64,000 bases of DNA. It comes from an uncultured Bacteroidaceae bacterium (GTDB lineage: Bacteria; Bacteroidota; Bacteroidia; Bacteroidales; GCA-2748055). How positions within the stretch are numbered: position 1 is the first letter of the stretch; every line of letters begins with the position of its first letter. Of this stretch, positions 1 to 64,000 are shown one piece after another. The stretch covers positions 49,858 through 113,857 of the forward strand of contig CAYZMH010000003.1 in assembly GCA_964479445.1 (NCBI GenBank), given 5' to 3'. The position numbers and the translations under genes are program-made. The notes under the pieces are model-generated. The model did no database searches. It was not told the origin of the DNA and was given only the letters and a program-made list of their open reading frames with translations.

Positions 1-480
1 ATCTCCGGAGAAGAGGAGCGGTTTTCCCAGGTAGCAGGAGAGTGCATCCACACCGGAGCTTTTCCCGTGGAAATACGATTCAATCGTGGACAGGTCTTTG
101 CGCATCTGATGCAGTGTAAGTTCCTCTTTCCCCGAAAAAAGCTGGTCGTAGATAAAAGCAGACACCGACCCGGAGCTTCCGATTCCATAGCCCAGCGGTA
201 TATCGGATTCCAGGTAATAGCCGCTTCTGATCATCTTTTCGAACTCCCCGATCTGCGCCTTACCGTGAAAGCTGTTCACGGGAAGCGATTTCATGTACTG
301 GTAAAGGTTTCGCAGGTATTCCAGCGATTTAAAAGCCCGTTGTTCATCGGGGGCCTGGTTTATGGTACCCAGCCGGGTAAAGAAGCTTGTAAGCGGAACG
401 GTGAGTGCATCTCCTTTCAGGATTGCACTGTATTCACCGACCAGCATGACCTTGGCGTAGTATTTGGTTGTTGTGTTCAT
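1..480 (-). CDS. GHMP-family kinase, mevalonate-kinase-like (N-terminal part only; the C-terminus lies beyond the window start)
   Basis: It is absent from the ORF track because it runs off the window. The reverse-strand ATG at 478-480 overlaps the mvaD stop (ATGA). My translation is MNTTTKYYAKVMLVGEYSAILKGDALTVPL...DIPLGYGIGSSGSVSAFIYD, which contains the GHMP ATP-binding loop (PLGxGxGSSGS). Confidence 0.7.
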   Translation of the reverse strand, partial: MNTTTKYYAKVMLVGEYSAILKGDALTVPLTSFFTRLGTINQAPDEQRAFKSLEYLRNLYQYMKSLPVNSFHGKAQIGEFEKMIRSGYYLESDIPLGYGIGSSGSVSAFIYDQLFSGKEELTLHQMRKDLSTIESYFHGKSSGVDALSCYLGKPLLFSGD

Positions 481-1583
481 TCCACCGAGATCCTTTCCGG
501 GCCATTTCCCATGACATCTCCGATGACGGCCTGGTTTTCACACAATGGTTTCAGTTGTTCATTTACAAAGGGGGTTACTCGGTTTGCCTCCGATTCGGGG
601 AACAGGAGATGGACATTGGCCCCGGCATCCAGTGTAAATCCCAGGCTTGTTCCGGTATCCCGCCGGAACTCCCGGATGCGGTGCAGGGCTTCCACGGTAA
701 GGGGAGCCATCAGGATATACCCGGGTGAACTGGTCATCATCATGGCGTGCAGGGTAAGTGCTTCGTTCTCCATGATATCGATGAAACCGCCCCAGTCGCC
801 GTTTCGCAGCACGGGTTTAAGGAGCCGGAGATTATCCTCTGCCTGTCGAAACCTTGCGGGGGCGAACGGATTGGTTTCCATGAGTGCATGACCATGGGAG
901 CTGGAGACAGCCTTTTTCCCCGACTCGATGATCAGGATCGAATCGTGCAGGAGCCGGAAATTGGGATGGATCTGCCCGATGGGAATGGCGTACTCATCGC
1001 TGGAGTCTGACCACCCGGAGGTTTTGCCCCACAGGGCCATCGCCCCGTACAGGGAGCGGGATGCGCTGCCTGAACCCAGGCGGGCCAGCAGGCTGGCCTT
1101 CCGGTAGAAATCTTCATGCGGCCTGTTAAACAGTTCCTGCTCGATATCACACAGGGCCAGTGCCAGGGCACTGAGGGCCGAGGCGCTGGAAGCGATCCCG
1201 GAGGAGTGGGGGAAGGTGTTGGCCGATCGTACCGTAAGGCGGGCATGCCCGAGGAAAGGGAGCAGCGGGGTTACCTGTTCCAGGTATTTTTCCAGGCGCT
1301 CACTGAATTGCGGAGCTTCGTTGTTTTCAAATTGAAAATCGAGTCGGGGACCCTGTGCGGTATCGTCATAGATACACTCCACCTCCATGCGTGTGCGTGC
1401 ATGGCTGAGGGTGACGCTGAGGGAAGCGTTGGTGGGCAGCTGGACAGTCCGTTTGCCCCAGTATTTTACAATGGCAATATTGGAAGGACTCTCCCAGGAC
1501 ACCCTGGTATGGTTGGTTCCGGGTACCCCCGAATACGATACGGAGGCTTCATCGCGGACTCTCTTTTCATACTTCATTTCCAT
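477..1583 (-). CDS. mvaD: diphosphomevalonate decarboxylase
   Basis: 368 aa. It has the NIAIVKYWGKR motif typical of mevalonate diphosphate decarboxylases, the GHMP loop SSGIASSASA, and mevalonate-pathway neighbours. Confidence 0.88.
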   Translation of the reverse strand: MEMKYEKRVRDEASVSYSGVPGTNHTRVSWESPSNIAIVKYWGKRTVQLPTNASLSVTLSHARTRMEVECIYDDTAQGPRLDFQFENNEAPQFSERLEKYLEQVTPLLPFLGHARLTVRSANTFPHSSGIASSASALSALALALCDIEQELFNRPHEDFYRKASLLARLGSGSASRSLYGAMALWGKTSGWSDSSDEYAIPIGQIHPNFRLLHDSILIIESGKKAVSSSHGHALMETNPFAPARFRQAEDNLRLLKPVLRNGDWGGFIDIMENEALTLHAMMMTSSPGYILMAPLTVEALHRIREFRRDTGTSLGFTLDAGANVHLLFPESEANRVTPFVNEQLKPLCENQAVIGDVMGNGPERISVE

Positions 1584-2499
1584 AGTATACTATCTCTTTG
1601 TAGGGAAACACGATTGATATTCCCTTGTTTTCCAGGTAATAGCGTAGTTCGGATTCCGGAAGGGTGGTGGCCACCAGGGCAAAATCGCCGCCCCAGGCTC
1701 CCAGGGATTTTACATAACCGTCGAGATCGCCGAACCGCTCCTCCCTGAGAGCGGGTTTCTGGAGTATGTCTGAGAGGCTCTCTTCGTGTTCGCGCATGAT
1801 CTCACCGAATTCGCGGAGGGTGGGTGCTTTGATCAGCCGGTAGGTCAGACCGGAAAAGTGGTCGATATCCCTGGCCGTGGGGATATAATGGTCGAGGAAC
1901 GAGGCCAGGCTCTGGTCTGATCGCTGTTTTTCACCCAGGTACACGAAGTAGAGCTGGCTGGCGAACGAGGGGTAGAAATCGATGGTCTCCACCACCGGCA
2001 TATCGTCAATGAGTTCATAGAGTAGGGGTCCGTTTGCATTGGCGCATGCCACATCGTACCCTGAACCTCTGGAGATCCGGAAGTGAAATTGCAGGGGATC
2101 GGCCCCGGCCCACTGGGCGAGGAGGGAGGTGAGGGTGGAGCTGCTTCCGAAGCCCCAGTTCGGATCAAAATCAAGGCGGGTGGTAATGTCTCTCTTTTCC
2201 AGTTGTTCGGCGAATCCGGGTTTCAGTTCGAGCATTTCTCCGAGCAGGAATACCAGGTGATCGGCGGTTTGCCGGTCGGTTGCCGATTCCACGGTGAGGG
2301 TGTCGAGGCGGATGCGGGTTTCGAACCAGGTTTGCTTTTTATACCGCGCGGTCCATTGCAGCATTCCGCGGGTCTCCTTGTGACCGGGAATCAACCACTG
2401 GCCGTGGGTTAATGGCACTGCCAGTGCCCTGGCGCCGAACAGGATCATGTATTCGGCGGTAAGGAGCAATTTTCCCCGGGCAAAGTATCGGTTCGCCAT
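1567..2499 (-). CDS. GHMP kinase of the GYDIA-type family (candidate mevalonate or phosphomevalonate kinase)
   Basis: 310 aa. It has the GFGSSST GHMP loop and an SGYDVACA motif that matches the 'GYDIA family GHMP kinase' signature. It overlaps mvaD by 17 nt. Confidence 0.7.
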   Translation of the reverse strand: MANRYFARGKLLLTAEYMILFGARALAVPLTHGQWLIPGHKETRGMLQWTARYKKQTWFETRIRLDTLTVESATDRQTADHLVFLLGEMLELKPGFAEQLEKRDITTRLDFDPNWGFGSSSTLTSLLAQWAGADPLQFHFRISRGSGYDVACANANGPLLYELIDDMPVVETIDFYPSFASQLYFVYLGEKQRSDQSLASFLDHYIPTARDIDHFSGLTYRLIKAPTLREFGEIMREHEESLSDILQKPALREERFGDLDGYVKSLGAWGGDFALVATTLPESELRYYLENKGISIVFPYKEIVYYGNEV

Positions 2500-2503
2500 G
2501 ATG

Positions 2504-3823
2504 TTATTTCTTTAAGGTTTCCAGGAATTCCTTGACCGCATGATGGGAGACAGTTTTGTCTTTAAAGTGAAGAAGGGCCTGCTCTCGTTCTTTTTTGCCG
2601 GCACCAAGCTGGCGGAGGATGTTGGCCAGGTGCATCTTCATGTGACCCTGCTGGATTCCGCTGGTGACCAGCGAGCGTATGGCACTGAAGTTGTTTGCCA
2701 GTCCGGCTGCCGCGATGATCTTCATGAGTTTGTGGGCATCGGGGTTGTTCATGATCCCCATACTCTGCCGGGCCAAGGGATGGTTACTGGTTAGTCCGCC
2801 CACGGTACCCACTGCCAGGGGCACCTCCAGGGTAAACCGGAAGAGGCCGTCCCGGAGGGTTGCTTCGGACAGTCCGCGGTACATTCCATCCCTTGCCGCA
2901 TAGGCGTGTCCGCATGCCTCCACCGCACGGAAGTCGTTCCCGGTTGCAATGACCACGGCGTCCATGCCGTTGAATATACCTTTGTTGTGGGTGACGGCGC
3001 GGTAGGTGTCGTTTCGGGCGATCTCCACCGCCCGCACAAATTTTTCGGCAAAGGTTGCAGCCGGCATCTCTTTTGCCAGGGACTGCAGGTTGTTTACGGC
3101 TGTTTCCACGTAGACCTCCACCCGGCTTTCGGGGGTATAGTTGGAGAGAATAGCCATGATGATGGTCAGTTCCCCCTCCCCGGTTTTGCCGGTTGCGTTA
3201 TCGACCACTGCTTTCCAGGTTTGGGCCAGTTCCTCCAGGACGGAGTTGATGAAGTTGGCACCCATGGCATCAGCGGTGTGGAAGGATACATGGAGCTGGT
3301 AGCAGGTATCCAGCATTCCGGTCCGGTCCACCAGTTCCATTTCGCTGATCCCGCCTCCCCGCTGGCGCATGCGTTCGGTGAGGGGATCCAGTTTTTCCAG
3401 GAGGTGTTTTTTCTCTTTATCAAACAGGGCTTGCAGTTTTTTGGCTGAGCCGGTCCAGCTGAAGTGCACCTGGCCGATCTTCAGGGTATCGATCACCCGG
3501 GCGTGAAACCCGCCGTGGGCTGACCAGAACCGGGCGGCATGGGAAGCTGCTGCTACCACGGAGCTCTCTTCGATGGCCAGCGGAACGGTAATCATCTCAT
3601 CGTTGATCAGGAAATTGGGGGCGATGCCATAGGGGATGAAGAAGTTGGAGACGGTGTTCTCACTGAACTCCTCGTATATCTCCTGCATGGAAGGATCGGG
3701 GTGAAGATGGGAACGGATCTCCCTGCGGAGTTTTCCCGGTTGGGCTGACTGGTTGATAAGCCATTCCACCTTCTCTTCGCGGGACATCTTTGAGAATCCG
3801 GATACCGGTTGCTGTGGTTTCAT
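2504..3823 (-). CDS. mvaA: hydroxymethylglutaryl-CoA reductase
   Basis: 439 aa. HMGR hallmarks are present: EESSVVAAASH, DAMGANFINS, ATGNDFRAVEA, GTVGG. Confidence 0.9.
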   Translation of the reverse strand: MKPQQPVSGFSKMSREEKVEWLINQSAQPGKLRREIRSHLHPDPSMQEIYEEFSENTVSNFFIPYGIAPNFLINDEMITVPLAIEESSVVAAASHAARFWSAHGGFHARVIDTLKIGQVHFSWTGSAKKLQALFDKEKKHLLEKLDPLTERMRQRGGGISEMELVDRTGMLDTCYQLHVSFHTADAMGANFINSVLEELAQTWKAVVDNATGKTGEGELTIIMAILSNYTPESRVEVYVETAVNNLQSLAKEMPAATFAEKFVRAVEIARNDTYRAVTHNKGIFNGMDAVVIATGNDFRAVEACGHAYAARDGMYRGLSEATLRDGLFRFTLEVPLAVGTVGGLTSNHPLARQSMGIMNNPDAHKLMKIIAAAGLANNFSAIRSLVTSGIQQGHMKMHLANILRQLGAGKKEREQALLHFKDKTVSHHAVKEFLETLKK

Positions 3824-3837
3824 GACGGGTTTACAGG

Positions 3838-4839
3838 TTATTCATTGATTGTCAGATAGGAATAGGCCATTTCCAGTCCTTTCACCTGGCTCTCCACGAA
3901 GGCCTGCAACTGTTCATAATCTTCCTGTGCATATTTGAGGAAGGTGGAGGCCATCCCGTACACGGCGGGCATGGAGGATTTTTTCACCAGGTAGTAGCCA
4001 TCGAGGAAATCCTTGATGCCGCCTGAAATGATCAGCTCTTTGCAGGCGGGCTTTTCCCCTGCGGTGATCCGGTTGATCTCTTCGAGCATGGAGTAGGCAT
4101 CCTCCCCGATGAGAGAGAGAGGTTCGAACAGGGCTTTTTCGGCGTTCTCGTCCCGCAGGAGTTCCACGCGGGCAAAGTTGGTTCCGCCGAATGCAGCAAA
4201 TTCGATAGCCTGCAGGGGCAGCTGCAGCAGTTTGCGGAGGCTTTCCGGACCGATTCCCTGGCCCACTTCTTTGACGATCATGGGATAGGGAAACTTTTCC
4301 ATAAATCGTGTAATCGCCTCAAAGGGAGATATTTTCAGGATGTCACCTTCGGGTTGGAACCACTCCTGCATGGGATTCACGTGAATGATGAGTCCGTCGG
4401 CTTCCAGTTTTTCCACCAGCTTTGTTGCTTTCCCGATGCTGTTCTCTTCCAGGAGCTCTTCGATCTGTGCAATCCCGAGGTTGGCCCACAGCGGCAGGTC
4501 GGGTCCGATTATGGGCCGCATGTTGAAATCCTCGAAGAAGGTATCATCTTCCATGATTATCCGGCAGGAGCCCAATCCCATTCCCATACCAAACTCGTTG
4601 CAGGCGCGGGCCAGGTTGCGGTTAATGGTCCCTGCCATTTTCGTTCCCCCGGTCATACTGCTGACCCACATGGGTACTTTATGTTCTTTTCCAAGGAATG
4701 TAAAGGGTTGAAGTCCGCCTGAGGGGTGTGCTGTAAGCATGGGTTCATACCGGAACCGCAAATCCCTGTCGGGTCGTCCGGTCTGGGATTTAAATGCCAG
4801 GTCGATGTGATCTTTCTTACGGGTTTCCAGTTGTTCCAT
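3838..4839 (-). CDS. fni: type 2 isopentenyl-diphosphate delta-isomerase (FMN-dependent)
   Basis: The ORF track extends to 5088, but that extension overlaps the acyl-CoA dehydrogenase gene. The internal start MEQLETRKKDHIDLAF at 4839 gives a typical IDI-2 N-terminus. SSMTGG and GGIKD motifs are present. Confidence 0.88.
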   Translation of the reverse strand: MEQLETRKKDHIDLAFKSQTGRPDRDLRFRYEPMLTAHPSGGLQPFTFLGKEHKVPMWVSSMTGGTKMAGTINRNLARACNEFGMGMGLGSCRIIMEDDTFFEDFNMRPIIGPDLPLWANLGIAQIEELLEENSIGKATKLVEKLEADGLIIHVNPMQEWFQPEGDILKISPFEAITRFMEKFPYPMIVKEVGQGIGPESLRKLLQLPLQAIEFAAFGGTNFARVELLRDENAEKALFEPLSLIGEDAYSMLEEINRITAGEKPACKELIISGGIKDFLDGYYLVKKSSMPAVYGMASTFLKYAQEDYEQLQAFVESQVKGLEMAYSYLTINE

Positions 4840-4850
4840 TGGGTTGGTAT

Positions 4851-6002
4851 TTAGCGTATTCCGTGATGACGTGCAATGACGAGCCGCAGGATCTCGGAAG
4901 TACCTTCGCCTATCTCCAGGATTCGCTGATCGCGGTAGAACCGTTCGATGGCATTCTCCTTCATGAGTCCGTGTGCCCCATGGATCTGAAGCGAATCGTT
5001 GGCTACTTCGCGCGCGATCTCCGAGGTGTACAACTTGGCCATGGCTGCCTCTTTCCCGAAAGGTTGCTTGTGGTCTTTGAGCCAGCAAGCCTTGTAGAGC
5101 AGGTTACGGGCCAGTTCGATTTTGGTGGCCATATCGGCCAGTTTGAACTGGTTGGCCTGGAAACTCCGGATGGGTTTCCTGAACTGAATGCGTTTTCCTG
5201 CATACTCCATGGCCTGTTCAAAGGCCCCCTGGGCCAGTCCCAGTCCCATGGCGGCAATGGATAACCGTCCGCCGTCGAGGGTGGAGAGCATGATCTTGGA
5301 TCCTTTTCCGCGCTCTCCCAGGAGGTTCTCTTCGGGGACAGTCACATTGTTTAAAAAGATCTTGCCCGTGTCAGCAGCCCGCCACATCATCTTCGAATCG
5401 ATGATCTCTGTGCTGTAGCCATCATTTTCCCGGTCGACCAGGATCACGGAGAGTTCTTTCCTGCCGTCCCCCCGGTCATCCGTCACTGCCTGAACGGTGA
5501 TTCCCCCGGACATGGCTGATGCGGAGTTGGTAATGTAGATCTTTCCGCCGTTGATATGCCAGTTCCCGTCTTTGAGTTCCGCCACGGTTTCGGTATTGTT
5601 GGAATCGGAACCTGCGTTGGGTTCGGTAAGCCCAAAGGCCCATAGTTTGCGTTCCCCGATGAGTTTGGGCAGGTATGTATCGATCTGCTTTTTTGTCCCG
5701 TAGTTCAGGATTGGGGCAATACCCAACGAGTTATGGGCTGCCACCGTGGCTGCCTGGGAGCCATCCACCCGGGCCAGTTCCTCCACCGTCACGATGTAGG
5801 ATAGGGTATCCATGCCCCGGCCTCCATACTCCTCCGGGGTATTGATGCCCAGAAGACCCAGGTCAAACATCCGGTGGGTGAGTTTTTCCGAGAAGGTGGA
5901 TGTTTCATCCAGCTCACGGGCAACCGGCGCGATCTCTTTTTCAGCAAAGGTACGCACCTCTTCCCGTAATTCTTCGTGCGATTTGTTCAATAAAGGGTCC
6001 AT
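4851..6002 (-). CDS. acyl-CoA dehydrogenase, probably isovaleryl-CoA dehydrogenase by context
   Basis: 383 aa and ACAD-like throughout (GLTEPNAGSD, YRDQRILEIGEGTSEI). Substrate specificity is inferred only from the flanking methylcrotonyl-CoA carboxylase genes. Confidence 0.8.
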   Translation of the reverse strand: MDPLLNKSHEELREEVRTFAEKEIAPVARELDETSTFSEKLTHRMFDLGLLGINTPEEYGGRGMDTLSYIVTVEELARVDGSQAATVAAHNSLGIAPILNYGTKKQIDTYLPKLIGERKLWAFGLTEPNAGSDSNNTETVAELKDGNWHINGGKIYITNSASAMSGGITVQAVTDDRGDGRKELSVILVDRENDGYSTEIIDSKMMWRAADTGKIFLNNVTVPEENLLGERGKGSKIMLSTLDGGRLSIAAMGLGLAQGAFEQAMEYAGKRIQFRKPIRSFQANQFKLADMATKIELARNLLYKACWLKDHKQPFGKEAAMAKLYTSEIAREVANDSLQIHGAHGLMKENAIERFYRDQRILEIGEGTSEILRLVIARHHGIR

Positions 6003-6012
6003 TCTTTTTCGT

Positions 6013-8013
6013 TTAAGCTAATGTGATTACTAGTTTTTTCTTCTGTACCTGGTCGCCCACTTTTACGTGGATCTTACTGATCCTGGCATCATGGCCGACC
6101 ATAATTTTATTTTCCATTTTCATGGATTCGATCACCAGGAGGGTATCACCTTTTGCGACCGATTCGTTCTCCCGTACATTGATCTGTACCACCTTCCCGT
6201 TGAGGGGGGCGGTTATCTCGTTTTTACCCCCGGAGATACTTTCGCTGCTGCCGTCGCTCACAAACCGTTCATCCAGCACATCCAGTCTCCTGGCCTTAAA
6301 AAGGTGTCCATCCAGGTCGATGGTCAGTTCCGACCGGTCAACGTACCCCCAGAAGTGGGTGAGCTGATCGTTGATGCGAACCCAGTAGTGGTTTCCCCTT
6401 TTCTGTTCGAGTTCCACCTGGTAGGGTTCATCTTTTATGAAAAGCCTGATCGCTTTTTTTCGTTCGATCAGTTCATAGGGAATACGCAGTTCTTCGTGTT
6501 CGCACTGAAGCAGCAGTTCGGGCTGGATACGCCAGTGTCCGATGGCATACCAGGTATTGCCGTTATTGATGTGGCGAAAATAGTTGTGTTCCAGGGCCAT
6601 CAGGGAGGCTGATGATACCACGAATTCGTGTGGAATAGTTTTCCGCCGATCACTATTTTTCTGATTGATGGTCTGCAGGTGTTCGTCGATATACCTTGTA
6701 TGCATAATGTTGGCGGAGAAATCCTCTCCCTGCAAGAGTTCCAGCAGAAAGTCGCGGTTCGTTGTAATTCCGGTCAGGTGATAATCTTTAAGCGTTCGCA
6801 CCAGGTGGGCGCGTGCCTCTTCACGGTTTTTGCCTTCGGTGATCACTTTAGCGATCATCGGATCGTAGTATGGTTCAATGAGGTTATCTTCACGGTATCC
6901 ACCGTCAATCCTTGTCCAGGGATAATCGGGTTCACTGAGGGCGTCGATCCGTCCGGTGGAGGGCATAAACTCTTTTGCCGGATCTTCGGCATACACCCGG
7001 GCTTCGATGGCATGGCCCCGGATGTGCAGATCTTCCTGTCTGAATGAGAGGGCATTGCCCTGGGCAATACTGATCTGTTCCCTGACCAGGTCGATCCCCG
7101 TGATCATCTCTGTTACCGGGTGTTCCACCTGGATGCGTGTATTCATCTCCAGGAAATAGAAGTTCTGATCGGGATCAACCAAAAACTCCACGGTTCCCGC
7201 GTTCACGTACCCGATACCCATAACCAGTTTCAGGGCTGCGGAGGTGATTTTGTTACGTGTTTCGGCGGATATGAATCCGGAAGGGGCCTCCTCGATGATC
7301 TTCTGGTATCTTCGCTGGAGGGAGCACTCCCGTTCAAAGAGGTGTAAGGCATTTCCGTGGTGGTCGGCAATGATTTGGACCTCGATATGCCTGGGAGCTT
7401 CGATATACCGTTCGATAAAAAGTTCATCCGATCCGAAGTAAGCGGCGGCTTCCCTGGCGGATGTGTGCAATGCTTCTTTGAGCTCTTTGCTGCTGCGTAC
7501 GATGCGCATCCCTTTACCACCCCCGCCTGCTGCCGGTTTGACCAGTTGCGGGTAGGTATAGGTATCCGCCTGTCTGATCAGCTCATCCAGGGGTTTTATA
7601 TCCCCTTCCAGTACCGGAACGCCCAGCTCCACTGCTTTTTCGCGGGCATTGATCTTATTGCCCATAAGATCGATCACCCGGTGGTCGGGCCCGATAAAAA
7701 CAATATTGCTGGCAGCACAGGCCCTGGCAAAGTCAGCATTTTCTGAAAGGAATCCGTAGCCCGGGTGAATGGCTTCGGCCCCGGATTCCCGGGCAATGCG
7801 GATGATCTTTTCGGTGTTGAGGTAGGTATCCGACAGGGTTCCGCTCCCGAGGGAGTAGGCTTCATCGGCCATGGTAACAAACGGCAGGTTCTTATCCACA
7901 TCGGAGTGGATCACCACGGCCACTTTTCCGGTTTCACGGATCGCCTGGATGATCCGGATCGCTATTTCGCCACGGTTGGCGACCAGTATTTTATGGAAGC
8001 TACGTGTTTTCAT
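6013..8013 (-). CDS. biotin carboxylase plus biotin carboxyl carrier subunit of an acyl-CoA carboxylase (3-methylcrotonyl-CoA carboxylase alpha-like)
   Basis: It has the KILVANRGEIAIR biotin-carboxylase N-terminus, an ATP-grasp core, and a C-terminal biotinylation motif (IESMKMEN). I chose the start at 8013 (MKTRSFHKILVANRGE). The ORF-track start at 8040 would overlap the hydratase gene by 41 nt. Confidence 0.85.
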   Translation of the reverse strand: MKTRSFHKILVANRGEIAIRIIQAIRETGKVAVVIHSDVDKNLPFVTMADEAYSLGSGTLSDTYLNTEKIIRIARESGAEAIHPGYGFLSENADFARACAASNIVFIGPDHRVIDLMGNKINAREKAVELGVPVLEGDIKPLDELIRQADTYTYPQLVKPAAGGGGKGMRIVRSSKELKEALHTSAREAAAYFGSDELFIERYIEAPRHIEVQIIADHHGNALHLFERECSLQRRYQKIIEEAPSGFISAETRNKITSAALKLVMGIGYVNAGTVEFLVDPDQNFYFLEMNTRIQVEHPVTEMITGIDLVREQISIAQGNALSFRQEDLHIRGHAIEARVYAEDPAKEFMPSTGRIDALSEPDYPWTRIDGGYREDNLIEPYYDPMIAKVITEGKNREEARAHLVRTLKDYHLTGITTNRDFLLELLQGEDFSANIMHTRYIDEHLQTINQKNSDRRKTIPHEFVVSSASLMALEHNYFRHINNGNTWYAIGHWRIQPELLLQCEHEELRIPYELIERKKAIRLFIKDEPYQVELEQKRGNHYWVRINDQLTHFWGYVDRSELTIDLDGHLFKARRLDVLDERFVSDGSSESISGGKNEITAPLNGKVVQINVRENESVAKGDTLLVIESMKMENKIMVGHDARISKIHVKVGDQVQKKKLVITLA

Positions 8014-8797
8014 CTCTCCAGGTTGGGGTTCGTTTTTCAAAAAATGCGTTCATGCCCTCCTGCCCCTCCGTACCGGTTCGGAATTGAGCGATGAGGGCGG
8101 CGGTATGATCCAGGATCTTTTCCGGGTCATTTTCATTCTCCAGGTACCATACCAGTTCCTTGATCCCGGTAAGCGAGCCGGGTGCGTTTTTCAGCAGCTT
8201 GTCGATGAGTGCATCGGTTTGGGTTTCCAGTTCATCCCCGGGCATGATCTCCTGAACCAGTCCTGACCGGAAGCCTTCATCTGCAGGGATCGTACGCCCG
8301 GTAAGCATCCATTCACGAGCCCTGGTCACACCCGCTTTGCGGATTATAAACGGAGCGATGGTAGCGGGTATAAGGCCCAGTTTCACCTCTGTAAATGCAA
8401 AGGAAGAATCTTCAGCGGCCAGGGCGATATCGCTTGCAGCTACTATTCCGTTGGCGCCCCCGATCACTTTTCCGCGGATGGTGGTAATTGTTACTTTGCT
8501 GCTGTGGTAGATGCGATGAAAAAGTTCACCGAGTTCACGACTCTCCTGTTCCAGCTGGGCGGCTGATTGTGTCAGACCGTCTTTCATCCACTGCAGGTCG
8601 GCGCCGGCAGAAAAGTTATGTCCCTTATGGCGGATAAGGATGATGGTGATTCCGGGGTCGTTATCCAGTTGGTCGAACTGCCTGTTGAACTCCCTGATCA
8701 TGCCGATATGGAGGGCATTGTGGACTTCGGGCCGGTTCAGCGTAAGCGTACCCATTTTACCCCTGCGGGATGATATGATCGTTTGCGAGGTATTCAT
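8000..8797 (-). CDS. enoyl-CoA hydratase/isomerase family protein (methylglutaconyl-CoA hydratase-like by context)
   Basis: 265 aa with a crotonase fold (LTLNRPEVHNAL, FSAGADL, GGANGI). It lies between the two carboxylase subunit genes. Confidence 0.8.
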   Translation of the reverse strand: MNTSQTIISSRRGKMGTLTLNRPEVHNALHIGMIREFNRQFDQLDNDPGITIILIRHKGHNFSAGADLQWMKDGLTQSAAQLEQESRELGELFHRIYHSSKVTITTIRGKVIGGANGIVAASDIALAAEDSSFAFTEVKLGLIPATIAPFIIRKAGVTRAREWMLTGRTIPADEGFRSGLVQEIMPGDELETQTDALIDKLLKNAPGSLTGIKELVWYLENENDPEKILDHTAALIAQFRTGTEGQEGMNAFFEKRTPTWRDENT

Positions 8798-8799
8798 AG

Positions 8800-10407
8800 T
8801 TACATGCGATAGACACCGTACCGTGGTTCGTTATACTTTTTATTGAGGGACATGGAAATGGAGAGTCCAAGTATCCGGCGTGTATCGGCCGGATCGATGA
8901 TGCCGTCATCCCAGAGCCGGGATGTGCTGTAATAGGCGGATCCTTCATGTTCGTATTTTTCCAGGATTGGCCGGCGGATTGCTTCCCGTTCTTCTTTGTC
9001 GAGTTCCTTTCCCCCGGATTTAGCCTGTTCCTCCTTGATGGTAGCAAGTACTTCGGCTGCCTGTTCGCCGCCCATGACCGATATCTTGGCATTGGGCCAC
9101 ATGAAGAGCAGCCGCGGTTCGTAAGCCCTTCCCGACATGGCATAATTCCCTGCACCGAAGGAACCACCGGTGATGATCGTGAAACGGGGTACACGTGTAT
9201 TGGCTACGGCATGTACCATTTTGGCACCGTCTTTGGCGATTCCGCCATGCTCGGCATCTTTACCGACCATGAAGCCTGATATATTCTGCAGGAATACGAT
9301 GGGTAGTCCGCGATAATCGCATAGTTCCACGAAATGGGTTCCTTTGAGGGCCGATTCGGAAAAGAGGACCCCGTTATTGGCGATGATACCCACCGGGTAC
9401 CCCATGATTCGTGCAAATCCGGTAACCAGGGTAGTACCGTAGTTTTCCTTGAACTCTGAGAATTCACTTCCATCCACCAGCCGGGCGATGATCTCACGTA
9501 CATCATAGGATTCGCGGAGGGTGGGGGGAATGATCCCGTAGATCTCTTCGGGGTTATAGAGGGGCTCTTTCACCTCTGTTTTTTCAATGGGCTGACGTTC
9601 TTTTCCCTGTATCGTTTCAAAAATATTCCGGCAGATCTGCAGGGCATGCCGGTCGTTTTCGGCCAGGTGGTCGGCGACTCCCGAAATTCGGGTGTGCACT
9701 TCACCACCGCCGAGCTCTTCGGCGCTTACCTCTTCGCCGGTTGCGGCTTTGACCAGTGGGGGACCTCCCAGGAAGATGGTTCCCTGGTTTTTCACAATGA
9801 TGGTTTCATCGCTCATGGCAGGTACATACGCTCCTCCTGCAGTGCAGGAACCCATTACCACAGAGATCTGCGGTATACCGGCTGCCGAGAGTCGTGCCTG
9901 GTTGTAAAATATCCGGCCAAAGTCTTCTTTATCGGGGAAAACCTCTGCCTGGTTGGGCAGGAAAACTCCGCCTGAATCGACCAGGTAGACACACGGAAGG
10001 TGGTTCTGGTATGCAACCTCCTGGGCACGAAGGTGCTTTTTAATGGTTTCGTGTACATAGGTACCCCCTTTCACCGTGGCGTCGTTGGCAACCACCATGA
10101 CCTCTTTTCCGTGGATGACGCCGAGTCCGGTGACGATCCCTGCCGAAGGGAACTGGTCTTCGTATTGCCCGTTGGCCGCCAGGGTGGATAATTCGAGGAA
10201 TGGTGTGTTGGCATCCATCAGCAAGTTGATGCGGTCGCGGACCAGCAATTTGTTCCGTGACTCATGTTTTTTCCGGACTTTCTCAGGACCGCCCGGGTAG
10301 GTGAACCGTATTCTGTTTCGGAACTCTTCCAGGATAGTGCGGAAGTGCGCGTCGTTTTTCCTGAATGTGTCGGATTGCGTGTTTATTTGCGTTGATAAAG
10401 TCTTCAA
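8800..10407 (-). CDS. acyl-CoA carboxylase carboxyltransferase subunit (3-methylcrotonyl-CoA carboxylase beta-like)
   Basis: 535 aa. It resembles the carboxyl_trans family over its full length ([39 protein letters not shown]). Confidence 0.88.
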
Positions 10408-10687
10408 TGCTATCTGTTTTACACGTTTTTTATAATCTTTTAACAGTTGCCTTTCAGTTTTGTTTAAAATTTACCCGAAAAAGACTAAACAAAATTAAAC
10501 AAATTTGTAATGTCAGGTATTGGATATCGCTGTTTACAGAGGGTTTTTTGTTTGTTTGCCGGTCTCATGATGATTGATTTATTCCGGGTGATTACGGGGT
10601 AGAGAGGGGAGTATTGGATTTGTATCAAAAGATTATGTACGGGAATTTTCTGAATGTTGCTGGTGGCCGGTATATAACAGGGTTGAA

Positions 10688-11467
10688 TCAATCGGTTTGT
10701 TTTGCCTGGTATTCTTTATTGGGATCAAGGTGCAGGTATCGCGAAAAGAATTTCACGCCGATATAGAACGGGATGGTATCGAGGAGGGCGGAAGCCATTT
10801 TAAATACATAATTGGAGAGGATCAGTATGACCAGGCCGTGCAGCACCGTATCCCCGGGGGTAATGTGGATGGCATCTGCGTAGAAATAGGTGATCAGGAT
10901 CACCGCGACGGAGTCGACCATCTGGCTGGTAAGGGTTGAACCGTTATTTCTCAGCCACAGGGCTTTGCCTTTTGTAAGTTTCTTCAGCAGGTGGAAGATC
11001 TGCACATCGACAAACTGGGCGGTCAGGTATGCGATCATGGAAGCCAGGGTGGCCATGGATGTCCACCTGCGGATCTGGAAAAAGGTGCGGTTCGGATCGT
11101 GGAGGGCCGGTAAACCGTCTGCTTCGATCACCGGGTGCGGGGGCAGGGCACCGCCAAGCCAGAGGATAAACAGGACCCAGATATTTAGCAGGAGTCCGAC
11201 CCACACCACCATATTAGCCCGTTTTTTTCCATACAGTTCACTTATAAAGTCTGTACACAGGAAAGTAATGGGGTAGGGCAGGACCCCCACAAATACAACG
11301 AAGGGTATGGTGCGTCCCCACAGGGTGAAGGAGAGATCGATCTGCCGGGAGATTCCCAGAATATTCAAAACGGCAAGTGTTCCGAGAAACAAACCTGAGA
11401 GGATCACGAAAACGACTTCTCGCCGGCGGGCAATGTGTTTGTCCACTACTTCATTGGGTCCGAACAT
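10688..11467 (-). CDS. VUT/YhhQ family membrane protein (queuosine-precursor transporter family)
   Basis: 259 aa, polytopic. The YPITFLCTDFISELYGKKRA motif is typical of YhhQ/DUF165 proteins. Confidence 0.7.
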   Translation of the reverse strand: MFGPNEVVDKHIARRREVVFVILSGLFLGTLAVLNILGISRQIDLSFTLWGRTIPFVVFVGVLPYPITFLCTDFISELYGKKRANMVVWVGLLLNIWVLFILWLGGALPPHPVIEADGLPALHDPNRTFFQIRRWTSMATLASMIAYLTAQFVDVQIFHLLKKLTKGKALWLRNNGSTLTSQMVDSVAVILITYFYADAIHITPGDTVLHGLVILILSNYVFKMASALLDTIPFYIGVKFFSRYLHLDPNKEYQAKQTD

Positions 11468-11703
11468 GCTTGAAGATCAATTATAAATCCCTAATTTATT
11501 AAAATTAATTACAATCGAAACCCGCTTATGTTTTTAAAAATCAACTTTCCACATTTTATTAAGAAGAGATGATGAAGTAATTCTCAATATATCAAAGGAT
11601 TACATTTTAGATACCGGATTTATCCGTTGTCTGCACTCTTTACTCGCCGGAGAAGCACGAAAAATTTTGTATTTTGGTTTGTTAAAATGCCTAAATCTCC
11701 TTC

Positions 11704-14700
11704 ATGGCTCTGCGTATAGCCAACATGCTGAACATTGAGCAGGAGGAACGGGGAATAGTTTTCCTGTTGCTTACCCAGTCGGTTTTCCTTGGGATTTTTG
11801 CCGGTGCGCTTGATGTAGGGGCCAACGCCCTTTTCCTTGAGCACTACAGGGCGGATCTTATCCCCAGGGCATTCATGCTGTCAGGGATTGTGGGCATATT
11901 ATTCACTTCGCTCTATACCTTTTTTCAACCGCGGATCAGGTTTAAACTTTTTGTCCTGATCAACCTGGTGTTGGTGATCCTGATCACGGGAATTTTATGG
12001 TTCGGATTCAGATTGGTCGCCCAGGACTGGCTGGCTTTTGCGGTGTTTGTTATGATGGGTCCGCTGATTATTGTGAGTATGCTGGGATTCTGGGGAACAG
12101 CCGGGCGGTATTTTACCCTGAGAGAAGGAAAAAGGTTATTTGGTGTTATTGATACAGGTTCAGTCATTGGAATGATCCTGGCATTTTATGCCGTTCCCGT
12201 GCTGCTTCAGTTTGATTTCAGGGTGGAGAATACGCTGCTAATCGGGTTTCTCAGCCTGGTGTTTGCGCTGTTTTTTCAGCTGATCATAATAAACCGGTAT
12301 GCATTCAAGGCCCGGAAAGAGATGGTAAAACCGGTCACGCGTAAAACGGGATTCCTTGACCTGTTCAAAAACCGGTATACTACCATGATGGCTCTTTTCG
12401 TGGTGTTAAGTGTGGTGACGGCTTTTTTTATTCATTACAGCTTTTTATGGGTAACGGAGTCCAACTATACTGACAGCCGTGAGCGAGCCAGTTTTATCGG
12501 TGCTTTTTTCGGTACGATGATGGTATTCACGATCATTGTAAAAAGTACCCTGTATGGCTGGATGATGAAGAATTACGGGTTACGGGTGGCCCTGCTGGTA
12601 TCCCCGGTGTTGTTACTGGTTATGACGGTGATTGCAGCGATCGTGGGGGGTGCTTTTGGCTTTGCGGCCGAGGCGGCCAGCTTCACCTTTTTCTTTCTGG
12701 TCATATCGCTCTCCAAGCTGTTCAATAAATCCCTGAAAGATGCTATTGAAGGTCCTTCCATGAAGATACTCTACCAGTCGCTGGACTCTTCTGTGCGGTA
12801 TGATGTCCAGGCACGGATTGACGGGGTGGTCAATGAGCTGACAGCTTTCTCAGCGGGATTGCTTATGAGCGGATTGCTGGTCCTGGATTTTATAAAGATC
12901 ATTCACTTCAGCTACATTCTTATTGCTATTCTGGTAGCCTGGGTGATCCTGGGAATATCCCTCTATCGATCTTACCGCCACACGCTGAATGCTTCCCTGT
13001 CAACAGCCCGGTCGGTTCAGCCGGCAGACGCTCCCCTCCGTTTCCTGGATATACCTGCCGCCTTCAAGGTCCCCATGGTATATGAGATGATGCATGTACA
13101 TCCCTATTTTTACCATATTGCCGCTGACAGGGGAATGGACGGGTTGCTTGAATCTGAAAAGGAGACAAACCGGTTGCATGCCTGGGAATTTATTCAGACA
13201 ACCCTTTTCGGGGGTCCGGATGATCTCCCGGAGAAAGTACGAAAGAGCCCTCTCCACCCTGAATTGGAGCGGATGATGGAGCGGTACGAAAAGGTGCGAA
13301 ATTTTCCCGGGGGTGATCTGAACGAAGCCTTTCATTCGAGTGATGAAGAGAGGGTACTGGCTGCCCTGTATGAAACGGTTCGCAGAAACGACCGGAGCCA
13401 GGTTCCGAATCTTATCATGCTGTTACGCGCCAGGGACAGAGTCCTGAGGGCTGCTGCCATAGAGGCAGCCGGGAAGATGAGGATTGATGAGATGGGAAGT
13501 TATCTCGTGGAAACCCTCGGTGATCGCCGTCTGTATGCGGTTACCTGGTCTTCCCTGGTAAAAATGGGTGAAGCGGTCATTGACAATCTAGAAAATCTAT
13601 TTCACAAAACAGGGGTTGATGAGCGGGTACAGGTTCGGACCGTGCGGGCCATGGCTGCAATCGGTGGTGAGAAAGCGCAGCGGTATATGCTGGCCAAGAC
13701 CAATTATCACCAGCGGGATGTCAGGGAGGCTGCGGTGAACGGATTGTTTCATTCCGGTTACCAGGCAGATGCTTCATCCCGGCTGATGCTGGAACAGGAG
13801 ATTTTTTCCACGGTAGAAGCAGGGGCGTGGAACATTGCTGCAGAATATACTATCCGGGAAAATGATCCGGAGAACGGATTGTTGCAGGCGATCCGTGAGG
13901 AGATTGACCGGAACAATCAGTTCCTGTTTGAGCTCCTGGGAATAACTTATGATCGCCATGCCATCGGTCATATACGGGAGAATCTCCGGGAGGCGGATAA
14001 CCAGGACAGCAGTTATGCACTGGAGTTGATGAATCTGGTAGTGGATGACCAGGTAAAGAGTTACCTGGAGCCCTATTTTGATGACCGTCCGGTTCCGGAT
14101 AAGATCCGGCAGCTGCAGGTTGAAATGCCTGTTGAGATACTATCATACGGGGAGGTACTGAGGCAGATCATTGTAAGGGATGGATTGTATTTGGGAACTT
14201 TCATCCGGGCATGTGCCATTGAGGCGGCGGGCAGGCTGGAGGACCTGCAGCTCCGTGATCACCTGGCTGCCCAGGTTTTTCATCCGGAGCCGGTGATCGT
14301 GGAGTCTGCCGCGGCCGTATTAACCGACCGGTATCCCGAGGACTACGGGGAGATCTCTGCCCGTGTTGGAGTTCCTTTTAAGGATATTTTGGAACAATCG
14401 GGATTCCATCACCTGCGTTCTGCACACCCCGGAATCAAACTGGTTCTGGAACTCAAGCAGTGGCCTCTTTTTCGGGCAGTGCCCCTGGAGTCTTTACTCA
14501 GGCTTGCCCGCCTGATCAGGAAGAATGGTGAGACCGATCTCCGGGATTTAACGCGGATTACCTATCTTTATTCCACCGTCCCGCAGACCGGTGAAGCAAT
14601 AAGTAACGGGTGGATCGCTGTAATTCCGGCGCATTCCGGTCTGGCAGAGCGCATTGAAGGTTTTAAACGTAACAACGAGGTCACCATTTATCAAACCGGG

Positions 14701-14814
14701 TTGCAGGATACAAGGATTTTATTATTTGATGACCATGATCTGCTGAACTGTTTTGCCCGGCAGTTTGGTAGTGAAAGAGACGGTGCTGAAATGGCCGGAC
14801 TGGAGGAAAACTAA
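11704..14814 (+). CDS. multidomain membrane protein: N-terminal polytopic MFS/ATP-ADP-translocase-like domain, central HEAT-repeat region, C-terminal cyclic-nucleotide-binding-like domain
   Basis: 1036 aa. The first ~430 aa consist of hydrophobic helices. The middle has HEAT/PBS-lyase-like repeats (RVLRAAAIEAAGKM, VRTVRAMAAIGG, VREAAVNGL, IRACAIEAAGRL). The C-terminus (LKQWPLFRAVPLESLLRLARL) resembles the start of a cNMP-binding domain. Confidence 0.6.
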   Translation: MALRIANMLNIEQEERGIVFLLLTQSVFLGIFAGALDVGANALFLEHYRADLIPRAFMLSGIVGILFTSLYTFFQPRIRFKLFVLINLVLVILITGILWFGFRLVAQDWLAFAVFVMMGPLIIVSMLGFWGTAGRYFTLREGKRLFGVIDTGSVIGMILAFYAVPVLLQFDFRVENTLLIGFLSLVFALFFQLIIINRYAFKARKEMVKPVTRKTGFLDLFKNRYTTMMALFVVLSVVTAFFIHYSFLWVTESNYTDSRERASFIGAFFGTMMVFTIIVKSTLYGWMMKNYGLRVALLVSPVLLLVMTVIAAIVGGAFGFAAEAASFTFFFLVISLSKLFNKSLKDAIEGPSMKILYQSLDSSVRYDVQARIDGVVNELTAFSAGLLMSGLLVLDFIKIIHFSYILIAILVAWVILGISLYRSYRHTLNASLSTARSVQPADAPLRFLDIPAAFKVPMVYEMMHVHPYFYHIAADRGMDGLLESEKETNRLHAWEFIQTTLFGGPDDLPEKVRKSPLHPELERMMERYEKVRNFPGGDLNEAFHSSDEERVLAALYETVRRNDRSQVPNLIMLLRARDRVLRAAAIEAAGKMRIDEMGSYLVETLGDRRLYAVTWSSLVKMGEAVIDNLENLFHKTGVDERVQVRTVRAMAAIGGEKAQRYMLAKTNYHQRDVREAAVNGLFHSGYQADASSRLMLEQEIFSTVEAGAWNIAAEYTIRENDPENGLLQAIREEIDRNNQFLFELLGITYDRHAIGHIRENLREADNQDSSYALELMNLVVDDQVKSYLEPYFDDRPVPDKIRQLQVEMPVEILSYGEVLRQIIVRDGLYLGTFIRACAIEAAGRLEDLQLRDHLAAQVFHPEPVIVESAAAVLTDRYPEDYGEISARVGVPFKDILEQSGFHHLRSAHPGIKLVLELKQWPLFRAVPLESLLRLARLIRKNGETDLRDLTRITYLYSTVPQTGEAISNGWIAVIPAHSGLAERIEGFKRNNEVTIYQTGLQDTRILLFDDHDLLNCFARQFGSERDGAEMAGLEEN

Positions 14815-14831
14815 ACTATAGTAGCACGGAG

Positions 14832-16853
14832 ATGCAAAAACGAACGACCATATTTAAACAGTTGATTCTGAACATTGTAATTCCGGCCCTGCTGGCTTTA
14901 CTGGTGCTGGGTATCCTGAATGTGCAGCAGACCTGGAGCATCCTGGAGGAGGCCAGTGAGAACAAGAGCCAGATTATCAGTGAGGAGATTCGCCAGATCC
15001 ACGAATTGCAGGATATGGCCATGCGTATCCTGGAGCAGCAAATCGATCCGGAGATGCGGCGATACAGTGAAATCCTGGTTCAGGATGTGTTTGAAGAGAC
15101 CGAGGGCATCGAGGAGGCCGACCTGGAGGCCATACGACGGGAGATTGGTATGAATCCCCGCCTGCAGGACATTTATGTGATCGATCGTAACGGAGTGGTG
15201 GTTAATACAACCTTCAAGAAAGATTTGGGTTTGAACCTGTTTGAATTCGGACCCGAGCACCAGGAATTGCTGGAATCGGTCTGGAATCGGGACACCTTTC
15301 TCAGCGAAAAATTTACGGTGGAACACACCACGAAGCGATTGAAGAAATTCACTTATATGCCAACACAGGACGGGAGGTACCTGATTGAACTGGGTGTTTA
15401 TTCGGCGCGTGCTGACAGTATTTTACATTTTGTTCAGGAACGCATGAATTCCATGTCCAATGTGCAGAAGAATATTATGTCGGTGGACCTGTTCATCGGC
15501 ATGGAGAGTCCCATATCCCTGAACGGGGATGGGAAGATCTCAGATGATCATATGGATATTTACAGGGAGGTGCTTCAATCGCGAACGCGTCAAACTCTCG
15601 ATGACCGTGACAGCGATCCTCCCAGGCGGTACGATTATATTTTTCTCGACCGGAAAAACACGAGCCTTTACAGGGAATCGGTGATCCGGATCGTATCGGA
15701 TATCAGCGAGGAGATTATGGTATTGCGCCGGGAACTGCTCAAATTCCTGCTGGTATTCAGCGTTACTGTTGCGATCGTTGTCGTATTGCTATACCGCAAA
15801 ACCCGGGTGATCACAGATCCCATTAAAAAATTGGTTTCCAATGTAAACCGGATTACCGCCGGGCATTTGAAAGAGCGTGCCGAGGTAGTGGGCAACAACG
15901 AGATCACCTCGCTTTCTGAAAAATTCAACGCCATGATCGCCCAGCTGGAGAGTTATTACTACGAGCTGGAAGAGAAGGTGCGGGAACGTACGGCCGAGGT
16001 AGTGGCCCAGAAGGAGGAGATTGAGGCTCAGCGTGACACGCTTCAACAGCAGCGTAACATGCTGGCGGAATTTAACGATTCGTTACAGAGAGCCTATACG
16101 GAGATAGAAGACAGCATTCACTACGCCAGCCGGATCCAAAATGCAATCCTGCCCCCCGGGGATTACCTGGAAAGGGTGATTCCCAATGGTTTTTTCTATT
16201 ACAGGCCAAGGGACATTGTTTCGGGTGATTTCTACTGGGTGGCCTCCAAAGAGGACCTGGTGATCGTTGCCGCGGTGGATTGTACCGGGCACGGTGTGCC
16301 CGGAGCTTTCATGTCCATTGTCGGGAATAATCAGCTCAACTATGCACTGAATGTGAAGAATGCCACCAATCCATCCGATATTTTGCATATACTGGATGAG
16401 GGAGTAACCAATACGCTGCGTCAGACAGAAGACGAATCGGTGCAGGATGGTATGGATCTTGCGCTTGTAACGATCGACCAAAAGAAACAGATCCTCCGGT
16501 ATTCGGGTGCCTTCAATCCGCTCGTTATGGTTCGCGGGGGAGAGCTTACTCGGATCAAGGCCGACCGCATTCCGATTGGCGGCCATATTCTTCAGACAAA
16601 TAAGCGTTTTACGACCCATGAGATCCCTTATAAGAAGGGTGATATGATCTACCTCTTTTCCGATGGATATCCTGATCAGTTCGGAGGGCCGAAGAAAGGA
16701 AAGTATCGCTCCGGTAAATTTGTGAAGTTTTTACAGGCCCTGTATGATCAGTCGCTCGGGGAGCAGTATGAAAGCCTTGACCGGGAGTTGAAAGAGTGGA
16801 TGGGGGACGAACCCCAGGTAGATGATATACTCGTGGTCGGCATCAGGTTGTAG
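14832..16853 (+). CDS. membrane sensor with an extracytoplasmic domain, HAMP, coiled coil and a PP2C/SpoIIE-type serine phosphatase domain
   Basis: 673 aa. Two TM segments (aa ~10-30 and ~300-320) bracket a ~270 aa loop. After the HAMP region the SpoIIE/RsbU signature is present (ASRIQNAILPP, DCTGHGVPGAFMS, SDGYPDQFG). Confidence 0.8.
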   Translation: MQKRTTIFKQLILNIVIPALLALLVLGILNVQQTWSILEEASENKSQIISEEIRQIHELQDMAMRILEQQIDPEMRRYSEILVQDVFEETEGIEEADLEAIRREIGMNPRLQDIYVIDRNGVVVNTTFKKDLGLNLFEFGPEHQELLESVWNRDTFLSEKFTVEHTTKRLKKFTYMPTQDGRYLIELGVYSARADSILHFVQERMNSMSNVQKNIMSVDLFIGMESPISLNGDGKISDDHMDIYREVLQSRTRQTLDDRDSDPPRRYDYIFLDRKNTSLYRESVIRIVSDISEEIMVLRRELLKFLLVFSVTVAIVVVLLYRKTRVITDPIKKLVSNVNRITAGHLKERAEVVGNNEITSLSEKFNAMIAQLESYYYELEEKVRERTAEVVAQKEEIEAQRDTLQQQRNMLAEFNDSLQRAYTEIEDSIHYASRIQNAILPPGDYLERVIPNGFFYYRPRDIVSGDFYWVASKEDLVIVAAVDCTGHGVPGAFMSIVGNNQLNYALNVKNATNPSDILHILDEGVTNTLRQTEDESVQDGMDLALVTIDQKKQILRYSGAFNPLVMVRGGELTRIKADRIPIGGHILQTNKRFTTHEIPYKKGDMIYLFSDGYPDQFGGPKKGKYRSGKFVKFLQALYDQSLGEQYESLDRELKEWMGDEPQVDDILVVGIRL

Positions 16854-16878
16854 CAATGCGACACCAACATATGTTTGT

Positions 16879-19800
16879 ATGAGTGATACCTCTTTATCCG
16901 TCCGGGACAACCCCGATCGGTATGCCAATCCTTTCCCGGGGTTACGGCCTTTTAATGAGAAAGAGTCGGACCTTTTCTTTGGCAGGGAAGAACCAAGCCG
17001 TTCGGTCCTCCAGTCCCTGAAGAGCAATAGTTTCGTGGCCGTAACAGGGGCCAGTGGCAGCGGTAAATCCTCCCTGATTTACTGTGGTGTGGTACCGCTT
17101 CTCCAGGAGGAGGGTTCTGATGCCTGGCATGTAGTGGGTATAAGACCGGGCGCAAATCCCCTTCACAACCTGGTCTCGGCCATGAGCCATGCTTTCCGGG
17201 TAGATTTTGACCACCAGGATGCGGAGCGGCTGGAGGAGGGACAATCGGGGGCTGTTTCGATGTTCCGTGAGAAGAAATTAACCGGGAAGCCGGTAGTGAT
17301 CATCATCGATCAGTTTGAGGAGATTTTTCGCTTTACCTCGGATGATGATGATCAGCACAGTGCAGAACGGGTGCGTTTCATAGAGTTTATTTTCGAAGCC
17401 ATATCAGCTTCTGATCTAAAAGTGCGTGTATTACTCACCATGCGGTCGGATTTTATCGGGGAGTGTTCGGCTTACCAGGATCTTACTGCTCTGATCAACC
17501 GGAGTAACTACCTGATACCCCAGATGACCCGGGAGGATTTCCGTCGGGCCATTGAGGGGCCGGTTCACCTGCGGGGTGTTCAGATTGAAGACGGACTCGT
17601 GGAGCAGTTGCTGGATGAAGTGGGAGAAAATACAGATCAGTTGCCGGTCTTGCAGCATGCGTTAATGCGTACATGGGATTACTGGCTGTTACAGAAGGAT
17701 CCTGAAAAGCCCATCTCCACCGGGGATTACGAAGCCATTGGCCGCATGGATAAGGCCCTGTCGGATCATGCCAACGAGGCTTACGATGAGTTGGATGAAA
17801 GGCAACGGGGGATCTGTGAAAGCATGTTCAAAACCCTGACAGACAAGGGAGGGGATAACCGGGGCGTACGGAGGCCCACCCTGGTGAGCCGGGTGGCAGA
17901 GATCGCACAGTGCTCTGCCGGGGAAGTAATCGAAGTGGCCGGGGTATTCCGGTCATCCGGACGTACGTTTATCACGCCTTACCAGCCTGTGGAAGTTACC
18001 CCGGGAACGGTGATCGATATATCGCATGAGTCGTTGATGCGCATCTGGGATCGGTTGCGGTTCTGGGTGGATGAGGAGGCTGCTTCGGTACAGATGTACC
18101 GCAGGTTATCGGAGGCTGCTCGTATGTTCCAGGAAGGTAAAACCGGTTTATGGCGTCCGCCGGATCTGCAGCTGGCCCTGAACTGGAGGGAGAAACAGAA
18201 GCCGACGCTTGCCTGGGCGATGCAATACGATCCCGCCTTTGAAAGAGCGATGGTGTACCTGGAGACCAGTGACCGGGAGTACCGCAAGGAGGAGGAGAAC
18301 AAGATCAGGTTACAGCGCAGGCGGTTGCGGGTGACCCGGATCTTTGCGCTGGTGCTGGGTTTCATTGCGATTATTGCCCTTGGGCTTTTCTTATGGACAC
18401 GCGATCTCCGGATTGATGAGGAACGTCAGCGCGAACTGGCTGAGCAGAAAAGTGCGGAGGCTGAACGCCAGAGGCAGGCTGCTGAAGAGTCGGCGGAAAA
18501 TGCAAGGCTTCAGCAGCGTATTGCCGAGGAAGCATCCCGGCAGGAAGAACAGCAACGAAAAGAGGCGGAAGCAGCCTCCCGGCTTGCAGAGCAGCGCCGT
18601 ATTGAGGCGGAGGAGAACTTGCAAATGGCTCTAGAACAGGAGCGGATTGCACGGGAGAACCTTGAACTGGCCAATGAGCGGGAGCGGGAAGCCAATGAAC
18701 AGCGCCGTCAGGCTGAAGAAGCGCGAAAGGAAGCCTTCACGCGTCGCATGCTTTCCATTGCCAAATCCATGGCCGTGAAGTCACAGCAGATTGATGACGA
18801 TCCCGACCTGAAAGGACTGCTGGCTTACCAGGCATTTCTTTTCAATAACGAATACGGAGGACCCCTGCACGATGTGGATATTTATTCAGGATTGTATGAG
18901 GCAAATAAAACCCTGCGCGGAGAGAAATACAACGTATACGCAGGTCATAACCAGACGGTACGCTCTATCAGGTTTGCCTCGCAGGATGACAGGTTTTACA
19001 GTGCCGGCAGTGACGGACAGATCCTGCGCTGGTCACTGTCGGATACCGGTAAAAGCTACGAAACACTTTACAACCGTTCCATGGTGATAGAGGCCCTGGC
19101 TCTTGGTCAGAATGACCGGTGGCTTGCCGCGGGTACAGACGGCCAGGGTATTCTCCTGTTCGACCTGGATTCCGGGCAGGAGGAGCCACGCGTTATGAAC
19201 GGACACAATGGCATCATTAGGGATGTGGAAATTCATTCAGAAGGAGAGGTAGTATACAGCATCGGCCTGGATCAAACGATCATGGCATGGAGAACCGGCG
19301 GGGGGTCCCCCTCCGTGCTTGCACGCTCCGGGAACCGCTACAGCGATATTGCCGTATCGCCGGACGGCCGGTATCTTGCTGCCAGTGACCGTTCAGGAAC
19401 CATCCATATCTATCCCGCTAACGGAAGCGGGGATACCCTGCACCTGGAGGGTCATGTGATCAATCCGGTTTTCAGTCTTGATTTCAGCGAGGACGGACAG
19501 TATCTTGCTGCAGGGGATATGGGGGGCAATGTTCGTTTGTACCGCACCGGGACGTGGGAGGAGGAGGCCCGGTTGCGCGGAAATGATGCCCGTGTCAAGG
19601 AGGTCAGATTCAGTCCGGATTCAAAATACCTGGCCTCCACAGGATATGATGGCAGGGTGTTGATGTGGAAGATGGCCGATCTTAACAGTTCTCCCATTGT
19701 GATGGAAGATAACCGCGGTTTTGTGTTCACCGTGGATTTCAGTCCCGACAGCCGTTACCTGGTCAGTGGCAGCAGCGAAGCCAGCCGCCTGGTGGCCCGT

Positions 19801-19941
19801 CCGGTTCGCGCCGATCTCCTGGTGGATAAGATCTGTTCGCTGCTGGGGCGTAATTTCACCCGCGAGGAGTGGGAGATATACGTGGGACCGGATATTACTT
19901 ACCGTGAGACATGTCCAACCAATGAAAACGAAAACCAGTGA
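16879..19941 (+). CDS. STAND-type P-loop NTPase with an internal TM helix, a Glu/Arg/Gln-rich coiled coil and C-terminal WD40 repeats
   Basis: The start was moved to the ATG at 16879 (MSDTSLSV) so it no longer overlaps the upstream gene. Walker A is GASGSGKSS and Walker B is VVIIIDQFEE. A hydrophobic helix IFALVLGFIAIIALGLFLW is followed by a ~115 aa E/R/Q/A-rich stretch and then repeated WD40-like units (SAGSDGQILRW, AAGTDGQGILLF, ASDRSGTIHIY, AAGDMGGNVRLY, STGYDGRVLMW). Confidence 0.8.
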   Translation: MSDTSLSVRDNPDRYANPFPGLRPFNEKESDLFFGREEPSRSVLQSLKSNSFVAVTGASGSGKSSLIYCGVVPLLQEEGSDAWHVVGIRPGANPLHNLVSAMSHAFRVDFDHQDAERLEEGQSGAVSMFREKKLTGKPVVIIIDQFEEIFRFTSDDDDQHSAERVRFIEFIFEAISASDLKVRVLLTMRSDFIGECSAYQDLTALINRSNYLIPQMTREDFRRAIEGPVHLRGVQIEDGLVEQLLDEVGENTDQLPVLQHALMRTWDYWLLQKDPEKPISTGDYEAIGRMDKALSDHANEAYDELDERQRGICESMFKTLTDKGGDNRGVRRPTLVSRVAEIAQCSAGEVIEVAGVFRSSGRTFITPYQPVEVTPGTVIDISHESLMRIWDRLRFWVDEEAASVQMYRRLSEAARMFQEGKTGLWRPPDLQLALNWREKQKPTLAWAMQYDPAFERAMVYLETSDREYRKEEENKIRLQRRRLRVTRIFALVLGFIAIIALGLFLWTRDLRIDEERQRELAEQKSAEAERQRQAAEESAENARLQQRIAEEASRQEEQQRKEAEAASRLAEQRRIEAEENLQMALEQERIARENLELANEREREANEQRRQAEEARKEAFTRRMLSIAKSMAVKSQQIDDDPDLKGLLAYQAFLFNNEYGGPLHDVDIYSGLYEANKTLRGEKYNVYAGHNQTVRSIRFASQDDRFYSAGSDGQILRWSLSDTGKSYETLYNRSMVIEALALGQNDRWLAAGTDGQGILLFDLDSGQEEPRVMNGHNGIIRDVEIHSEGEVVYSIGLDQTIMAWRTGGGSPSVLARSGNRYSDIAVSPDGRYLAASDRSGTIHIYPANGSGDTLHLEGHVINPVFSLDFSEDGQYLAAGDMGGNVRLYRTGTWEEEARLRGNDARVKEVRFSPDSKYLASTGYDGRVLMWKMADLNSSPIVMEDNRGFVFTVDFSPDSRYLVSGSSEASRLVARPVRADLLVDKICSLLGRNFTREEWEIYVGPDITYRETCPTNENENQ

Positions 19942-21014
19942 TGATACGAACACCGATAGTATTGATCCTGCTCTCTTTATGGACTGCAACTGCTGCTGCT
20001 CAGCAGGAGTGCGCCTTTATCCTGGAAGAGTCGCAGGAGCTGTTTGATGCAGGATTGATCGAGGATATCCCGGAACGGCTGGAGGGGTGCCTGGAAAAGG
20101 GATTTACCCGGGAGGAGGAACTCCAGGCATATAAGCTGGTCATATTAAGCTATTTGTTTGATGATAATATCGAGCAGGCCGATGCATATATGGCTCGCTT
20201 CCTGGATCAATTCCCGGCGTATGAACCGGTGGCCACAGATCCCAAAGAGTTTATCCTGTTGCTGGAAACCTATGACCGTGAGCCCCTCCTGGCTGTAGGG
20301 GGCGGAATGGGAAGCAGTTTATCATTTGCCTATCCGCTGGAGCAGTTGGGCACCCATAACACAGAACAGCATAAAGGCAGGTATGTACCCGGTCGCGCCG
20401 GGTTTCACCTGGGAGCAGTAGCCACGAGAAAGATAACTCCCTCATGGCGTGTCAGTGCGGAGTTCCATTTCTCCAACGTGGCTTTTCATCATACCCTGAC
20501 CGATGAAACGGGTGTTACCGGCTTTACCGGGGAGATCACCGATTTTACCCGCCTGGCCTATGAAGAGGTTCAGAATTGGCTTGAAGTGCCCCTGGGGGTG
20601 GAGTACTATCCTTTTTTATCCGGTTTCAGACCCTACCTGGAAGGGGGGATTGCCCCGGGATTACTGCTAACTGCAACTGCACAGGGAGAGAGAAGATATA
20701 CGCAGACGGGCGATATCCGGTATGATCCCATTACGGTTTCCAATGTAAATGTAGGCGGTTTAAGACGGCGCATGAATGTATGGGCCTATGCCGGCGGGGG
20801 TGTACAGTATAATTTCGGAACGGGAATTCTCTACCTGAACCTGCGGTACCGGTTTAATATGTTCAACCAGTCAAAACCCGGAGGGATTAACTATGAAAAC
20901 CCGGAGTTGCTCTGGGAGGTCTATTATGTTCCCGATGATTTATTGTTAAACCATGTTTCAGCCACGGTGGGATTTCTCCTGCCTGTATACCGGCCTAAAA
21001 AGATCGAGCAATAG
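19938..21014 (+). CDS. secreted protein with an alpha-helical (TPR-like) N-domain and a C-terminal outer-membrane beta-barrel domain
   Basis: 358 aa. The signal peptide is MMIRTPIVLILLSLWTATAAAQQ. The C-terminal ~240 aa show alternating amphipathic strands with aromatic ends, as in OMP_b-brl/PorT-like proteins. The start overlaps the upstream stop (ATGA). Confidence 0.6.
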   Translation: MMIRTPIVLILLSLWTATAAAQQECAFILEESQELFDAGLIEDIPERLEGCLEKGFTREEELQAYKLVILSYLFDDNIEQADAYMARFLDQFPAYEPVATDPKEFILLLETYDREPLLAVGGGMGSSLSFAYPLEQLGTHNTEQHKGRYVPGRAGFHLGAVATRKITPSWRVSAEFHFSNVAFHHTLTDETGVTGFTGEITDFTRLAYEEVQNWLEVPLGVEYYPFLSGFRPYLEGGIAPGLLLTATAQGERRYTQTGDIRYDPITVSNVNVGGLRRRMNVWAYAGGGVQYNFGTGILYLNLRYRFNMFNQSKPGGINYENPELLWEVYYVPDDLLLNHVSATVGFLLPVYRPKKIEQ

Positions 21015-21015
21015 T

Positions 21016-22197
21016 ATGAAAACGCGTTTACCTATCACGATCCTTTCCTTTATCCTGGTATTTGCAGTCTCCTGCGAGCAAACGGAGGAGGAACCTGCTC
21101 GGGGATTTGTTAAATTCTATGGCGGATATCAGGCAGATGCCGGCAACGATGTACAGGTTTTACCCGATGGCGGGTATGCCCTGACCGGGGCGATGAATCC
21201 CGATTCGGTGCGCCGGATGTTCCTCCTGGTTACGGACGCCCGGGGAAATCAACTGGACTTTTCGCCCGTATTTTACGGCGGTAATCATGAGACATCGGGA
21301 AACAGCCTGCTTGTTCTTGATGACGGTTACCTGCTTACCGGTTTTTTGAAAGACACGCTGCCGGGAGGGGAGGTAAAAACAGACGCATATATCGTTCGAG
21401 CGGGTAAGACCGGTGAGGAGATATGGAGCCAGACCTATGGGGCCGATGGAGATGATGTGGCGTTTCATGCTGTGCAGCGAAGAAGCGGCGGATTTGTAGT
21501 GGCCGGTGCCAGGGACAACCCCGATCAGCAGGTTCCTTGGGTTTTCATGATCGATCAAGAGGGCAATGAACTGGGTTACGAATTCAAAGGAAATGCCACC
21601 AATGCAGATGACCGGGCAGGATTTCTTTTACCTGCCGGAGAGGGCTATTTGTGTGGGGCTACCTATGATGACGGGGCTTATGATGGAACCGATTTTTACC
21701 TGATCTACCTGGATGAACAATGCGGCGTTTATGACACCCGTCCCATGGGCACAGATTATGATGATCACACCCGGTGTGTATTTCGTTACGGGGATGCTTT
21801 TGCCCTTATGGGTTATACAGAAAACCTCACCAGCGGTGTGAATGAGTTATCGGTATACACCTTCGGGGTGGGTTCAAATTCGATCATAGACCTTGAGCGA
21901 CTTGCAACTATTTCACGCTCAGGAAGGGACCTGACAGGGGGGGATTGTGTGGTAAGGGATGATGGTGTGATTGCCGTGGCAGGCACCTTTGAAGAGAATG
22001 AAAACAGGGATATGATGCTCCTGTTCCTGAAAGATGGCGTGGAGTCGGGACGTGTCACCTACGGTGAACTGGGTAATCAGTCGGGGCATGGCATTGCCAA
22101 AACGCCCGATGGCGGTCTGGTTATGGCCGGAACCAATGGGCTGGAAGGAAACAGTGTGATCTCCCTGGTAAAAACCGATGCGAAAGGAGCGTTGTAA
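21016..22197 (+). CDS. lipoprotein with a repeated beta-propeller-like motif; function unknown
   Basis: The start was moved to MKTRLPITILSFILVFAVSC (lipobox Cys). An acidic stretch EQTEEE follows the Cys and resembles the Bacteroidota surface-export signal. About 7 repeats of a D-G-G-Y-x-x-x-G type motif are present (DGGYALTG, DDGYLLTG, SGGFVVAG, GEGYLCGA, DGVIAVAG, DGGLVMAG). Confidence 0.6.
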   Translation: MKTRLPITILSFILVFAVSCEQTEEEPARGFVKFYGGYQADAGNDVQVLPDGGYALTGAMNPDSVRRMFLLVTDARGNQLDFSPVFYGGNHETSGNSLLVLDDGYLLTGFLKDTLPGGEVKTDAYIVRAGKTGEEIWSQTYGADGDDVAFHAVQRRSGGFVVAGARDNPDQQVPWVFMIDQEGNELGYEFKGNATNADDRAGFLLPAGEGYLCGATYDDGAYDGTDFYLIYLDEQCGVYDTRPMGTDYDDHTRCVFRYGDAFALMGYTENLTSGVNELSVYTFGVGSNSIIDLERLATISRSGRDLTGGDCVVRDDGVIAVAGTFEENENRDMMLLFLKDGVESGRVTYGELGNQSGHGIAKTPDGGLVMAGTNGLEGNSVISLVKTDAKGAL

Positions 22198-22218
22198 ATC
22201 GTGGAAAAATTTGGTGTT

Positions 22219-25200
22219 ATGAAAACCGGAAATTCATTTCTTTTTGTCTTGCTGCTCCTGGTACTGACCGGACCTCTGTTTGGCCAGACTGCCACCCTGA
22301 GTGAGAACATCGGTGATGAGGGGGATATAAGGAACGGGACCGTATACCAGGTGGTTGTGACAGTGACCAGTGATACGTTCGTGGCCGGGGTGACGCAGAA
22401 CACACAGGTTAACTCAGATTTCCTGGATGCCCTTAAAACCGGTGAAGCAGCATGGGATGGGGTGGTGGACCAGATGGATCACACAGATTTTACGTTGGCA
22501 CAGGACGATACCGTGCTGACCATAGATGTGGATCCTTATCCTGATTATTACATTGATGCGGATGATCAGATCGGGCTGACCATTCCTTCCAATGCACTGA
22601 AATCGGGAAGCAGCCTGGTTGCCAGCAACAACATCCAGATCTCCAACCTGCTTCCATCCGCGGTTTTTTCCGGGACCTTCACAGGCAACCCGGATGAGTC
22701 GGCCATCCGCAGCGGAGATCAGACCCTTGTTATAACCCTTGACCATAATCGCTGGCATCCGGATATCGGATCCAGTACCCCCCTGTTGAATGCGGTAAAG
22801 GCTATTTTCACAGGCCCCTCTTCGTTTGATAATCTGCTGGACCACATGGAATCGGGGGATCTTGCCCTGAACGGTGACCGGACCGTATTGACCGTTACTT
22901 TCCGGGGGCGTTTTAATTTTTATATCGGCAGCGACATAACCGTCCAGGTGGATCTAAACAGCTCCCCGCAGCTTTTGGAGGTACAGGAAACCATCCAATC
23001 AGCAACCACGGATTTCACCATCGGGAATGAGGACCCGGTTATTTCGGTTGTCCCCTCATCCTATTCGGAGCAGGTTGTTCGCAGCACCGGGTTCCAGTTT
23101 GAGATTTCCCTTGAAGGTGATGCCTGGGAGAATCTATTGAGCAGCAGCTTTGAAGATCGCATCACCGGGGATACTGCCTGGAACAACCAGGTGCAACCTT
23201 CCGGCTTGAGTGTAACACGGACCAATGATTCGGTGGTTACGGTGACGGTGAGTTCATCGGCCGGTTATGACATTGCGGTGAACGATACCGTGACGGTCAC
23301 CGTGGACGGGGGAGATCTCGAATTTACCGGAGCCGGAACCTACCCGGTGAGCGGACGCATTGTGATCACCCCCGCTGCGGCATCGGTCAGTGCCGGAGGC
23401 ACCATAACCGGCGGGCTCACAGAGGGTGATATCCGCAACCAATCATACGAAATCACCCTGGGTATATCGGAGGATGCATGGGTCACCGACCTGATGTCCG
23501 ATCCGGTGAAACGCCGGACGCTTGTGGAAAACATTACTGCATCTCCCGCAGAGACCGGCTGGGATGATCTGATCAGCGAAATCCTGGGAACTGATGACGG
23601 TCTCTCCAACCTATCCCGGAACGGGGATGTGATCACCATAACGGTCCCGGCAGTTTCTGATTTCAACATCATCGAGGACATCTCCCTCTCAGCGGGTGTA
23701 CCTCCCGAGCTTTTGCAGTACTCGGGGAGTTCACTGTCAGATAACGGTTTTACCACCCTCTCGGCACTTCCTGCCACGCTCACTATTGCCAGTTCTCCTC
23801 CATCCCTGGCAGAAGATAACCTCGACGGGGCGGTACTCACCGCCACGCTGGAAGAGGAGACCTATGACGACGGAACATTTGATGTTTCCAATTTCTCTTT
23901 TTCACCGTCCATTTCCGGTCTTTCCATTGATGCAGGCACCTTCCAGTATGTCGGTGCGGATGCCATCACCTTCAACCTTCTCTACAGCGGGGATATGGAT
24001 ACCGACCAGGCCTTTGGTTTACGCATTGGTGCGGCTGAACTGACTACCGGTCCTGCGTTAACCAGCAGCAATACGCTGTCGGTTACAGCGCAGATCGAAC
24101 CGGAGATCACCGGGGTGGATATTCCCGATCAGCCCATGGGTATCGGGGCTGTTGTGGAGGCGGAGATAACGGTGGTAAACGACCAGGGATTCACATTCAG
24201 CTATCATGACGGTACCATTGCCGGACGATTGCTGGACAGTGTAGTGCGCGATGATCCGACAACCTACCTGGGATATTTCACGGTACAGGAGGGTTCCAAT
24301 CCGCAATACACAGCCGCAGAGCCGATCCCGGTGACTGATCTGGCGTTGCAGAACGGCACCATTCAGGGTGTCGCCTTTACCGGTTCGATCACTAATCCGG
24401 GTGACCTGCTGGATTCACAGCGCCCCGTTGTGGACCTGGTGGAATTTGACGCAGGCAGCTATATTATCGGGGACATGGTAGAGGCCATTGTGCATGCGGG
24501 TGAAGCCGGACTGGATTTTGACATGGCCGGTTCGCATATCAACAATGTTGGCTTCTCCGGACCTAACATATCGGTGAGCGAGATCGGATCCGGGATTTAC
24601 CGGGTTCGCTATACAGTTGAAGCCGGGGATGACGATGTGACCGGCGTCATTCCCGTTTCGGTGGTGATGACCGACGGGGCAGGTAATAATTCCGCACCCA
24701 ATACCACTGCAAGCGGCACCTCCCCGGTTATTGATGCCAACAAGCCGGAGATCACGGATGTGGAAGTGCTAACCAGCGGGATCCAGGTTCCCGGCAATAT
24801 GATCCGGATTCGGATCACGGCCACAGAGACTGGACTGGATACGGTATCCGGAACAAAGGTCAACGGGGTTTCCGATCCGATGCAGCTCGGGTTTACCGAT
24901 AACGGGGATCATACCTACCTCATCGAATATGTGGTTGGGGCTGATGATAACGAGGTGGCCGCAGGTAACCTGGCGGCTCGCTTTATCCTGGAGGATGGTT
25001 CCGGGAACACCCGTACCCACACCACCCTTCCCGGAAATGACATTTCCATTGTGACCAGCGGTCCCACTGTTTATCTTTTCGGAGGCGGGGAGATCTGCCG
25101 GGGAGACTCTTCGCTCATCCAGGTGGATATCAACGGCGGTACACCTCCTTACGATGTGGTGATTACGGATGGCAGCAACGATTCAACCTTTCTTGATTTG

Positions 25201-28197
25201 CCGGGTTCATTCAGTTTCCGGGTTAAACCGAAAAGCACCAGAGATTATTCCATTCAAACGGTGGTGGATGACCTGGGAATTGCGGGGAATTATTCGGGTA
25301 GTGCGCATGTGGAGGTTCACCCGTTACCTGCGCCACAGATCATGAATGCACGTACCACGTTTCTCATCTCGGAGGAGGGGATCAATCTGAAAGCTCTGCC
25401 ACAGGGCGGGATCTTTACCGGTCCGGGTGTGGAGACCTCAACGAGCCGGTTTTTCCCGGAAGTGGCGGGGGTAGACGGTTCACCGCACCCGATATTGTAT
25501 ACCTACGAAGATGAGCATGGCTGCACAGGAACCGATCTTACGCAGTTTACGGTTGTTTCCGAGGTAGCCACGCTCACCGTGCCGGATACCATTTGTTTTA
25601 ATGCCCCGCCGGTTGCCGTGGAGGGGAGCAACAGCACCGGTGGTCCGGGCTCCTTTAATTTATTCAGGGTCAAGGGGAATACGGATGTTTTTATCACCGA
25701 TGGATTGGTGGATTCATCGCTGACTGATGACCGGGCGCACCTGCTGCCCGAGGAGCTTGAACGGGGTACCTACCGGGTTGTTTATCACTTCAAATTCCAG
25801 GATTCCATTCCGCGGACCATTGATGAGCTCTTTTTTCTTGATGAGATACCGCCCATCCGGTTTACGTTGCGTCCTGACGATGCCGTTTGCCGGAATGAGG
25901 ATGCTTCATCCCTGGAGACCAATCTGGATGAGAACGAGGGCACTTATCAATACTCAGGATCCGGCGTTGAGTTTATACCCGGATCGGGATACTCGTATAA
26001 CCCGGGGCTGGCAGATATCGGAACCAACAGGATCCTGTACCAGTTTGTTGCTCCTTCTGGTTGCGCGAGGAAGGATTCCATCGAGGTGATCAATTATGAT
26101 GTGCCGGGGGTAGATTTCACCCCGACCGGTATCTGCATACCCGAGAGCGGAGGTCCGGTAGGATTTATAAACACAACCGACAAAGAGGACCTGGTTGCAG
26201 AGTGGCGATGGGAGTACGGGGATGTGAACAGTGGCAGTGCGAATACCGATACCTTTGCGGTGAAAACCGACCCGGTACATGATTATACCGGTCCGGGTTT
26301 ACGAACCGTTTCCTTGGAGATCATTACCCTGAACGGGTGTGTTGCGAGCCGTGACAGTTCCATTGATTTTGCCGACAAACCCATCGCGGATTTTCGATGG
26401 GTAAGTGATTGTTATGTTGAGGGGGCCGGGGTGGACCTGGTTAATGAATCTGCGTCGGAGCGGACCTGGGATTCATTTAAATGGCTTTTTGCACAGGCCG
26501 GAGGTGTGGCATTTGACTCCACGATTACACAGGATCAGCAGGATATTGCGTATACTTTCCCCGACATGGCCAACTACGATATTTCACTGATCGCGGTAAA
26601 TGATAAGATGTGTTCCGATACACTGCACAGTACCCTGGTGCTCAAGCCCAATATTACATTGAAAGACACATCGTTCCTGGAGGGTTTTGACGGGAGCGAT
26701 GTGAAATGGGATACCCGTTCGGATACCGCGACCCAGAATAGTTGGGTACGGGGTGAACCTGATTTCTCGGGTTTTACCCCCGAGGCCGGAGACTACGCTT
26801 TCTACACTGATTTCCCCGAGAATCCCGACCAACGGGGTGTGGAGCAATCCTGGATTCAGAGTCCCTGCTTTGATTTCCGTGGAATGGAGCGACCCATGAT
26901 AAGGATGGATATCATGCGCAGTTTTGATTTTAACCGGGATGGAGCGGTACTGCAGTATACTCTGAACAATGGGCTTGACTGGATCACAGTTGGAAATATC
27001 GGGGAGGGGATCTCCTGGTACAACTCGTTTGATATAAAGGAGGAGCCGGGAGGCAGTTCCATTGGCTGGTCGGGCGAAGCCCTGTTTGATCCGGATACCA
27101 CATGGGTGCAGGCCGCTCACGACCTGGATATGCTCAGGGATCAAGAGACGGTGATCTTCCGTGTAATTTACGGGACCGATGGTGCTTCTGTGGTAGACAA
27201 TGAAGGATTTGCCTTTGATAATATTTACCTGGGAGAACGATCCAAGCGGGCCCTGATCGAGCATTTTACCAATTCCTCTGCCGATGCTGCACCGGAAGCC
27301 GATGGTGCAATTGATGATTTTACGGATAACAATAACCTGGATGTGGTTAACCTGCAATATCATATGCATTTCCCGGGAGCAGATCCCATGAATGAGAACA
27401 ATCCGTCTCCGGCGGCTTCCCGTTCGTTTTACTACGGGGTGAACCAGGTGCCGTTTGCCCTGATGGACGGGGGATTTGACAATAGTTACCGGTACGACTT
27501 TGCACCGGGTGAGCCCGATGGATCCTCGCTCAGGCAATTGACCCTGGAGAGTCCCTCGTTTGATATAGACCTGCGTTTCTGGCTGTATGACACCCGGATG
27601 CGGGTTCGAAGCCACATTACTGCACTGGAGGATATGGGTGAAAAGAATTTGGTTCAGTATATCGTTGTGGCGGAGAAGCAGGTGACCTCCTATGAAGGGG
27701 AGAACGGGGATACCGAGTTCAATAACGTAGTGCTGGGAATGCTGCCGAGTCCGGCCGGAACCCTCTATGAGAAAGCCTGGACACGCGATGAATCCATGGA
27801 AATATCTCATACCTGGCCGTATGCTCATGTGGAGGACCTCTCCGACCTGGTGGTGGTTTCTTTTATCCAGGAGCGTGGGACCGGAAAGGTGCTACAGGTG
27901 TCGGCTGCCCCGGAGCCCGAAGTTCCCCTGGGTGCGGGTCACCAATTCGCCCGGGAGGGAATATCCCTCTATCCCAATCCTGTCAGGGAGCAGATGCATG
28001 TGGACCTGGACCGGAACGTACCCTCTTCCCGTCTTGAAATAACAGACCTGTCCGGTCGTACTTTAATGCAGCAGGAGGTGATCCGGGGTGAAGAACAAAT
28101 TATTCAGACGGCTCATCTGGAACAGGGATCTTATCTCCTTTTGTGGAAAGAGGGGAATCGCCTGCTGGACCGGCTGCCGTTTATTAAGGTACGCTAG
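22219..28197 (+). CDS. giant secreted T9SS cargo protein (adhesin-like; repeat modules, SprB/Ig-like and PKD domains, MAM/lectin-like domain, T9SS C-terminal sorting domain)
   Basis: ~1992 aa from the ATG at 22219 (the track starts at GTG 22201). The signal peptide is MKTGNSFLFVLLLLVLTGPLFGQ. PKD-like segments include WRWEYGDVNSGS. A GGTPPYDV SprB-repeat-like segment is present. The C-terminus (LYPNPVREQMHVDL...GSYLLLW...FIKVR) is a type-A T9SS CTD. Confidence 0.85.
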   Translation: MKTGNSFLFVLLLLVLTGPLFGQTATLSENIGDEGDIRNGTVYQVVVTVTSDTFVAGVTQNTQVNSDFLDALKTGEAAWDGVVDQMDHTDFTLAQDDTVLTIDVDPYPDYYIDADDQIGLTIPSNALKSGSSLVASNNIQISNLLPSAVFSGTFTGNPDESAIRSGDQTLVITLDHNRWHPDIGSSTPLLNAVKAIFTGPSSFDNLLDHMESGDLALNGDRTVLTVTFRGRFNFYIGSDITVQVDLNSSPQLLEVQETIQSATTDFTIGNEDPVISVVPSSYSEQVVRSTGFQFEISLEGDAWENLLSSSFEDRITGDTAWNNQVQPSGLSVTRTNDSVVTVTVSSSAGYDIAVNDTVTVTVDGGDLEFTGAGTYPVSGRIVITPAAASVSAGGTITGGLTEGDIRNQSYEITLGISEDAWVTDLMSDPVKRRTLVENITASPAETGWDDLISEILGTDDGLSNLSRNGDVITITVPAVSDFNIIEDISLSAGVPPELLQYSGSSLSDNGFTTLSALPATLTIASSPPSLAEDNLDGAVLTATLEEETYDDGTFDVSNFSFSPSISGLSIDAGTFQYVGADAITFNLLYSGDMDTDQAFGLRIGAAELTTGPALTSSNTLSVTAQIEPEITGVDIPDQPMGIGAVVEAEITVVNDQGFTFSYHDGTIAGRLLDSVVRDDPTTYLGYFTVQEGSNPQYTAAEPIPVTDLALQNGTIQGVAFTGSITNPGDLLDSQRPVVDLVEFDAGSYIIGDMVEAIVHAGEAGLDFDMAGSHINNVGFSGPNISVSEIGSGIYRVRYTVEAGDDDVTGVIPVSVVMTDGAGNNSAPNTTASGTSPVIDANKPEITDVEVLTSGIQVPGNMIRIRITATETGLDTVSGTKVNGVSDPMQLGFTDNGDHTYLIEYVVGADDNEVAAGNLAARFILEDGSGNTRTHTTLPGNDISIVTSGPTVYLFGGGEICRGDSSLIQVDINGGTPPYDVVITDGSNDSTFLDLPGSFSFRVKPKSTRDYSIQTVVDDLGIAGNYSGSAHVEVHPLPAPQIMNARTTFLISEEGINLKALPQGGIFTGPGVETSTSRFFPEVAGVDGSPHPILYTYEDEHGCTGTDLTQFTVVSEVATLTVPDTICFNAPPVAVEGSNSTGGPGSFNLFRVKGNTDVFITDGLVDSSLTDDRAHLLPEELERGTYRVVYHFKFQDSIPRTIDELFFLDEIPPIRFTLRPDDAVCRNEDASSLETNLDENEGTYQYSGSGVEFIPGSGYSYNPGLADIGTNRILYQFVAPSGCARKDSIEVINYDVPGVDFTPTGICIPESGGPVGFINTTDKEDLVAEWRWEYGDVNSGSANTDTFAVKTDPVHDYTGPGLRTVSLEIITLNGCVASRDSSIDFADKPIADFRWVSDCYVEGAGVDLVNESASERTWDSFKWLFAQAGGVAFDSTITQDQQDIAYTFPDMANYDISLIAVNDKMCSDTLHSTLVLKPNITLKDTSFLEGFDGSDVKWDTRSDTATQNSWVRGEPDFSGFTPEAGDYAFYTDFPENPDQRGVEQSWIQSPCFDFRGMERPMIRMDIMRSFDFNRDGAVLQYTLNNGLDWITVGNIGEGISWYNSFDIKEEPGGSSIGWSGEALFDPDTTWVQAAHDLDMLRDQETVIFRVIYGTDGASVVDNEGFAFDNIYLGERSKRALIEHFTNSSADAAPEADGAIDDFTDNNNLDVVNLQYHMHFPGADPMNENNPSPAASRSFYYGVNQVPFALMDGGFDNSYRYDFAPGEPDGSSLRQLTLESPSFDIDLRFWLYDTRMRVRSHITALEDMGEKNLVQYIVVAEKQVTSYEGENGDTEFNNVVLGMLPSPAGTLYEKAWTRDESMEISHTWPYAHVEDLSDLVVVSFIQERGTGKVLQVSAAPEPEVPLGAGHQFAREGISLYPNPVREQMHVDLDRNVPSSRLEITDLSGRTLMQQEVIRGEEQIIQTAHLEQGSYLLLWKEGNRLLDRLPFIKVR

Positions 28198-28202
28198 GGG
28201 TG

Positions 28203-29402
28203 TTATGTGGTAAGCGTTTCCCCGAAATGTTTTCCGAAGGCTCTGAAATCGGCCTCTTTTTCGCTGGTGGGAAAAAATTTGGCCGCAATGCTGTTTCGTA
28301 TATCGAATTTCAGGTTGGACAAATGGTTCTCGATGAGTTTCACTGCCTCCCCGCTCCAGCCGTAGGACCCGAAGACAGCAGCGGGTTTGTTTTTATCCCG
28401 GATCGGGTTCATTACGCTGAATAACTTATAGATCGGCAGCAGGGTGTTCTGGTTGATGGTGGGTGAACCAATGATCACGGCGTCAGCACCAACCAGCTTC
28501 TGTTCCATGTCACCCAGCAGCATGTTTTCGATATCGGCCAGTTCAACCTCAAGGTTTTTATTTTCCCTGATTCCTTCGGCAATCTGTTCCGCCATGGTTT
28601 TTGTATACCCGTAGGCAGAGATATAGGCAACCAGGATCCGGTTTTTCTGCCGGGTTTGTTCCAGGTACTCTTCCGCCATCTTCCGGCTCTGTTCCACGCG
28701 GGTTCGCCAGGTAGTGCGGAGGATGGGTCCATGGCCCGGACAGACTGCATCCAGGGGCAGGTCCTTTATTTTATCGATGGCTTTCAGCATGAATTTGCTG
28801 TAGGGTTTCAGGATCACATCGAAATAGTAGATAAACGAGTCTTCATAGTCTGCAACCAGGTTGTCGAACATGCGTTCATCGGAAAAGTGGGCACCGAATG
28901 AGTCGCAGGTAAAGAGCAGTTTATCTTCTTCCAGGTAGGCATAAATAGAATCGGGCCAGTGGAGGTTCGGTGCACCGATGATCCGGAGGGTCATATTGCC
29001 CAGGTCAATGGTGTCCCCGTCTTTCACCTTCTGGCTTTTAAAGGGTTTTTCCATCATTTCTGACAGGTAATTGATTGCCTGTCCGCTCCCCACTACCGTG
29101 GCATTGGGTGCCTTTTCCAGGATATACTTGAGGGAACCCGAGTGGTCGGGTTCTGTATGGGTGCATATCACATACTCGATTTCAGAGAGATCGGTAAGGG
29201 CTTCGAGCTTTTCCCTGTATTCGTCCCAGAACGACTCTTTCACTGTATCGATCAGGGTTTTCTTTTCCGCATCTATGCAATAGGAGTTATAGGTGGTTCC
29301 GAACTCAGTCTCCATGACGATATCAAATGTAACGATGTCTTTGTCATGAACCCCGGCCCATGTTACATGGTCGGATACTTTCAGAATGCTGTTTTCGTTC
29401 AT
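28203..29402 (-). CDS. flavodiiron protein (metallo-beta-lactamase-like domain plus flavodoxin domain; O2/NO reductase family)
   Basis: The start was moved to MNENSILKV at 29402. The diiron site motif is HTEPDHSG. The flavodoxin-like C-terminus has ILVAYISAYGYTKTMAE. A TAnnTTTG box lies 20 nt upstream. Confidence 0.85.
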   Translation of the reverse strand: MNENSILKVSDHVTWAGVHDKDIVTFDIVMETEFGTTYNSYCIDAEKKTLIDTVKESFWDEYREKLEALTDLSEIEYVICTHTEPDHSGSLKYILEKAPNATVVGSGQAINYLSEMMEKPFKSQKVKDGDTIDLGNMTLRIIGAPNLHWPDSIYAYLEEDKLLFTCDSFGAHFSDERMFDNLVADYEDSFIYYFDVILKPYSKFMLKAIDKIKDLPLDAVCPGHGPILRTTWRTRVEQSRKMAEEYLEQTRQKNRILVAYISAYGYTKTMAEQIAEGIRENKNLEVELADIENMLLGDMEQKLVGADAVIIGSPTINQNTLLPIYKLFSVMNPIRDKNKPAAVFGSYGWSGEAVKLIENHLSNLKFDIRNSIAAKFFPTSEKEADFRAFGKHFGETLTT

Positions 29403-29421
29403 AGTCTGTATGATTTTGATG

Positions 29422-29429
29422 CAAATATA
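29422..29429 (-). promoter_or_regulatory. Bacteroidota-type -7 promoter box (TATATTTG) for the flavodiiron gene
   Basis: The reverse complement of caaatata is a perfect match to the sigma-A -7 consensus TAnnTTTG. It lies ~20 nt upstream of the ATG at 29402. Confidence 0.4.
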
Positions 29430-29461
29430 ATAAAGTAGCCTGTCACGTAGCAGGCAGCAAC

Positions 29462-29494
29462 AAAAAAAAGGAGCTGCTCTAATGGAGCAGCCCC
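29462..29494 (-). terminator. rho-independent terminator downstream of the small Lys-rich protein gene
   Basis: The minus-strand RNA reads GGGGCUGCUC-CAUUA-GAGCAGCUCC followed by U8. Confidence 0.7.
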
Positions 29495-29561
29495 TGAAAC
29501 TCACAATCTGACTGTAACGGATCTATCTATTAACTTTAACCGCGAAATTAGGTTTTACATG

Positions 29562-29801
29562 TTATTCTGAACCGCCACCGCAAGTCTTCTCGCATGGAGC
29601 CTTTTTCTTAGCTTCTTTTGCTTTTTTGCTTTCGGCTTTCGTACTGCAATCCTTGGATTTTTTATCCTTGGATTCTTTTTTCTCAGGATCTTTGTCGGCA
29701 AGAGTTATCGCGATAGTTTCCTGACTGGTAGCTGCAAATGCAGGTGCACTGATACCTCCCATAAAGGCTACAAGTGCTAAAATTGCTAATACTTTTTTCA
29801 T
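29562..29801 (-). CDS. small secreted Lys/Glu-rich protein with 3 Cys; function unknown
   Basis: 79 aa. The signal peptide is MKKVLAILALVAFMGGISAPAFA. The mature part is highly charged (KDPEKKESKDKKSKDCSTKAESKKAKEAKKKAPCEKTCGGGSE). The gene has its own terminator. Confidence 0.55.
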   Translation of the reverse strand: MKKVLAILALVAFMGGISAPAFAATSQETIAITLADKDPEKKESKDKKSKDCSTKAESKKAKEAKKKAPCEKTCGGGSE

Positions 29802-29895
29802 AACTTCAAATTTTTTTGGGTTCGCATTTGCTAAGATAGGGCAAAGAGAAACCGCTTCCTGTTAACGCGGTGTTAAAAACAGACAAAAAAGTCTT

Positions 29896-30549
29896 TTATT
29901 TTAACCGGGCGACAGGAGTTGTCCCGCCTTTTGTTTGCTGGCCTTGCCTGACAAGGATTTCCACGTTTTCAGGCAGGAAGAGATCGAGCCGGGATCCAAA
30001 CCGAATGAATCCCATTTCGCCGGATTGGAGAACAGCATCCCCCGGTTTGGGGTAAAATTTGATTCTCCGTGCCACAAAGCCTGCAATTTGCCTTACAAGC
30101 AGGGTGATCTGACTGTTTTGAATGACGATGGTGTTTCGCTCGTTAAGGGTGGATGATTTAGGGTGTCTTGCTACCAGGTATTTTCCGGGATGGTAGCTGT
30201 AGTGAATAAGGGTGCCGGAGACAGGAAACCAGTTTATATGAATGTCGTGTATACTCATGAAGATAGAGACCTGGATGCGCTGGTCGTGGAAGTATTCTCC
30301 TTCCCGGGTCTTTTCGATGACTACGACCTTACCGTCGGCCGGGGCCAGAACCAGGGATTCATCAGCGGTGAACCTGCGCCTGACAGGGATCCTGAAAAAG
30401 CGGAACATCATCAGGAGCAGAACCAGGAGGGTGAAGGCAAGGGGTATGCCGGCATAAAGGGGCAGGGTAGCTAAAAGGAGCAGGGCACCCGGTATAGCTG
30501 CGAGTATACTTATGTACAATATGGTGTGTCCTTCCCTGTGAAATTTCAT
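29896..30549 (-). CDS. psd: phosphatidylserine decarboxylase proenzyme (short Bacteroidota/Firmicutes type)
   Basis: 217 aa with N-terminal TM helices. The self-cleavage region is GFIRFGSRLDLFLP. It overlaps cdsA by 4 nt. Confidence 0.85.
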   Translation of the reverse strand: MKFHREGHTILYISILAAIPGALLLLATLPLYAGIPLAFTLLVLLLMMFRFFRIPVRRRFTADESLVLAPADGKVVVIEKTREGEYFHDQRIQVSIFMSIHDIHINWFPVSGTLIHYSYHPGKYLVARHPKSSTLNERNTIVIQNSQITLLVRQIAGFVARRIKFYPKPGDAVLQSGEMGFIRFGSRLDLFLPENVEILVRQGQQTKGGTTPVARLK

Positions 30550-31367
30550 GAGAGCAGCGACCAGATTGAGATCATACCGAACATGACCGGGGCAGCAAAC
30601 ATCAGGGAGTCGAACCGGTCGAGTGCTCCCCCGTGTCCGGGAATCAGGTTCCCCGAATCTTTCACCCCGGCTTCCCTTTTCAGGCGGCTTTCAAAGAGGT
30701 CACCCATAATGGCGGCGATACTGATAAGGATAGCCAGTATGACCCAGAGCAACAGGGAATAGCTCCGGGTAGTGAAATAGAGAAGTATCCCGGTGCCTGC
30801 TGCAAAGAGAAGTCCCAGGGCTGTTCCCTCCCAGGTTTTGGAAGGTGAAATGGATGGCCAGAGCAGGGTTCTGCCCAGCATCTTGCCAAATACAAATGCT
30901 GCGGTATCGTAAGTCCAGACAAGTGCCAGGAGTGCACCGGGTAAAAGGGAATCATAAGGTTTGTCCGGAGGTATCCATCCCAGTGCTAAAAGGAAGAGCA
31001 TGGTTCCGGTTACCCAGATCATACCCCAGGTAAGCAGGGTCATCTCCCGCAGCGAGCTGTGTCGTTTGACAAGGGTATATAGGGTAAAAAAAATGATCAG
31101 GAACATGGGCAGTGCGATCAGCCAGCCTGCCAGCAGACGGTCGGTGATGACCAGGTAGAAAAGAAAGAGGAGGGTCTGACCGGTGATCATCAGCAGGATG
31201 AAGAGCAACTGGTGTCTGATTCGGAACATATTCCTGAACTCCAGGAAGCTCAGGGTAAAGATCAGGAGGGAGAGCAGCAAGAAAGCGATCTCTCCCCAGA
31301 GGATCGAACCTGCGACCAGGGCGATCAGGAATATTCCGGAGATCGTTCGCAGGATGAGGTTTCTCAT
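30546..31367 (-). CDS. cdsA: phosphatidate cytidylyltransferase
   Basis: 273 aa, polytopic. The CdsA signature is SRLKREAGVKDSGNLIPGHGGALDRFDS. Confidence 0.88.
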   Translation of the reverse strand: MRNLILRTISGIFLIALVAGSILWGEIAFLLLSLLIFTLSFLEFRNMFRIRHQLLFILLMITGQTLLFLFYLVITDRLLAGWLIALPMFLIIFFTLYTLVKRHSSLREMTLLTWGMIWVTGTMLFLLALGWIPPDKPYDSLLPGALLALVWTYDTAAFVFGKMLGRTLLWPSISPSKTWEGTALGLLFAAGTGILLYFTTRSYSLLLWVILAILISIAAIMGDLFESRLKREAGVKDSGNLIPGHGGALDRFDSLMFAAPVMFGMISIWSLLS

Positions 31368-31570
31368 CTGTTTTCGTATTCCTGGATAAGTTTTTTACTC
31401 CTGATAACGTTATTACGGTGGACGTATAATTCGATATCCCCGAACTTGTAAAAAGAGTCTTTCTTATTCATAATGAAGGCTGTGATCTCGTTGTCAGTTA
31501 ACATTTGCTTTACGATTTCAGCCTCGTACAACTGATCGGTGCTGAATATTCTCACCAGGTCGTCACTCAT
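31364..31570 (-). CDS. DUF2007-like small protein (putative signal-transducing fold)
   Basis: 68 aa. The pattern VRIFSTDQLYEAEIVKQMLTDNEITAFIMNKKD is typical of DUF2007. It overlaps both neighbours by 4 nt. Confidence 0.55.
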   Translation of the reverse strand: MSDDLVRIFSTDQLYEAEIVKQMLTDNEITAFIMNKKDSFYKFGDIELYVHRNNVIRSKKLIQEYENR

Positions 31571-33822
31571 TGATCCGGTTTTTCTTCTTGTTCTTTTTTA
31601 GTCGTATTCTTCTGTCCTGATGTTTTTGCCTGCCTGTTACTCTTTGTTCCGGAGGCTGCCGGGGCCTTCTTCTTTTCCTCCTGTTTTGAAGATGTTTTTC
31701 TGCCCGTACCTTTTTTCGCCGTACCTTTTCTTTGTGTTGATGAGGCGGAGGATTTGGAAGCTGACTTATTTTTTTCTGAGGCATTCCCTTTTTCAGTTGT
31801 GTCAAGCTTCTTTTTCTTCTCCTTGGCCTTTTGTACCTCCTTCTGTTTCTCTTCCTCTTCCGGGGTTTTCCAGGGGCGTTCTCCAAAAATCTCTTCCAGG
31901 TCATCGCTGAAAATCACCTCTTTGTCCAGGAGCCTTTCAGCCAGTTTGGTAAGTCCCTGCTTGTTCTTTTTCAGGATATCAAGGGCACGCTGGTACTGGG
32001 TTTCAATGATCCTGTCCACTTCTTCATCGATCAGTTCGGCAGTCTTTTCACTATACGGTTTATTAAACGAGTATTCTGATTGCCCGGAGGAGTCGAAATA
32101 GCTTTTATTACCTAGCTTTTCGCTCATACCGAAGTATGAGATCATGGCATAGGCCTGCTTGGTGACCCGTTCCAGGTCATTCAGTGCACCCGTGGAGATT
32201 TTACTGAAGTTCAATTGTTCGGAGGCCCTTCCTCCCAGGGTAGCACACATTTCGTCTGCCAGCTGTTCGGTGGTTGTGATCTGCCGCTCTTCGGGAAGGT
32301 ACCAGGCTGCCCCCAGTGCCCGTCCGCGGGGGATAATGGTGACTTTAACAAGCGGATTGGCATGTTCAAGCAGCCAGCTTACCGTGGCGTGGCCTGCTTC
32401 ATGGAATGCGATGGTACGTTTCTCATCTTTCTTAATCACCTTGTTCTTCTTTTCCAATCCGCCGATGATCCGGTCGATGGCATCCAGGAAATCCTGCTTG
32501 TCCACTTTATCCTTGCTGTTCCTGGCCGCGATAAGTGCCGACTCGTTGCATATGTTGGCGATATCAGCGCCCGAAAAGCCAGGGGTTTGTTTGGCAAGAA
32601 AGTCCACGTCTACCGAATCAGCGATCTTCAGCGGTTTCATATGGACCTTGAAGATCTCTTTCCGTTCGTTCAGATCGGGAAGTTCAACATGGATCTGCCG
32701 GTCGAACCGGCCTGCCCTCAGCAGGGCTTTGTCCAGCACATCTGCCCGGTTGGTGGCAGCCAGGATGATCACGCCGCTGTTGGAGCCGAAGCCATCCATT
32801 TCGGTGAGCAGCTGGTTGAGGGTGTTTTCCCGCTCATCGTTGCCCCCGAAATTGGGATTGCGGCCCCTGGCGCGTCCAACGGCATCGATCTCATCGATAA
32901 ATACAATGCAGGGTGCTTTCTCCTTTGCCTGTTTGAAAAGGTCACGTACCCTGGAGGCTCCTACGCCCACGAACATCTCCACGAAATCGGAACCTGACAT
33001 GGAGAAGAACGGAACGTTGGCTTCTCCTGCAACAGCTTTTGCCAGCAAGGTTTTACCACTTCCCGGAGGTCCGACCAGCAGGGCTCCCTTGGGTATTTTG
33101 CCACCCAGTTCGGTATATTTTTTCGGGTTTTTCAGGAATTCGACAATTTCCCGGATTTCCACCTTCGCCTCTTCCAGTCCGGCCACATCTTTAAAGTCGA
33201 CTTTAACGTGGGTATCCTTGTCGAAAATCTGGGCCTTGGACTTACCCACGCTGAAGATGCTGTTGGCACCACCGCCACCCGGACCACCGCCGCTCATCCG
33301 CCTGAGCATGAAGACCCATATACCCAGGATGAGCAGGAATGGCAACACCCAGAGCAGGATCTCTCCCAGGTAGTTCTTCCGGGTAACTGTTGTATAGGCC
33401 GGCCGTTTTTCGGGCGGCAGTTCGTTCATAATCTCATTGAGGTCCTGACCGAAGACATCGGGAAAGACAATATTGAAATAGTATTGCGGAATACTTTGTC
33501 CGAATACAGTATTCGTGCGTTTATCCCGCACCTCCTGGTAGCGGGGTTCGGAGAGACGTTCGGGTTTAATGTAGATCTCCACTTTCTCTTTGTTCACGAT
33601 TACGATCTTGTCTACATCGCCATCGCGCAACATTTTAAAAAAGGTATTGGAGTCGGTCTCCACCATCCCCCCGGAAGAGCCTACAAATTGCAGTCCCAGG
33701 AGAAAGAGCACGATAATACCAATGATCCAATAGGAATTGAATTTTGGTTTATTATCGCCTTTGTTTGATCCGGGCGTGGTACCACCGGGTCTTCCCGGCC
33801 TGTTTGTATTTTGATTTGACAT
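31567..33822 (-). CDS. ftsH: ATP-dependent zinc metalloprotease FtsH with a long basic C-terminal tail
   Basis: Walker A is [13 protein letters not shown]. The second region of homology and the zinc site HEAGHA are present. I chose the start [10 protein letters not shown] at 33822; the track start at 33846 would overlap rsfS. Confidence 0.92.
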
Positions 33823-33835
33823 CGTTCTTCTCGTT

Positions 33836-34210
33836 TTACGTAACATCCTCTATTTTTTCAATCTTACCATCTGCCCAGAGTTCTTCAAGATTATAGAAGT
33901 TTCGTTTCTCTTCAAGGAAGATGTGTACCAATATTTCGAAGTAATCCATCAGTACCCACTGGCAGTTGTCTGTCCCTTCAACGTGATGGGCAATAATCCC
34001 CGCTTTTTGCTTAAGATTTTGCTGAACCTCATCCACAATGGCATCAACCTGCGTCGTAGAAGTACCGTGGCAAATGACAAAATAATCGCTTATGGAGTTG
34101 TGTATATTCTCTAGATTAATGGATATCAGTTCTTTCCCTTTCTTTTCCTGTATCGCCTCCAGGATGAGATCTAATTTTTCAGTTGTGCTTTTTTCGCCGT
34201 TATTCGTCAT
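33836..34210 (-). CDS. rsfS: ribosome silencing factor RsfS (iojap family)
   Basis: 124 aa with a DYFVICHGTSTTQVDAIVDEV...WVLMDY pattern. This is the conserved position upstream of ftsH in Bacteroidota. Confidence 0.85.
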   Translation of the reverse strand: MTNNGEKSTTEKLDLILEAIQEKKGKELISINLENIHNSISDYFVICHGTSTTQVDAIVDEVQQNLKQKAGIIAHHVEGTDNCQWVLMDYFEILVHIFLEEKRNFYNLEELWADGKIEKIEDVT

Positions 34211-34224
34211 TATTAATCCCCTGT

Positions 34225-34232
34225 CAAAGGTA
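34225..34232 (-). promoter_or_regulatory. -7 promoter box TACCTTTG for rsfS-ftsH
   Basis: The reverse complement of caaaggta is a perfect TAnnTTTG match, 14 nt upstream of the rsfS ATG. Confidence 0.4.
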
Positions 34233-34347
34233 ACGTTTTTTAGTGATTTCTATAATCTTATAATCATCTACAAAAATAATGGTATTTTTAAGACATGTTG
34301 CTTTCTCTTTTGTTTGACACGGACCAAAAAATCTCAAAAACTGTACC

Positions 34348-35082
34348 ATGGAGTATACATTGAGCCATTTAGGCACCACCGGTTCAACCAACAGGGAAGC
34401 CCGGGAGCGAATAATGGCAGTGCCGGTCGGCTCTCACACCTTTTTAACTGCTGATTATCAGACGGAAGGGCAGGGCAGGGGAGGTAATCAGTGGTATAGT
34501 GAACCGGGCAGAAACCTGTTGATGAGCTGGATCTCCTTTCCTGCATTTTTGTCAGTGCCTACACAGTTTCAGCTCTCCAAGGCTGCATCGCTGGCTATTT
34601 GCGAACTTCTTACCCCGCGGGTTGGTTCTGTTGCCATCAAGTGGCCCAACGATATTTTAGTGGGTAACAGGAAGGTCGGTGGAATCCTGATCGAGGTGAA
34701 TGTACAGGGATCATCCATCAGGAATGCCGTAACGGGCATTGGACTGAATGTTAATCAGGAAGTGTTTCCCGGTTTTCCTTTCCCGGCTACCTCGCTCTAC
34801 CTGGAAACCGGTCGGACTATGGAGATGGAACCATTGCGGGACGAGTTAATTCGCCTGCTCCTTGACCGGTATCGTGAACTGGAGCAGGGCGATCACCGCC
34901 AGATTGACAAAGTTTATTTGTCGCGTCTATACGGAATGGGTCAGTTACGTTCTTTCAGGACCGAGGGGGAATTAATAGGAGGTGAGATCACCGGTTTGAG
35001 TGAAACCGGGGAGCTGTTAGTCCGTAGCATGGGCAAAGAGCGATCCTACGGCATGCATGAAATCGCTATGCTTCATGACTAG
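34348..35082 (+). CDS. birA: biotin--[acetyl-CoA-carboxylase] ligase (no DNA-binding domain)
   Basis: 244 aa. Signatures are GQGRGGNQWYSEPG and KWPNDILV. Confidence 0.85.
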   Translation: MEYTLSHLGTTGSTNREARERIMAVPVGSHTFLTADYQTEGQGRGGNQWYSEPGRNLLMSWISFPAFLSVPTQFQLSKAASLAICELLTPRVGSVAIKWPNDILVGNRKVGGILIEVNVQGSSIRNAVTGIGLNVNQEVFPGFPFPATSLYLETGRTMEMEPLRDELIRLLLDRYRELEQGDHRQIDKVYLSRLYGMGQLRSFRTEGELIGGEITGLSETGELLVRSMGKERSYGMHEIAMLHD

Positions 35083-35489
35083 GACGGAAATTCGAATTTC
35101 TCCATCTGGTCGACCAGGGATTCCGCAAATTGCCTCAGTGGTGACTTAATCATTGGGAGAAGGAATTGGCTGACTTCGGGCTGCACGGTAATCTTTATGC
35201 GGGTGTCTTCCGGACTCACCTCCTTAAGCTGGATCCACAGGGTGAAATTGTATTGTGAAATGTCTTTATCGCTGGTTATCTTCACCAGGGAATGGGGCTC
35301 TTTCTCCTGGATGCGCATCCCCATTTTACCCACCGGGGAAACGGTAAACTGACATTGATCCTTATCCGATTGCCAGTCTTTTACACTCTCACCGGGAATT
35401 AGTCCTTCCAGGTTGTTTAAATCGGTGATAAACTGGTAGATATTGCTTGCGGGGCAGGTTGATTTTCCTATGCGGCTTTCAATTTTCAT
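35079..35489 (-). CDS. SRPBCC/START-like small protein
   Basis: 136 aa. The length and alternating strand pattern fit SRPBCC proteins, but there is no diagnostic catalytic motif. Confidence 0.45.
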   Translation of the reverse strand: MKIESRIGKSTCPASNIYQFITDLNNLEGLIPGESVKDWQSDKDQCQFTVSPVGKMGMRIQEKEPHSLVKITSDKDISQYNFTLWIQLKEVSPEDTRIKITVQPEVSQFLLPMIKSPLRQFAESLVDQMEKFEFPS

Positions 35490-36126
35490 GGGTCACTCCT
35501 TTCCAGTTGGCGGGATCTTCTCGCCATTGTTGCAGTATATTCAGATCCTCTTTCTTTATTTGTTTTTGCTCCAGGGCTGTTTCCAGCAATGTGTGGTAAT
35601 TACTCAGGGTATCCAGTGGCACGTTCTCCTCCTCGAACCGGGTGTGTGTCTCTGCAAAACCATAGGAAAAGATGGCTGCCATTCCAAGGATCGTAAACCC
35701 AGCTTTCCGCAGGGCCGCCACTGCTTTCAGGCTGCTTCCACCGGTGGAAACCAGGTCTTCGATCACCACTGCTTTCTGTCCGTTGGATACCACTCCTTCG
35801 ATCAGGTTTTCCAGTCCATGTTTTTTTGCACTGCTTCTGACATACACAAAGGGCAGGTTTAATGCTTCTGCCACCAGGGCTCCCTGTGCAATGGCCCCGG
35901 TTGCCACCCCTGCGATGCATCCGGCATCGGGGTATTTTTGCCGGATCAGCTCAACGAAAGCATCTCGTATCTCAGAACGGATAACGGGGTAGGAGAGGGT
36001 TTTTCGATTGTCGCAGTAGATCGGTGATTTCCACCCCGATGCCCATATAAATGGAGTTGCAGGTTCGAGTTTAATTGCTTTACTTTGTAGCAGGAGTTCC
36101 GCAATTCGTCTGGAATTATTCATCAT
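35479..36126 (-). CDS. pyrE: orotate phosphoribosyltransferase
   Basis: 215 aa. The PRPP-binding motif is AVVIEDLVSTGGSS. Confidence 0.88.
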   Translation of the reverse strand: MMNNSRRIAELLLQSKAIKLEPATPFIWASGWKSPIYCDNRKTLSYPVIRSEIRDAFVELIRQKYPDAGCIAGVATGAIAQGALVAEALNLPFVYVRSSAKKHGLENLIEGVVSNGQKAVVIEDLVSTGGSSLKAVAALRKAGFTILGMAAIFSYGFAETHTRFEEENVPLDTLSNYHTLLETALEQKQIKKEDLNILQQWREDPANWKGVTHEN

Positions 36127-36133
36127 TCAGCAA

Positions 36134-36748
36134 ATGTATAAAGTTTTTTTCAAGGACAGAACAGTATATTTTGGGGATGATTTTTCAAAGGCATTTGGAA
36201 AAAACAAGGGACTTTTCTACCGTTACAATAATATACAGGAGCTTACTGAACTGATCGATGTCTTCTTCGTCCTGAAGAAGATAGACCAGTTATATATATT
36301 TCACGATGATATTCTCACCCTTGTGGAGGAGTTTAAGGCCTGTTTCAGAATAGTGGAGGCAGCCGGAGGGGTGGTGCTCAACGATTCGGGTCAGTTTCTT
36401 ATCATGAAACGGGATGGTATCTGGGACCTGCCCAAAGGAAAACTGGAAGAGGACGAAGATTTTGAGATGGCGGCTCTGCGCGAGGTGGAAGAAGAGGTGG
36501 GAATTAACGGATTGCAGTTGAAGCAACCGATCATGTCCACGTATCACACCTATCACCTGGAAGAGAACCGGGTTCTTAAAAAGACCAAATGGTTTGAAAT
36601 GACCTATACGGGAGATGCCGATCCCGTTCCGGAGACAGCTGAGAATATTACGGAGATCAGGTGGGTTAATCCCGGTGAGACAGGTTTTATTCGTGAAAAT
36701 ACCTATCCCAGTGTCCTTGATGTGCTCTACATCAAAGATCTTCTCTAG
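36134..36748 (+). CDS. NUDIX hydrolase
   Basis: 204 aa. The Nudix box is GKLEEDEDFEMAALREVEEEVGI. Confidence 0.8.
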   Translation: MYKVFFKDRTVYFGDDFSKAFGKNKGLFYRYNNIQELTELIDVFFVLKKIDQLYIFHDDILTLVEEFKACFRIVEAAGGVVLNDSGQFLIMKRDGIWDLPKGKLEEDEDFEMAALREVEEEVGINGLQLKQPIMSTYHTYHLEENRVLKKTKWFEMTYTGDADPVPETAENITEIRWVNPGETGFIRENTYPSVLDVLYIKDLL

Positions 36749-38171
36749 TACGCATAATTCTGAAAAGTTGTTCTTCAAAGCCCTCCGAGGGGAGGGTTGC
36801 CGGTGACTGAATGAGTTTGCCATCCGGACCGATCAGGTAGGAGGTTGGGTAGGCTCTTACATTATAGGACTCCAGGAGGTTGTAATCATTCCCGAAGTAG
36901 AGGGTTTCCCAGTGGTAGTCGTTCCGTTTCATAAACTGCACCATCTTTTCATGACTTTCGGCTATCATAATCGTCACTATATCAAGGTACTCTTTATGTT
37001 TCCGGTACATTGATTCCAGGTATGGGTACTCCATCATGCAGGTGTAATTATCGGGGCTGCAAAAATTGAGGTAGATGTATTTTCCTTTGAAATCTGAAAG
37101 GCTTTTGCTAATTCCGTTTCGATCGGAAAGACTGAATCCGGGAGGTGGTGTGCCGATCATTAGATTGGTGAGTTTTTCATGAACTCCGCGGGCCAGCTTT
37201 GTATAGGAAGGCATTGAGGGATTTGCCTGCAGGGAGTCAAGGATGATCAACAACGCCTCCTTGTAGAAATAATCCTCGTAGAAGTGCTCTTTTACTTCTT
37301 TAAGGATCACCAGGTCTGCAATGGTATCGGATGGTATTGCAGGATGGTTCCTGAGATTTTTTCTTAATGCCTGCAGGTTGTGTTCCCGGTTAATTACCCG
37401 AAGCAAATTATTTCCTGCAGGAGTTCGTGCAAAAAAGAAAAGAAATTTGTCGTACATCTTGTTGAACAGCTCCATGTAGGCAGGATTGGCTAAAGCCGGA
37501 ACCGGACTCCGGAGGTATTGATCGTGGAGATATTTTAATTTCTTATCCCCGCTGTTGATCTGGAGCAGTCCGTACCGGTAGTGCCGGTAACGCTCAAAAT
37601 AGCCGGAAGTGTCATTCCTGTATCTCTGTTCCACCGTTTGTACCAGGGAATCGGTATGGTATTCCTTATTTTTTCTGCGAGCCTCCATGAGTTCTTTGTT
37701 CCTGGCAAAGATCAGTGTGTCAAAGCGAAATATCCTGGTATTCAGGTCTGAGGGAGGCTTGATGAGATTGCTGTCAGGGAGGGATCGCTGTTCTTTGACC
37801 CTCAGATGTACGCGCAGAGGTTCGAAATATGGATTTCTTTTGTCGGTTTCTGTTATCTCCCTGCGTGGTGGTAAATATACCCGGTAGAGGTTACCTGGTT
37901 CGACCAGCAGAATAGTGCGGAGAGCCCCCATATTCATGCTGATCCAGGAAAAGGGCTCTGCTTCAAAGCAGGCGCGGAACGCTCCCTGATCGTCAAAATA
38001 GAGCGTATCCAGGGTTTTCGTGGCACCGGTAAAGGGATTGGAGATCGTGTATATCCGGAACGATTCACCGCTGTATTCAGGATTTTCTCCTTCCACTATT
38101 ACTTTTTGTCCCGGACTTTTTGAACTGATCATAGCTGTCAGAAGCAGCATGAACAGGAATCGTATGCGCAT
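36732..38171 (-). CDS. secreted thioredoxin-fold (TlpA/AhpC-TSA-like) protein with a long N-terminal domain
   Basis: 479 aa with a signal peptide MRIRFLFMLLLTAMISS. The C-terminal ~140 aa have a TlpA-like layout (FKGKYIYLNFCSPDNYTCMMEYPYL...YPTSYLIGPDGKL), but the CxxC is replaced by C-x7-C. Confidence 0.6.
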   Translation of the reverse strand: MRIRFLFMLLLTAMISSKSPGQKVIVEGENPEYSGESFRIYTISNPFTGATKTLDTLYFDDQGAFRACFEAEPFSWISMNMGALRTILLVEPGNLYRVYLPPRREITETDKRNPYFEPLRVHLRVKEQRSLPDSNLIKPPSDLNTRIFRFDTLIFARNKELMEARRKNKEYHTDSLVQTVEQRYRNDTSGYFERYRHYRYGLLQINSGDKKLKYLHDQYLRSPVPALANPAYMELFNKMYDKFLFFFARTPAGNNLLRVINREHNLQALRKNLRNHPAIPSDTIADLVILKEVKEHFYEDYFYKEALLIILDSLQANPSMPSYTKLARGVHEKLTNLMIGTPPPGFSLSDRNGISKSLSDFKGKYIYLNFCSPDNYTCMMEYPYLESMYRKHKEYLDIVTIMIAESHEKMVQFMKRNDYHWETLYFGNDYNLLESYNVRAYPTSYLIGPDGKLIQSPATLPSEGFEEQLFRIMRTREDL

Positions 38172-38172
38172 T

Positions 38173-38643
38173 TTACATGTAATTTTTGATATCGATACCC
38201 TCGGGAAGGAACTGGGATGCGTCTCCCCTGTTGCGGATGATATCCCGGATAATCGTGGAGTTCACCGGGGTGTGTTCGGGGCTGGTAAGGAGGAAGATGG
38301 ACTCCACCTCCGGGAGCATGCGTTTATTAACCTGGGCGATAGCCCGCTCATATTCAAAGTCAGCTGCTGTTCTTATTCCCCTGACCATATAGTTGGCATT
38401 CACCTTTTTGCAGAAGTCAACCGTAAGTCCTTCGAAAGCATCTGCACTTACTTTTTCCATATCGTGGAATATATCATTGATCATGGCTACACGGGATTCC
38501 ACGCTCAGCAATGCACGTTTCCCCGTATTAATCCCTACTGCTACAATAAGTTGATCGAACAGGTGGACAGATCTTCGTACCACCGACTCATGCCCTACGG
38601 TGAATGGATCGAAGGAACCCGGGAAAACAGCGATTTTCTTCAT
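38173..38643 (-). CDS. coaD: pantetheine-phosphate adenylyltransferase
   Basis: The N-terminus is MKKIAVFPGSFDPFTVGH (nucleotidyltransferase HxGH motif). The ATG at 38643 is preferred over the TTG at 38655 used by the track. Confidence 0.88.
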   Translation of the reverse strand: MKKIAVFPGSFDPFTVGHESVVRRSVHLFDQLIVAVGINTGKRALLSVESRVAMINDIFHDMEKVSADAFEGLTVDFCKKVNANYMVRGIRTAADFEYERAIAQVNKRMLPEVESIFLLTSPEHTPVNSTIIRDIIRNRGDASQFLPEGIDIKNYM

Positions 38644-38679
38644 TTTTTTTGTCAAAAGTAATGGTTTTTCATGAAAGTA

Positions 38680-40905
38680 CTATTTGATCTCCTTTTCTTT
38701 ATTGGCACTTACAAAGAGAATATTGCCCACCTTTTCATACCCGGTAAAGACATTATACCCTTTCGACTTGATCGATTCACTCCGGAATCCGACAATGGTA
38801 AGATCTGCATCGATAGAGGTTGAAGCAATGATCTCTTTTTCGTCGGCTGGATTTTCGGTGGGGATCAGGTTTATATTATTGTAGGATATAGGCAGCCTGC
38901 CGGCTTTGATCAGGGCGTTCAGTTCTTCCCGTTTTCGCTCCAGTTCCGAGGCCTCGTGGAGGGCGAATATTTTGATGGTTCCGTTTTTCCACTCCGGATG
39001 TCCCATGATAATGTAGCCCAGAAGGATCATGAGGTTAGCATTTTCATAATCTTTGGATGTGATCCATATATGGATTTGCCGTTTATAACCAAAGCCTTTG
39101 TATGATGTACTGAGGACGCATATATCGAATCCGGTAGCAAGTAAAATATGGTGGGTATTCAGGGGTTCTTCCAGGGCTTCCGGCTCGTTTTGAGAACATT
39201 CGAAAAGGATCATGTTGTTTCCTTTACCCGAGATCCCGGATAACTGGATCACCTGTGCAATAGCAGATGTATAGGACGGACTGATGATCGTATCGAGGTA
39301 GACGCGGTTCTTGCTATCGGCTGCCAGATTGATGAGCTTTTTAAGCACTTCTTTGGATTCCAGGTTGGTTTTGTTGGACAGGAACCCCTTAATATAGTGA
39401 ATGTATGTTCCGAATCCATATTTAAATGAGATCCAGCGAAGCATATCAAACGCACTCCTGCGCATAAAGGTATCCTGGGAGATGCAGATGGTAAAGGGTC
39501 GCCAATGCGTGTCGAGGTCCTCCTTATCGGCCCGCTGGGCCAGTACCTGCAATTGTCTGCTCAGCTGAAAGATGACGCCGCGGAAGAGGTTTTCAAGACC
39601 CTTCCCTTTGGCATTGAATGAGTTCACCATGAAATAGATCATTCCCATAATCACCAGGGACAGGATGGCATACGGAGCATTCATCTTGAACATAAGCCAG
39701 AACGATGTGACAGCTCCAACCAGGCTAATATACCACCGGGAGCGGAAGGTTGGCCGGTAGGAAGGATCGGCCGCAAAATGCTCCAGCAGGGAGATCAGGC
39801 ATATGGCACCGTATGTCAGCATAAAAAACATGGAGATAATCTGTGCGACAAAATCAATATCCCCAATGGCGACAAAGAAATAGGCCACAACAATGGTAAT
39901 CATTCCGGCATTGATGGGCTCGTTGGTTTCGGTTTTCCCGTGCGCCAGCCACAGGTTGAGAGGCCGTGATGGAAAAACCTTATCCAGTCCGATTGCCTGC
40001 AAGGTCCTGGGGGCTACCATGATAGATCCCAGTGCGGATGACATGGAAGCTGCAGCAAGACCGATAGGAATAATCGGTCCCCAGAGGGCAATACGTTCCA
40101 TGATCAGCTGATCGGCAGCGAGGTCTTGCAGGGAGGCGCTGGTAACCAGTTTATAGCCTACCAGTATATAAACTATGAATCCGGCCAGGGTGGCCCACAT
40201 GGTACCCCGGGGGATGGATTTACTGGGATTTCTCAAATCTCCCGACAGACCCAGTCCGGCTATCAGCCCCGTGAAAGCCGGAAAAACGATAGTAAAAACA
40301 TAGAAAAATCCGTCACCATTGGGAATTTTGGAATAGAAATTCACTTCTTCGGGTTGGTAATCGGATCGACCCAGGAAAAACATCAGCAGGGAGGTAAACA
40401 AGATTGCTACCACAAAGTAGAGGGCTTTCATTCCCATATTGGCTCCTTTCGCCATCATGATCACCGCGAGGATTGTCATGCTGATCAATCCGATCCACCG
40501 CTTATCGATAAGGGGCAAGCCGTAATCATAGTGAATCCAGCGAAGAAGCGGATCAAATGCTTCAGAGAAGGCGATGACATAAAAGGCTACACTGATGGCC
40601 TGGGAGAGATAGAGGGCAATTCCGATAGCAGCACCTATATTGAGTCCGAAGGATCTGCTTATGATGAAGTAGGCACCACCCCCCTGGACTTTCTGATTGG
40701 TTGCTATCTCAGCCACGGCCATGGCTGTGGGAATGGTGACCAGGTGGCCGAGAAATATTATTCCCAGAACCCCGATGAAACCCTGGTGCCCGACAGCATA
40801 TCCAAACCTGAGAAAGAGTATAGCTCCCAGGATGGTAGAGATCGTTGTGAAAAATACAGGCATGGTTCCGAATCCCTGCTTTCCAGCTGTAAATTTCTTT
40901 GCCAT
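38680..40905 (-). CDS. APC-superfamily permease with a large cytoplasmic C-terminal domain (SLC12 cation-chloride cotransporter-like)
   Basis: 741 aa. About 12 TM helices occupy the first ~460 aa, followed by a ~270 aa soluble C-domain. The substrate cannot be read from the sequence. Confidence 0.65.
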   Translation of the reverse strand: MAKKFTAGKQGFGTMPVFFTTISTILGAILFLRFGYAVGHQGFIGVLGIIFLGHLVTIPTAMAVAEIATNQKVQGGGAYFIISRSFGLNIGAAIGIALYLSQAISVAFYVIAFSEAFDPLLRWIHYDYGLPLIDKRWIGLISMTILAVIMMAKGANMGMKALYFVVAILFTSLLMFFLGRSDYQPEEVNFYSKIPNGDGFFYVFTIVFPAFTGLIAGLGLSGDLRNPSKSIPRGTMWATLAGFIVYILVGYKLVTSASLQDLAADQLIMERIALWGPIIPIGLAAASMSSALGSIMVAPRTLQAIGLDKVFPSRPLNLWLAHGKTETNEPINAGMITIVVAYFFVAIGDIDFVAQIISMFFMLTYGAICLISLLEHFAADPSYRPTFRSRWYISLVGAVTSFWLMFKMNAPYAILSLVIMGMIYFMVNSFNAKGKGLENLFRGVIFQLSRQLQVLAQRADKEDLDTHWRPFTICISQDTFMRRSAFDMLRWISFKYGFGTYIHYIKGFLSNKTNLESKEVLKKLINLAADSKNRVYLDTIISPSYTSAIAQVIQLSGISGKGNNMILFECSQNEPEALEEPLNTHHILLATGFDICVLSTSYKGFGYKRQIHIWITSKDYENANLMILLGYIIMGHPEWKNGTIKIFALHEASELERKREELNALIKAGRLPISYNNINLIPTENPADEKEIIASTSIDADLTIVGFRSESIKSKGYNVFTGYEKVGNILFVSANKEKEIK

Positions 40906-41079
40906 GGCATCAATATTGGTTACCTGCTAACAATTCCCCGGGGGCATTGTATTCTCTTTGCAGGGGGCATTATACAAAAAAAAGAAGAATCTTGCAGCAC
41001 ACTGCTGGTTTTTTTTAATTCCGGGGGGTTGACTCTGAAGGTTTTTTTTAACAGGAATGCGGAACTTTCAAAAAACCTC

Positions 41080-41087
41080 TACCTTTG
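41080..41087 (+). promoter_or_regulatory. -7 promoter box TACCTTTG upstream of the LytTR regulator gene
   Basis: Perfect TAnnTTTG match ~100 nt upstream of the ATG at 41188. Confidence 0.3.
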
Positions 41088-41187
41088 CAATGAATGAACA
41101 ACTATACTCCGCAAGAGTTCTATAGGGTAGGTATAAGCTTACCGGGACACAGGCAGGTTAAATGATTGTTCACGAAAACCATTGACC

Positions 41188-41943
41188 ATGGAAGAAGCCC
41201 TTACATTGTTGCTTGTTGATGATGAGGAGGAGGTCAGAGATTTATTAACCATTCTTCTCCAGTCCTATAAAGGGTGTGATATTAAGATTATCGGTGAAGC
41301 AACCAGTGTTGAAGACGCATTGAGAGTGGTAAAAGACCGGGTTCCCGATCTTATTTTGCTTGATATCCAGATGCCCGGAAAGGACGGTTTCCAGTTAATC
41401 GATGCACTTCGTGATATGCGCTTGTACCCGGGTATCATTTTCGTAACGGCTTTCGAAAATTATGCCATCCGGGCTATCCGGAATTCGGCCTTTGATTACC
41501 TTTTAAAACCGGTCAATAAATCTGAATTATATGATGCCATTGATCGTTTCCGTGAAATGAAAAACCGGGGACAGGATCAGCGCCTGAACGAACTTGTTGA
41601 ATTGCTTCACAAGTCAAAACCGGGCAGGATCAGATTAAACACACGTACCGGATACTTCTTTATCAACCCGGAAGATATTATATTTTGTGAAGCAGATGGT
41701 AATTACAGTCATCTGACTCTGCAGAACGGTAAGAAAGAGATCAGTACCCTGAACCTGGGAAATATCGAAAAACAGTTGGACGGGGGTGATTTTTTGCGAA
41801 TCAGCCGCACCTACATTATTAACATGAATTACCTGACCAGAGTTGACAGGCGTTCAAACACCTGTGAGTTGGAACACAACGGGAAAGCTCACTATATCAA
41901 AATTCCTCCGCAGAAGATCAGACTATTAGAAGAGTTTTTTTAG
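41188..41943 (+). CDS. LytR/AlgR-family response regulator (REC plus LytTR DNA-binding domain); orphan
   Basis: The REC domain has LLVDDEEE and LILLDIQMPGKDG. The LytTR C-terminus has FLRISRTYIINMNYL. No kinase gene is adjacent. The ATG at 41188 is preferred over the TTG at 41182. Confidence 0.85.
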   Translation: MEEALTLLLVDDEEEVRDLLTILLQSYKGCDIKIIGEATSVEDALRVVKDRVPDLILLDIQMPGKDGFQLIDALRDMRLYPGIIFVTAFENYAIRAIRNSAFDYLLKPVNKSELYDAIDRFREMKNRGQDQRLNELVELLHKSKPGRIRLNTRTGYFFINPEDIIFCEADGNYSHLTLQNGKKEISTLNLGNIEKQLDGGDFLRISRTYIINMNYLTRVDRRSNTCELEHNGKAHYIKIPPQKIRLLEEFF

Positions 41944-42145
41944 TTAAAAAACAGTAATACAGGCACATACACTAAAAACTCCGGTTTTCTTATCAGTCAG
42001 ATTGTTCATACGTCAAACCAAGGGTTTCATCCACCCAAATAACTACTTTACACAATAACTATCTAAATGTTTTTCTTATGTAGAGAGAGCCATTAATTTT
42101 AGCATCATTAACCTGAAAAGAGTCCTAACCTAAACCAACACCCTT

Positions 42146-42316
42146 ATGATCGAAGTGTACAATCTCGATGGTATGCCGGTATATAAATACCGGTCTGAGA
42201 GCAGTCAATCCTTTGAAGTAAAAGATCTTGAGTCAAAAGGTCTTCCGTGCGGGGTTTATTTTGTAAAAATTAAGACTTCCAGGGGGATTGAAACCGCCAA
42301 GTTACTTATTTGCTAA
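42146..42316 (+). pseudogene. orphan T9SS C-terminal sorting-domain fragment (56 codons)
   Basis: It is below the ORF-track size cutoff. The translation MIEVYNLDGMPVYKYRSESSQSFEVKDLESKGLPCGVYFVKIKTSRGIETAKLLIC is the distal half of a type-A Por secretion tail. An in-frame stop lies 15 nt upstream of the ATG, so no passenger domain is attached. Confidence 0.55.
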
Positions 42317-42341
42317 CCCTGTAAAATCAAACCAAGTGAAA

Positions 42342-42369
42342 AGAGGGTGTTGATGCACCCTCTTTTTTA
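42342..42369. terminator. bidirectional rho-independent terminator between the CTD fragment (+) and lon (-)
   Basis: AGAGGGTG-ttgatg-CACCCTCT is a perfect 8 bp stem. It is followed by T6 on the plus strand and preceded by A-rich sequence, which gives a U-tract on the minus-strand transcript. Confidence 0.7.
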
Positions 42370-44814
42370 TTCAATGGGGAGGGGATTTTGCACTTTTTGC
42401 CCGGTTACGGCATATTGGATCACTTCTGTGATATTATCGACGTATATAAAGTTTAATCCTTTCCTGTATATCTCCTGGATTTCATTGACATCCTTTTCAT
42501 TTTCTTCAGAGAGCAGGATGGTGCTTATACCCGCTCGTTTAGCAGCCAGGATCTTCTCTTTTATTCCCCCGACGGGTAATACTTTGCCCCTGAGAGTGAT
42601 CTCCCCGGTCATGGCAACATTTTTACGCACTCTCTTCTGGGTGAAGGCAGAAGCAATGGAAGTGATCATGGTTACTCCTGCTGACGGACCATCTTTGGGA
42701 ATTGCCCCTTCCGGTACGTGGATATGAACATTCCATTTTCCGAATACGGAGGGTTCGAGATCAAATTCACGGGCATGGGATTTGAGGAATTCCAGGGCAA
42801 TAACAGCCGATTCCTTCATCACATCGCCCAGGTTACCGGTCAGGGTAAGTTTTCCTTCCCCTTTACTCAGGGAGGTCTCCACGAAAAGAATCTCTCCCCC
42901 TGTTGCGGTCCAGGCAAGCCCGGTTACAACACCGGCAAATTCATTCCCCAGGTATTTATCTTTCAGGTATTTAGGCGGACCCAGTATTTCCTGGATACGA
43001 TTCAGGGTAAGTCTTTTTTCAACCTTTTCGTCCAATGCCAGTTGTTTGGCAACCACGCGCAGGATTTTTGCGATTTGTTTATCCAGTTGCCTCACACCTG
43101 ATTCCCGGGTGTAGTTTTCCACGATGGTTTCGAGTGATTTTTTTGGAAATGTGATCATTCCCTTCTCAATACCGTGGTTTTGCAATTGTTTCGGAATGAG
43201 ATGCCGTTTTGCAATTTCTATCTTCTCTTCCACGATATATCCTGACACATGGATTATTTCCATCCGGTCGAGCAGGGCAGGATGGATGCCGGCTGTGGTA
43301 TTGGCGGTAGCAATGAACAGTACACGCGACAGATCGTATTCCAGTTCGAGGAAATTATCGTGGAACGCGGTGTTTTGTTCCGGGTCCAGCACCTCAAGCA
43401 AGGCAGAAGCCGGATCGCCGTGGACATCCCGGCCCACTTTGTCGATCTCGTCCAGTACGTAGACGGGGTTACCGGATTTGGCTTTTTTCAGGTTCTGGAT
43501 AATCCTGCCTGGCATGGCTCCGATATAGGTCTTTCTGTGTCCGCGGATCTCCGCTTCATCATGGAGTCCGCCCAATGACATTCTGACGTACTTACGTCCC
43601 AGGGCTTCGCCGATTGATTTACCAAGGGAAGTTTTACCGACTCCCGGCGGTCCCACCAGGCAAAGGATCGGAGATTTCATATCTCCTTTGAGCTTCAGCA
43701 CGGCAAGGTGTTCGAGAATACGCTCCTTGACCTTGTCCAGTCCAAAATGGTCTTTGTCGAGGATCCGGCCGGCGCGTTTTAAGTTGAAATTATCTTTTGT
43801 ATACTCATTCCAGGGCAGTTCAAGCATGGTTTGGATATAATTGACCTGGACCGAATACTCTCCTGTAGCCGGATTCAGCCGCTGCAATTTATCCAGTTCT
43901 TTATTAAAGGTATCAGCCACCTCTTTAGACCATTTTTTCTTTTTGCCCCGTGCCCTGTATTCTTTTACTTCCTGGTCCTGGGGGTTCCCGCCCAATTCAT
44001 CCTGGATGGTTTTCATTTGCTGGTGCAACAGATACTCCCGTTGCTGCTGGTCGAGGTCGTTTTTCACCTTGGACTGGATATCGCTTTTCAGCTCCAGCAT
44101 CTGTACCTCTTTAGAAAGCTGATCAAGCAGAACCATTCCGCGCTGCGGGATGCTGTCCATCTCTAACAGATTCTGTTTTTCCTGGAGTTTTAATTCACTG
44201 TTGGAGGCCAGGAAATTTATCAGGAAGGAGGGACTTTCGATATTTTTAACCGCGAAAGAGGCTTCAGAAGGAATATTGGAAGAGAGCTTGATAATCTTTA
44301 TTGCCAGATCTTTCAGTGCGGCAGCCACCGCCCTGGCATCTTTTTCCGGTTCGTCTTTGGACTCTTCAAGGGGACTGATTCGTCCTACATGATACGGTTT
44401 ATCTGTCAGAATGTCGTCAAGGTGAAACCGTCTGCGTCCCTGTATGATCACGGAGGTGGAACCATCCGGCATTTCCAGGATCTTCAGGATCTGGGCTACG
44501 GTGCCCACTTTATAGAGGTCTTCTATATGAGGATCCTCCGTAGATGCATCGATCTGAGATACAGCACCCAGTATTTTGTTTTTCTTGTATACATCCTGTA
44601 CCAGTTTCAGGGACTTTTCTCTTCCCACTGTAATAGGAATCACCACACCAGGGAAGAGGACGGTATTACGGAGGGGCAGGACCGGCAGCACATCCGGTAT
44701 GTTCATATTGCTCAGGTCTTCTTCCTCCTCCTCCGACATAAGAGGTATATATTCAGCCTCGTCATCCATTGGGAGTAAAAGATCCTCTAACTTCTTCTCA
44801 AAATCGCTATTCAT
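42367..44814 (-). CDS. lon: ATP-dependent Lon protease
   Basis: 815 aa. It has an N-terminal LON domain, Walker [14 protein letters not shown], and the protease Ser site [11 protein letters not shown]. Confidence 0.93.
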
Positions 44815-44928
44815 ACATCATCTCCTTTCGCTGCAGACAATTTGGCAGTCTGCTCATATTACTTAGGTAGTCTTGTGGATTTGTCAATAAGTGTGCCAAA
44901 AGTTAATACGAATGAACTGAAATTTTGT

Positions 44929-46113
44929 TTATATGTAGCGAATCGATATCTCTTTTAGAAATTTCTCTTCCAACAGGCGGGCCATTCTCTTTACAACGGT
45001 CCGTCGTATTTCCAGTTCAACGGGAAGATTGGGGTCCTGGTGGGCTACATTAATACGTGTCCCTATTATAAACTCAATCTCATCGCTCTCTTTCATGAGT
45101 TTAACAATCCTGTCTGCAGGACCGTTACTCAGCGATGTGGCAGGACTGAATTCTTTCAGCAGGCGGGTTACTTTAGTAATGGTCAGGATTCCTTCGGTTA
45201 CAAGGTCAATTCCTTCCATAAATGACATGGGTGGCAGTTCCGGGTCTTCAAATTCCAGGCTATCCTCTATGGAGAGGTCCAGTTCCCTTGCCACAATATC
45301 AGCAGTTGTAGCCCCGCATACGATCTTTTTACCGGGAAACTCCCTGACGGCCCTGGCAAATTTCTCATCATTTTTCTTTTCATAGGGTGGTCCGGTTACC
45401 AACAAGAGCTTCCTGGGTTCGCGCAAATAGATACTGGCACAACTTGTATCATCTTTTGACTGGTAGGAGTCATTCCTGTAGGCTACATTTACCAGCTTGG
45501 CAGCCAGTTTAGAGGCAGAGATATCCTGGTTATTTTTCAGGTACCGTGCACAGTAATCCAACAGGTTATCCCTGCCCCAGCCAAGGGGGTATTTTTCGCT
45601 TCCAAGGCCCGACTGTGTAATACCATCGGAGCAGAAAAGGATGCGGTCTTCTTTCCGGGCTTTAAACTGACATGTTCGGATCTCCTTTCCCGCATTTCGT
45701 TCACTTTTAAGGATAATGCACTGCCATCCGGGTAAAAATGGCTGGTTATTTCTGAGAATTATGGTCTGCGGGTTGTCGTACTCCAGGATGGTGGTGGTTC
45801 CATCTGCTTCAATTTCCACGATAGTAAAGGTGGCATAGTTCATATGTCGCTCACTGCAGACTGGCAGGGTGTTCATAATTATTTCAGCGATCGTTTCGGG
45901 ATTTTTATGTTCGATCGTGAAATTCAATGCCATGGTTGAGGTAAGGGTAGCCAGGACGTTTGCTTTCACTCCATGGCCCATACCATCAGAGAGTACAGCA
46001 ATGGTACGGTTCTCTTCCCTGATCTTGCGACTAAGGAATACATCACCGCAAATTCTCTCATTCCCGTAGTTTCGTTGTTCGCTGGCAACTTCTATGTAGA
46101 AGGGTATATCCAT
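44929..46113 (-). CDS. PP2C/SpoIIE-family serine phosphatase with an extra C-terminal domain (hfsC-like, hydrogenase-sensor-linked)
   Basis: 394 aa. The motif is CGDVF...AVLSDGMGHGVKA. It starts 8 nt after the upstream PAS/H-domain gene. Confidence 0.8.
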   Translation of the reverse strand: MDIPFYIEVASEQRNYGNERICGDVFLSRKIREENRTIAVLSDGMGHGVKANVLATLTSTMALNFTIEHKNPETIAEIIMNTLPVCSERHMNYATFTIVEIEADGTTTILEYDNPQTIILRNNQPFLPGWQCIILKSERNAGKEIRTCQFKARKEDRILFCSDGITQSGLGSEKYPLGWGRDNLLDYCARYLKNNQDISASKLAAKLVNVAYRNDSYQSKDDTSCASIYLREPRKLLLVTGPPYEKKNDEKFARAVREFPGKKIVCGATTADIVARELDLSIEDSLEFEDPELPPMSFMEGIDLVTEGILTITKVTRLLKEFSPATSLSNGPADRIVKLMKESDEIEFIIGTRINVAHQDPNLPVELEIRRTVVKRMARLLEEKFLKEISIRYI

Positions 46114-46121
46114 CGATCCTG

Positions 46122-47972
46122 CTATTTCCCTTTTCGTGTCTGGTAGGATTCAATAATGGAGTTCAGCATTCGTTCGGTTTCTGCAGCTCCTTCGCCCAGG
46201 ATAAACCCTATTTGCTGGACCAAATTAAGATTCTTATCCACCACTTCGCCCAATCGCTTCACGATCTCTTCCTTCTGCACTTCAGGGTCAGAAAGGTCCC
46301 GGATAATCGCTCCGACTATCTTGTTCTTGCGAATTACAAATACCGAGACACTGAGAAGGCGCTCGGCATAGTTGATGTCACGGTTCGTGATGTTTTCATT
46401 ATTGGCAAGCACATAGGTAAAGAGGTTGTAGAAATTGTAGGGTAGCAGGGTTTTCATATCTGCACCCTTAAGTCCGGGCACCACCTCATTTATTTCTTTG
46501 GCATCGGTTCCCAGCAGGTCAATGAAGGTTTGGTTTGCCTGAATGATCTTGAGCTTTTCATCCAGGATCACCAGTCCGGAAGGCAACTTCTGCAGCATGG
46601 CTCTCATAATTTCCGAGGCTTCACTGGCACTCTCCTTCTCTTTCTTCGCTTTCTTTTCCGATTCCTTCAGGGCAGCCTGTGCCTGTGCCAGCTTCTCATT
46701 GGTGATTTTCATGGACTTTATGTGATCCATGCGATTGCGTGTGGCATAGGTGTTGCACATTTCGGGGATTGCGAGTCCCTGGGCAATGGCTATGGCAAAA
46801 TCCTTGCACGAGCTATAGCCACAGGCTCCGCATCCTTTATCATTACTTCCTGATTGGTCGAGCTCATCGAGAATGGTATCCACTTTCTTTTCTGAGGGGA
46901 TCTCAAGTCGCTGGTTATCATTCATGAACGTTCTTTCCAGGGAAAGGTCGGAGAGCTCTTCCAGGCTTTTCACCCACTGTTTGATGTTCAGGCTTTTTGT
47001 GCGCTTTGATACATATTTGATGAGCTGGCTTCTTCGCAGGTATTTTTTACCGCCCGGAGAAGTTCCGCGACCCATGATAAACTCCTTGAAGAACAGATTG
47101 AAATGGGATTTAATCCGGGTAATATTCTCTTCGAATTCATCGATTGCCCGGAGTATTTGTTCACCCTCTGAGGTTACAACCCTGGAGCTCATAATTTTCT
47201 CGTCCAGATCAGCAGCTTCCATGATTCCGCTGGAGAGGGGAAATAATGATCCTTTGTAACCCATCGGGTCATCAAAATCGCTGTATTCAAGTTTTTTCTC
47301 ATCCAGTTTTTTCTCATCAAAAAGATCTCTTAACTCCCTGAAGGTGATAACTTCATCAATTATCTTTTCCCCCGGCAGTCTCCGGATCTCCTCTTTTGAG
47401 GAAATGAGGGGACTTATATAAACCAGCTGGGTGTTTTCCCCGTGAAGAGCACGAACAATTTTCCCGGTGGTCAGTCCCGGAGCAAGAACCGGAGCAAGGT
47501 TCGGGATCAATTCAGGTTTGTACTTTTCGATATACATTACAGTGACCGGACAGTTGGAAAAGAGGTAATACTTACCGCGGGCAGATTGAACCAATTCCTT
47601 GTATTTTCTGGCTACCAGGTCAGCTCCGAAAGAGACCTCCTGGACAATATGAAATCCCAGTTCGCGTACCATGCTGACAAATTTCCGGTAATCGGTAATA
47701 TCCGGAAATTCCCCGGCTATGGAAGGATCCACGAGGGCGGCTACCCTGTTACTTTCCTTAAGGATCGTTTTTACCCTCTCTTTGGAGTCGCGCATTTCAA
47801 TGGCATCCGGACTACAGGCTGCAAGGCAGTTTCCACATCCTATGCACCGGCCCGGAAGTATTTCCGGTTTGGCATACTCAGAACGAACCCGGATGGCTTT
47901 TACCGGACATGCCCTCACACAGGCATAACATACTATGCATTTATCATCGTTTATTTTCAGCAATGGTTCCAT
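46122..47972 (-). CDS. [FeFe]-hydrogenase-like sensory protein: 2x[4Fe-4S] ferredoxin domain, degenerate H-domain, 4-Cys Fe-S domain, PAS domain
   Basis: 616 aa. It has CIVCYACVRACP and CIGCGNCLAACSP clusters. The H-domain fold is present (SFGADLVARKY...FSNCP...) but most H-cluster cysteines are lost. The CGACGYSSCKDFAIAIAQGLAIPEMC Fe-S domain and a C-terminal PAS domain follow. Confidence 0.8.
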   Translation of the reverse strand: MEPLLKINDDKCIVCYACVRACPVKAIRVRSEYAKPEILPGRCIGCGNCLAACSPDAIEMRDSKERVKTILKESNRVAALVDPSIAGEFPDITDYRKFVSMVRELGFHIVQEVSFGADLVARKYKELVQSARGKYYLFSNCPVTVMYIEKYKPELIPNLAPVLAPGLTTGKIVRALHGENTQLVYISPLISSKEEIRRLPGEKIIDEVITFRELRDLFDEKKLDEKKLEYSDFDDPMGYKGSLFPLSSGIMEAADLDEKIMSSRVVTSEGEQILRAIDEFEENITRIKSHFNLFFKEFIMGRGTSPGGKKYLRRSQLIKYVSKRTKSLNIKQWVKSLEELSDLSLERTFMNDNQRLEIPSEKKVDTILDELDQSGSNDKGCGACGYSSCKDFAIAIAQGLAIPEMCNTYATRNRMDHIKSMKITNEKLAQAQAALKESEKKAKKEKESASEASEIMRAMLQKLPSGLVILDEKLKIIQANQTFIDLLGTDAKEINEVVPGLKGADMKTLLPYNFYNLFTYVLANNENITNRDINYAERLLSVSVFVIRKNKIVGAIIRDLSDPEVQKEEIVKRLGEVVDKNLNLVQQIGFILGEGAAETERMLNSIIESYQTRKGK

Positions 47973-47984
47973 GGGTCACACAGC

Positions 47985-48230
47985 TTAGGCAAAGGTTTTT
48001 TCCAGGATATCAATAATATTTTGCGGGGTGACCTTCTCATGGATCTCTCCATTGATCTTCACAACGGGGCCCTTGCTGCAATCGCTGAAACAGTGATTGC
48101 CCTTCAGTACAATGTCCTGCTCCCGATCATGTTCCCTGAGATAGTTCTGAATGACCGGAAGTGTCTTCCGGTTGCCGCGGCTGAAGCAGGAACTTCCCAT
48201 GCATATCTCGATAACGATACGGTCTTTCAT
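47985..48230 (-). CDS. thioredoxin-like [2Fe-2S] ferredoxin (hfsA-like)
   Basis: The start was moved to MKDRIVIEICMGSSCFSRGN at 48230. Four Cys are present (CMGSSC...CFSDC). It lies 12 nt upstream of the PAS/H-domain gene. Confidence 0.75.
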   Translation of the reverse strand: MKDRIVIEICMGSSCFSRGNRKTLPVIQNYLREHDREQDIVLKGNHCFSDCSKGPVVKINGEIHEKVTPQNIIDILEKTFA

Positions 48231-48254
48231 CACAGATATGTTGAAATAACAAAG

Positions 48255-48262
48255 CAAAGTTA
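48255..48262 (-). promoter_or_regulatory. -7 promoter box TAACTTTG for the [2Fe-2S]/PAS-H-domain/PP2C operon
   Basis: The reverse complement of caaagtta is a perfect TAnnTTTG match, 25 nt upstream of the ATG at 48230. Confidence 0.4.
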
Positions 48263-48274
48263 ATAAATTCACAA
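48257..48274 (-). promoter_or_regulatory. candidate Rex operator (TTGTGAATTTATTAACTT on the minus strand)
   Basis: The left half TTGTGAA is a perfect match to the Rex consensus TTGTGAA-N4-TTCACAA. The right half matches 4/7. It overlaps the -7 box. Confidence 0.3.
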
Positions 48275-48418
48275 TAGAGGTCTCTTATCCTGATAAAACC
48301 GTTCCCGGCAGTAATTTAAATTGGGTAAAAATTACCCGCTCTGTCATTTTAAATCCCCGATTTGCAGGCATATACATAAAAGGAATATGAAAACCCGGGA
48401 TGTTGTTCGACACTTTAT

Positions 48419-48436
48419 TTGTTATTGTAATAACAT
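48419..48436 (+). promoter_or_regulatory. candidate Rex operator upstream of hydC (TTGTTATTGTAATAACAT)
   Basis: The inverted repeat TGTTAT-TGTA-ATAACA resembles the Rex box TTGT[TG]AA-N4-TT[AC]ACAA. It sits at the -33 region of the predicted hydCBA promoter, and a rex gene is in the same island. Confidence 0.4.
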
Positions 48437-48462
48437 TGTTTTTCAAATAACAGTCCTTTCTA

Positions 48463-48470
48463 TATATTTG
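48463..48470 (+). promoter_or_regulatory. -7 promoter box TATATTTG for hydCBA
   Basis: Perfect TAnnTTTG match 20 nt upstream of the ATG at 48491. Confidence 0.45.
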
Positions 48471-48490
48471 TTAGGGAGCAGGTGGGGTCA

Positions 48491-48973
48491 ATGGCTCATA
48501 ACAGGGTAATCATGAAGGATATAGAACATATTTTACAACGTTTCCCACAGGTAAATCGCGATGTGCTTATTCCTGTACTCCAGGCGGTTCAGGATGAGTA
48601 TGGATACCTGTCGGAGGATTCAGTAAGAATGATTGGGGAACACCTGGGACTCCCCACCAGTAAGATATATGGATTGGCAACCTTTTACAACCAGTTTACC
48701 TTTTCGGCCAGGGGTAAATTTCACATTCAGGTTTGCGATGGTAGTTCGTGTCATTTAGAAAAAAACGGGGATTTGCTCAAAGAGTTGTTCAAGCAGCTGG
48801 GTATTCGAAACGGGCAAACCACCCGGGACGGAATGTTCAGCCTGGAGGTTTTAGCGTGTATCGGTGCATGCGGTCAGGCGCCGGTGATGGTAGTAAATGG
48901 GGACTATTATCCCAGGGTCACTCCACCGGGGATGAGGGAAATCCTGGAAGATTATAAAAATAGAACAGGTTGA
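48491..48973 (+). CDS. hydC: NuoE-like [2Fe-2S] subunit of a trimeric [FeFe]-hydrogenase (HydC)
   Basis: The cluster motif is VCDGSSCHL...CIGACGQAPVMVVNG. The start is ambiguous (GTG 48482, ATG 48491 or ATG 48512). Confidence 0.85.
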   Translation: MAHNRVIMKDIEHILQRFPQVNRDVLIPVLQAVQDEYGYLSEDSVRMIGEHLGLPTSKIYGLATFYNQFTFSARGKFHIQVCDGSSCHLEKNGDLLKELFKQLGIRNGQTTRDGMFSLEVLACIGACGQAPVMVVNGDYYPRVTPPGMREILEDYKNRTG

Positions 48974-48974
48974 T

Positions 48975-50924
48975 ATGGTAACAACCGAGGTCAGTGAGGG
49001 TGTCGTCTCGTCGATCCTGGAGATGGTTCAGAGGGACCGTTCGGAGTATGATGCAAGGTTGCAGGCAGTCAGGGCCTACTATATGCGTGAATATGTAGAG
49101 TTACCATTGATCATGGTAAGCAACGATACCGGGGGCAGGGTTGCCGGGGGTGATGCGGTGATGGATGCAGTAAACCGGTATTTATCTGACCGGGGGATGG
49201 ATGGCGAGCTACGTGCGACAGGTTCATTGGGATTGCTTACGGTTGAGCCGGTTTTGAGCATACAATTGCCGGGAAGAACCCGGTTGATGTTCGGACCGGT
49301 GGAGGAGGAGGATGTGGCTTTTATTCTGGATGACGTTTTTCACAACTCCGTACCCGATGATAAGGTGATTTGCCAGCTCAGGAGTCCTAAACTGGATGCC
49401 TGGATTGACGTGCCCTTCATGGATGAGACACCCTTTTTTGCCAGTCAGAAAAGACTGCTTCTCAGGGACTGCGGAATTATAGATCCATTATCCGTTGAAG
49501 CATATATTGCCGGTGATGGTTACAAGGCTTTTTTGAAGACCATCAGGCACTACACGTTTGAAGAGATCTGTCTGCTTGTGGAAGAGAGTGGATTGCGCGG
49601 AAGATCAGGGAGCGGATTTAAGACCGGTACGAAATGGAAAGTTGCCTATCATACCCCGGCAGATCAGAAATACCTGGTATGCAATGCAGAGGAGAGTGAT
49701 CCGGGCGCTTTTATGGACCGGGCGCTCATGGAAGGAAACCCGCATCAGCTGATCGAGGGGATGGCTATAGCCTCCTATGCTATAGGGGCAACCAAGGCGA
49801 TCATTTATATTCGTTCGGAGTACCATGAATCCATCAAAAAGTTAGAGAGAGCTATCTCGGCTGCGCGGGATTACGGATTGCTCGGTGATAATATTTTCAA
49901 TAGCGGATTTAACCTGGACATCGCCATAAGAAAAGGTCCGGGTGCCTTTGTTTGCGGGGAAGAAACAGCACTGATTGCCAGTCTGGAAGGCAAACGGGGC
50001 ATGCCCCAGTCAAAACCGCCTTTCCCTGCAGTACGCGGTTTTCATGGGAAGCCCACTGTGATTAACAATGTTGAGACTCTTTCCAATGTTCCTCATATTA
50101 TCAGAAAAGGTCCTGCCTGGTACAGGGAAACCGGTACACCGGAGTCTCCGGGTACCAAAATATTCGCCCTTTCGGGTAAAGTCAGGAAGGCCGGACTTAT
50201 AGAAGTACCTATGGGGACTTCCCTCAATAGCCTGGTTCTGGATATTGCCGGTGGACCCCGGGAAGGGTCTGATTTGAAGGCAATTCATATCGGGGGGCCA
50301 TCCGGCTGCTTACTGCCCGGGGATCAACTGGATATTCCGATCAGTTTTGAATCCCTGAAAGAGGCTGGTGTGGTAATGGGTGCCGGAGGGATCCTGGTGC
50401 TGGATCAGTGGGTATGCCTGGTGGATCTTGTCAAGTATTTCATGGATTTCATGCAGCATCAAAGTTGCGGGAAATGCATTCCCTGCCGTGAGGGCACAAA
50501 GCGGATGTCTGAAATACTGGATGGCATCAGTAAAAAGCCCCAGGATGAGGAAGGTCATACAACCCTGGAGCGATTCAAAGGGGTTATGCAACTTGGTAGT
50601 CTGGCAGAGGTGATGAAGGACACCTCTTTATGCGGATTGGGACAATCGGCAGCGAATCCTGTTCTGACTGCCCTCAAACACTTCAGGAAAGAGTTCGAGG
50701 AGCATATTTTTGACAGGAATTGCCCGGCCAATGTATGCACGGAACTTCGAACCTATTACATTGATGTTGATTTGTGTACGGGTTGTTCCCTGTGCGCGAA
50801 AAAATGTCCTGAAGATGCAATAATAGGTACAGAAAGGCATCCCTATTTTATTGTATCGGAGAAGTGTACGGGTTGTGGGATCTGTCATGAGGTATGTAAA
50901 TTCAACGCTGTTTATTACAAGTAG
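48975..50924 (+). CDS. hydB: NuoF-like flavoprotein subunit of a trimeric [FeFe]-hydrogenase (HydB)
   Basis: 649 aa. It has an FMN/NADH-binding core (GRSGSGFKTGTKW, NAEESDPGAF), an N3-type cluster (SCGKCIPCREG, SLCGLGQS), and two C-terminal CxxCxxCxxxCP motifs. Confidence 0.88.
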   Translation: MVTTEVSEGVVSSILEMVQRDRSEYDARLQAVRAYYMREYVELPLIMVSNDTGGRVAGGDAVMDAVNRYLSDRGMDGELRATGSLGLLTVEPVLSIQLPGRTRLMFGPVEEEDVAFILDDVFHNSVPDDKVICQLRSPKLDAWIDVPFMDETPFFASQKRLLLRDCGIIDPLSVEAYIAGDGYKAFLKTIRHYTFEEICLLVEESGLRGRSGSGFKTGTKWKVAYHTPADQKYLVCNAEESDPGAFMDRALMEGNPHQLIEGMAIASYAIGATKAIIYIRSEYHESIKKLERAISAARDYGLLGDNIFNSGFNLDIAIRKGPGAFVCGEETALIASLEGKRGMPQSKPPFPAVRGFHGKPTVINNVETLSNVPHIIRKGPAWYRETGTPESPGTKIFALSGKVRKAGLIEVPMGTSLNSLVLDIAGGPREGSDLKAIHIGGPSGCLLPGDQLDIPISFESLKEAGVVMGAGGILVLDQWVCLVDLVKYFMDFMQHQSCGKCIPCREGTKRMSEILDGISKKPQDEEGHTTLERFKGVMQLGSLAEVMKDTSLCGLGQSAANPVLTALKHFRKEFEEHIFDRNCPANVCTELRTYYIDVDLCTGCSLCAKKCPEDAIIGTERHPYFIVSEKCTGCGICHEVCKFNAVYYK

Positions 50925-50939
50925 TTTAATTGAAGGGAA

Positions 50940-52664
50940 ATGGTCATACAGATTGAAGTAAATAACAAAACCATACAGGCTCAAAAAGGGGAGACAATCC
51001 TTTCTGCCCTGAGCCGCAATGGAATACAGGTTCCTACCATCTGCAGCATGAAAGAATTGACACCCAGCGGTGCTTGCCGTATGTGTGTAGTTGAGGTGGA
51101 GGGGAATGAGCACCTGGTACCGGCCTGTTCCTATCCGGTAGAAGAGTGGATGAAGATCAAAACCCATTCACCGAGGGTTCTCAGGGCGCGAAAGACAAAT
51201 GTCGAGCTATTGTTATCTGACCACCCTGATGACTGTCTTTATTGTGAACGGAACGGGAATTGCGAATTACAGAAGCTGGCCGAGGATCTGCATGTGCGGG
51301 AGAGGCGTATTCCTGGGAGGAAGAGCAGCTACAAGATCGATAAATCCAGTCCGGGAATCATCCGGGATCCTGCCAAATGTATACTATGCGGACGATGTGT
51401 GAGGATTTGCGAAGAGATTGTAGGTGTTGCCACCCTGGATTTTGTCAGGCGTGGCAGTGATTTGCAGATCGCTACTACCATGTCCAAGCCGTTAAATTTT
51501 TCCAATTGCATTCAATGCGGACAATGTGTTATCACCTGTCCTACAGGAGCACTTACCGAACATATGCAATTCCCGGAGCTGGAGGCATCCCTTCATCATC
51601 CCGAAAAAATTGTTGTCGCCCAGTATACGCCTGCTGTAGCAGCCTCACTTGCAGAGGAGTTTAATCTCAAAAAGGGTTTGGACGTGAAGGGGTTGATCAA
51701 TTCAGCCCTTCGAAAATCGGGATTTAATTATGTATTTGACGGATCATTCGGAGGTGAAGTCACCATTATGGAGCAGGCAGAGGCCTTTAAAGAACGGGTA
51801 AAGAAAGGAGGTCTTCTTCCCATGCTATCTTCTACCTGTCCGGGCTGGATCACCTATGTTGAGCAGTATCGTCCTGAATTGATCCCCCACCTGTCGGAGG
51901 TACGTTCTCCCCAGCAAATTATGGGAGGGCTTATCAAGACCTGGTTTGCCCGGCTGAACCACCTGGATCCCTCGCAGATCTTTTCGGTAGTGATCACCTC
52001 CTGCACAGCGGCAAAACAGGAGTCTCAGCGTGTCGAATTGTCGCGGAAAGGAGTCAATGATATTGATGCCGTACTAACCACTCGTGAACTGGCACGTCTG
52101 ATCCGACTTAACGGGATTGACATGGAACATCTTGATCCTGAGACTTCAGATGGACCCTTCCATGCACAAAGTTCTGCAGGTAAAATGTTTGCGGTTGCAG
52201 GAGGTGAGGCAGAGGTATTCGCAAGGACGGTATTTAAAAAATTCAACAGGAAGGAGATGCCGGTTTTACGTCTTAATAAATTCCGCGGCGCCAAAGATCT
52301 TAAAGAGACACAGATTCAGACATCCGGTGGTGATATTCACCTGGTGGCTGTAAACGGACTAAAGAATGCACTCAGGCTGCTGGACGAGGTAAAGGCCGGC
52401 AAAAAGCAGGTTGATTTTATAGAGGTAATGGCTTGTCCGGAAGGATGCATCAACGGAGGCGGACAACCTATCCCGGCAGGAGAAACAATTTTAAAAAACC
52501 GTATGCGCACTATATATGACATTGATAACAAAGAGACGATCAAAGTTGCTCACCGAAGTAGTGCCATTCAAAGACTTTATGAAGAGTATCTGACAGCGCC
52601 CCTGAGTAAGGAGAGTTGCAGGCTTTTGCATGCCCGGTATAGCGAAAAAGAGGCATTATTGTGA
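50940..52664 (+). CDS. hydA: [FeFe]-hydrogenase large subunit, M3 architecture (HydA/HndD-like), with non-canonical active-site environment
   Basis: 574 aa. It has an N-terminal [2Fe-2S] domain, a His-ligated cluster region, 2x[4Fe-4S], and an H-domain with L3 EVMACPEGCINGGGQP intact. L1 is SSTCPGW (canonical TSCCPxW) and L2 is TSCTAAKQE (canonical MPCxxKxxE). Confidence 0.85.
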   Translation: MVIQIEVNNKTIQAQKGETILSALSRNGIQVPTICSMKELTPSGACRMCVVEVEGNEHLVPACSYPVEEWMKIKTHSPRVLRARKTNVELLLSDHPDDCLYCERNGNCELQKLAEDLHVRERRIPGRKSSYKIDKSSPGIIRDPAKCILCGRCVRICEEIVGVATLDFVRRGSDLQIATTMSKPLNFSNCIQCGQCVITCPTGALTEHMQFPELEASLHHPEKIVVAQYTPAVAASLAEEFNLKKGLDVKGLINSALRKSGFNYVFDGSFGGEVTIMEQAEAFKERVKKGGLLPMLSSTCPGWITYVEQYRPELIPHLSEVRSPQQIMGGLIKTWFARLNHLDPSQIFSVVITSCTAAKQESQRVELSRKGVNDIDAVLTTRELARLIRLNGIDMEHLDPETSDGPFHAQSSAGKMFAVAGGEAEVFARTVFKKFNRKEMPVLRLNKFRGAKDLKETQIQTSGGDIHLVAVNGLKNALRLLDEVKAGKKQVDFIEVMACPEGCINGGGQPIPAGETILKNRMRTIYDIDNKETIKVAHRSSAIQRLYEEYLTAPLSKESCRLLHARYSEKEALL

Positions 52665-54658
52665 TGAAACAGGGAGAAGAACGGAAGCTGGTATATTCCA
52701 TAAAGGATCGCTGCAGGGTCTGTTATACCTGTGTCAGGGAATGCCCGGTAAAGGCAATCCAGATTAAAGATGGACAGGCTATTGTCATCCAGGAGCGGTG
52801 TATTGCCTGTGGAAATTGTACAAGGGTTTGTCGCCAGGGAGCCAAAGCTTATATGGAATCTGTCGATGAGGTCAATCTTTTACTGGAGTCTAATGCCCGG
52901 GTGATTGCCCTGGTAGCTCCCAGCTTCATCGCTGAATTCGAGGAGTTAACGGATCCACGGGTATTTGTGGGAATGGTAAGGGCCCTGGGATTTGATGAGG
53001 TATATGAAGTGGCATTTGGTGCGGACATGGTGGCCCGGGAATATGAAAAGCTCTATAAGGAGCGGCCAAAAAGGGGATATATCTCTTCTGATTGTCCTGC
53101 CATTGTATCCTATGTGGAAAAATACTACCCCAAGCTGATTGGTGATCTTTCACCCATTGTGTCACCTATGGTAGCTACCGCGCGTTTTCTGAGACACAGG
53201 TATGGCAATGAATTCAGGCTTGTTTTTATTGGTCCCTGCATTGCAAAAAAAGAGGAATCGAACGAGGTCGATGCGGTGATCACCTTTGCTGAATTAAGGA
53301 ACATGTTGCGGATACAACGTATTCGTCCGACCAATACCACCCAGGGGGAGTTCAATGCTCCCAGGGGGATGAAAGGAACAGCTTTCCCTATAAGCAGGGG
53401 CATGCTCCAAACCCTGAATATGGATGGTGATCAGCTGGAACGGGAGGTGATTGTGGCAGAGGGACGGATTAATTTCCAGGATGCAATCAAAGAGTACCGG
53501 AGTCATGATATTGAAAACATGCACCTGGAATTGCTCTGCTGTGAAGGCTGCACCATGGGACCGGGAACCACTCGTGACGGTAAAAAATTTGTTCGGAGGG
53601 CATCCGTTATCCGCTATCTGAATAATAAGTTGAACAGCGAAGACCATGAATTCTGGCAGGAATCAATGGATGAGGCCAAAGCGATTAATTTGCGGCAGTC
53701 ATTCAAGATGGATGACCAACGGAAGAAGGATCCTTCGAACAACGAGATTCGTAAAGTTCTTCAATCAATGGGGAAATATACGCCACAGGATCATCTTGAC
53801 TGCGGTGCCTGTGGATATGATACATGCCGCAATCACGCGATTGCCATCATCAAGGGATTGGCGGAGATAGAGATGTGTCTGCCTTACTCTATCGACAAAC
53901 TGCACAACACGGTCAATAAACTGGCTGTTTCCAACGATAAATTATTATCGGTTCAGCAGGCGTTGAAACAGACCGAGAAACTGGCTCACATGGGACAGCT
54001 TTCGGCCGGTATTGCACACGAGCTTAACAATCCGCTGGGAGTTGTGATTATGTATTCCAATATATTACTGGATGAGGTTGAGGGGGAATCACCCCTGAAA
54101 GAAGATTTGGATCTGATCGTAAAACAGGCCGAGCGATGTAAGAATATTGTGGGCGGATTGCTTAATTTTGCAAGGAAGAATCAGGTACGCCACCAGGAGA
54201 TTGATTTAAAAAAGATGCTGGAATTAAGTATCTCTTCGATCATCGTTCCCGGGGGGATCCACCTGGAGATAGATGATCGGCTCAACAATAGCTGGGCAGA
54301 ACTGGACCAGGAACAGATGATCCAGGTGATATCCAACCTGGTTAAGAATGCTGTTGAGGCGATGGAACAGGGAGACATCCGGGTAATTGCCGAGGATACC
54401 GATGACCAGGTTACCATTACGGTGAGTGATACCGGTAAAGGGATCAATGAGGAGGAGTTGGATAAGATATTTGAACCTTTTTATACCACCAAAGGCATTG
54501 GAATGGGGACAGGACTCGGACTGGCGACTGCTTACGGGATAGTGAAAATGCACAAGGGACAAATCGAAGTTCAGTCCAATGCCGATCCCCTGAAAGGCGA
54601 TACAGGAACTTCATTTATTATACAGGTGCCAAGGCACCCCAAAATATCTAATGTGTGA
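52664..54658 (+). CDS. [FeFe]-hydrogenase-like sensor fused to a histidine kinase (HydS-type H-domain, 4-Cys Fe-S domain, HisKA, HATPase_c)
   Basis: It has two N-terminal 4Fe-4S motifs. The H-domain carries SSDCP, GPCIAKKEE and ELLCCEGCTMGPG. The CGACGYDTCRNHAIAIIKGLAEIEMC domain follows, then the H-box IAHELNNPLG and N/G boxes (NLVKNAVEAM, DTGKGI, GTGLGLA). The ATG at 52664 overlaps the hydA stop. Confidence 0.85.
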   Translation: MKQGEERKLVYSIKDRCRVCYTCVRECPVKAIQIKDGQAIVIQERCIACGNCTRVCRQGAKAYMESVDEVNLLLESNARVIALVAPSFIAEFEELTDPRVFVGMVRALGFDEVYEVAFGADMVAREYEKLYKERPKRGYISSDCPAIVSYVEKYYPKLIGDLSPIVSPMVATARFLRHRYGNEFRLVFIGPCIAKKEESNEVDAVITFAELRNMLRIQRIRPTNTTQGEFNAPRGMKGTAFPISRGMLQTLNMDGDQLEREVIVAEGRINFQDAIKEYRSHDIENMHLELLCCEGCTMGPGTTRDGKKFVRRASVIRYLNNKLNSEDHEFWQESMDEAKAINLRQSFKMDDQRKKDPSNNEIRKVLQSMGKYTPQDHLDCGACGYDTCRNHAIAIIKGLAEIEMCLPYSIDKLHNTVNKLAVSNDKLLSVQQALKQTEKLAHMGQLSAGIAHELNNPLGVVIMYSNILLDEVEGESPLKEDLDLIVKQAERCKNIVGGLLNFARKNQVRHQEIDLKKMLELSISSIIVPGGIHLEIDDRLNNSWAELDQEQMIQVISNLVKNAVEAMEQGDIRVIAEDTDDQVTITVSDTGKGINEEELDKIFEPFYTTKGIGMGTGLGLATAYGIVKMHKGQIEVQSNADPLKGDTGTSFIIQVPRHPKISNV

Positions 54659-54663
54659 GCCCT

Positions 54664-55056
54664 ATGGTACAACAAAAAAAGCGAATTCTCCTCGCAGATG
54701 ATGATGTTGATTACCTGTTTCAATTGAAATTGCACCTGGAGGGGTGGGGATATGATGTGATCTCTGCAGAGAGTCAGCAAGAAGCGGAGCAAATTCTGGA
54801 ATCCCTCAAACCCGATCTGGCCATTTTCGATCTGATGATGGAGAACGAGGATAGCGGGTTTATTTTAGCGCACAGGCTTAAAACAAAGTATCCCGACACC
54901 CCGCTTGTTATCTCCACGGCAGTTACTGCGGAAACAGGTTTGAATTTCGGCATCAACAGCGAAGAGGATCGCAGCTGGATCAAAGCAGATCTTTACCTGG
55001 AAAAGGGAGTTCGACCCGAGCAACTGAAGTTGGAAATTGAAAAGCTGATCGATTAG
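54664..55056 (+). CDS. single-domain response regulator (REC only)
   Basis: It has ILLADDD...LAIFDLMMEN and no output domain. The ATG at 54664 is preferred over the GTG at 54655. Confidence 0.8.
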   Translation: MVQQKKRILLADDDVDYLFQLKLHLEGWGYDVISAESQQEAEQILESLKPDLAIFDLMMENEDSGFILAHRLKTKYPDTPLVISTAVTAETGLNFGINSEEDRSWIKADLYLEKGVRPEQLKLEIEKLID

Positions 55057-55058
55057 CT

Positions 55059-56186
55059 ATGGAGACATTGAAGCTCATGGTGGTGGATGATGAACCGGGT
55101 ATTCGTTCGGGTGTAATACGAATCCTGCGGAATCACCGGGTAAGTTATCCCTTTATGGATGAAGATTTCAACTTCGATTGCAGCGAGGCTTCTACCGGGG
55201 AAGAGGCCCTGGAGATGGTCAACAGGGATACACCGGATATTGTGCTGCTCGATAACAAGTTGCCCGGCATAAAGGGAATGGAGGTTCTGGAGATCATCCG
55301 GCAGAAGAAGCTTGATACCGTTGTTGCCATGATCACCTCCTATGCCTCCCTGGAGATCGCAGTGAAGGCAACCAATGACGGAGCGTATGATTTTATCCCG
55401 AAGCCTTTTACTCCCCAGGAGTTAAAGTCGTCCATGGACAACATTGTAAAGCAACTCTACCTCAAACGGATCACCCGGGAAATGAACAAGGAGGGCAAGC
55501 GGATCCGGTACCAGTTTCTTTCGGTGCTCAGCCATGAGCTGAAAGCGCCATTAAATGCCGTGGAGGGGTACCTGCAGGTTATGCAGGAACGGAAGATGGG
55601 GGAGGAACTCACTTCGTATGACCAGGTGATTGATCGCTGCCTTCAGAGAATTGGAGGGATGCGGGGATTGATCATGGACCTGCTGGATTTCACTAAAATC
55701 AGGTTGGAGAAAAAGGATGAAAAAGTGGAGCGTGTGGAGCTCAATGAGCGCATCAGTATGGCGATCTCAACGGTCAACCCCATGGCCATACAACGCAATA
55801 TATCCTTTGAAGTGGAAGCCCCGGTCCCGGTCATAGTGGAGGCAGATCCTTCAGATATTGATATTATCCTGAATAATTTGATATCCAATGCAGTAAAATA
55901 CAATACGGAGGGTGGAAAGGTAACGATCCGCCTGGAGCAGCAGGATAGCGTGGCAAAAATAGTGATCATGGATACAGGAATTGGAATGAATCCGGAAGAG
56001 GTATCCCAACTGTTCAAGGAGTTTGTCAGGATAAAAAACGTCAAGACCAAAGACATCACAGGTTCCGGGTTGGGACTTGCCATTGTCCGTAAACTGATCG
56101 AGCTTTACAAGGGACACATTGACGTGGAGAGTCTACCCGACAGGGGTAGTACGTTCACAGTGACCCTTCCCCTGGGTTACCTTTAG
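55059..56186 (+). CDS. hybrid REC-histidine kinase (N-terminal receiver, HisKA, HATPase_c)
   Basis: 375 aa. It has MVVDDEPGIRSG...IVLLDNKLPG, the H-box LSHELKAPLNAV, and DTGIGM...GSGLGLAIV. Confidence 0.85.
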   Translation: METLKLMVVDDEPGIRSGVIRILRNHRVSYPFMDEDFNFDCSEASTGEEALEMVNRDTPDIVLLDNKLPGIKGMEVLEIIRQKKLDTVVAMITSYASLEIAVKATNDGAYDFIPKPFTPQELKSSMDNIVKQLYLKRITREMNKEGKRIRYQFLSVLSHELKAPLNAVEGYLQVMQERKMGEELTSYDQVIDRCLQRIGGMRGLIMDLLDFTKIRLEKKDEKVERVELNERISMAISTVNPMAIQRNISFEVEAPVPVIVEADPSDIDIILNNLISNAVKYNTEGGKVTIRLEQQDSVAKIVIMDTGIGMNPEEVSQLFKEFVRIKNVKTKDITGSGLGLAIVRKLIELYKGHIDVESLPDRGSTFTVTLPLGYL

Positions 56187-56309
56187 GGAGATATCCACAG
56201 TGTACGGTTCCGGCTACAGCCGAACCGGGTATGGTACAGCTTGTTGGTTGGCGTGTTGAGGGGAGCATTGAACGAAAAATTTTGTTTTTTTCTCGTGATA
56301 TGAATAATA

Positions 56310-56327
56310 TTGTTTGTTAAATAACAA
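56310..56327 (+). promoter_or_regulatory. candidate Rex autoregulatory operator (TTGTTTGTTAAATAACAA)
   Basis: The half-sites TTGTTTG / ATAACAA resemble the hydC-upstream site. The core is the perfect palindrome TTTGTTA-AA-TAACAAA, ~45 nt upstream of rex. Confidence 0.35.
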
Positions 56328-56370
56328 AGATGTGAAGGGGAGAATTTGTACTATTGTCTCGTGAAAATGA

Positions 56371-57024
56371 ATGTTAAAAATGAAACTACCTGAACGAACG
56401 GTGGAGCGCCTGAGTGCTTACAGGCGCACGTTGCTGAATTGTTTATCCAACGGAAAGACTCATATCTATTCCCATGAACTTGCCCAGTTGCATCATAACA
56501 CGGCGGTGCAGGTGCGAAGGGACATTATGTTTATCGGGTATAGCAGTATGCAGCGAAAGGGGTATGATGTGCGTGAACTCATTGATGTAATTGGAGGCAT
56601 TCTTGATTCGGAGGAGGTTCTGAATGTGGCGGTAGTGGGTATAGGTAACCTGGGTCGTGCCATTACGGCATACTTTATGGGTAAGCGTTCGAAGCTTAAT
56701 ATTACCGCTGCATTTGATGTGGATCCAAATAAGATAGACCGGGTTGTTGCCGGGGTGAAGTGTTATTCGGTCAATCGCTTAAAAGAGATCATCCGGGAGA
56801 AAAATATTTCCATTGCTATAGTAACGGTCCCGTCGGATCAGGCGCATGTGGTTGCAGAGGAGCTGGTGGTTGCAGGTATACGGGGTATACTTAATTTCAC
56901 GACCATACCGTTGAATGTATCGCCGGATGTATACCTGGATGAGTATGATATGATAACCTCCCTGGAGAAGGTCGCTTATTTTGTCAAGAAACAGGAGGAT
57001 CAGCCTGTACAGCAAAATTCCTGA
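56371..57024 (+). CDS. rex: redox-sensing transcriptional repressor Rex
   Basis: 217 aa. It has an N-terminal wHTH (ERLSAYRRTL) and a Rossmann NADH site VAVVGIGNLGRAI. Confidence 0.88.
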   Translation: MLKMKLPERTVERLSAYRRTLLNCLSNGKTHIYSHELAQLHHNTAVQVRRDIMFIGYSSMQRKGYDVRELIDVIGGILDSEEVLNVAVVGIGNLGRAITAYFMGKRSKLNITAAFDVDPNKIDRVVAGVKCYSVNRLKEIIREKNISIAIVTVPSDQAHVVAEELVVAGIRGILNFTTIPLNVSPDVYLDEYDMITSLEKVAYFVKKQEDQPVQQNS

Positions 57025-57030
57025 TTTCCC

Positions 57031-57972
57031 ATGAAAACTCATTATTCCATGGATGACCTGGGGAAGATTATCAATCCAGTGGTCACAACCGGAACGTTTG
57101 ACGGGGTGCATGCAGGACATCATGTGATTATCAACCGCTTGATCCAGAGGGCTCGTGAAATTAGAGGAGAGTCGGTTCTGATCACCTTTCATCCGCATCC
57201 GCGCAGGGTTCTTTATCCGGAAGCCCAGGGTAAAAACCTGTTGTTGATCAATTCCCAGGAAGAGAAAAAGGAGTTGCTTTCAAAAACGGGGCTGGACCAT
57301 CTGATCATCCTGGAATTTACGCGTGATTTTTCTGCCACCTCGTGCTCCGAATTTGTGGAACAATACCTGGTGGGACGCTTGCATTCGAAAATCATTGTGG
57401 TTGGTTTTAACCACTATTTTGGAAAGAATAAACGGGGTGATTTTGAATACCTTTACCGTCTCCAGGAGAAGTACTCATTCAGGGTGGAGGAGATTCCGCA
57501 TCATGATATTCAAAATGAAACAGTCAGTTCCACCAAGATCCGCAGTGCGCTGACGGAGGGAAACATCCAGCGCGCCAATGCATATCTGGAGCATCATTAC
57601 AGGATCATTGCCGTTTTGTTTGCTAATGATGACGATCATGATCAGACAGGTAAAGAGGTGTATGATGTGAATATCAATGAGCGCATTAAGCTAATACCTG
57701 CAGATGGCATTTATGCAGTATCTGTTCATGTCCGTAATAAAATGCACAAAGCGCTCTTTCTTGTGGAGGACGGGGGTGTTGAAAACAATATGCTTGCTTC
57801 CACGCTAAAAATGAAGACAGTGCCTCTTGAACAGACAGGCGGGTTGGATCGGGTAAAGGGTACGATCTGTTTTCATAAAAGGATTGGCTCACCTGTCAGA
57901 TCACGAAATACAATCAGGGAGAGTAAGATACTGGAGACAGGTCTCCGTGATATTGAAGAGTTGATCTATTGA
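57031..57972 (+). CDS. ribF: bifunctional riboflavin kinase / FMN adenylyltransferase
   Basis: 313 aa. It has TTGTFDGVHAGHHVII and SSTKIR motifs. Confidence 0.85.
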   Translation: MKTHYSMDDLGKIINPVVTTGTFDGVHAGHHVIINRLIQRAREIRGESVLITFHPHPRRVLYPEAQGKNLLLINSQEEKKELLSKTGLDHLIILEFTRDFSATSCSEFVEQYLVGRLHSKIIVVGFNHYFGKNKRGDFEYLYRLQEKYSFRVEEIPHHDIQNETVSSTKIRSALTEGNIQRANAYLEHHYRIIAVLFANDDDHDQTGKEVYDVNINERIKLIPADGIYAVSVHVRNKMHKALFLVEDGGVENNMLASTLKMKTVPLEQTGGLDRVKGTICFHKRIGSPVRSRNTIRESKILETGLRDIEELIY

Positions 57973-58047
57973 ACCATGTGCATCCTGTTTTGTATCTTTC
58001 ACCTGTGAACTACTGTTTCAGGGCTAGGCTACTGATAACCACATATT

Positions 58048-58290
58048 ATGGAAAAACGCATCGGAGCTGCTATTGTTGTGATTGAAGACACAAGCCGCAT
58101 AGAACGACTTAACCAGATTGTAACCGAACATTCAGGCATGGTACTGGGAAGGCAGGGGATCCCCATGCGTGAACGCGGACTGAATATCATTTCACTGGTC
58201 GTGGAGGGATCCACGGATGAGATTGGTGCTCTTACAGGCAAGATCGGTCGTATACCGGGTATCCGGATTAAATCGGTGCTTGCCACATAA
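58048..58290 (+). CDS. TM1266-family small ACT-like protein (putative iron-only hydrogenase system regulator)
   Basis: 80 aa. The pattern RIGAAIVVIEDTSRIERLNQIVTEHSGMVLGRQGIP...NIISLVVEGSTDEIGALTGKIGRIPGI matches my recollection of the TM1266/TIGR03959 family. Confidence 0.6.
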   Translation: MEKRIGAAIVVIEDTSRIERLNQIVTEHSGMVLGRQGIPMRERGLNIISLVVEGSTDEIGALTGKIGRIPGIRIKSVLAT

Positions 58291-58577
58291 GAAATGTTAA
58301 AAAATCCCGTGGTTTTGTTAAAATTGGTATTTGATCCAACAAATCCGGCATTTAACGGTTATAACCATTGAAAAGTAATTGTTGGGGTGCAAGGCAGGCT
58401 GCGAATCTTTTTGAGGGTTTTAGGGAGTGTAGCAGTCTGCCTTATTTTATTTCAAGAATTATCTCACCACTTTACCAACGAAAAGGTCTCTGCAAATGAC
58501 CAATATCGTTCTCTTCTATTGATAATCAATTGATTCTTACACCTCTGTTACATCTTTTGGAAATTCCTGTCGGTTTA

Positions 58578-58640
58578 TTCCTCCTTCGCGTTCGCTTCGG
58601 CGGACGAGTTTCCTCCTTCGCATTTGCTTCGGCGGACGAG
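58578..58640 (+). repeat. tandem 31/32 bp direct repeat (2 copies), each able to form a UUCG-loop hairpin
   Basis: The copies are ttcctccttcgcgttcgcttcggcggacgag and tttcctccttcgcatttgcttcggcggacgag. They lie inside the 538 nt non-coding region upstream of the ADP-forming acetyl-CoA synthetase gene. Confidence 0.7.
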
Positions 58641-58828
58641 GAGGTTGGTTTAATTCCTCGGAGTTTTACTCCGAAAACAAGGGTCCAGGGTTCTTCCCTG
58701 AGGTTTAATACCATTTATTCAGAGAACCCGGTGGATGGCTGGTTGACTCTTTTATGTTCTAAGACACGCGTTGAAATTCCTGTGCTACGTTCGGCTTTTC
58801 TATCTTTAAGCTGCAAATTGAAAGCTTA

Positions 58829-60889
58829 ATGATTACAACAGAACTTATTGATCCTCACAGTATAGCAGTAATCGGGGCCTCCAATAATACAGGAAAACCC
58901 GGTGGCAAGATTTTTTATAATATCCGGCATGGCTCTTTTTCCGGAGAGCTTTATGCAATGAATCCGAAGGAAGAAAAAATTCAGGGCAATCCTGCTTTCC
59001 GCGATCTGATGGATCTTCCGGAGACTGAATTGGCCATACTGGCAATACCTTCAAAATTTTGTGAGGAGGCAGTTGAAATTATGGCGCGGGAAAAGAGAAC
59101 CCGTGCATTCATAATTATTTCAGCAGGTTTCAGCGAAGAGCACGATAAAGGTGCTGCTATTGAAAAACGGATTACAGAGATCTGCAATCGCTACGAAGCT
59201 GCCCTGATCGGGCCCAATTGCATTGGTGTAATGACCCCCTCTTACCAGGGTGTGTTTACCCTTCCCATTCCGAAACTTGATCCCGCCGGCTGTGATTTTA
59301 TATCGGGAAGCGGGGCCACTGCCGTTTTTATCATGGAAGCAGGTTTGCAAAAAGGATTGAAGTTTAACAGCGTATTTTCAGTAGGTAATTCGGCACAGAA
59401 CGGGGTGGAGGATGTCCTGGAGTATATGGATCAAACCTTTCGTCCGGGGGAGAGTTCGCTGACAAAAATCCTCTACTTTGAATCCATAAAGAATCCTGAC
59501 AAATTGTTACGGCACGCTTCGAGTCTGAGAAGGAAAGGGTGCAGAATCGCAGCTATCAAAGCAGGTACTTCTGAAGCCGGAAGCCGGGCGGCCTCTTCGC
59601 ATACTGGGGCACTGGCCAGTTCAGATCAGGCTGTGGATGCGTTGTTCAGGAAAGCAGGTATTATCCGCTGTTATGGCAGGGATGAGCTTACAACAGTGGC
59701 ATCGGTGCTCCAGTATCCGGAAAAGTCCATTCATAAGGTGGCGATTATCACCCATGCAGGCGGACCGGCGGTTATGCTGACCGATGCTCTTGCAGAGGGA
59801 GGTATCCGGGTTCCACACCTGGAAGGTACTGCGGCCAACGAATTAAAAGAATCGCTCTTCCCGGGATCTTCCACGGCCAATCCAATTGACATTCTTGCCA
59901 CAGGAACAGCCGAACAGGTTGGTATATGCCTTGAGTATTGCGAAAACAGGTTTTCGGAGATTGATGCCGTTGTGGTGATTTTTGGAACACCCGGGCTTGC
60001 TCCTGTATTTGATGTGTATGATACCATGCATGAGCACATGAAGAGGAGTAAAAAGCCTGTATTTCCGGTCCTGCCGTCGGTGACAACAGCTAAGAAGGAG
60101 GTTGAATCATTCCTGGCAGCCGGAAATATGAATTTTCCCGATGAAGTACTTCTTGGAAAGGCCCTCACAAAAGTATCCGGCACTCCTTTTCCGGCAAATG
60201 AGTCTGTATACCTGGAGGGCATTAATATCCAGGAGATCCGGAATCTTATAAGTACTTCTCCCGGAGGATACCTGCCCCCGGAAACAGTTCAAAAGATGTT
60301 GGATCATGCCGGTATTCCCACGGTTACCGAAAAAGTGGTTACCGAAAATTCTTTTTTAACAGAGGCAGCGGAGCAGATCGGGTATCCCATTGTAATGAAG
60401 GTGGTCGGACCGGTACATAAAACAGATGTTGGCGGAGTTGTCCTGGATATCGGGGACGAGGAGAGTCTGTTAAAGAGTTTTGAGGGGATGAAAGCCATTG
60501 AAGGATGCGAAGGGGTATTGGTTCAGCCCATGTTAACCGGACTGGAATTGTTTGCAGGGGCAACATATGAACCGGGTTACGGGCATGTGATAATGTGTGG
60601 GCTGGGAGGCATATACATTGAAGCTCTGAAGGATGTATCGACCGGACTGGCACCTCTTTCCAGGGCGGAGGCATGTTCTATGATCAGATCCTTAAGAAGC
60701 TATAGCTTACTGGAGGGAGTGAGAGGTGAAAAGGGGATTAATATTGAAGCTTTCGCGGATATACTGGTTCGGCTTTCTTCGTTCCTGCGCTATTCCACCG
60801 AGATTCGCGAGCTTGACTTGAATCCGCTCATGGCAAGAGGTGAAGAGATTATGGTAGTGGATTCCCGGATACGGATTGAGAAGGCCTGA
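58829..60889 (+). CDS. ADP-forming acetyl-CoA synthetase / acetate--CoA ligase family protein (fused alpha-beta; CoA-binding, succinyl-CoA-synthetase-like and ATP-grasp domains)
   Basis: 686 aa. It has PHSIAVIGASNNTGKPG, SHTGALAS (phospho-His loop), and a C-terminal ATP-grasp domain (GYPIVMKVVGPVHKTDVGGV). Confidence 0.85.
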   Translation: MITTELIDPHSIAVIGASNNTGKPGGKIFYNIRHGSFSGELYAMNPKEEKIQGNPAFRDLMDLPETELAILAIPSKFCEEAVEIMAREKRTRAFIIISAGFSEEHDKGAAIEKRITEICNRYEAALIGPNCIGVMTPSYQGVFTLPIPKLDPAGCDFISGSGATAVFIMEAGLQKGLKFNSVFSVGNSAQNGVEDVLEYMDQTFRPGESSLTKILYFESIKNPDKLLRHASSLRRKGCRIAAIKAGTSEAGSRAASSHTGALASSDQAVDALFRKAGIIRCYGRDELTTVASVLQYPEKSIHKVAIITHAGGPAVMLTDALAEGGIRVPHLEGTAANELKESLFPGSSTANPIDILATGTAEQVGICLEYCENRFSEIDAVVVIFGTPGLAPVFDVYDTMHEHMKRSKKPVFPVLPSVTTAKKEVESFLAAGNMNFPDEVLLGKALTKVSGTPFPANESVYLEGINIQEIRNLISTSPGGYLPPETVQKMLDHAGIPTVTEKVVTENSFLTEAAEQIGYPIVMKVVGPVHKTDVGGVVLDIGDEESLLKSFEGMKAIEGCEGVLVQPMLTGLELFAGATYEPGYGHVIMCGLGGIYIEALKDVSTGLAPLSRAEACSMIRSLRSYSLLEGVRGEKGINIEAFADILVRLSSFLRYSTEIRELDLNPLMARGEEIMVVDSRIRIEKA

Positions 60890-60957
60890 CAGGTTTCAGT
60901 TGCCAGGTTCCCGGTGCCTTCTTCCAGACCGGAGTATTAACATGATAAGTCAAAATT

Positions 60958-62274
60958 ATGAGATCAACACCTATTAATGAAAACGTTGTTCATGAAATGA
61001 TTGATGCCTTCGGTGTGCATCCCGTTGGCAGAGCTTCCATCAGGGAGATTGTTAAGATTGTAAACGACATTGAGGCTGAGACAGGGGAGCGTTTCATTCG
61101 CATGGAGATGGGGGTGCCCGGACTTGATCCGGCATCTGTAGGTGTAGAAGCTGAGATTGAAGCACTTAAAAGTGGTATAGCATCTGTCTATCCGAATATT
61201 GAAGGGATTCCATCGCTGAAGAAAGAGATATCCCGTTTTGTCAGACTCTTTATGGATATCGATGTACCCCCGGAATGTTGTATTCCAACCGTTGGATCTA
61301 TGATGGGAGGGATGGCTTCGTTCATGGTGGTTAACCGGTCGGACCGTAACCGGACCGGAACACTTTTCCTGGATCCGGGGTTTCCTGTTCAGAAACAGCA
61401 ATGTCTTGTCCTCGGACATGCCTTTGGATCGTTTGATTTCTATGATTATCGCGGGGATAAGCTGGAAGCCAAACTGGAGAGTGAGATCAGTAAAGGCCAT
61501 TACTCTTCTATCCTCTATTCCAATCCCAATAATCCGGCCTGGATCTGTTTAACTGAAGAGGAGTTGGAAATTATCGCCCGGGTTGCGTCAAAGTATGATG
61601 TTACCGTAATTGAGGATCTCGCTTATTTTGGTATGGATTTCAGAAAAGATTTTTCCAGGCCCGGAGAACCACCCTACCAGCCAACAGTGGCTAAATATAT
61701 GGATAACTGGGTGTTGCTGATATCCAGTTCTAAAGCATTCAGCTATGCCGGGCAGAGGGTAGGTATGATGGTTGTCTCACCAACTCTTTATAACAGGAGA
61801 TTTCCGGATCTCACGCGATACTACTCTTCTGAGAAATTTGGTCATGCCATGATTTACGGAGCTCTTTATGCTCTTTCTGCCGGCGCAGCCCATTCTCCTC
61901 AATTTGCACTTGCTGCCATGTTGAAAGCGGTGAACGACGGAGCGTATAATTTCCTCGATGTGGTGAAAGAGTACGGAGAAAAAGCCCGAATCATGAAATC
62001 ACTCTTTTTGAAATACGGTTTTCAACTCGTGTATGAAAAAGACCTGGATCAACCTATAGCCGATGGATTTTACTTCACCATATCTTATCCCGGATTCAGC
62101 GGTGATGCCCTGGTGGAAGAGCTACTCTTCTACGGGATCAGTTCTATATCATTGGATATAACCGGCAGTGCCCATCCCGAGGGGCTGAGAGCCTGTGTCT
62201 CCATGGTTGGAAGGGATCAGTTCCGGGACCTGGAAAAGCGGTTGCAGGGCTTCAGAAAGGATCATCCCGTGTAG
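60958..62274 (+). CDS. PLP-dependent aminotransferase (class I/II fold)
   Basis: 438 aa. It has NPNNPAW and SSSKAFSYAGQRVG (PLP-lysine region). The substrate is not determinable from sequence. Confidence 0.8.
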   Translation: MRSTPINENVVHEMIDAFGVHPVGRASIREIVKIVNDIEAETGERFIRMEMGVPGLDPASVGVEAEIEALKSGIASVYPNIEGIPSLKKEISRFVRLFMDIDVPPECCIPTVGSMMGGMASFMVVNRSDRNRTGTLFLDPGFPVQKQQCLVLGHAFGSFDFYDYRGDKLEAKLESEISKGHYSSILYSNPNNPAWICLTEEELEIIARVASKYDVTVIEDLAYFGMDFRKDFSRPGEPPYQPTVAKYMDNWVLLISSSKAFSYAGQRVGMMVVSPTLYNRRFPDLTRYYSSEKFGHAMIYGALYALSAGAAHSPQFALAAMLKAVNDGAYNFLDVVKEYGEKARIMKSLFLKYGFQLVYEKDLDQPIADGFYFTISYPGFSGDALVEELLFYGISSISLDITGSAHPEGLRACVSMVGRDQFRDLEKRLQGFRKDHPV

Positions 62275-62503
62275 GTATCTATTTATATCATTTATAAAAA
62301 GGGCAGAGAGGGATAAAATTTGGAATAGGGGTATGACTTTTTTTTTAACTAGCGGAGGAATGGTTAATTTTCCCTTTTATTCCCGGCAATGAAAATAGGC
62401 CTGTTATTTAACAGGTCTTGAACCTGTCGCTTATCATACATTGCGGTGAATAACGGATTTTTAGAAATCGTAATTTAGTACGTCAGATTTAATATCGAGA
62501 AAT

Positions 62504-62734
62504 ATGGCTAAAATGCAAGGAGCAATCGTGGTTGACATTGAGCGATGCAAAGGATGTGGTGTTTGCGTGGTGAATTGTCCCACGGAAGTGATTGATCTCG
62601 CCAGGGAGGTCAATGGAAAAGGGTATCATTATGCCTATATGGTGCAACCTGATCGGTGTACCGGGTGCACTAACTGTGCAATTGTATGTCCCGATGGCGC
62701 CATAACAGTTTATCGTGTAAAAAATAAATCTTAA
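62504..62734 (+). CDS. korD: 2x[4Fe-4S] ferredoxin, delta subunit of a 2-oxoacid:ferredoxin oxidoreductase
   Basis: 76 aa. It has CKGCGVCVVNCP and CTGCTNCAIVCP. Confidence 0.8.
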   Translation: MAKMQGAIVVDIERCKGCGVCVVNCPTEVIDLAREVNGKGYHYAYMVQPDRCTGCTNCAIVCPDGAITVYRVKNKS

Positions 62735-62744
62735 GATATAATCC

Positions 62745-63815
62745 ATGAAGGAACTACGATTAATGAAAGGCAATGAGGCGGTTGCCGAAGCAGCGATCAG
62801 AGCTGGTGTGGATGCTTATTTCGGGTATCCTATCACACCCCAGTCTGAGGTACTGGAATACCTTACCCAGGAACGGCCGGAGGAGCGAACAGGGATGATT
62901 GTACTGCAGGCAGAAAGTGAAATTGCTGCAATTAATATGGTATATGGGGCTGCCGGAACCGGAAAGAAGGTAATGACCTCCTCCTCGAGTCCCGGGATCA
63001 GTCTGAAAATGGAGGGAATAAGTTATATAGCAGGAGCAGAGTTACCATGTGTAGTATTGAACGTAGTGCGGGGAGGACCGGGTCTTGGCACCATCCAGCC
63101 TTCACAGGCCGATTATTTCCAGGCAACCAAAGGGGGCGGCCATGGGGATTACCGGTTGATCGTGCTGGCACCTGCCTCGGTTCAGGAGATGGCTGATTTT
63201 GTTGACCTGGCATTTGAACTGGCGTTTAAGTACCGAAATCCTGCCATGATTCTGTCCGACGGACTTATCGGGCAGATGATGGAAAAGGTGGAGATGCCAG
63301 ATCAGAAAGAGCGACTGACCGAATTCGACCAGGATTGGGTGATTACCGGCAAGAGCAACGGCCGTGAACGTAATATCATTACCTCCCTGAACCTGGATCC
63401 CGAGGAACAATACAGACACAACATTCATCTCCAGGAGAAGTATGCATCCATGTCGCAGGATGTACAATTCGAAACATTCCATTGTGAAGATGCTGATTTC
63501 CTGCTTGTGGCTTATGGCTCCAGTTCCCGTATTTGTCAGAAATCAGTGGATATTGCCAGGAGCCAGGGTAAGAAATTGGGACTTCTGCGACCTATAACGC
63601 TGTTCCCCTTCCCAAAAGAGGTGATTACAAAACTTGCCCGCCAGGTTAAAGGAATCCTTAGCGTGGAGATGAGTGCAGGACAGATGGTAGAAGATGTAAA
63701 ACTGGCTGTGAACGGGCGTATTCCCGTTCATCATTATGGTACTTTCGGCGGTAAGATCTTTTCTCCCGAGGATGTACTTGAAGCCATCAATGAAAAATTT
63801 GTAGGAGGACTATAA
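62745..63815 (+). CDS. korA: 2-oxoacid:ferredoxin oxidoreductase alpha subunit (KorA/VorB-like)
   Basis: 356 aa. It has the MKGNEAVAEAAIRAGVDAYFGYPITPQSE N-terminus typical of OFOR alpha subunits. Confidence 0.85.
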   Translation: MKELRLMKGNEAVAEAAIRAGVDAYFGYPITPQSEVLEYLTQERPEERTGMIVLQAESEIAAINMVYGAAGTGKKVMTSSSSPGISLKMEGISYIAGAELPCVVLNVVRGGPGLGTIQPSQADYFQATKGGGHGDYRLIVLAPASVQEMADFVDLAFELAFKYRNPAMILSDGLIGQMMEKVEMPDQKERLTEFDQDWVITGKSNGRERNIITSLNLDPEEQYRHNIHLQEKYASMSQDVQFETFHCEDADFLLVAYGSSSRICQKSVDIARSQGKKLGLLRPITLFPFPKEVITKLARQVKGILSVEMSAGQMVEDVKLAVNGRIPVHHYGTFGGKIFSPEDVLEAINEKFVGGL

Positions 63816-63817
63816 TT

Positions 63818-64000
63818 ATGGATATAAAAGAGATCATTCGCGAAGAGAACCTGGTCCATAAACGTACACCGCTTATGACCAACGCACCGCTTTCCTATTG
63901 TCCGGGCTGCGGACATGGTACTGCTCACCATATTATTATGGAAGTGGTTGAGGAATTGGGGATTCAATCTGATACAATTGGTATTGCCCCGGTTGGTTGT
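63818..64000 (+). CDS. korB: 2-oxoacid:ferredoxin oxidoreductase beta (TPP-binding) subunit; N-terminal fragment that runs off the window
   Basis: It is absent from the ORF track. The ATG at 63818 lies 2 nt after the korA stop. The translation is MDIKEIIREENLVHKRTPLMTNAPLSYCPGCGHGTAHHII with the CPGCGHG cluster/TPP motif. Confidence 0.8.
   Translation, partial: MDIKEIIREENLVHKRTPLMTNAPLSYCPGCGHGTAHHIIMEVVEELGIQSDTIGIAPVGC

Follow-up and report, generated by a model that had tools for sequence, protein, structure and literature searches.

Analysis of the window, a 64,000-nucleotide stretch of DNA from an uncultured Bacteroidaceae bacterium, revealed a nine-gene operon that probably encodes every step leading forward from isovaleryl-CoA to IPP and DMAPP, beside the MEP pathway of the same genome. 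We consider it likely that the known "leucine shunt" is hard-wired here as an operon and works in the forward direction, adding a second route to IPP, with branched-chain carbon most likely flowing straight into isoprenoids. The first-pass annotation had proposed a dedicated route from leucine or isovalerate to isoprenoids via HMG-CoA, and the genomic evidence supports this proposal: HMG-CoA synthase, thiolase and HMG-CoA lyase were not found, the carboxyltransferase is of the 3-methylcrotonyl-CoA carboxylase (MCC) type, the two gene sets are fused in about 20 families, and no lyase-like gene accompanies the fused state.

Organization of the operon

The operon covers positions 1-10407 of the window on the minus strand (Table 1), and every ORF of the first-pass annotation was recovered at the same coordinates. 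The domain content from profile matches agreed with the described order, and the junction spacings from the carboxyltransferase (CT) gene to the mevalonate kinase-like (MVK) gene were 2, −14, 10, 11, 14, 4, −17 and −4 nt, which confirmed that the nine genes follow one another with overlaps or with spacers of no more than 14 nt. The junction between the leucine/isovalerate utilization (liu) and mevalonate (mva) halves lies where the IDI-2 gene begins, 11 nt past the stop of the acyl-CoA dehydrogenase (ACAD) gene. The ninth gene extends past the window edge, which cuts it; the full-length MVK has 305 aa (L004, 14421-15338). Beyond the window, 29 nt 3′ of this gene, stands a tenth gene, cpYpsA/SLOG (163 aa), which is not conserved. 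A LiuR regulator was not observed beside the operon.

Table 1. Features of the liu-mva operon and of a possible supply gene in the window.
Feature	Position	Strand	Basis or remark
Upstream intergenic region, 280 nt, likely operon promoter	10408..10687	-	Bacteroidetes-type −7 box
MCC beta, carboxyltransferase (CT)	8800..10407	-	Operon gene 1; TTG start
Crotonase-family hydratase, putative 3-methylglutaconyl-CoA hydratase	8000..8797	-	Pfam ECH_1
MCC alpha, biotin carboxylase + BCCP	6013..8013	-	Pfam domains and PDB match
Acyl-CoA dehydrogenase (ACAD), Bcd/SCAD type, putative isovaleryl-CoA dehydrogenase	4851..6002	-	Pfam and PDB
Type 2 IPP isomerase (IDI-2)	3838..4839	-	Opens the mevalonate half
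Class II HMG-CoA reductase (HMGR)	2504..3823	-	Pfam HMG-CoA_red
GYDIA-family GHMP kinase, candidate phosphomevalonate kinase (PMK)	1567..2499	-	NF040656
Diphosphomevalonate decarboxylase (MVD)	477..1583	-	Pfam MVD-like_N and MDD_C
Mevalonate kinase-like (MVK) GHMP kinase, 5′ part only	1..480	-	GHMP_kinases_N
VorB, alpha subunit of branched-chain 2-oxoacid:ferredoxin oxidoreductase	62745..63815	+	NF005507, 551 bits (cut-off 399)

A Bacteroidetes-type −7 box (TAATTTTG) was located at 10490-10497 and tentatively marks the region upstream of the CT gene as the likely operon promoter. The minus-strand scan of the operon returned only two further matches to the −7 motif, at 5945-5952 and 9618-9625, both within coding sequence, and none at the 4839-4851 junction. 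Promoter-like sites of the sigma-70 type and terminator-like sites were not more frequent than in shuffled sequence. The nine genes are presumably co-transcribed.

Enzymes of the leucine side

The CT matched Pfam Carboxyl_trans with 516 bits, and its scores against PDB entries indicate an MCC-type enzyme: it scored 717 bits with Pseudomonas aeruginosa MCC beta (3u9r), 699 with human MCCB and 734 with Mycobacterium tuberculosis AccD1, against 468 bits with geranyl-CoA carboxylase beta (5ikl) and about 250-285 with propionyl-CoA carboxylase betas. MCC alpha carries Biotin_carb_N, CPSase_L_D2, Biotin_carb_C and Biotin_lipoyl domains and the biotinylation motif E-S-M-K-M; among full-length PDB matches, P. 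aeruginosa MCC alpha (3u9s) ranks first with 484 bits over residues 4-658, and a start at the ATG at 8013 agrees better with its homologues than one at the TTG at 8040.

The hydratase (ECH_1, 161 bits) obtained no specific family assignment from NCBIfam or the PDB. Its best NCBIfam models, PRK07468 (212 bits) and gamma-carboxygeranoyl-CoA hydratase (203 bits), both scored under their cut-offs, and its PDB matches are crotonases, AtuE (4zu2) among them with 130 bits. From its conserved position between both MCC subunits we infer 3-methylglutaconyl-CoA as its substrate.

The ACAD carries four ACAD Pfam domains and scored 337 bits with Clostridioides difficile Bcd (5ol2_C), 287 with SCAD and only 210 with human IVD (1ivh). 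Its motifs EIGEGTSEI and LDGGRL place the Glu at the MCAD/SCAD position, not at the IVD position. Assignment as a canonical isovaleryl-CoA dehydrogenase was therefore rejected, the nearest enzyme being butyryl-CoA dehydrogenase with the MCAD-type Glu retained, so that it is the gene context that suggests isovaleryl-CoA as the substrate. The separate liu blocks of relatives hold the same ACAD type, with 56-63% identity.

Enzymes of the mevalonate side

All five PDB matches of IDI-2 are type 2 IPP isomerases (1vcf, 113 bits; 2zru, 112 bits), and it scored 200 bits with TIGR02151 (cut-off 281). With the ATG at 4839 as start, the protein fits the model from its residue 7 onwards, and a longer ORF from a TTG would overlap the ACAD gene. 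HMGR matched Pfam HMG-CoA_red with 286 bits and TIGR00532 with 251 bits (cut-off 260). Its residues E85/E86, K281 (in THNKG), D297 and H394, which match the class II catalytic set of the P. mevalonii enzyme, are invariant across 18 aligned relatives.

The GYDIA kinase scored 288 bits with NF040656, above the cut-off of 225. Foldseek searches with its AlphaFold model (pLDDT 93.5) returned GHMP kinases, including mevalonate kinases (E 1e-12) and Streptococcus pneumoniae PMK (3gon, TM 0.71), and we regard it as a candidate phosphomevalonate kinase. MVD scored 153 bits with TIGR01240 (cut-off 171) against 85 bits with the phosphomevalonate decarboxylase model. MVK has a GHMP_kinases_N domain, scored 63 bits with TIGR00549, under the cut-off, and closes the block in every locus fetched. 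The scores under cut-off of IDI-2, MVK, MVD and, marginally, HMGR count against our reading of the operon.

HMG-CoA and isoprenoid genes elsewhere in the genome

The first-pass annotation had noted that the operon contains no HMG-CoA lyase, HMG-CoA synthase or thiolase, and this absence extends to the whole assembly, which is 97.4% complete. No HMG-CoA synthase (HMGS, mvaS) was found in it: the best match of TIGR01835 (34.5 bits) lies on a FabH-like ORF, and three Bacteroidota HMGS proteins gave zero tblastn matches. A canonical mvaS elsewhere, named by the annotation as a possible sole carbon entry, was sought in the assembly and not found. Thiolase_N matched only the same FabH-like ORF, and the search for HMG-CoA lyase yielded two HMGL-like matches, which were rejected as LeuA and a CimA-like protein. 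With synthase, thiolase and lyase all lacking, the block would be both the sole source and the sole sink of HMG-CoA.

The search for DXP-pathway genes detected six of the seven MEP genes in the assembly, all except IspF. The liu-mva route would thus be additional to the MEP pathway and is not needed for IPP here. EtfAB and LeuA are both encoded in the genome. VorB, whose gene is distant from the operon and not a member of it, is a candidate supplier of isovaleryl-CoA from 2-oxoisocaproate.

Conservation of the fused operon and alternative explanations

The spread of this gene order, raised by the first-pass annotation, was surveyed in 151 genomes of the same order (Bacteroidales), about one per family. 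Fusion of the liu and mva genes occurs in 20 genomes and has been conserved in about 20 families. Of 18 loci retrieved from other GTDB families of this order, 17 showed the identical nine-gene order at a protein identity of only 30-79%, so the arrangement is not due to chance, and the estimated gap between ACAD and IDI-2 had a median of 3 nt across the 17 other loci. An MCC-type CT is encoded in 42 of the 45 HMGR carriers and in 25 of the 106 non-carriers. A lyase-like gene was present in none of the 20 fused genomes, in 16 of the 22 with separate blocks and in 18 of the 25 with MCC only. As the surveyed genomes are mutually related, Fisher P values for these co-occurrences are too favourable. 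HMGS scored above the family cut-off in none of the 151 genomes. In G094 and G124, which have both blocks, split, the searches detected neither MEP genes (five were tested per genome) nor HMGS nor LeuA; no source of isoprenoid carbon other than the liu route is visible in these two genomes.

An unrecognised main entry, be it a non-homologous HMG-CoA synthase or some other supply of HMG-CoA or mevalonate, with the liu genes as an auxiliary or co-regulated feeder, is an unlikely explanation. It would account for G041 and G070, which carry HMGR-GYDIA-MVD-MVK with neither an MCC-type CT nor HMGS, and for Dokdonia sp. R86516, Flavobacterium longum, Fluviicola chungangensis and a 'Bacteriovoracaceae' MAG, which have HMGR blocks and in whose genomes neither the family model nor a Bacteroidota HMGS protein detected a homologue of the synthase. 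The near-constant presence of MCC in HMGR carriers of the order, the tight and conserved physical fusion, and the loss of the lyase-like gene that goes with it speak against such an entry, and the positive controls (Mesonia, Flavilitoribacter and a Sphingobacteriaceae MAG) showed that the search does detect Bacteroidota HMGS.

Two independent neighbouring modules, one catabolizing leucine or isovalerate for energy or carbon and the other an ordinary mevalonate operon, with no dedicated flow between them, are less likely still. Of the 42 genomes with both blocks, 22 carry them on separate contigs, so that they can function apart, and the estimated ACAD-IDI-2 gaps of 87-127 nt in 4 of the 17 fused loci could hold a promoter. 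Here, however, the junction is only 11 nt, the catabolic block would stop at HMG-CoA for want of a lyase, the mevalonate block would be substrate-less without the liu block, and the fused state never coincided with a lyase-like gene.

The reverse direction also considered in the first-pass annotation, from HMG-CoA to isovaleryl-CoA as a primer of iso-branched lipids as in myxobacteria, is very improbable, although Bacteroidales produce iso-branched lipids and ACADs of the Bcd type are usually reductive with EtfAB in anaerobes. The myxobacterial pathway requires MvaS for HMG-CoA, the AibA/B decarboxylase and the AibC reductase (PMC5389471), and here the synthase is absent, decarboxylation would force an ATP-dependent biotin carboxylase backwards, IPP could not feed HMG-CoA through the irreversible decarboxylase step of the mevalonate pathway, and VorB can make isovaleryl-CoA directly.

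Proposed route

In the forward leucine-to-isoprenoid route, whose direction of flux we infer, isovaleryl-CoA would come from leucine or self-made 2-oxoisocaproate via a VOR-type 2-oxoacid:ferredoxin oxidoreductase, or alternatively from activated isovalerate. The Bcd/SCAD-type ACAD would oxidize it to 3-methylcrotonyl-CoA, passing electrons to the genome's EtfAB; biotin-dependent MCC (alpha and beta) would carboxylate the product to 3-methylglutaconyl-CoA, and the crotonase would hydrate this to HMG-CoA. Class II HMGR would then yield mevalonate, the two GHMP kinases and the decarboxylase would convert it to IPP, and IDI-2 would isomerize IPP to DMAPP. Isovaleryl-CoA oxidation in a fermentative anaerobe requires an electron sink, a point against the forward route.

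Comparison with known systems

The biochemical route itself is already known, and myxobacteria are among the organisms in which the leucine shunt operates. It leads from leucine through isovaleryl-CoA, 3-methylcrotonyl-CoA, 3-methylglutaconyl-CoA and HMG-CoA to mevalonate. Labelling has demonstrated it both in Trypanosoma brucei (PMC5993337) and, as reviewed in PMC8791446 (section 3.1.2), in Halobacterium salinarum and Leishmania mexicana. The predicted reaction sequence and the meeting point at HMG-CoA are identical here. Elsewhere, however, the shunt is a side entry with scattered catabolic genes and with HMG-CoA synthase and lyase both present, whereas here the genes form one operon with those of the mevalonate pathway, no synthase or lyase was found, and the anaerobic bacterial host has the MEP pathway as well. 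We found no paper describing such an operon or a synthase-free mevalonate pathway.

The leucine/isovalerate utilization cluster of Pseudomonas is liuRABCDE, and structures of its MCC are available (3u9r, 3u9s and 3u9t). Both MCC subunits are homologous to those of the operon, and a crotonase and an ACAD stand alongside. In contrast to the Pseudomonas cluster, the operon lacks LiuE (HMG-CoA lyase) as well as an adjoining LiuR, its dehydrogenase is of the Bcd/SCAD type and not of the LiuA/IVD type, and its end product would be kept for biosynthesis instead of being cleaved.

Identification of the Bacteroidetes MVK and PMK dates only from 2017, and those of the Flavobacterium johnsoniae type are divergent (Hayakawa et al., 2017, as cited in PMC6107057). 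As in the present operon, the core of nearly all 80 Bacteroidota-type mevalonate loci examined is a class II HMGR gene with the GYDIA kinase gene next in order, and MVD, MVK or IDI-2 often adjoin this core. Outside Bacteroidales, by contrast, the mevalonate blocks have no adjoining MCC genes, and some of the genomes encode the HMG-CoA synthase that the sampled Bacteroidales lack above cut-off.

Myxobacterial alternative isovaleryl-CoA biosynthesis, encoded by aibR-aibA-aibB-aibC-mvaS and liuC (PMC5389471), likewise joins isovaleryl-CoA and HMG-CoA via 3-methylglutaconyl-CoA, with a shared hydratase and a branch point with isoprenoid synthesis. It runs the opposite way, however, using MvaS, a CoA-transferase-like decarboxylase and a reductase, whereas the operon described here encodes a biotin carboxylase and an ACAD.

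Organization of the operon and its setting

The first-pass annotation had described nine closely packed minus-strand genes in which leucine/isovalerate catabolism and the mevalonate pathway meet at HMG-CoA. All nine open reading frames were found where it had placed them, and their order and content matched the Pfam and NCBIfam assignments. The first four genes form a liu block and the last five a mva block, and the successive spacings are 2, −14, 10, 11, 14, 4, −17, and −4 nt. The assembly under study, G000, comprises 3.73 Mb in 230 contigs and is 97.4% complete. A 280-nt gap upstream of the operon holds one Bacteroidetes-type −7 box, and scans for sigma-70-type promoters and intrinsic terminators, which are ill-suited to Bacteroidota promoters, returned no more sites than shuffled sequence. 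Downstream, just outside the window start, 29 nt separate the mevalonate kinase gene from a gene for cpYpsA (circularly permuted SLOG), and a convergent gene lies beyond it. This SLOG gene and the Vut_1 transporter upstream of the operon were both excluded from the system because neither is conserved in the loci of relatives.

Coordinates of the operon genes and of other features discussed in the text. Positions are those of the window unless a genome (G), contig (C), or fetched locus (L) is named.
Feature	Position	Strand	Basis or remark
Carboxyltransferase (CT)	8800-10407	-	Pfam/NCBIfam
Crotonase (ECH)	8000-8797	-	Pfam/NCBIfam
Biotin carboxylase + BCCP (BC)	6013-8013	-	Pfam/NCBIfam
Acyl-CoA dehydrogenase (ACAD)	4851-6002	-	Pfam/NCBIfam
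Type 2 IPP isomerase (IDI2)	3838-4839	-	Pfam/NCBIfam
Class II HMG-CoA reductase (HMGR)	2504-3823	-	Pfam/NCBIfam
GYDIA-family GHMP kinase (GYDIA)	1567-2499	-	Pfam/NCBIfam
Diphosphomevalonate decarboxylase (MVD)	477-1583	-	Pfam/NCBIfam
Mevalonate-kinase-like GHMP kinase (MVK)	cut by window edge	-	full length 305 aa on flanking DNA
cpYpsA (SLOG) gene	L004 13900-14391	-	
VorB	62745-63815		
EtfB-EtfA-ACAD operon	G000:C38 (L054 3745-7430)	-	long ACAD, 572 aa
Weak HMG-CoA synthase-family match	G021:C1:56841-57881		about 110 bits
Weak HMG-CoA synthase-family match	G009:C342:3443-4354		about 110 bits
Lyase-like genes (pair)	G126:C44:113616-115556		split-type relative
Lyase-like genes (pair)	G123:C8:69446-71469		split-type relative
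Lyase-like genes (pair)	G136:C10:13604-17432		split-type relative

Identities of the encoded enzymes

The carboxyltransferase is, by homology, the beta subunit of methylcrotonyl-CoA carboxylase (MCC), scoring 717 bits against Pseudomonas aeruginosa MCC beta, 699 against human MCCB, and 734 against Mycobacterium tuberculosis AccD1 in the PDB, with propionyl-CoA carboxylases at about 250-285 bits. An Atu-type geranyl-CoA carboxylase was rejected because of the score gap (717 versus 468 bits). The best full-length match of the alpha subunit was P. aeruginosa MCC alpha (3u9s), and its MKM biotin site is present, so that both MCC subunits of a liu-type cluster were found. Canonical isovaleryl-CoA dehydrogenases (IVD) carry their catalytic Glu on helix G and Gly or Ala at the MCAD-Glu376 position. 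The dehydrogenase of the operon is not of this canonical form: it is nearest to butyryl-CoA dehydrogenase (Bcd, 337 bits; IVD far lower at 210 bits), and its motifs EIGEGTSEI and LDGGRL put a Glu in the MCAD/SCAD position, with Gly occupying the site of the IVD Glu. Relatives whose liu block stands apart encode a dehydrogenase of the same type in that block, so the Bcd-type enzyme appears to be the usual MCC partner in this order. The hydratase is a generic crotonase-fold protein whose best models all scored under their cut-offs, and its PDB matches at E≤1e-30 included no AUH or LiuC structure. The putative assignments of an isovaleryl-CoA dehydrogenase and a 3-methylglutaconyl-CoA hydratase are based on gene context.

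In the mva block, HMG-CoA reductase scored 286 bits in Pfam, and its catalytic Glu, Lys, Asp, and His (E85/E86, K281, D297, and H394) were invariant in 18 sequences. All four further gene types, predicted to encode mevalonate kinase, phosphomevalonate kinase (PMK), MVD, and IPP isomerase, are present. MVK (63 bits), MVD (153), and IDI-2 (200) scored under the curated cut-offs, and the PDB matches of IDI-2 were type 2 IPP isomerases only. The GYDIA kinase exceeded its family cut-off, and in its confident structure model (pLDDT 93.5) it adopts a GHMP fold that most resembles those of mevalonate kinases and phosphomevalonate kinase. It was not until 2017 that the divergent MVK and PMK of Bacteroidetes were identified (PMC6107057).

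Conservation of the gene order in Bacteroidales

The spread of this gene order, a point raised by the first-pass annotation, was surveyed in 151 genomes of the same order, sampled at roughly one for each GTDB family. Of these, 45 encode an HMGR homologue and 67 an MCC-type carboxyltransferase, the latter being present in 42/45 HMGR carriers versus 25/106 non-carriers, a difference whose significance is overstated by Fisher tests because the surveyed genomes are relatives. No HMG-CoA synthase exceeded the cut-off in any of the 151 genomes; the only family matches were two weak ones, probably of the archaeal type, and that of G021 lies about 6 kb from the MCC carboxyltransferase gene of its genome. 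In 20 genomes the genes for HMGR and the carboxyltransferase share a strand and are separated by 5-7 kb. The arrangement CT-ECH-BC-ACAD-IDI2-HMGR-GYDIA-MVD-MVK was identical in 17 of the 18 fetched loci, the eighteenth lacking IDI-2 only, at identities of 30-79% across the set. The ACAD-to-IDI-2 gap (median 3 nt) was as tight as any junction in the operon. The remaining carriers of both HMGR and MCC had liu and mva as separate blocks, apart from one intermediate arrangement (BC-ACAD-HMGR...).

None of the 20 fused-type genomes had a match to a lyase-like gene (150-204 bits) that was found in 16/22 split-type genomes and in 18/25 genomes with MCC and no HMGR, frequently next to the liu block. 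In split-type relatives these genes come in pairs encoding about 340 and 290 aa, all below the cut-off of 246 for the HMG-CoA lyase model NF004283. The carboxyltransferase and HMGR phylogenies, built by maximum likelihood, lacked the resolution to assign a single origin or an ancestral state of the fusion; their starred branches required two or more changes, and most of the split forms grouped together.

Supply of HMG-CoA and isoprenoid precursors

The first-pass annotation had seen no HMG-CoA synthase, thiolase, or HMG-CoA lyase in the operon, and this held for the whole genome. The synthase model TIGR01835 gave at best 34.5 bits to a FabH-like ORF, which was also the sole Thiolase_N match, and tblastn with three Bacteroidota HMG-CoA synthases, used as positive controls, returned no match; neither enzyme of the classical mevalonate entry, HMG-CoA synthase and acetoacetyl-CoA thiolase, was therefore found in G000. 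The only two HMGL-like genes encode LeuA and a CimA-like synthase, NF004283 reached only about 50 bits, and the lyase-like gene of relatives had no match in this genome. VorB, a subunit of branched-chain 2-oxoacid:ferredoxin oxidoreductase, is encoded in the window, and together with LeuA it could plausibly supply isovaleryl-CoA, either from leucine or from 2-oxoisocaproate that the cell makes itself. The EtfBA of contig C38, whose ETF-alpha gene was the only one found in G000, is the likely electron acceptor of the operon's dehydrogenase.

A search for DXP/MEP genes, likewise proposed by the first-pass annotation, found Dxs, Dxr, IspD, IspE, IspG, and IspH over their cut-offs, and IspF was found neither by its family model nor by tblastn with the proteins of two relatives. 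Because 18 of the 19 other fused-operon genomes have IspF, we rejected a broken MEP pathway and consider an assembly gap more likely. Two highly complete split-type genomes, G094 (L043/L044) and G124 (L035/L036), carry separate liu and mva blocks, and no MEP gene (five tested in each), HMG-CoA synthase, or LeuA was found in them. The liu route is, as far as gene content goes, their only visible source of isoprenoid carbon, and their isoprenoids would have to derive from external leucine or isovalerate.

Proposed route and alternative explanations

The most economical reading of these genes is a forward route from isovaleryl-CoA to IPP and DMAPP, in which isovaleryl-CoA would be oxidized to 3-methylcrotonyl-CoA, carboxylated to 3-methylglutaconyl-CoA, and hydrated to HMG-CoA, which would in turn be reduced to mevalonate and converted to IPP and DMAPP. 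From the established chemistry of these enzymes, the carboxyl group that MCC introduces would end up as mevalonate C1 and be removed by the decarboxylase, so the five carbons of isovaleryl-CoA would remain intact in IPP.

The most serious rival explanation is that HMG-CoA comes from an unrecognised source. It draws support from G041 (L030) and G070 (L029), where HMGR-GYDIA-MVD-MVK stands alone and neither an MCC-type carboxyltransferase nor HMG-CoA synthase was found, and from several HMGR-carrying Flavobacteriia which likewise had no detected synthase. Searches with TIGR01835 and the Mesonia synthase found no homologue in Dokdonia sp. R86516 (G152, L123), Flavobacterium longum (G153, L076), Fluviicola chungangensis (G156, L130), or the 'Bacteriovoracaceae' genome UBA6153 (G158, L074), and the positive controls Mesonia, Flavilitoribacter, and a Sphingobacteriaceae MAG did yield one. 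Outside Bacteroidales, the best 80 HMGR loci, from Flavobacteriales, Saprospiraceae, Chitinophagales, and MAGs labelled Bacteriovoracaceae, shared an (IDI2)-HMGR-GYDIA core without MCC genes, and the full fusion appeared in that search in one Bacteroidales MAG only. The cultured Ancylomarina sp. 16SWW S1-10-2 (L126, L148) has ACAD-IDI2-HMGR-GYDIA-MVD-MVK and a separate CT-ECH-BC-x-ACAD block, with one Bcd-type dehydrogenase heading the mva block and a second ending the liu block, a layout that resembles either a remnant of the fusion or a step towards it. No HMG-CoA synthase was found in this strain.

Two side observations concern these loci. GroEL is encoded upstream of the HMGR block in G041. 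MAGs labelled Bacteriovoracaceae or Halobacteriovorax (L059, L062, L064, L074, and L089) carry a Bacteroidota-like (IDI2)-HMGR-GYDIA-MVD-MVK block with 51-53% HMGR identity, and one of these MAGs also encodes an MCC-type carboxyltransferase (63% identity) and lacks a synthase.

A second explanation, that two unrelated operons happen to be neighbours, would leave each half without an outlet or inlet in G000. The reverse, myxobacterial-type direction, which the first-pass annotation had kept as an option, fares worst, as the AIB route needs MvaS, AibA/B, and AibC (PMC5389471), whereas no MvaS homologue or other HMG-CoA source was found in G000 and the enzyme encoded in the operon is a biotin carboxylase.

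Significance and relation to known pathways

Returning to the forward route, we advance a broader proposal tentatively and at somewhat less than even confidence: the mevalonate pathway of Bacteroidales would never be fed by HMG-CoA synthase but by a carboxylated branched-chain C5 acyl-CoA; G094 and G124, with MEP and leucine biosynthesis lost, would build all their isoprenoids, undecaprenyl phosphate and menaquinone included, from environmental leucine or isovalerate; and in LeuA carriers IPP could be made de novo by a third route. In these carriers, G000 among them, carbon would pass from pyruvate through 2-oxoisocaproate and isovaleryl-CoA to HMG-CoA, bypassing thiolase/HMG-CoA synthase and DXP. 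Textbook isoprenoid synthesis has two entries, acetyl-CoA via HMG-CoA synthase and pyruvate plus glyceraldehyde 3-phosphate via DXP. If the proposal is true, carboxylated leucine/isovalerate carbon would be a third, encoded in a single operon in a large group of anaerobic Bacteroidales, and would account for HMG-CoA reductase in synthase-less genomes. It would also imply that anaerobic communities contain a nutritional dependency and a cross-feeding link not described before, with cell-wall and quinone synthesis in MEP-less lineages possibly dependent on amino acids or isovalerate. The labelling pattern predicted for leucine is M+5 isoprene units that stay intact, the decarboxylase releasing again the CO2 that MCC had fixed. 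The nine genes would further offer a compact cassette for engineering terpenoid production from branched-chain acids; according to a review (PMC8791446), the leucine shunt had not been built in E. coli.

A search of full-text literature, with most subscription journals outside its coverage, turned up no description of this operon, nor of a Bacteroidales mevalonate pathway that lacks the synthase. Four features were not found described: the fusion of the leucine shunt into one conserved operon, the absence of any detectable synthase throughout the members sampled from a large bacterial order, the mutual exclusion of the fusion and the lyase-like gene, and the coexistence of the shunt with the MEP pathway. 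The myxobacterial AIB pathway differs from the present system in using an AibA/AibB decarboxylase and an AibC reductase where the operon has a biotin carboxylase and an acyl-CoA dehydrogenase. The biochemical route predicted from the genes of the operon would be the same as the leucine shunt, which has been demonstrated in Halobacterium, Leishmania, and T. brucei (PMC8791446, PMC5993337).

Follow-up and report, generated by a model that had tools for sequence, protein, structure and literature searches.

To our knowledge, all characterised bacterial STAND, Avs and bNACHT receptors sense phage proteins inside the cell. Proteins of the STAND class sense through their C-terminal repeats and carry the effector on the N-terminal side (PMC7159879). 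One such effector domain, DUF4062, has been shown experimentally to be an NADase and occurs in fused DUF4062-NACHT-WD40 proteins such as TEP1 and NWD1 (10.64898/2026.05.01.722283, 10.64898/2026.09.04.749371). A sensor outside the cell has been proposed for the Esr pathway of oral Actinobacteria, where long Ig-repeat filaments carry a surface WD40 propeller proposed to detect an extracellular antagonist, an epibiont (10.64898/2026.09.08.750141). Here we analyse six genes (g1 to g6) within a stretch of 64,000 nucleotides from an uncultured Bacteroidaceae bacterium, called the window below, and conclude on computational evidence that they encode a member of a conserved, apparently undescribed Bacteroidota trans-envelope module that has at its centre an NLR-like STAND NTPase anchored in the membrane. 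An earlier note on this DNA had already read the block as a candidate undescribed trans-envelope system, and core synteny, topology evidence and a literature search now support that reading; in the literature we searched there is no description of a module that combines STAND, barrel, lipoprotein and T9SS cargo. The open reading frames agree with the note in placing six closely spaced genes on the plus strand:

11468..11703, no strand assigned: 236-nt AT-rich intergenic region 5' of g1, from sequence inspection
11704-14814, plus strand: g1, inner-membrane MFS/TLC-like transporter with HEAT repeats and, at the C-terminus, a cNMP-binding-like region
14832-16853, plus strand: g2, two-TM sensor phosphatase with HAMP, coiled coil and PP2C/SpoIIE
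16879-19941, plus strand: g3, inner-membrane-anchored nSTAND1 NTPase with WD40
19938-21014, plus strand: g4, outer-membrane (OM) protein with signal peptide, periplasmic helical domain and small beta-barrel
21016-22197, plus strand: g5, single beta-propeller lipoprotein
22219-28197, plus strand: g6, 1992-aa T9SS cargo

Several described systems resemble parts of this locus. Like nSTAND1/Avs STAND systems, g3 belongs to the PF20703 NTPase family and has a C-terminal WD40 repeat sensor, and like the DUF4062(NIR)-NACHT-WD40 proteins (human TEP1, NWD1), most of its relatives have a TIR-like, putative DUF4062 protein on the N-terminal side, in their case from a separate, translationally coupled gene. 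Unlike Avs- or TEP1-type proteins, g3 is predicted to hold its WD40 domain outside the cytoplasm by means of a rod ~20 nm long that follows a TM helix, and the locus further departs from Avs-type systems in its obligate partners (an OM barrel, a lipoprotein and a T9SS cargo), its housekeeping context, the lack of a PADLOC call and the lack of an effector in the window copy. The FecA-FecR-FecI pathway and the SusC-like/anti-sigma/ECF-sigma systems of Bacteroides likewise position the periplasmic N-domain of an OM protein to meet a single-pass inner-membrane protein that bears a cytoplasmic signalling domain, but the core described here has no TonB-dependent transducer (one adjoins the Runella paralogue) and no anti-sigma/sigma pair, and its signalling part in the cytoplasm is a STAND ATPase. 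Esr shares the idea of sensing an extracellular antagonist, signalling inward and mounting a defence response, but its host is monoderm and its propeller sits on the secreted filament itself; it has no STAND NTPase, OM or T9SS component, and its signal passes through kinase and FHA phosphorylation to act on transcription and Esx secretion. The Pseudomonas LapD-LapG-LapA-LapE system also groups the genes for an inner-membrane nucleotide sensor, a relay in the periplasm, an OM barrel and a giant adhesin made of repeats; it works from the inside out through c-di-GMP and a periplasmic protease, uses a T1SS rather than a T9SS and has no homologous proteins. In SprB/SprF and PorP-type pairs a T9SS cargo adjoins a dedicated OM beta-barrel, but g4 does not match PorP_SprF, and the CTD of the cargo is type A, not type B. 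Tol-Pal and TonB also reach into the periplasm from an inner-membrane protein by way of a long spacer, helical or Pro-rich; the locus differs from them in lacking an ExbBD/TolQR motor and any homology to TolA, TonB, TolB or Pal.

Results

Gene arrangement and conserved core

The spacings given for the block all hold (17 nt and 25 nt before g2 and g3, then an overlap, then 1 nt before g5 and 21 nt before g6), but the g3/g4 overlap is not ATGA as was thought: the junction reads cagTGATGAtac, so the overlap is either GTGA at 19938, with a GTG start, or TGATG, with an ATG at 19941. For g3 an alternative in-frame ATG upstream, at 16822, is possible. The only promoter-sized gap within the block is 11468..11703, a candidate promoter region that begins where the divergent upstream neighbour, Vut_1, ends (11467). 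In a scan whose promoter models were of the sigma-70 type rather than of Bacteroidota types, promoter-like sites were no commoner than in shuffled sequence (18 against 20.6); terminator-like sites were ~2 sd above shuffles (29 against 19.5) but fell within coding sequence, and we gave neither count any weight; tRNA and Rfam scans across the window gave no match. The block is flanked by housekeeping genes, with no defence island.

The earlier note had named synteny as the check on whether these genes belong together, and that check, run here, favours linkage. Related loci were collected starting from g4, the barrel, and a reciprocal set starting from g3. The order of STAND, OM barrel, lipoprotein and T9SS cargo is identical in all of the ~37 distinct related loci examined, which come from two Bacteroidota orders (Bacteroidales and Cytophagales-like genomes), and the four genes are present and tightly spaced in every related locus with DNA there, down to ~27% identity, g5 always lying directly downstream of g4. 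The order is also kept in 5/5 loci that were found from g3 instead of the barrel. Genes flanking the core vary from clade to clade, so local vertical synteny does not account for the module's persistence.

The conserved unit is not the six-gene block that had been proposed: it is g3-g4-g5-cargo, usually with g1, which is found upstream in most related loci. The phosphatase gene g2 is confined to a subclade (~11 related loci) and is an accessory of that subclade. A minimal clade (L004, L014, L015, L023) has g3-g4-g5-cargo only, so the core evidently works without g1, g2 or X, a gene found next to g3 in many relatives and described below. A core able to work without X, g1 and g2 fits a structural or an inside-out role equally well. 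More distant paralogues have other partners, among them an eCIS cluster and a TonB-dependent receptor. One apparent occurrence outside the Bacteroidota, in a 'Thiohalospira' MAG, was rejected as a probable mis-binning because its contig encodes a T9SS-CTD cargo.

The membrane-anchored NTPase

The call of g3 as a membrane-anchored STAND protein with WD40 repeats is confirmed by its nSTAND1 profile match, one TM helix and WD40 domain. The match to nSTAND1 (PF20703) scores 332.7 bits against a cutoff of 27.1 and covers 1-374 of the 379 positions in the profile; both Walker motifs, A (GASGSGKSS) and B (VVIIIDQFEE), are intact and are conserved in the listed homologues. The parts of g3 are:

16930-18138, plus strand: cytoplasmic NTPase (PF20703)
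18340-18396, plus strand: TM helix
18397-18801, plus strand: ~134-aa charged helical rod
18802-19938, plus strand: pre-WD helical domain, WD40 propeller and Cys-pair tail

A single TM helix near aa 500 is present in 27/27 g3 homologues, as are 6-7 K/R among the 15 residues that precede it, a positive-inside flank. The spacer after the TM helix is 134-141 aa long in 26/28 sequences, although it is only ~33% identical; its residues are 61-79% E/K/R/Q/A/D, and it is nearly free of Pro and Gly. In a sister clade it is swapped for a Pro/Gly-rich linker of 168-173 aa. The Cys pair of the C-terminal tail, C986 and C1012 in g3, occurs in 89% of sequences, and its two members are absent only jointly (3 sequences). 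With one TM helix and a cytoplasmic ATPase, the C-terminal half of g3 must lie outside the cytoplasm; the WD40 domain is predicted to be periplasmic, an arrangement that would truly span the envelope and that the topology evidence supports. An outside C-terminal half also agrees with the positive-inside flank, with the loss of both Cys together and with the conserved rod length.

Database entries of ~550 aa raised the idea that NTPase and WD40 might be naturally split, which we rejected, as the ends of these entries are scattered within the low-complexity rod. Many such g3-like entries carry a 'partial' flag or derive from long-read contigs prone to frameshifts.

Barrel, lipoprotein and cargo

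For g4, an OMP_b-brl_2 match and an AF2 model bear out the earlier call of an OM beta-barrel. That generic family (28.8 bits, cutoff 27) is the only Pfam match, and none of the NCBIfam models matched. The AF2 model (pLDDT 88) shows a helical domain followed by a small barrel whose fold matches OmpW/OmpA/Pla-like barrels:

20001-20273, plus strand: periplasmic 4-5-helix domain with two invariant Cys (AF2, conservation)
20274-21011, plus strand: small ~10-strand beta-barrel (AF2, Pfam)

The invariant Cys are C25 and C51, and mean pairwise identity is 59% in the N-domain versus 34% in the barrel; the periplasmic helical domain is thus the best-conserved part of g4, and it is predicted to be disulfide-bonded. 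A role of g4 as a PorP/SprF partner was considered and rejected, there being no match to PF11751 or to the NCBIfam PorP-SprF model.

A surface-type beta-propeller lipoprotein had been proposed for g5. Its lipobox (...AVSC, then EQTEEE) and its AF2 model (pLDDT 91.7, an all-beta single propeller) establish the propeller lipoprotein, but for the surface location there is a suggestion only: acidic residues follow the lipid-modified Cys, in orthologues too, and g5 may be surface-exposed. A fold search returned generic propellers, with the CylK propeller as the best PDB match, and gave no functional lead.

The T9SS-secreted protein of ~2000 aa that the earlier note described is present as g6, with 1992 aa and a type-A T9SS C-terminal domain. 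A hydrophobic N-terminus at aa 7-25 forms a signal peptide, and the sorting domain at aa 1917-1980 matches PF18962 (36.9 bits, cutoff 27) and TIGR04183 (29.3 bits, cutoff 23). The N-terminal ~1480 aa are Ig/PKD-like and variable, and conservation is limited to the last ~430-aa module and the CTD:

26659-27960, plus strand: conserved pre-CTD module, a beta-sandwich and an Omp28-like half (weak Omp28 match)
27967-28158, plus strand: type-A CTD (Por_Secre_tail Pfam, TIGR04183)

Wherever a related locus extends far enough, its downstream cargo has the pre-CTD module, and a search with this module found 928 representative clusters at E<1e-30; in all 150 listed matches that span the whole module, it lies ~100 aa from the C-terminus. 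A PDB sequence search with the C-terminal module of g6 gave no meaningful match. The N-terminal parts of the cargo are adhesin-like, with cadherin, Ig, PKD and Flg_new domains.

Cytoplasmic-side genes

An MFS-HEAT-cNMP protein had been proposed for g1. Its 12 hydrophobic segments (TM region aa 18-420), TLC/MFS-like character and HEAT repeats stand, but cNMP_binding is undetectable in the window protein and was found in 4/10 orthologues (best E 1.4e-10). In Pfam, g1 matches TLC at 28.8 bits (cutoff 21), over profile positions 136-491 only, and HEAT_2 at 30.4 bits; all ten orthologues match HEAT, four MFS_1 and only two TLC (PF03219). The identification of g2 as an inner-membrane sensor with a PP2C phosphatase holds, with TM helices at aa 11-29 and 302-320, a ~270-aa periplasmic domain between them, and two Pfam domains:

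15804-15950, plus strand: HAMP (Pfam)
16254-16847, plus strand: PP2C/SpoIIE (Pfam)

An assignment of g2 as a SiaA orthologue (NF038263) was rejected, as the match reaches 233 bits against a cutoff of 700 and covers only the HAMP-PP2C half (aa 297-672).

That the block has no classical effector is true of the window's own lineage, but in most relatives the STAND gene is translationally coupled to a gene for a TIR-like protein, a candidate member of DUF4062. This second gene, X, lies immediately 5' of g3 in ~26 loci, often overlapping the STAND start. A homologue of X was sought throughout the 64 kb window and is absent, g3 has no effector domain either, and the window's lineage has lost the gene. 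DUF4062 was detected in 8/8 X proteins examined, above the gathering score in one only (31.1 bits, L010); matches to TIR and TIR_2 are weak, and the DUF4062/TIR scores are mostly under the Pfam gathering scores. Two Glu residues of X, E324 and E331, are invariant. PDB searches with X, by single sequence and by profile, gave no meaningful match. The PADLOC models made no system call, with only weak partial matches for g3 and none for g1, g2, g4, g5 or X.

Discussion

We propose that the module is a STAND receptor that crosses the envelope and signals from the outside in, with an antenna on the cell surface; this is the best reading of these data and one to which we would give about an even chance of being right. 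On the evidence above, the nSTAND1 ATPase domain of g3 sits in the cytoplasm, and the TM helix and a rigid ~134-aa helix (~20 nm) place its WD40 domain in the periplasm near the outer membrane; the variable ectodomain of g6 together with g5 and g4 would form the antenna. When the antenna is engaged or damaged, by a phage, an epibiont, a neighbouring cell or a substrate, the periplasmic domain of g4 might pass the signal to the WD40 sensor, a g3-g4 contact that we infer solely from conservation and adjacency. The WD40 signal would then drive nucleotide-dependent oligomerisation of the cytoplasmic NTPase and activate an output. In most relatives that output would be the separately encoded X, a predicted NADase, which would deplete NAD+ and bring about growth arrest or abortive infection; in the window the remaining probable partners on the cytoplasmic side are g1 (MFS-HEAT-cNMP) and g2 (sensor PP2C phosphatase). 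Several observations count against an outside-in receptor: the window has no recognisable effector, the minimal clade does without X, g1 and g2, the context of the locus is housekeeping, PADLOC does not recognise it, the DUF4062 and TIR matches of X are mostly below gathering scores, and more distant paralogues have other partners.

The main rival is that the system runs in the opposite direction, as an inside-out control of a surface adhesin similar to LapD/LapG/LapA, which we consider unlikely. On this account g1 (cNMP-binding) and g2 (PP2C) would read cytoplasmic cues and switch the STAND NTPase, and the rod and WD40 would hold, release or activate the barrel, the lipoprotein and the T9SS adhesin to regulate attachment, aggregation or gliding. 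Such a role would suit a minimal g3-g4-g5-cargo core that has no cytoplasmic effector, cargo N-terminal parts that resemble adhesins, the cyclic-nucleotide-binding domain of g1 (seen in those 4/10 orthologues) and a stable chromosomal housekeeping context unlike that of mobile defence genes. However, STAND NTPases are ligand-triggered oligomerisation switches whose C-terminal repeats are sensors, not actuators (PMC7159879), the TIR-like gene that is translationally coupled to g3 in most loci is hard to square with adhesin regulation, and no periplasmic protease or LapG-like actuator is present; LapD (GGDEF-EAL) and LapG domains were found neither in the six proteins nor in neighbouring genes.

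It is also conceivable, if improbable, that g3 is a canonical intracellular anti-phage STAND protein, membrane-tethered with a cytoplasmic WD40 domain, and that the OM barrel, lipoprotein and cargo stay beside it through vertical inheritance, as neighbours with no tie to it or as an adhesin cassette of their own. Cytoplasmic conflict systems are commonly built from nSTAND1, WD40 and TIR-like effectors (PMC8195603), and closer relatives share the window's flanks, which makes some of the synteny a matter of plain inheritance. But the single TM helix, positive-inside flank, joint Cys loss and rod length put the C-terminal half outside, and the stop/start-overlap adjacency extends to ~27% identity, across two orders, with differing flanks, and to all five loci found from g3.

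A structural trans-envelope tether that stabilises or anchors the giant T9SS protein without signalling, as Tol-Pal or TonB might, seems to us a similarly poor prospect: the spacer is a fixed-length helix, or Pro/Gly-rich in one clade, comparable to TolA domain II and TonB, and the combination of propeller, OM lipoprotein and OM barrel recalls TolB, Pal and OmpA, but a passive role needs no 480-aa STAND ATPase with intact Walker motifs, profile searches found neither a motor partner such as ExbBD or TolQR nor a domain that binds peptidoglycan, and the association with X and g1 is left unexplained.

Returning to the outside-in receptor, a more far-reaching version, which we offer tentatively and think doubtful, is that this would be the first bacterial NLR-like receptor to sense extracytoplasmic events, with a dedicated antenna, composed of a polymorphic T9SS-secreted protein, a surface propeller lipoprotein and an OM barrel, acting through the periplasmic WD40 domain on STAND oligomerisation and, in most Bacteroidota lineages, leading to NAD+ depletion by a DUF4062 NADase, the window being a derived form that has lost its suicide effector. 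The sensed events might then include phage adsorption, epibiont attachment or cell contact, with a response before, or without, entry of anything foreign. If true, the NLR concept would extend to cell-surface sensing via a periplasmic sensor domain, and T9SS surface proteins would be linked to NAD+-depleting immunity or to contact-dependent signalling. If the inside-out rival is right instead, the module would still be a new mode of giant-adhesin regulation. The NTPase family comprises >3,700 sequence clusters in Bacteroidota at E<1e-10, which with >900 cargo-module clusters means that this biology would be common. Homologues of the NTPase 46-50% identical to g3 are on record from cultured Cytophagales (Fulvivirga, Chryseosolibacter), and more distant g3 paralogues occur in Persicobacter and Runella.

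Gene block and domain content

Reading the ORFs in the window confirmed the six plus-strand genes that the earlier note had placed at 11704-28197, with their spacings of 17, 25, 1 and 21 nt and the stop/start overlap between g3 and g4. Only the letters of that overlap need a trivial correction: the junction, cagTGATGAtac, gives an overlap of GTGA or TGATG, not ATGA. Upstream of g1 is an AT-rich gap of 236 nt, and downstream a convergent gene ends 5 nt past g6.

Pfam and NCBIfam matches of the six genes
g1, transporter-like: TLC/MFS-like plus HEAT
g2, sensor: HAMP plus SpoIIE/PP2C
g3, STAND NTPase: nSTAND1 (333 bits) plus WD40
g4, outer-membrane barrel: OMP_b-brl_2
g5, lipoprotein: no family matched
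g6, giant surface cargo: type-A T9SS C-terminal domain

For g1, which had been described as MFS-HEAT-cNMP, the TLC/MFS-like and HEAT parts were found, but cNMP_binding was not detected in the window copy; it is present in 4 of 10 orthologues (best E 1.4e-10). The likeness of g2 to SiaA is limited to its C-terminal half (233 bits against an NCBIfam cutoff of 700). Hydropathy gives 12, 2 and 1 TM helices for g1, g2 and g3, and an N-terminal signal sequence for each of g4, g5 and g6. A 414-aa antisense ORF (26584-27828, minus strand) lies wholly within g6 and is most likely spurious, because its translation looks low-complexity and is without homologue support.

Conservation of the core

The gene module is conserved. 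The g4 family is small (46 clusters, every one full length), and neighbourhood look-ups for four g4 relatives (50-28% identity) found, in all four, an nSTAND1-WD40 gene directly upstream and a gene of ~400 aa plus at least one T9SS cargo gene downstream. Scanning the g4 alignment against one genome per GTDB species yielded 30 loci, all from uncultured Bacteroidales or Bacteroidota MAGs. When all window proteins were compared with every related locus by tBLASTn, the g3-g4-g5 order was identical at every locus having DNA there, and the downstream cargo kept only the last ~430-aa module of g6. Since these loci had been picked via g4, a reciprocal test was run from five g3 homologues (47-59% identity), some of them on Cytophagales-like contigs and one in a closed genome of 4.8 Mb; in 5/5 the barrel gene was present, together with the gene after it and a T9SS cargo. 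What is kept in related loci is the core order g3-g4-g5-cargo, usually with g1, and not the whole six-gene block of the earlier note; g2 is an accessory confined to one Bacteroidales subclade. Flanking genes vary by clade: Vut_1 and ODP/Psd in that of the window, Lon-ParE-ParC at L014 and unrelated metabolic genes at L004. One contig with g3-g4-g5 and a cargo bearing a T9SS sorting domain is filed under a gammaproteobacterial MAG labelled Thiohalospira sp. (L039, GCA_046538755.1), and is probably a mis-binned Bacteroidota contig.

Topology and envelope partners

A single strongly hydrophobic segment lies at ~aa 500 in 27/27 full-length g3 homologues, with 6-7 Lys/Arg in the 15 residues ahead of it; as the ATPase is necessarily cytoplasmic, the C-terminal half is predicted to lie outside. 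The segment between TM helix and pre-WD domain is 134-141 aa long in 26/28 sequences, only ~33% identical, 61-79% E/K/R/Q/A/D and nearly devoid of Pro/Gly, a composition that would make it a rigid helix of fixed length, ~20 nm if helical throughout. In the minimal layout-D clade (L004, L029) this rod is replaced by a Pro/Gly-rich linker of 168-173 aa (32-36 Pro+Gly), which recalls the spacer of TonB. The C-terminal tail has a Cys pair in 89% of sequences and both Cys are missing in the three exceptions, as would be expected if the two formed a disulfide in an oxidising compartment. Taken together, these signals consistently place the predicted WD40 sensor in the periplasm, beside its outer-membrane and surface partners.

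Short (~550 aa) database entries for g3 stop within the low-complexity rod, and we regard them as truncation or frameshift artefacts rather than a natural NTPase/WD40 split. At L036 (closed 4.84-Mb contig ctg15142_664x_c) a lone in-frame TAA (11615-11617) lies just past the TM helix of the g3 homologue, beyond which the same frame runs on via the charged rod into WD40; candidate explanations are a pseudogene, an error of sequencing and a site of readthrough.

The g4 model (AF2 pLDDT 88) combines an N-terminal domain of 4-5 helices with a small ~10-strand barrel resembling OmpW, OmpA and Pla. The helical domain, with two invariant Cys, is far better conserved than the barrel (mean pairwise identity 59% vs 34%), which suggests that it makes a conserved contact with a protein in the periplasm. 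The g5 model (AF2 pLDDT 91.7) is one beta-propeller with generic structural neighbours only; g5 has a lipobox, and the acidic residues past its Cys are compatible with the Bacteroidota surface-export signal, though not proof of it. Matches to the pre-CTD module of g6 number 928 representative clusters (E<1e-30); among the matches listed that cover the whole module, it sits ~100 aa before the C-terminal end, in proteins of 340-4650 aa. The N-terminal part is lineage-dependent, with cadherin, Ig, PKD, Flg_new and Big_5 domains.

An effector-like gene in relatives

Related loci fall into four layouts, distinguished in part by an extra gene, X, upstream of g3.

Layouts of the related loci
Layout A: g1-g2-g3-g4-g5-cargo; the window and five loci
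Layout B: g1-g2-X-g3...; six loci
Layout C: g1-X-g3...; about 20 loci, Cytophagales-like ones included
Layout D: g3-g4-g5-cargo only; about five loci

The product of X is 454-501 aa long, and the gene runs up to the start of g3 or overlaps it. Every X examined matched DUF4062, one above the gathering score, and matches to TIR and TIR_2 were weaker. DUF4062 has been shown to be a TIR-like NADase serving anti-phage defence, and human TEP1 and NWD1 are fused DUF4062-NACHT-WD40 proteins (two 2026 preprints: 10.64898/2026.05.01.722283, 10.64898/2026.09.04.749371); X plus g3 would therefore be a split form of that architecture. The earlier view that no classical effector is present holds for the window, with no X-like sequence anywhere in its 64 kb, but not for relatives, where NADase-like X sits beside g3 in layouts B and C. 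Because layout A is closest to B by sequence similarity, X was most simply lost in the window's lineage.

Possible functions

All evidence for the module and its readings is computational, and the direction and purpose of signalling are inferred. STAND proteins, in the accepted paradigm, sense through their C-terminal repeats and execute through the N-terminal side (PMC7159879). Because of this paradigm, the NADase-like gene coupled to g3 and a cargo ectodomain that varies, we favour, with about even confidence, a model in which a surface antenna would sense from outside inward, NAD+ depletion would follow as output in most lineages, and the window would hold a derivative that keeps g1 and g2 but has no effector. 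A model in which adhesin display is controlled from inside outward fits the effector-free layout-D clade and the housekeeping gene context, but we think it unlikely. That the assembly is a passive tether seems improbable. Equally hard to credit are unrelated neighbours with a cytoplasmic WD40, which both the topology signals and reciprocal synteny contradict.

Full-text searches, subscription-only papers aside, found no STAND system tied to an outer-membrane barrel, lipoprotein and T9SS cargo, and nSTAND1 described solely as a conflict-system NTPase; the earlier note had likewise recognised no named system in the combination. One STAND protein, a DGR target, has been predicted with a periplasmic sensor domain (PMC10907252). 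In function, the closest analogy to the module is offered by the Esr pathway of Actinobacteria, whose sensor is a WD40-Ig filament at the surface (bioRxiv 10.64898/2026.09.08.750141).

The wider STAND family

The NTPase part of g3 has at least 3,700 relatives at E<1e-10, and among the matches listed many are from Cytophagales and annotated 'Hat/HatR'. Distant g3 paralogues in cultured Persicobacter and Runella (33-36% identity) share the NTPase-TM-rod-WD40 arrangement and still have a g1-like neighbour. In Persicobacter psychrovividus pPP2 (L041, 10843-17042), a g1-like and a g3-like STAND-TM-rod-WD40 gene (36% identity) lie amid a contractile injection system cluster with sheath, baseplate, PAAR and tape-measure genes; g4 and g5 are absent from this locus. 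On Runella rosea plasmid unnamed2 (L042, 10540-29310), STAS, anti-sigma antagonist and RsbW-like kinase genes lie ahead of the g3-like gene (33% identity), and after it come genes for a TonB-dependent receptor, a g1-like MFS protein, a histidine kinase and a SpoIIE phosphatase, which suggests that partner-switching modules recurrently accompany the family. The location of these paralogues beside other envelope machinery suggests that STAND proteins reaching into the periplasm form a general family, paired with g1-like proteins and varying envelope partners.

Neighbouring genes

Directly upstream of the module (2504-10407, minus strand) lies a leucine/isovalerate-catabolism-like cluster with acyl-CoA carboxylase carboxyltransferase and biotin carboxylase subunits, an enoyl-CoA hydratase and an HMG-CoA reductase-family protein; the carboxyltransferase neighbour is common to the window and L002. 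Farther along, two sensory-type [FeFe]-hydrogenase-like proteins lie around a bifurcating-type hydrogenase pair (44929-47972, minus strand; 48975-54658, plus strand), and these genes suggest a strictly anaerobic organism whose signalling responds to H2.

Hydrogenase-related genes of the window
44929-46113, minus: SpoIIE phosphatase adjoining hydrogenase-like protein 1
46122-47972, minus: sensory-type hydrogenase-like protein 1 (Fer4, Fe_hyd_lg_C, FeS and PAS domains)
48975-50924, plus: Nuo51-like subunit of the hydrogenase pair
50940-52664, plus: Fe_hyd_lg_C/SSU subunit of the hydrogenase pair
52661-54658, plus: sensory-type hydrogenase-like protein 2, a HisKA and HATPase_c fusion

Follow-up and report, generated by a model that had tools for sequence, protein, structure and literature searches.

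Does a HydABC-type [FeFe]-hydrogenase operon that is surrounded by genes for two H-domain proteins, a phosphatase, a phosphorelay and Rex encode an ordinary hydrogenase under hydrogen and redox sensors, or something else? The genes lie in a 64 kb stretch of DNA (the window) from an uncultured Bacteroidaceae bacterium, and all twelve were confirmed by ORF, Pfam and NCBIfam analysis at the positions and with the domains listed in Table 1. The gene content and operon layout proposed in an earlier note on this DNA therefore stand, as do the hfsABC-like order of the ferredoxin, PAS-H-domain and PP2C genes and the kinase-linked H-domain sensor with its two REC proteins. The intergenic region 48231-48490 is divergent. 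The hydA stop overlaps the HHK start (TGATG), and there is a second overlap, between HHK and REC; hydC-hydB-hydA-HHK-REC-RECHK would form one translationally coupled operon. HydB belongs to the NuoF family (E 3.5e-142), its N-terminal 170 aa having neither a Cys cluster nor a Pfam match. The small ferredoxin, which has NuoE-family matches in NCBIfam and a Cx4C...Cx3C motif in its translation, is HfsA-like and resembles the C-terminal half of NuoE.

Table 1. Genes and other elements of the hydrogenase island (window coordinates).
Feature	Position	Strand	Evidence
SpoIIE/RsbU-type PP2C phosphatase + C-terminal domain	44929-46113	-	Pfam SpoIIE E 7.8e-14
PAS-containing H-domain protein (PAS protein): 2x Fer4 + Fe_hyd_lg_C + FeS + PAS	46122-47972	-	Pfam
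Thioredoxin-like [2Fe-2S] ferredoxin, 81 aa, ATG at 48230	47985-48230	-	Pfam 2Fe-2S_thioredx E 3.7e-12
Candidate Bacteroidetes-type -7 promoter box TAACTTTG, ferredoxin/PAS-H/PP2C operon	48255-48262	-	read by eye from sequence
Two tandem Rex-type operators, TGTTATTGTAATAACA and TGTTTTTCAAATAACA, 17 bp apart	48420-48452	+	motif TGTTA-N6-TAACA
hydC -7 box TATATTTG	48463-48470		just downstream of tandem Rex-type operators
hydC (HydC/NuoE-like [2Fe-2S] subunit)	ORF 48482-48973; probable ATG start 48491	+	2Fe-2S_thioredx E 2.4e-48, full length
hydB (NuoF-like FMN/NADH subunit, C-terminal 2x[4Fe-4S])	48975-50924	+	Complex1_51K, NADH_4Fe-4S, Fer4
hydA (M3 architecture, H-cluster subunit of HydABC-type complex)	50940-52664	+	PDB matches
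HHK (H-domain/histidine-kinase fusion): Fer4 + Fe_hyd_lg_C + FeS + HisKA + HATPase	52661-54658	+	Pfam
Stand-alone receiver (REC)	54655-55056	+	Pfam Response_reg E 8.9e-14
REC-HisKA-HATPase hybrid kinase (REC-HK)	55059-56186	+	Pfam
Rex-type operator TGTTTGTTAAATAACA, 45 nt upstream of rex	56311-56326	+	motif match
rex, NADH/NAD+-sensing repressor	56371-57024	+	Pfam Put_DNA-bind_N + CoA_binding; NCBIfam Rex 203 bits (cutoff 126)
RibF-like paralogue (FAD_syn)	57031-57972	+	Pfam/NCBIfam
TM1266-family ACT-like 'iron-only hydrogenase system regulator'	58048-58290	+	Pfam TM1266-like E 1.6e-24; TIGR03959 89.8 bits (cutoff 60.8)
Structured non-coding element	58370-58452	+	invariant 5' flank, 12-bp covarying stem, invariant loop, U-tract

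The earlier note had taken the island for a single unusual assembly. It is instead a real cluster, conserved across many uncultured Bacteroidales, widespread and modular, that takes at least three architectural forms. At least 80 species-level Bacteroidota genomes contain it, and a relative of HHK is encoded in at least 574 genomes. Among 80 related loci of Bacteroidota that had sufficient length to be assessed (denominators vary by gene), hydCBA lies directly upstream of HHK in 72/74, and HHK is followed by REC in about 70/71 and then by REC-HK in 69/71; rex is present in 51 of 68, and the divergent ferredoxin/PAS-H-domain/PP2C module in about 40 of 57, with the PAS-H-domain gene itself counted in 39 of 57. 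Such recurrent synteny places the arrangement far beyond chance. The domain architectures fit HydDB groups A3, C3 and C1, and a system combining these types with Rex is uncharacterised; full-text literature searches found no paper on such an island in Bacteroidota, which bears out the same remark in the earlier note.

The region is probably a modular unit, conserved in Bacteroidales, that controls a HydABC-type (NADH- and ferredoxin-linked) [FeFe]-hydrogenase and comprises Rex, HHK, an Hfs/HydS-type branch and an altered HydA. Rex-type sites number three in the window, all of them within the two promoter regions; because 13 of 100 shuffles reach that count, it is not significant alone, and the case for them rests on position and comparative data. 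A site lies no more than 200 bp upstream of hydC in 42 of 47 rex-containing loci as against 0 of 14 long rex-less loci, and in related loci the density of sites upstream of hydC is 5.6/kb against 0.068/kb elsewhere, an 82-fold enrichment. The site before rex is also present in loci L005-L008, L010 and L012. In sequence the motif agrees fully with the published Rex consensus TTGTTANNNNNNTAACNN; in T. saccharolyticum, predictions also place that consensus upstream of hfsABCD and hydG (PMC5886521). The involvement of Rex, suggested at first from gene content, is now backed by conserved operators. With the tandem predicted operators over its promoter, the hydC operon would be repressed by Rex at low NADH/NAD+ and released as NADH builds up, while the third site is a probable autoregulation site, through which Rex would control rex-ribF'-TM1266. 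The candidate promoter of the divergent operon fits TAnnTTTG, which we take to be the Bacteroidetes -7 consensus.

The second input would come from HHK, a protein with more than 7600 homologues that carries two [4Fe-4S] motifs, an H-domain, a Cx2Cx4Cx16C cluster, a coiled coil, HisKA (His453) and HATPase, and that is predicted to be a soluble sensor kinase. Its H-cluster ligands are intact (SSDCP / GPCIAKKEE / CC-E-G-C), the four Cys and Lys358 being kept, and Asp invariably occupies the proton-relay (Cys299) position; SDCP is found in all 81 orthologues compared, and GPCxxKK and CxGC are conserved. These residues make HHK the island's credible H2 sensor. It would serve as an H2 or redox input by way of its complete H-cluster site, the Asp in place of the relay Cys (an exchange that leaves CpI with 30-80% activity), and the flanking Fe-S clusters: a change in the redox state of the H-cluster would alter autophosphorylation, and phosphate would pass to the REC-HK hybrid and to the stand-alone REC, whose translation contains the acidic pocket, phospho-Asp, Ser/Thr and Lys. 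The phosphorelay had been treated as complete, but no DNA-binding output domain is present in the island; the output regulator would lie outside it. In relatives with canonical HydA, hydGFE immediately follow RECHK, an arrangement that connects the kinase module with hydrogenase biology.

Of the two sensory H-domain paralogues originally proposed, HHK is predicted to bind an H-cluster, whereas the PAS protein, HydS/HfsB-like and resembling HydDB C3 in architecture, retains only one of the four H-cluster Cys, with Leu, Lys and Phe in place of Cys355, Cys499 and Cys503 (CpI numbering). Compared with T. kivui HydA1 and CpI, its L1 reads FSN-CP, Leu has replaced Cys in L2 (SPLISSK), and the match stops before L3; the Fe_hyd_lg_C match (E 4.8e-31) spans only profile positions 2-211 of 245. 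The protein still has its other Fe-S motifs, namely Cx2Cx4Cx16C and, at the N-terminus, 2x[4Fe-4S]. The PAS proteins of L001-L006, L009 and L012 have lost the same Cys; of about 140 representatives of the protein family, only 3 lack them. Among the Cys-less proteins the H-domain is 60-64% identical, and its fold is still under selection. With three ligands gone, the PAS protein of this organism is predicted to be incapable of sensing H2 through an H-cluster; the divergent operon would be an Hfs/HydS-type phosphatase branch in which it acts as an Fe-S/PAS redox sensor or scaffold. In its phosphatase partner the SpoIIE/RsbU-type domain (residues ~20-230) has conserved metal-binding motifs (DGMGHG, DG, DDT), and the AF2 model (pLDDT 78.5) matches SpoIIE/RsbU/RsbX PP2C structures (best E 3.5e-13). 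The highly conserved alpha/beta C-terminal domain (~235-394) found no match in Pfam or by PDB profile search; each of the top 120 homologues has a length of 394 aa, at 72-98% identity.

HydA has as its best PDB matches the HydA1 proteins of T. kivui and A. woodii (E 4e-146 and 1e-141), and aligns without gaps to CpI across residues 201-426. It keeps the four H-cluster Cys, Met497, Ser319 and Lys359, and carries the changes E279Q, E282A, C299T, M353T, P354S, K358A and V423E; against NCBIfam group A6 it scores 673, short of the 765 cutoff. This signature is common to about 95 of its ~120 nearest protein clusters, and in this lineage a new conserved set (Q279, S/T299, S/T353, S354, A358, E423) has replaced the group-A proton pathway and second-sphere residues. 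In CpI, E279Q/A and C299A/S reduce activity to below 1% (PMC6226526). To judge from the alignment, the HydA of this organism has lost the group-A proton channel and is no plain hydrogenase catalytic subunit, as had been supposed; given this exchange, the complex is probably slow or differently biased, not a prototypical fast hydrogenase. At the proton pathway and at Lys358/Met353/Pro354, HydA resembles sensory-type enzymes. Sensory enzymes of groups C/D still turn over H2 although they, too, have no group-A proton pathway. The substitutions may only retune activity, and Glu423, which is new and invariant, could belong to another route for protons.

Taken literally, the gene content would describe a normal catalytic, electron-bifurcating HydABC under the control of Rex and of two true H2-sensing H-cluster proteins, the first tied to a phosphatase and the second to a kinase, while ribF would supply HydB with FMN. 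The HydDB assignments suit such a model, as do the fully canonical HydA of rex-less relatives and the PAS proteins of about 38 of 47 related loci, which keep three or four ligand positions; it is nevertheless quite improbable here, given the missing Cys of the PAS protein, E279Q, C299T and K358A in HydA, and a RibF-like protein with no credible kinase domain. In that protein the FMN-adenylyltransferase (FAD_syn) domain is intact and the riboflavin-kinase domain degenerate (Flavokinase E 0.033, below cutoff), the kinase PTAN motif being found in 0 of 49 cluster-linked orthologues, so that the earlier assignment of FMN supply to ribF is not supported. The lineage might, conversely, have left hydrogen metabolism, with HydA holding [4Fe-4S] only and no [2Fe] subcluster, HydCBA working as an NADH:ferredoxin-type (Bfu-like) oxidoreductase, and HHK and the PAS protein as Fe-S redox sensors. 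The replacement of Lys358, Met353, Pro354, Cys299 and Glu279 in HydA, its score below the hydrogenase cutoff and the Cys lost from the PAS protein would agree with this. So would the maturases: hydEFG are missing from the window, as first reported (tblastn with Bacteroidales HydG/F/E, best E 0.13), and none lies within 10 kb in any of L001-L012, as against 32 other loci with hydG adjacent. We still regard such a departure as unlikely. The four H-cluster Cys (C300, C355, C499, C503) and Lys359 are retained in 121/121 lineage members, Met497 in 116 and Ser319 in 75, with Thr instead in 34; Pro324 is kept in 73 and Gln325 in 68 of 75 syntenic orthologues; and Cys503, the bridging residue required only by the [2Fe] site, is kept. 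HHK in the same genomes has a complete H-cluster site with Lys358, and the TM1266-family gene, which marks HydEFG systems, persists in L001, L004-L008, L010 and L012. The new HydA residues are themselves conserved, which argues for retuning rather than decay.

HHK might also be no sensor at all, and act as a second, low-activity hydrogenase or an electron-transfer partner docked on HydABC, with the kinase, REC and PP2C functions serving an unrelated pathway that shares the operon. One MAG study raised a metabolic role for group C1 enzymes on the grounds that their genes accompany those of bifurcation subunits (PMC8542988), and turnover is possible with Asp at position 299 (C299D in CpI retains 30-80% activity; PMC6226526). 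Against this, the H-domain, HisKA and HATPase form one polypeptide, its phospho-His motif intact, in 81/81 orthologues, and REC and REC-HK nearly always follow. Here the cofactor domain is fused straight to the kinase, the usual design of a sensor, and we hold a non-sensory HHK to be very unlikely.

The conserved control unit that we favour is accompanied by the non-coding element of Table 1, which is 83-88% identical in 8 related loci (blastn) and has three compensatory pairs when the alignment is folded with RNAalifold. It has no match in Rfam, and the rex-ribF-TM1266 terminator probably lies within it.

The earlier note's gene list was recovered in full, each gene lying where it had been placed and carrying the domains given to it (ORFs, Pfam, NCBIfam). 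The hydA stop codon overlaps the start (TGATG) of the gene for HHK, a fusion of H-domain and histidine kinase; the HHK and REC genes also overlap, and gaps of 1-2 nt separate hydC from hydB and REC from the gene of the REC-HisKA-HATPase hybrid (REC-HK). The run from hydC to the REC-HK gene is thus one tightly coupled unit, followed after a gap of 185 nt by a unit of rex, a RibF-like gene and a TM1266-family gene, whose product scores above the curated cutoff of TIGR03959 (89.8 bits vs 60.8). The absence of hydE, hydF and hydG from the 64-kb window, also reported in that note, was borne out: tblastn with Bacteroidales HydG, HydF and HydE gave a best E of 0.13, and Pfam scans of the window's other large ORFs detected no radical-SAM maturases.

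Genes and sequence elements of the hydrogenase island and its surroundings
Feature	Position	Strand	Evidence or placement
REC-LytTR regulator	41182-41943	+	3 kb upstream of the island, beyond lon
PP2C phosphatase, SpoIIE-type	44929-46113	-	ORF and domain scan
PAS protein, 616 aa: two Fer4, [FeFe]-hydrogenase H-domain, 4-Cys "FeS", PAS	46122-47972	-	Pfam
thioredoxin-like [2Fe-2S] ferredoxin, 81 aa	47985-48230	-	Pfam
tandem predicted Rex operators	48420-48435, 48437-48452		39-71 nt 5' of the hydC ATG
candidate Bacteroidetes-type -7 box, TATATTTG	48463-48470		tandem Rex-type sites directly 5'
hydC (NuoE)	48491-48973	+	Pfam
hydB (NuoF)	48975-50924	+	Pfam
hydA, 574 aa	50940-52664	+	Pfam
HHK, 665 aa: Fer4/H-domain/FeS/HisKA/HATPase	52661-54658	+	Pfam
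stand-alone REC	54655-55056	+	
REC-HisKA-HATPase hybrid (REC-HK)	55059-56186	+	
predicted Rex operator	56311-56326		45 nt 5' of rex
rex	56371-57024	+	
RibF-like gene	57031-57972	+	
TM1266-family gene	58048-58290	+	
conserved non-coding element, ~80 nt	58370-58452	+	directly 3' of the TM1266 gene
amino-acid fermentation module: ADP-forming acyl-CoA synthetase, aminotransferase, VorB	58829-64000	+	

HHK has more than 7600 homologues. With each species represented by one genome, a relative of it was detected in at least 574 genomes; nearly all of the best 80 are MAGs of uncultured Bacteroidales/Bacteroidota. When the window's proteins were mapped onto these 80 loci (given L numbers below), counting only those with sufficient flank, the core proved nearly constant: HydA lies immediately 5' of HHK in 72/74 loci and HydC and HydB lie upstream in 67/68, with REC (70/71) and REC-HK (69/71) downstream. 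The remainder is less regular, with Rex in 51/68 loci, the RibF-like gene in 48/66 and TM1266 in 14/65 on the downstream side, and the PAS protein (39/57) and PP2C (40/57) on the divergent side. Three architectures can be distinguished. Type I loci are without rex and the PP2C branch, have a small REC gene upstream and a fully canonical HydA, and carry hydG-hydF-hydE directly 3' of REC-HK in one orientation (NCBIfam equivalogs at 513, 467 and 328 bits); the maturase genes adjoin in this way in L024 (13601-17296) and also in L029, L039, L042, L044, L047, L050, L066, L069, L071 and L077. Type II loci have rex, the RibF-like gene and the PP2C branch, and hydG is often found somewhat further downstream. 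Type III is the subclade of the window (L001, L004-L012); here TM1266 is present as well, followed by a module for fermenting amino acids, made up of ADP-forming acyl-CoA synthetase, aminotransferase and 2-oxoacid:ferredoxin oxidoreductase (VOR) genes, with no maturase close by. In L041, L046, L055, L057, L070, L075 and L078 a second, more divergent HydA-like (38-42% identity) and HydC-like pair stands beside the PP2C branch, upstream of the PP2C gene. The typical Bacteroidales cluster also appears in L022 and L076, from MAGs labelled Thiohalospira sp. and Syntrophothermus sp., which are probably mis-binned contigs.

HHK was aligned to solved hydrogenases and to its 80 orthologues; residue numbers of H-domains below are those of CpI unless stated. 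Its L1 motif is SSDCP, with SDCP in 81/81 sequences, its L2 motif GPCxAKKxE, and its L3 motif (C)C-E-G-C-x-M-G-P-G, with the spacing CxxC. All four H-cluster ligands are kept, as C145, C193, C294 and C297 of HHK (C300, C355, C499 and C503 of CpI), K196 is the equivalent of Lys358, the Met353 position is held by Gly, as in TmHydS (PMC8163306), and a C-terminal 4-Cys cluster follows. At the position of the proton-relay Cys299 stands an invariant Asp (Asp144), the sole substitution of this Cys that leaves CpI and HydA1 30-80% active (PMC6226526). HisKA (His453) and HATPase_c domains lie within the same polypeptide (Pfam), and in NCBIfam the protein gives only sub-threshold hydrogenase matches. 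Judged by its residues, HHK alone among the island's proteins looks fully equipped for H-cluster binding and for reaction with H2. The earlier note had described two sensory H-domain paralogues around the operon; this stays credible for HHK, where the H-cluster site is complete, and falls for the PAS protein, from which Cys355, Cys499 and Cys503 are gone.

The nearest described class is the "histidine kinase-linked" group C1 of HydDB, which is labelled "putative" and its role "undetermined" (PMC5037454), and for which a function has only been postulated (PMC5037454; PMC6163223). HHK resembles it in having a sensory-type H-domain (no Cys299, Gly353, the C-terminal 4-Cys cluster) tied to a histidine kinase. 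It differs in that the kinase is fused, whereas in two cited genomes it is the product of a neighbouring gene (PMC8542988, PMC6163223), and in the translational coupling of its gene to hydA, the invariance of Asp299 and the CxxC spacing of L3. The same logic operates in the [NiFe] regulatory hydrogenase system HoxBC-HoxJ-HoxA of Cupriavidus/Ralstonia, in which a low-activity hydrogenase-like sensor and a histidine kinase govern hydrogenase expression (PMC5707799); there, however, metal site and protein families are unrelated to those of HHK, the sensor is not part of the kinase polypeptide, and HoxA has been identified as the response regulator. Neither REC protein of the phosphorelay has an output domain. 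The REC-LytTR regulator encoded beyond lon is a candidate output.

On the divergent arm the order described as hfsABC-like, 2Fe-2S ferredoxin, PAS protein and PP2C, was confirmed (Pfam; PP2C fold by Foldseek). The PAS protein has the domain order of HydS/HfsABCD proteins (group C3, M2f; T. maritima, R. albus HydS, T. saccharolyticum hfs), the architecture described for M2f being N-terminal 2x[4Fe-4S], H-domain, Cx2Cx4Cx16C and PAS (PMC8163306), and its branch, like theirs, adjoins HydABC and Rex, a Rex box being predicted before hfsABCD. Its alignment to T. kivui HydA1 and CpI, however, extends only to about residue 260. Where the typical pattern of the family is SSACP / GPCIAKKxE / ACxGGCxNGP, here L1 is FSN-CP, L2 is SPLISSKEE, which puts Leu for Cys355 and Ser for Lys358, and the L3 region is FFKE-FIMGRG, with Lys for Cys499 and Phe for Cys503. 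Only the C300 equivalent is left of the four H-cluster ligands, and the protein is therefore an architectural relative of hydrogenases rather than a hydrogenase. The same Cys losses recur in L001-L006, L009 and L012, several of which are also without the remaining Cys (SNDP); in the other 38 PAS orthologues C300, C355 and C503 are retained, and position 499 is Cys in 20, Asp in 10 and Asn in 8. In a search of 1.84 billion representatives that yielded about 140 full-length members of the family, Cys-less forms were confined to the window and two protein clusters (P0362, P0371).

The Cys-less H-domain is, on comparative evidence, maintained rather than decaying: Cys-less members are pairwise 60-64% identical in this domain, as are those of the intact clade, and 72% in the FeS and PAS parts, and the eight N-terminal ferredoxin Cys and the Cx2Cx4Cx16C motif are intact. 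From its residues we conclude that the PAS protein here cannot sense H2 through an H-cluster, and that it is most readily interpreted as a pseudo-hydrogenase scaffold which still has conventional Fe-S clusters and a PAS domain. Besides the loss of Cys355, Cys499 and Cys503, the branch is set apart from HfsABCD by having no gene for an HfsD-type kinase; and even the "intact" Bacteroidales orthologues differ from HydS in having Asn299, no Lys358, and Cys, Asp or Asn at 499.

The PP2C protein, always 394 aa and with its top 120 matches 72-98% identical, keeps the metal-binding motifs, and its AF2 model (pLDDT 78.5) matches SpoIIE, RsbU and RsbX phosphatase structures with E down to 3.5e-13 (Foldseek). 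It differs from its HfsABCD counterpart in bearing an extra conserved domain without an assigned family: residues 235-394 (region listed as 45634-46113) form a second, strongly conserved alpha/beta domain, whose invariant positions include GPP, GATTxD, LPPxSxM, TEGILT, GPAD and AHQDP. Searches for relatives of this domain gave nothing significant in Pfam with the isolated domain, a best match of E 0.061 (phosphoheptose isomerase) among PDB sequences with a 12-sequence profile, and in Foldseek, with the full AF2 model, matches to the N-terminal PP2C domain only. SpoIIE/RsbU-type enzymes normally dephosphorylate STAS-domain partner-switching proteins; the island encodes none.

Lys358, Cys299 and Glu279 are textbook "strictly conserved" residues of HydA. 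The window's HydA aligns end to end (E 4e-146) with the structurally characterised bifurcating HydA1 of T. kivui, and its numbering coincides, ungapped, with that of CpI over residues 201-426. Its Fer2_4, NADH-G_4Fe-4S_3 and Fer4 domains are the M3 set, with hydC and hydB immediately upstream (Pfam), so that in subunit number, in the order hydC-hydB-hydA and in domain set the complex is like the group A3 HydABC of T. maritima, T. kivui and A. woodii (7p5h, 8a6t, 7q4v), as it is in its four H-cluster Cys and canonical L3 motif; the protein scores below the trusted cutoff of NF040763, for group A6 NADH-dependent hydrogenase (673.2 vs 765 bits). Residues C300, C355, C499, C503, M497, S319, R286, P324, Q325, K359, E361 and F417 are retained. 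Unlike group A3 enzymes, it has E279Q, E282A, C299T, M353T, P354S, K358A and V423E, and M424A is a further change; the N-terminal domain of HydB also has no Cys cluster. The resulting motifs, SSTCP and TSCTAAKQE, depart from the canonical TSCCP and MPCxxKxxE, and of the proton pathway C299-E279-S319-E282-R286 only S319 and R286 are left.

These changes belong to a lineage. The four H-cluster Cys are present in the window, in 75/75 syntenic orthologues and in 121/121 members of a lineage set, of which 121 have Lys359 and 116 Met497. Among the 75, the full canonical set is mostly limited to Type I clusters, and Glu279 and Cys299 are highly variable in clusters of the rex/PP2C type. About 95 of the 120 nearest 90%-identity clusters share the signature Q279, non-Cys299, Ser/Thr353, Ser/Asn354, Ala358 and Glu423, the residues replacing Cys299 among the nearest clusters being Ser (70), Arg (23) and Asp (14). 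In CpI, E279Q/A and C299A/S leave less than 1% of activity (PMC6226526). The putatively sensory TamHydS of Thermoanaerobacter mathranii (group D, M2e), encoded beside a trimeric group A hydrogenase, likewise has Ser/Thr353, no Cys299 and no group-A proton pathway (PMC8163306), and an alternative, Glu-based proton path has been proposed for it (PMC10407848). TamHydS, however, is a separate monomeric M2e protein, whereas the substitutions here lie within the HydA of a HydABC-type complex and extend to Lys358. By analogy, the HydABC of this lineage is probably a retuned hydrogenase, much slower or differently biased, and one may speculate that Glu423, now fixed there, could serve a different path for protons. 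Sequencing error or pseudogene origin was considered for the oddities of both HydA and the PAS protein, and was ruled out since the ORFs are intact and dozens of assemblies made independently show identical residues.

Rex typically targets operons of hydrogenases and of hydG. The window's Rex scores 203 bits against the NF003995 cutoff of 126 and has the winged-helix N-terminus and the Rossmann NAD(H) domain (NCBIfam, Pfam). The divergent intergenic region contains TGTTATTGTAATAACA, as read directly from the sequence, and a search of the whole 64 kb for TGTTA-N6-TAACA with at most one mismatch returned three Rex-type sites, a tandem pair before hydC and one before rex. Their number alone is not significant (13/100 shuffles reach three), so the case is carried by placement and by comparison. 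At least one site, usually a 17-bp-spaced pair, lies within 200 bp 5' of hydC in 42/47 rex-carrying loci and in 0/14 long loci without rex; site density is 5.6/kb upstream of hydC vs 0.068/kb elsewhere. The sites conform to the palindromic Rex operator TTGTTA-N6-TAACAA, and the operator motif is identical to TTGTTANNNNNNTAACNN, the Rex consensus of Thermoanaerobacterium, where sites are predicted before hfsABCD and hydG (PMC5886521). Repression of hydCBA-HHK-REC-RECHK by Rex, and autoregulation of Rex in the window's subclade, thus appear well supported by inference from site placement, comparative data and consensus match. The half-sites (TTGTTA-N6-TAAC) are those of the Rex regulons of Firmicutes/Thermotogae, from which the present arrangement differs in that rex sits inside its target cluster and operator presence follows rex locus by locus. 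We found no description of Rex control of such a cluster in Bacteroidota in the full-text literature searched; the rex-linked operators would carry Rex control of hydrogenases over to this phylum. A scan for sigma-70 promoters and terminators, which models no Bacteroidetes promoters, gave counts at or below shuffle expectation.

The gene called ribF in the earlier note, and seen there as supplier of FMN to HydB, did not bear out this role. Its FAD-synthetase domain is intact and its riboflavin-kinase domain degenerate (Flavokinase E 0.033, below cutoff), all NCBIfam RibF equivalog scores fall under cutoff, and the PTAN motif is absent in 49/49 cluster-linked orthologues. With PTAN missing throughout, the gene is, by its sequence, a specialised paralogue rather than a housekeeping ribF.

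Beyond the composition, coupling, conservation, operator distribution and residue states observed, a working mechanism can be proposed. Accumulating NADH would take Rex off the tandem operators and allow transcription of the hydCBA-HHK-REC-RECHK operon. HHK would sense H2 or redox poise via its H-cluster and flanking clusters and pass the signal through its kinase domain to REC and REC-HK; in a second branch, the ferredoxin and the PAS protein would hand on redox state by Fe-S/PAS chemistry to the Ser/Thr phosphatase. The targets of both branches presumably lie outside the island. Conservation of the HHK site, retention in HydA of the bridging Cys503 and retention of the TM1266 gene suggest that the organism makes H-clusters, and the neighbouring module of 2-oxoacid:ferredoxin oxidoreductase, acyl-CoA synthetase and aminotransferase fits a role of the cluster in disposal of reductant from amino-acid fermentation.

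A further-reaching reading, which we think improbable, is that in a large Bacteroidales lineage HydABC no longer evolves H2 in bulk and has become a slow H-cluster module resembling a sensor, with no group-A proton pathway, no Lys358 and a new conserved Ser/Thr353-Ser354-Glu423. Such a module would be produced in stoichiometric amounts with HHK and perhaps docked to it, the two forming a multi-subunit device by which the status of NADH, ferredoxin and H2 is jointly converted into phosphorylation, and the PAS protein would be a former H2 sensor that is now a cluster-less pseudo-hydrogenase.

The island's parts are of described kinds: HydABC (A3), HydS/Hfs (C3/M2f), the histidine-kinase-linked C1 and Rex regulons, and genes for M2e/M2f proteins are frequently found in operons with group A hydrogenases (PMC8163306). 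As the earlier note had supposed, the Bacteroidales cluster itself, with a kinase fused in frame to its H-domain and coupled in translation to hydA, is without a description in the full-text literature searched, and so, in the same literature, are the tie between Rex operators and rex from locus to locus, a maintained Cys-less HydS-type protein, and a large HydA lineage without Lys358, Cys299 and Glu279. Specialists would expect sensors beside HydABC; the surprises are a PAS paralogue stripped of its Cys ligands and a HydA lineage without K358.

To our knowledge, H2 sensing and signalling by group C [FeFe]-hydrogenase-like proteins has been an open question since they were first proposed as sensors, and the evidence we know of consists of spectroscopy on two proteins (TmHydS, TamHydS) and hfs genetics. 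Because HHK fuses the H-domain to a kinase and two receiver proteins are encoded next to it, the sensing hypothesis could be tested simply, by comparing autophosphorylation and phosphotransfer in the presence and absence of H2, and HHK makes H2 sensing by [FeFe]-type proteins unusually accessible to direct experiment. The clade is also a natural experiment twice over, with a PAS "hydrogenase" pseudoenzyme whose ligands were lost while selection was maintained, and a populous HydA lineage in which Lys358, Cys299 and Glu279 gave way to a new conserved set; the latter bears on how the scaffold tunes H-cluster reactivity. Surveys of MAGs that read an A3 hydrogenase as an H2 producer, in Bacteroidota of sediments, soils and guts, may overestimate H2-evolving capacity.

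At 83-88% identity across eight related loci, the non-coding element that follows the TM1266 gene is much better conserved than the genes flanking it. Its 5' flank, GTAATTGTTGGGGTGC, and a loop of about 29 nt are invariant, its 12-bp stem (58391-58402/58432-58443) shows three compensatory pairs, and it has a U-tract. The element may unite a terminator with an sRNA or leader; no Rfam family was matched in 44000-60000 at E<=0.1. An ORF of 99 aa just beyond it (58530-58829) was rejected as a gene, tblastn finding no conservation. VorB of the window has matches in L004-L007, L010 and L012, and in metagenome contigs of 1.4-5 kb with an identical VorB its gene is immediately preceded by one for a small ferredoxin and immediately followed by those of the other VOR subunits. 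Elsewhere in the window, 477-10407(-) and 28203-29504(-) encode diphosphomevalonate decarboxylase and HMG-CoA reductase (mevalonate pathway), acyl-CoA dehydrogenase, subunits of a biotin-dependent acyl-CoA carboxylase, and a flavodiiron-type protein (metallo-beta-lactamase and flavodoxin).
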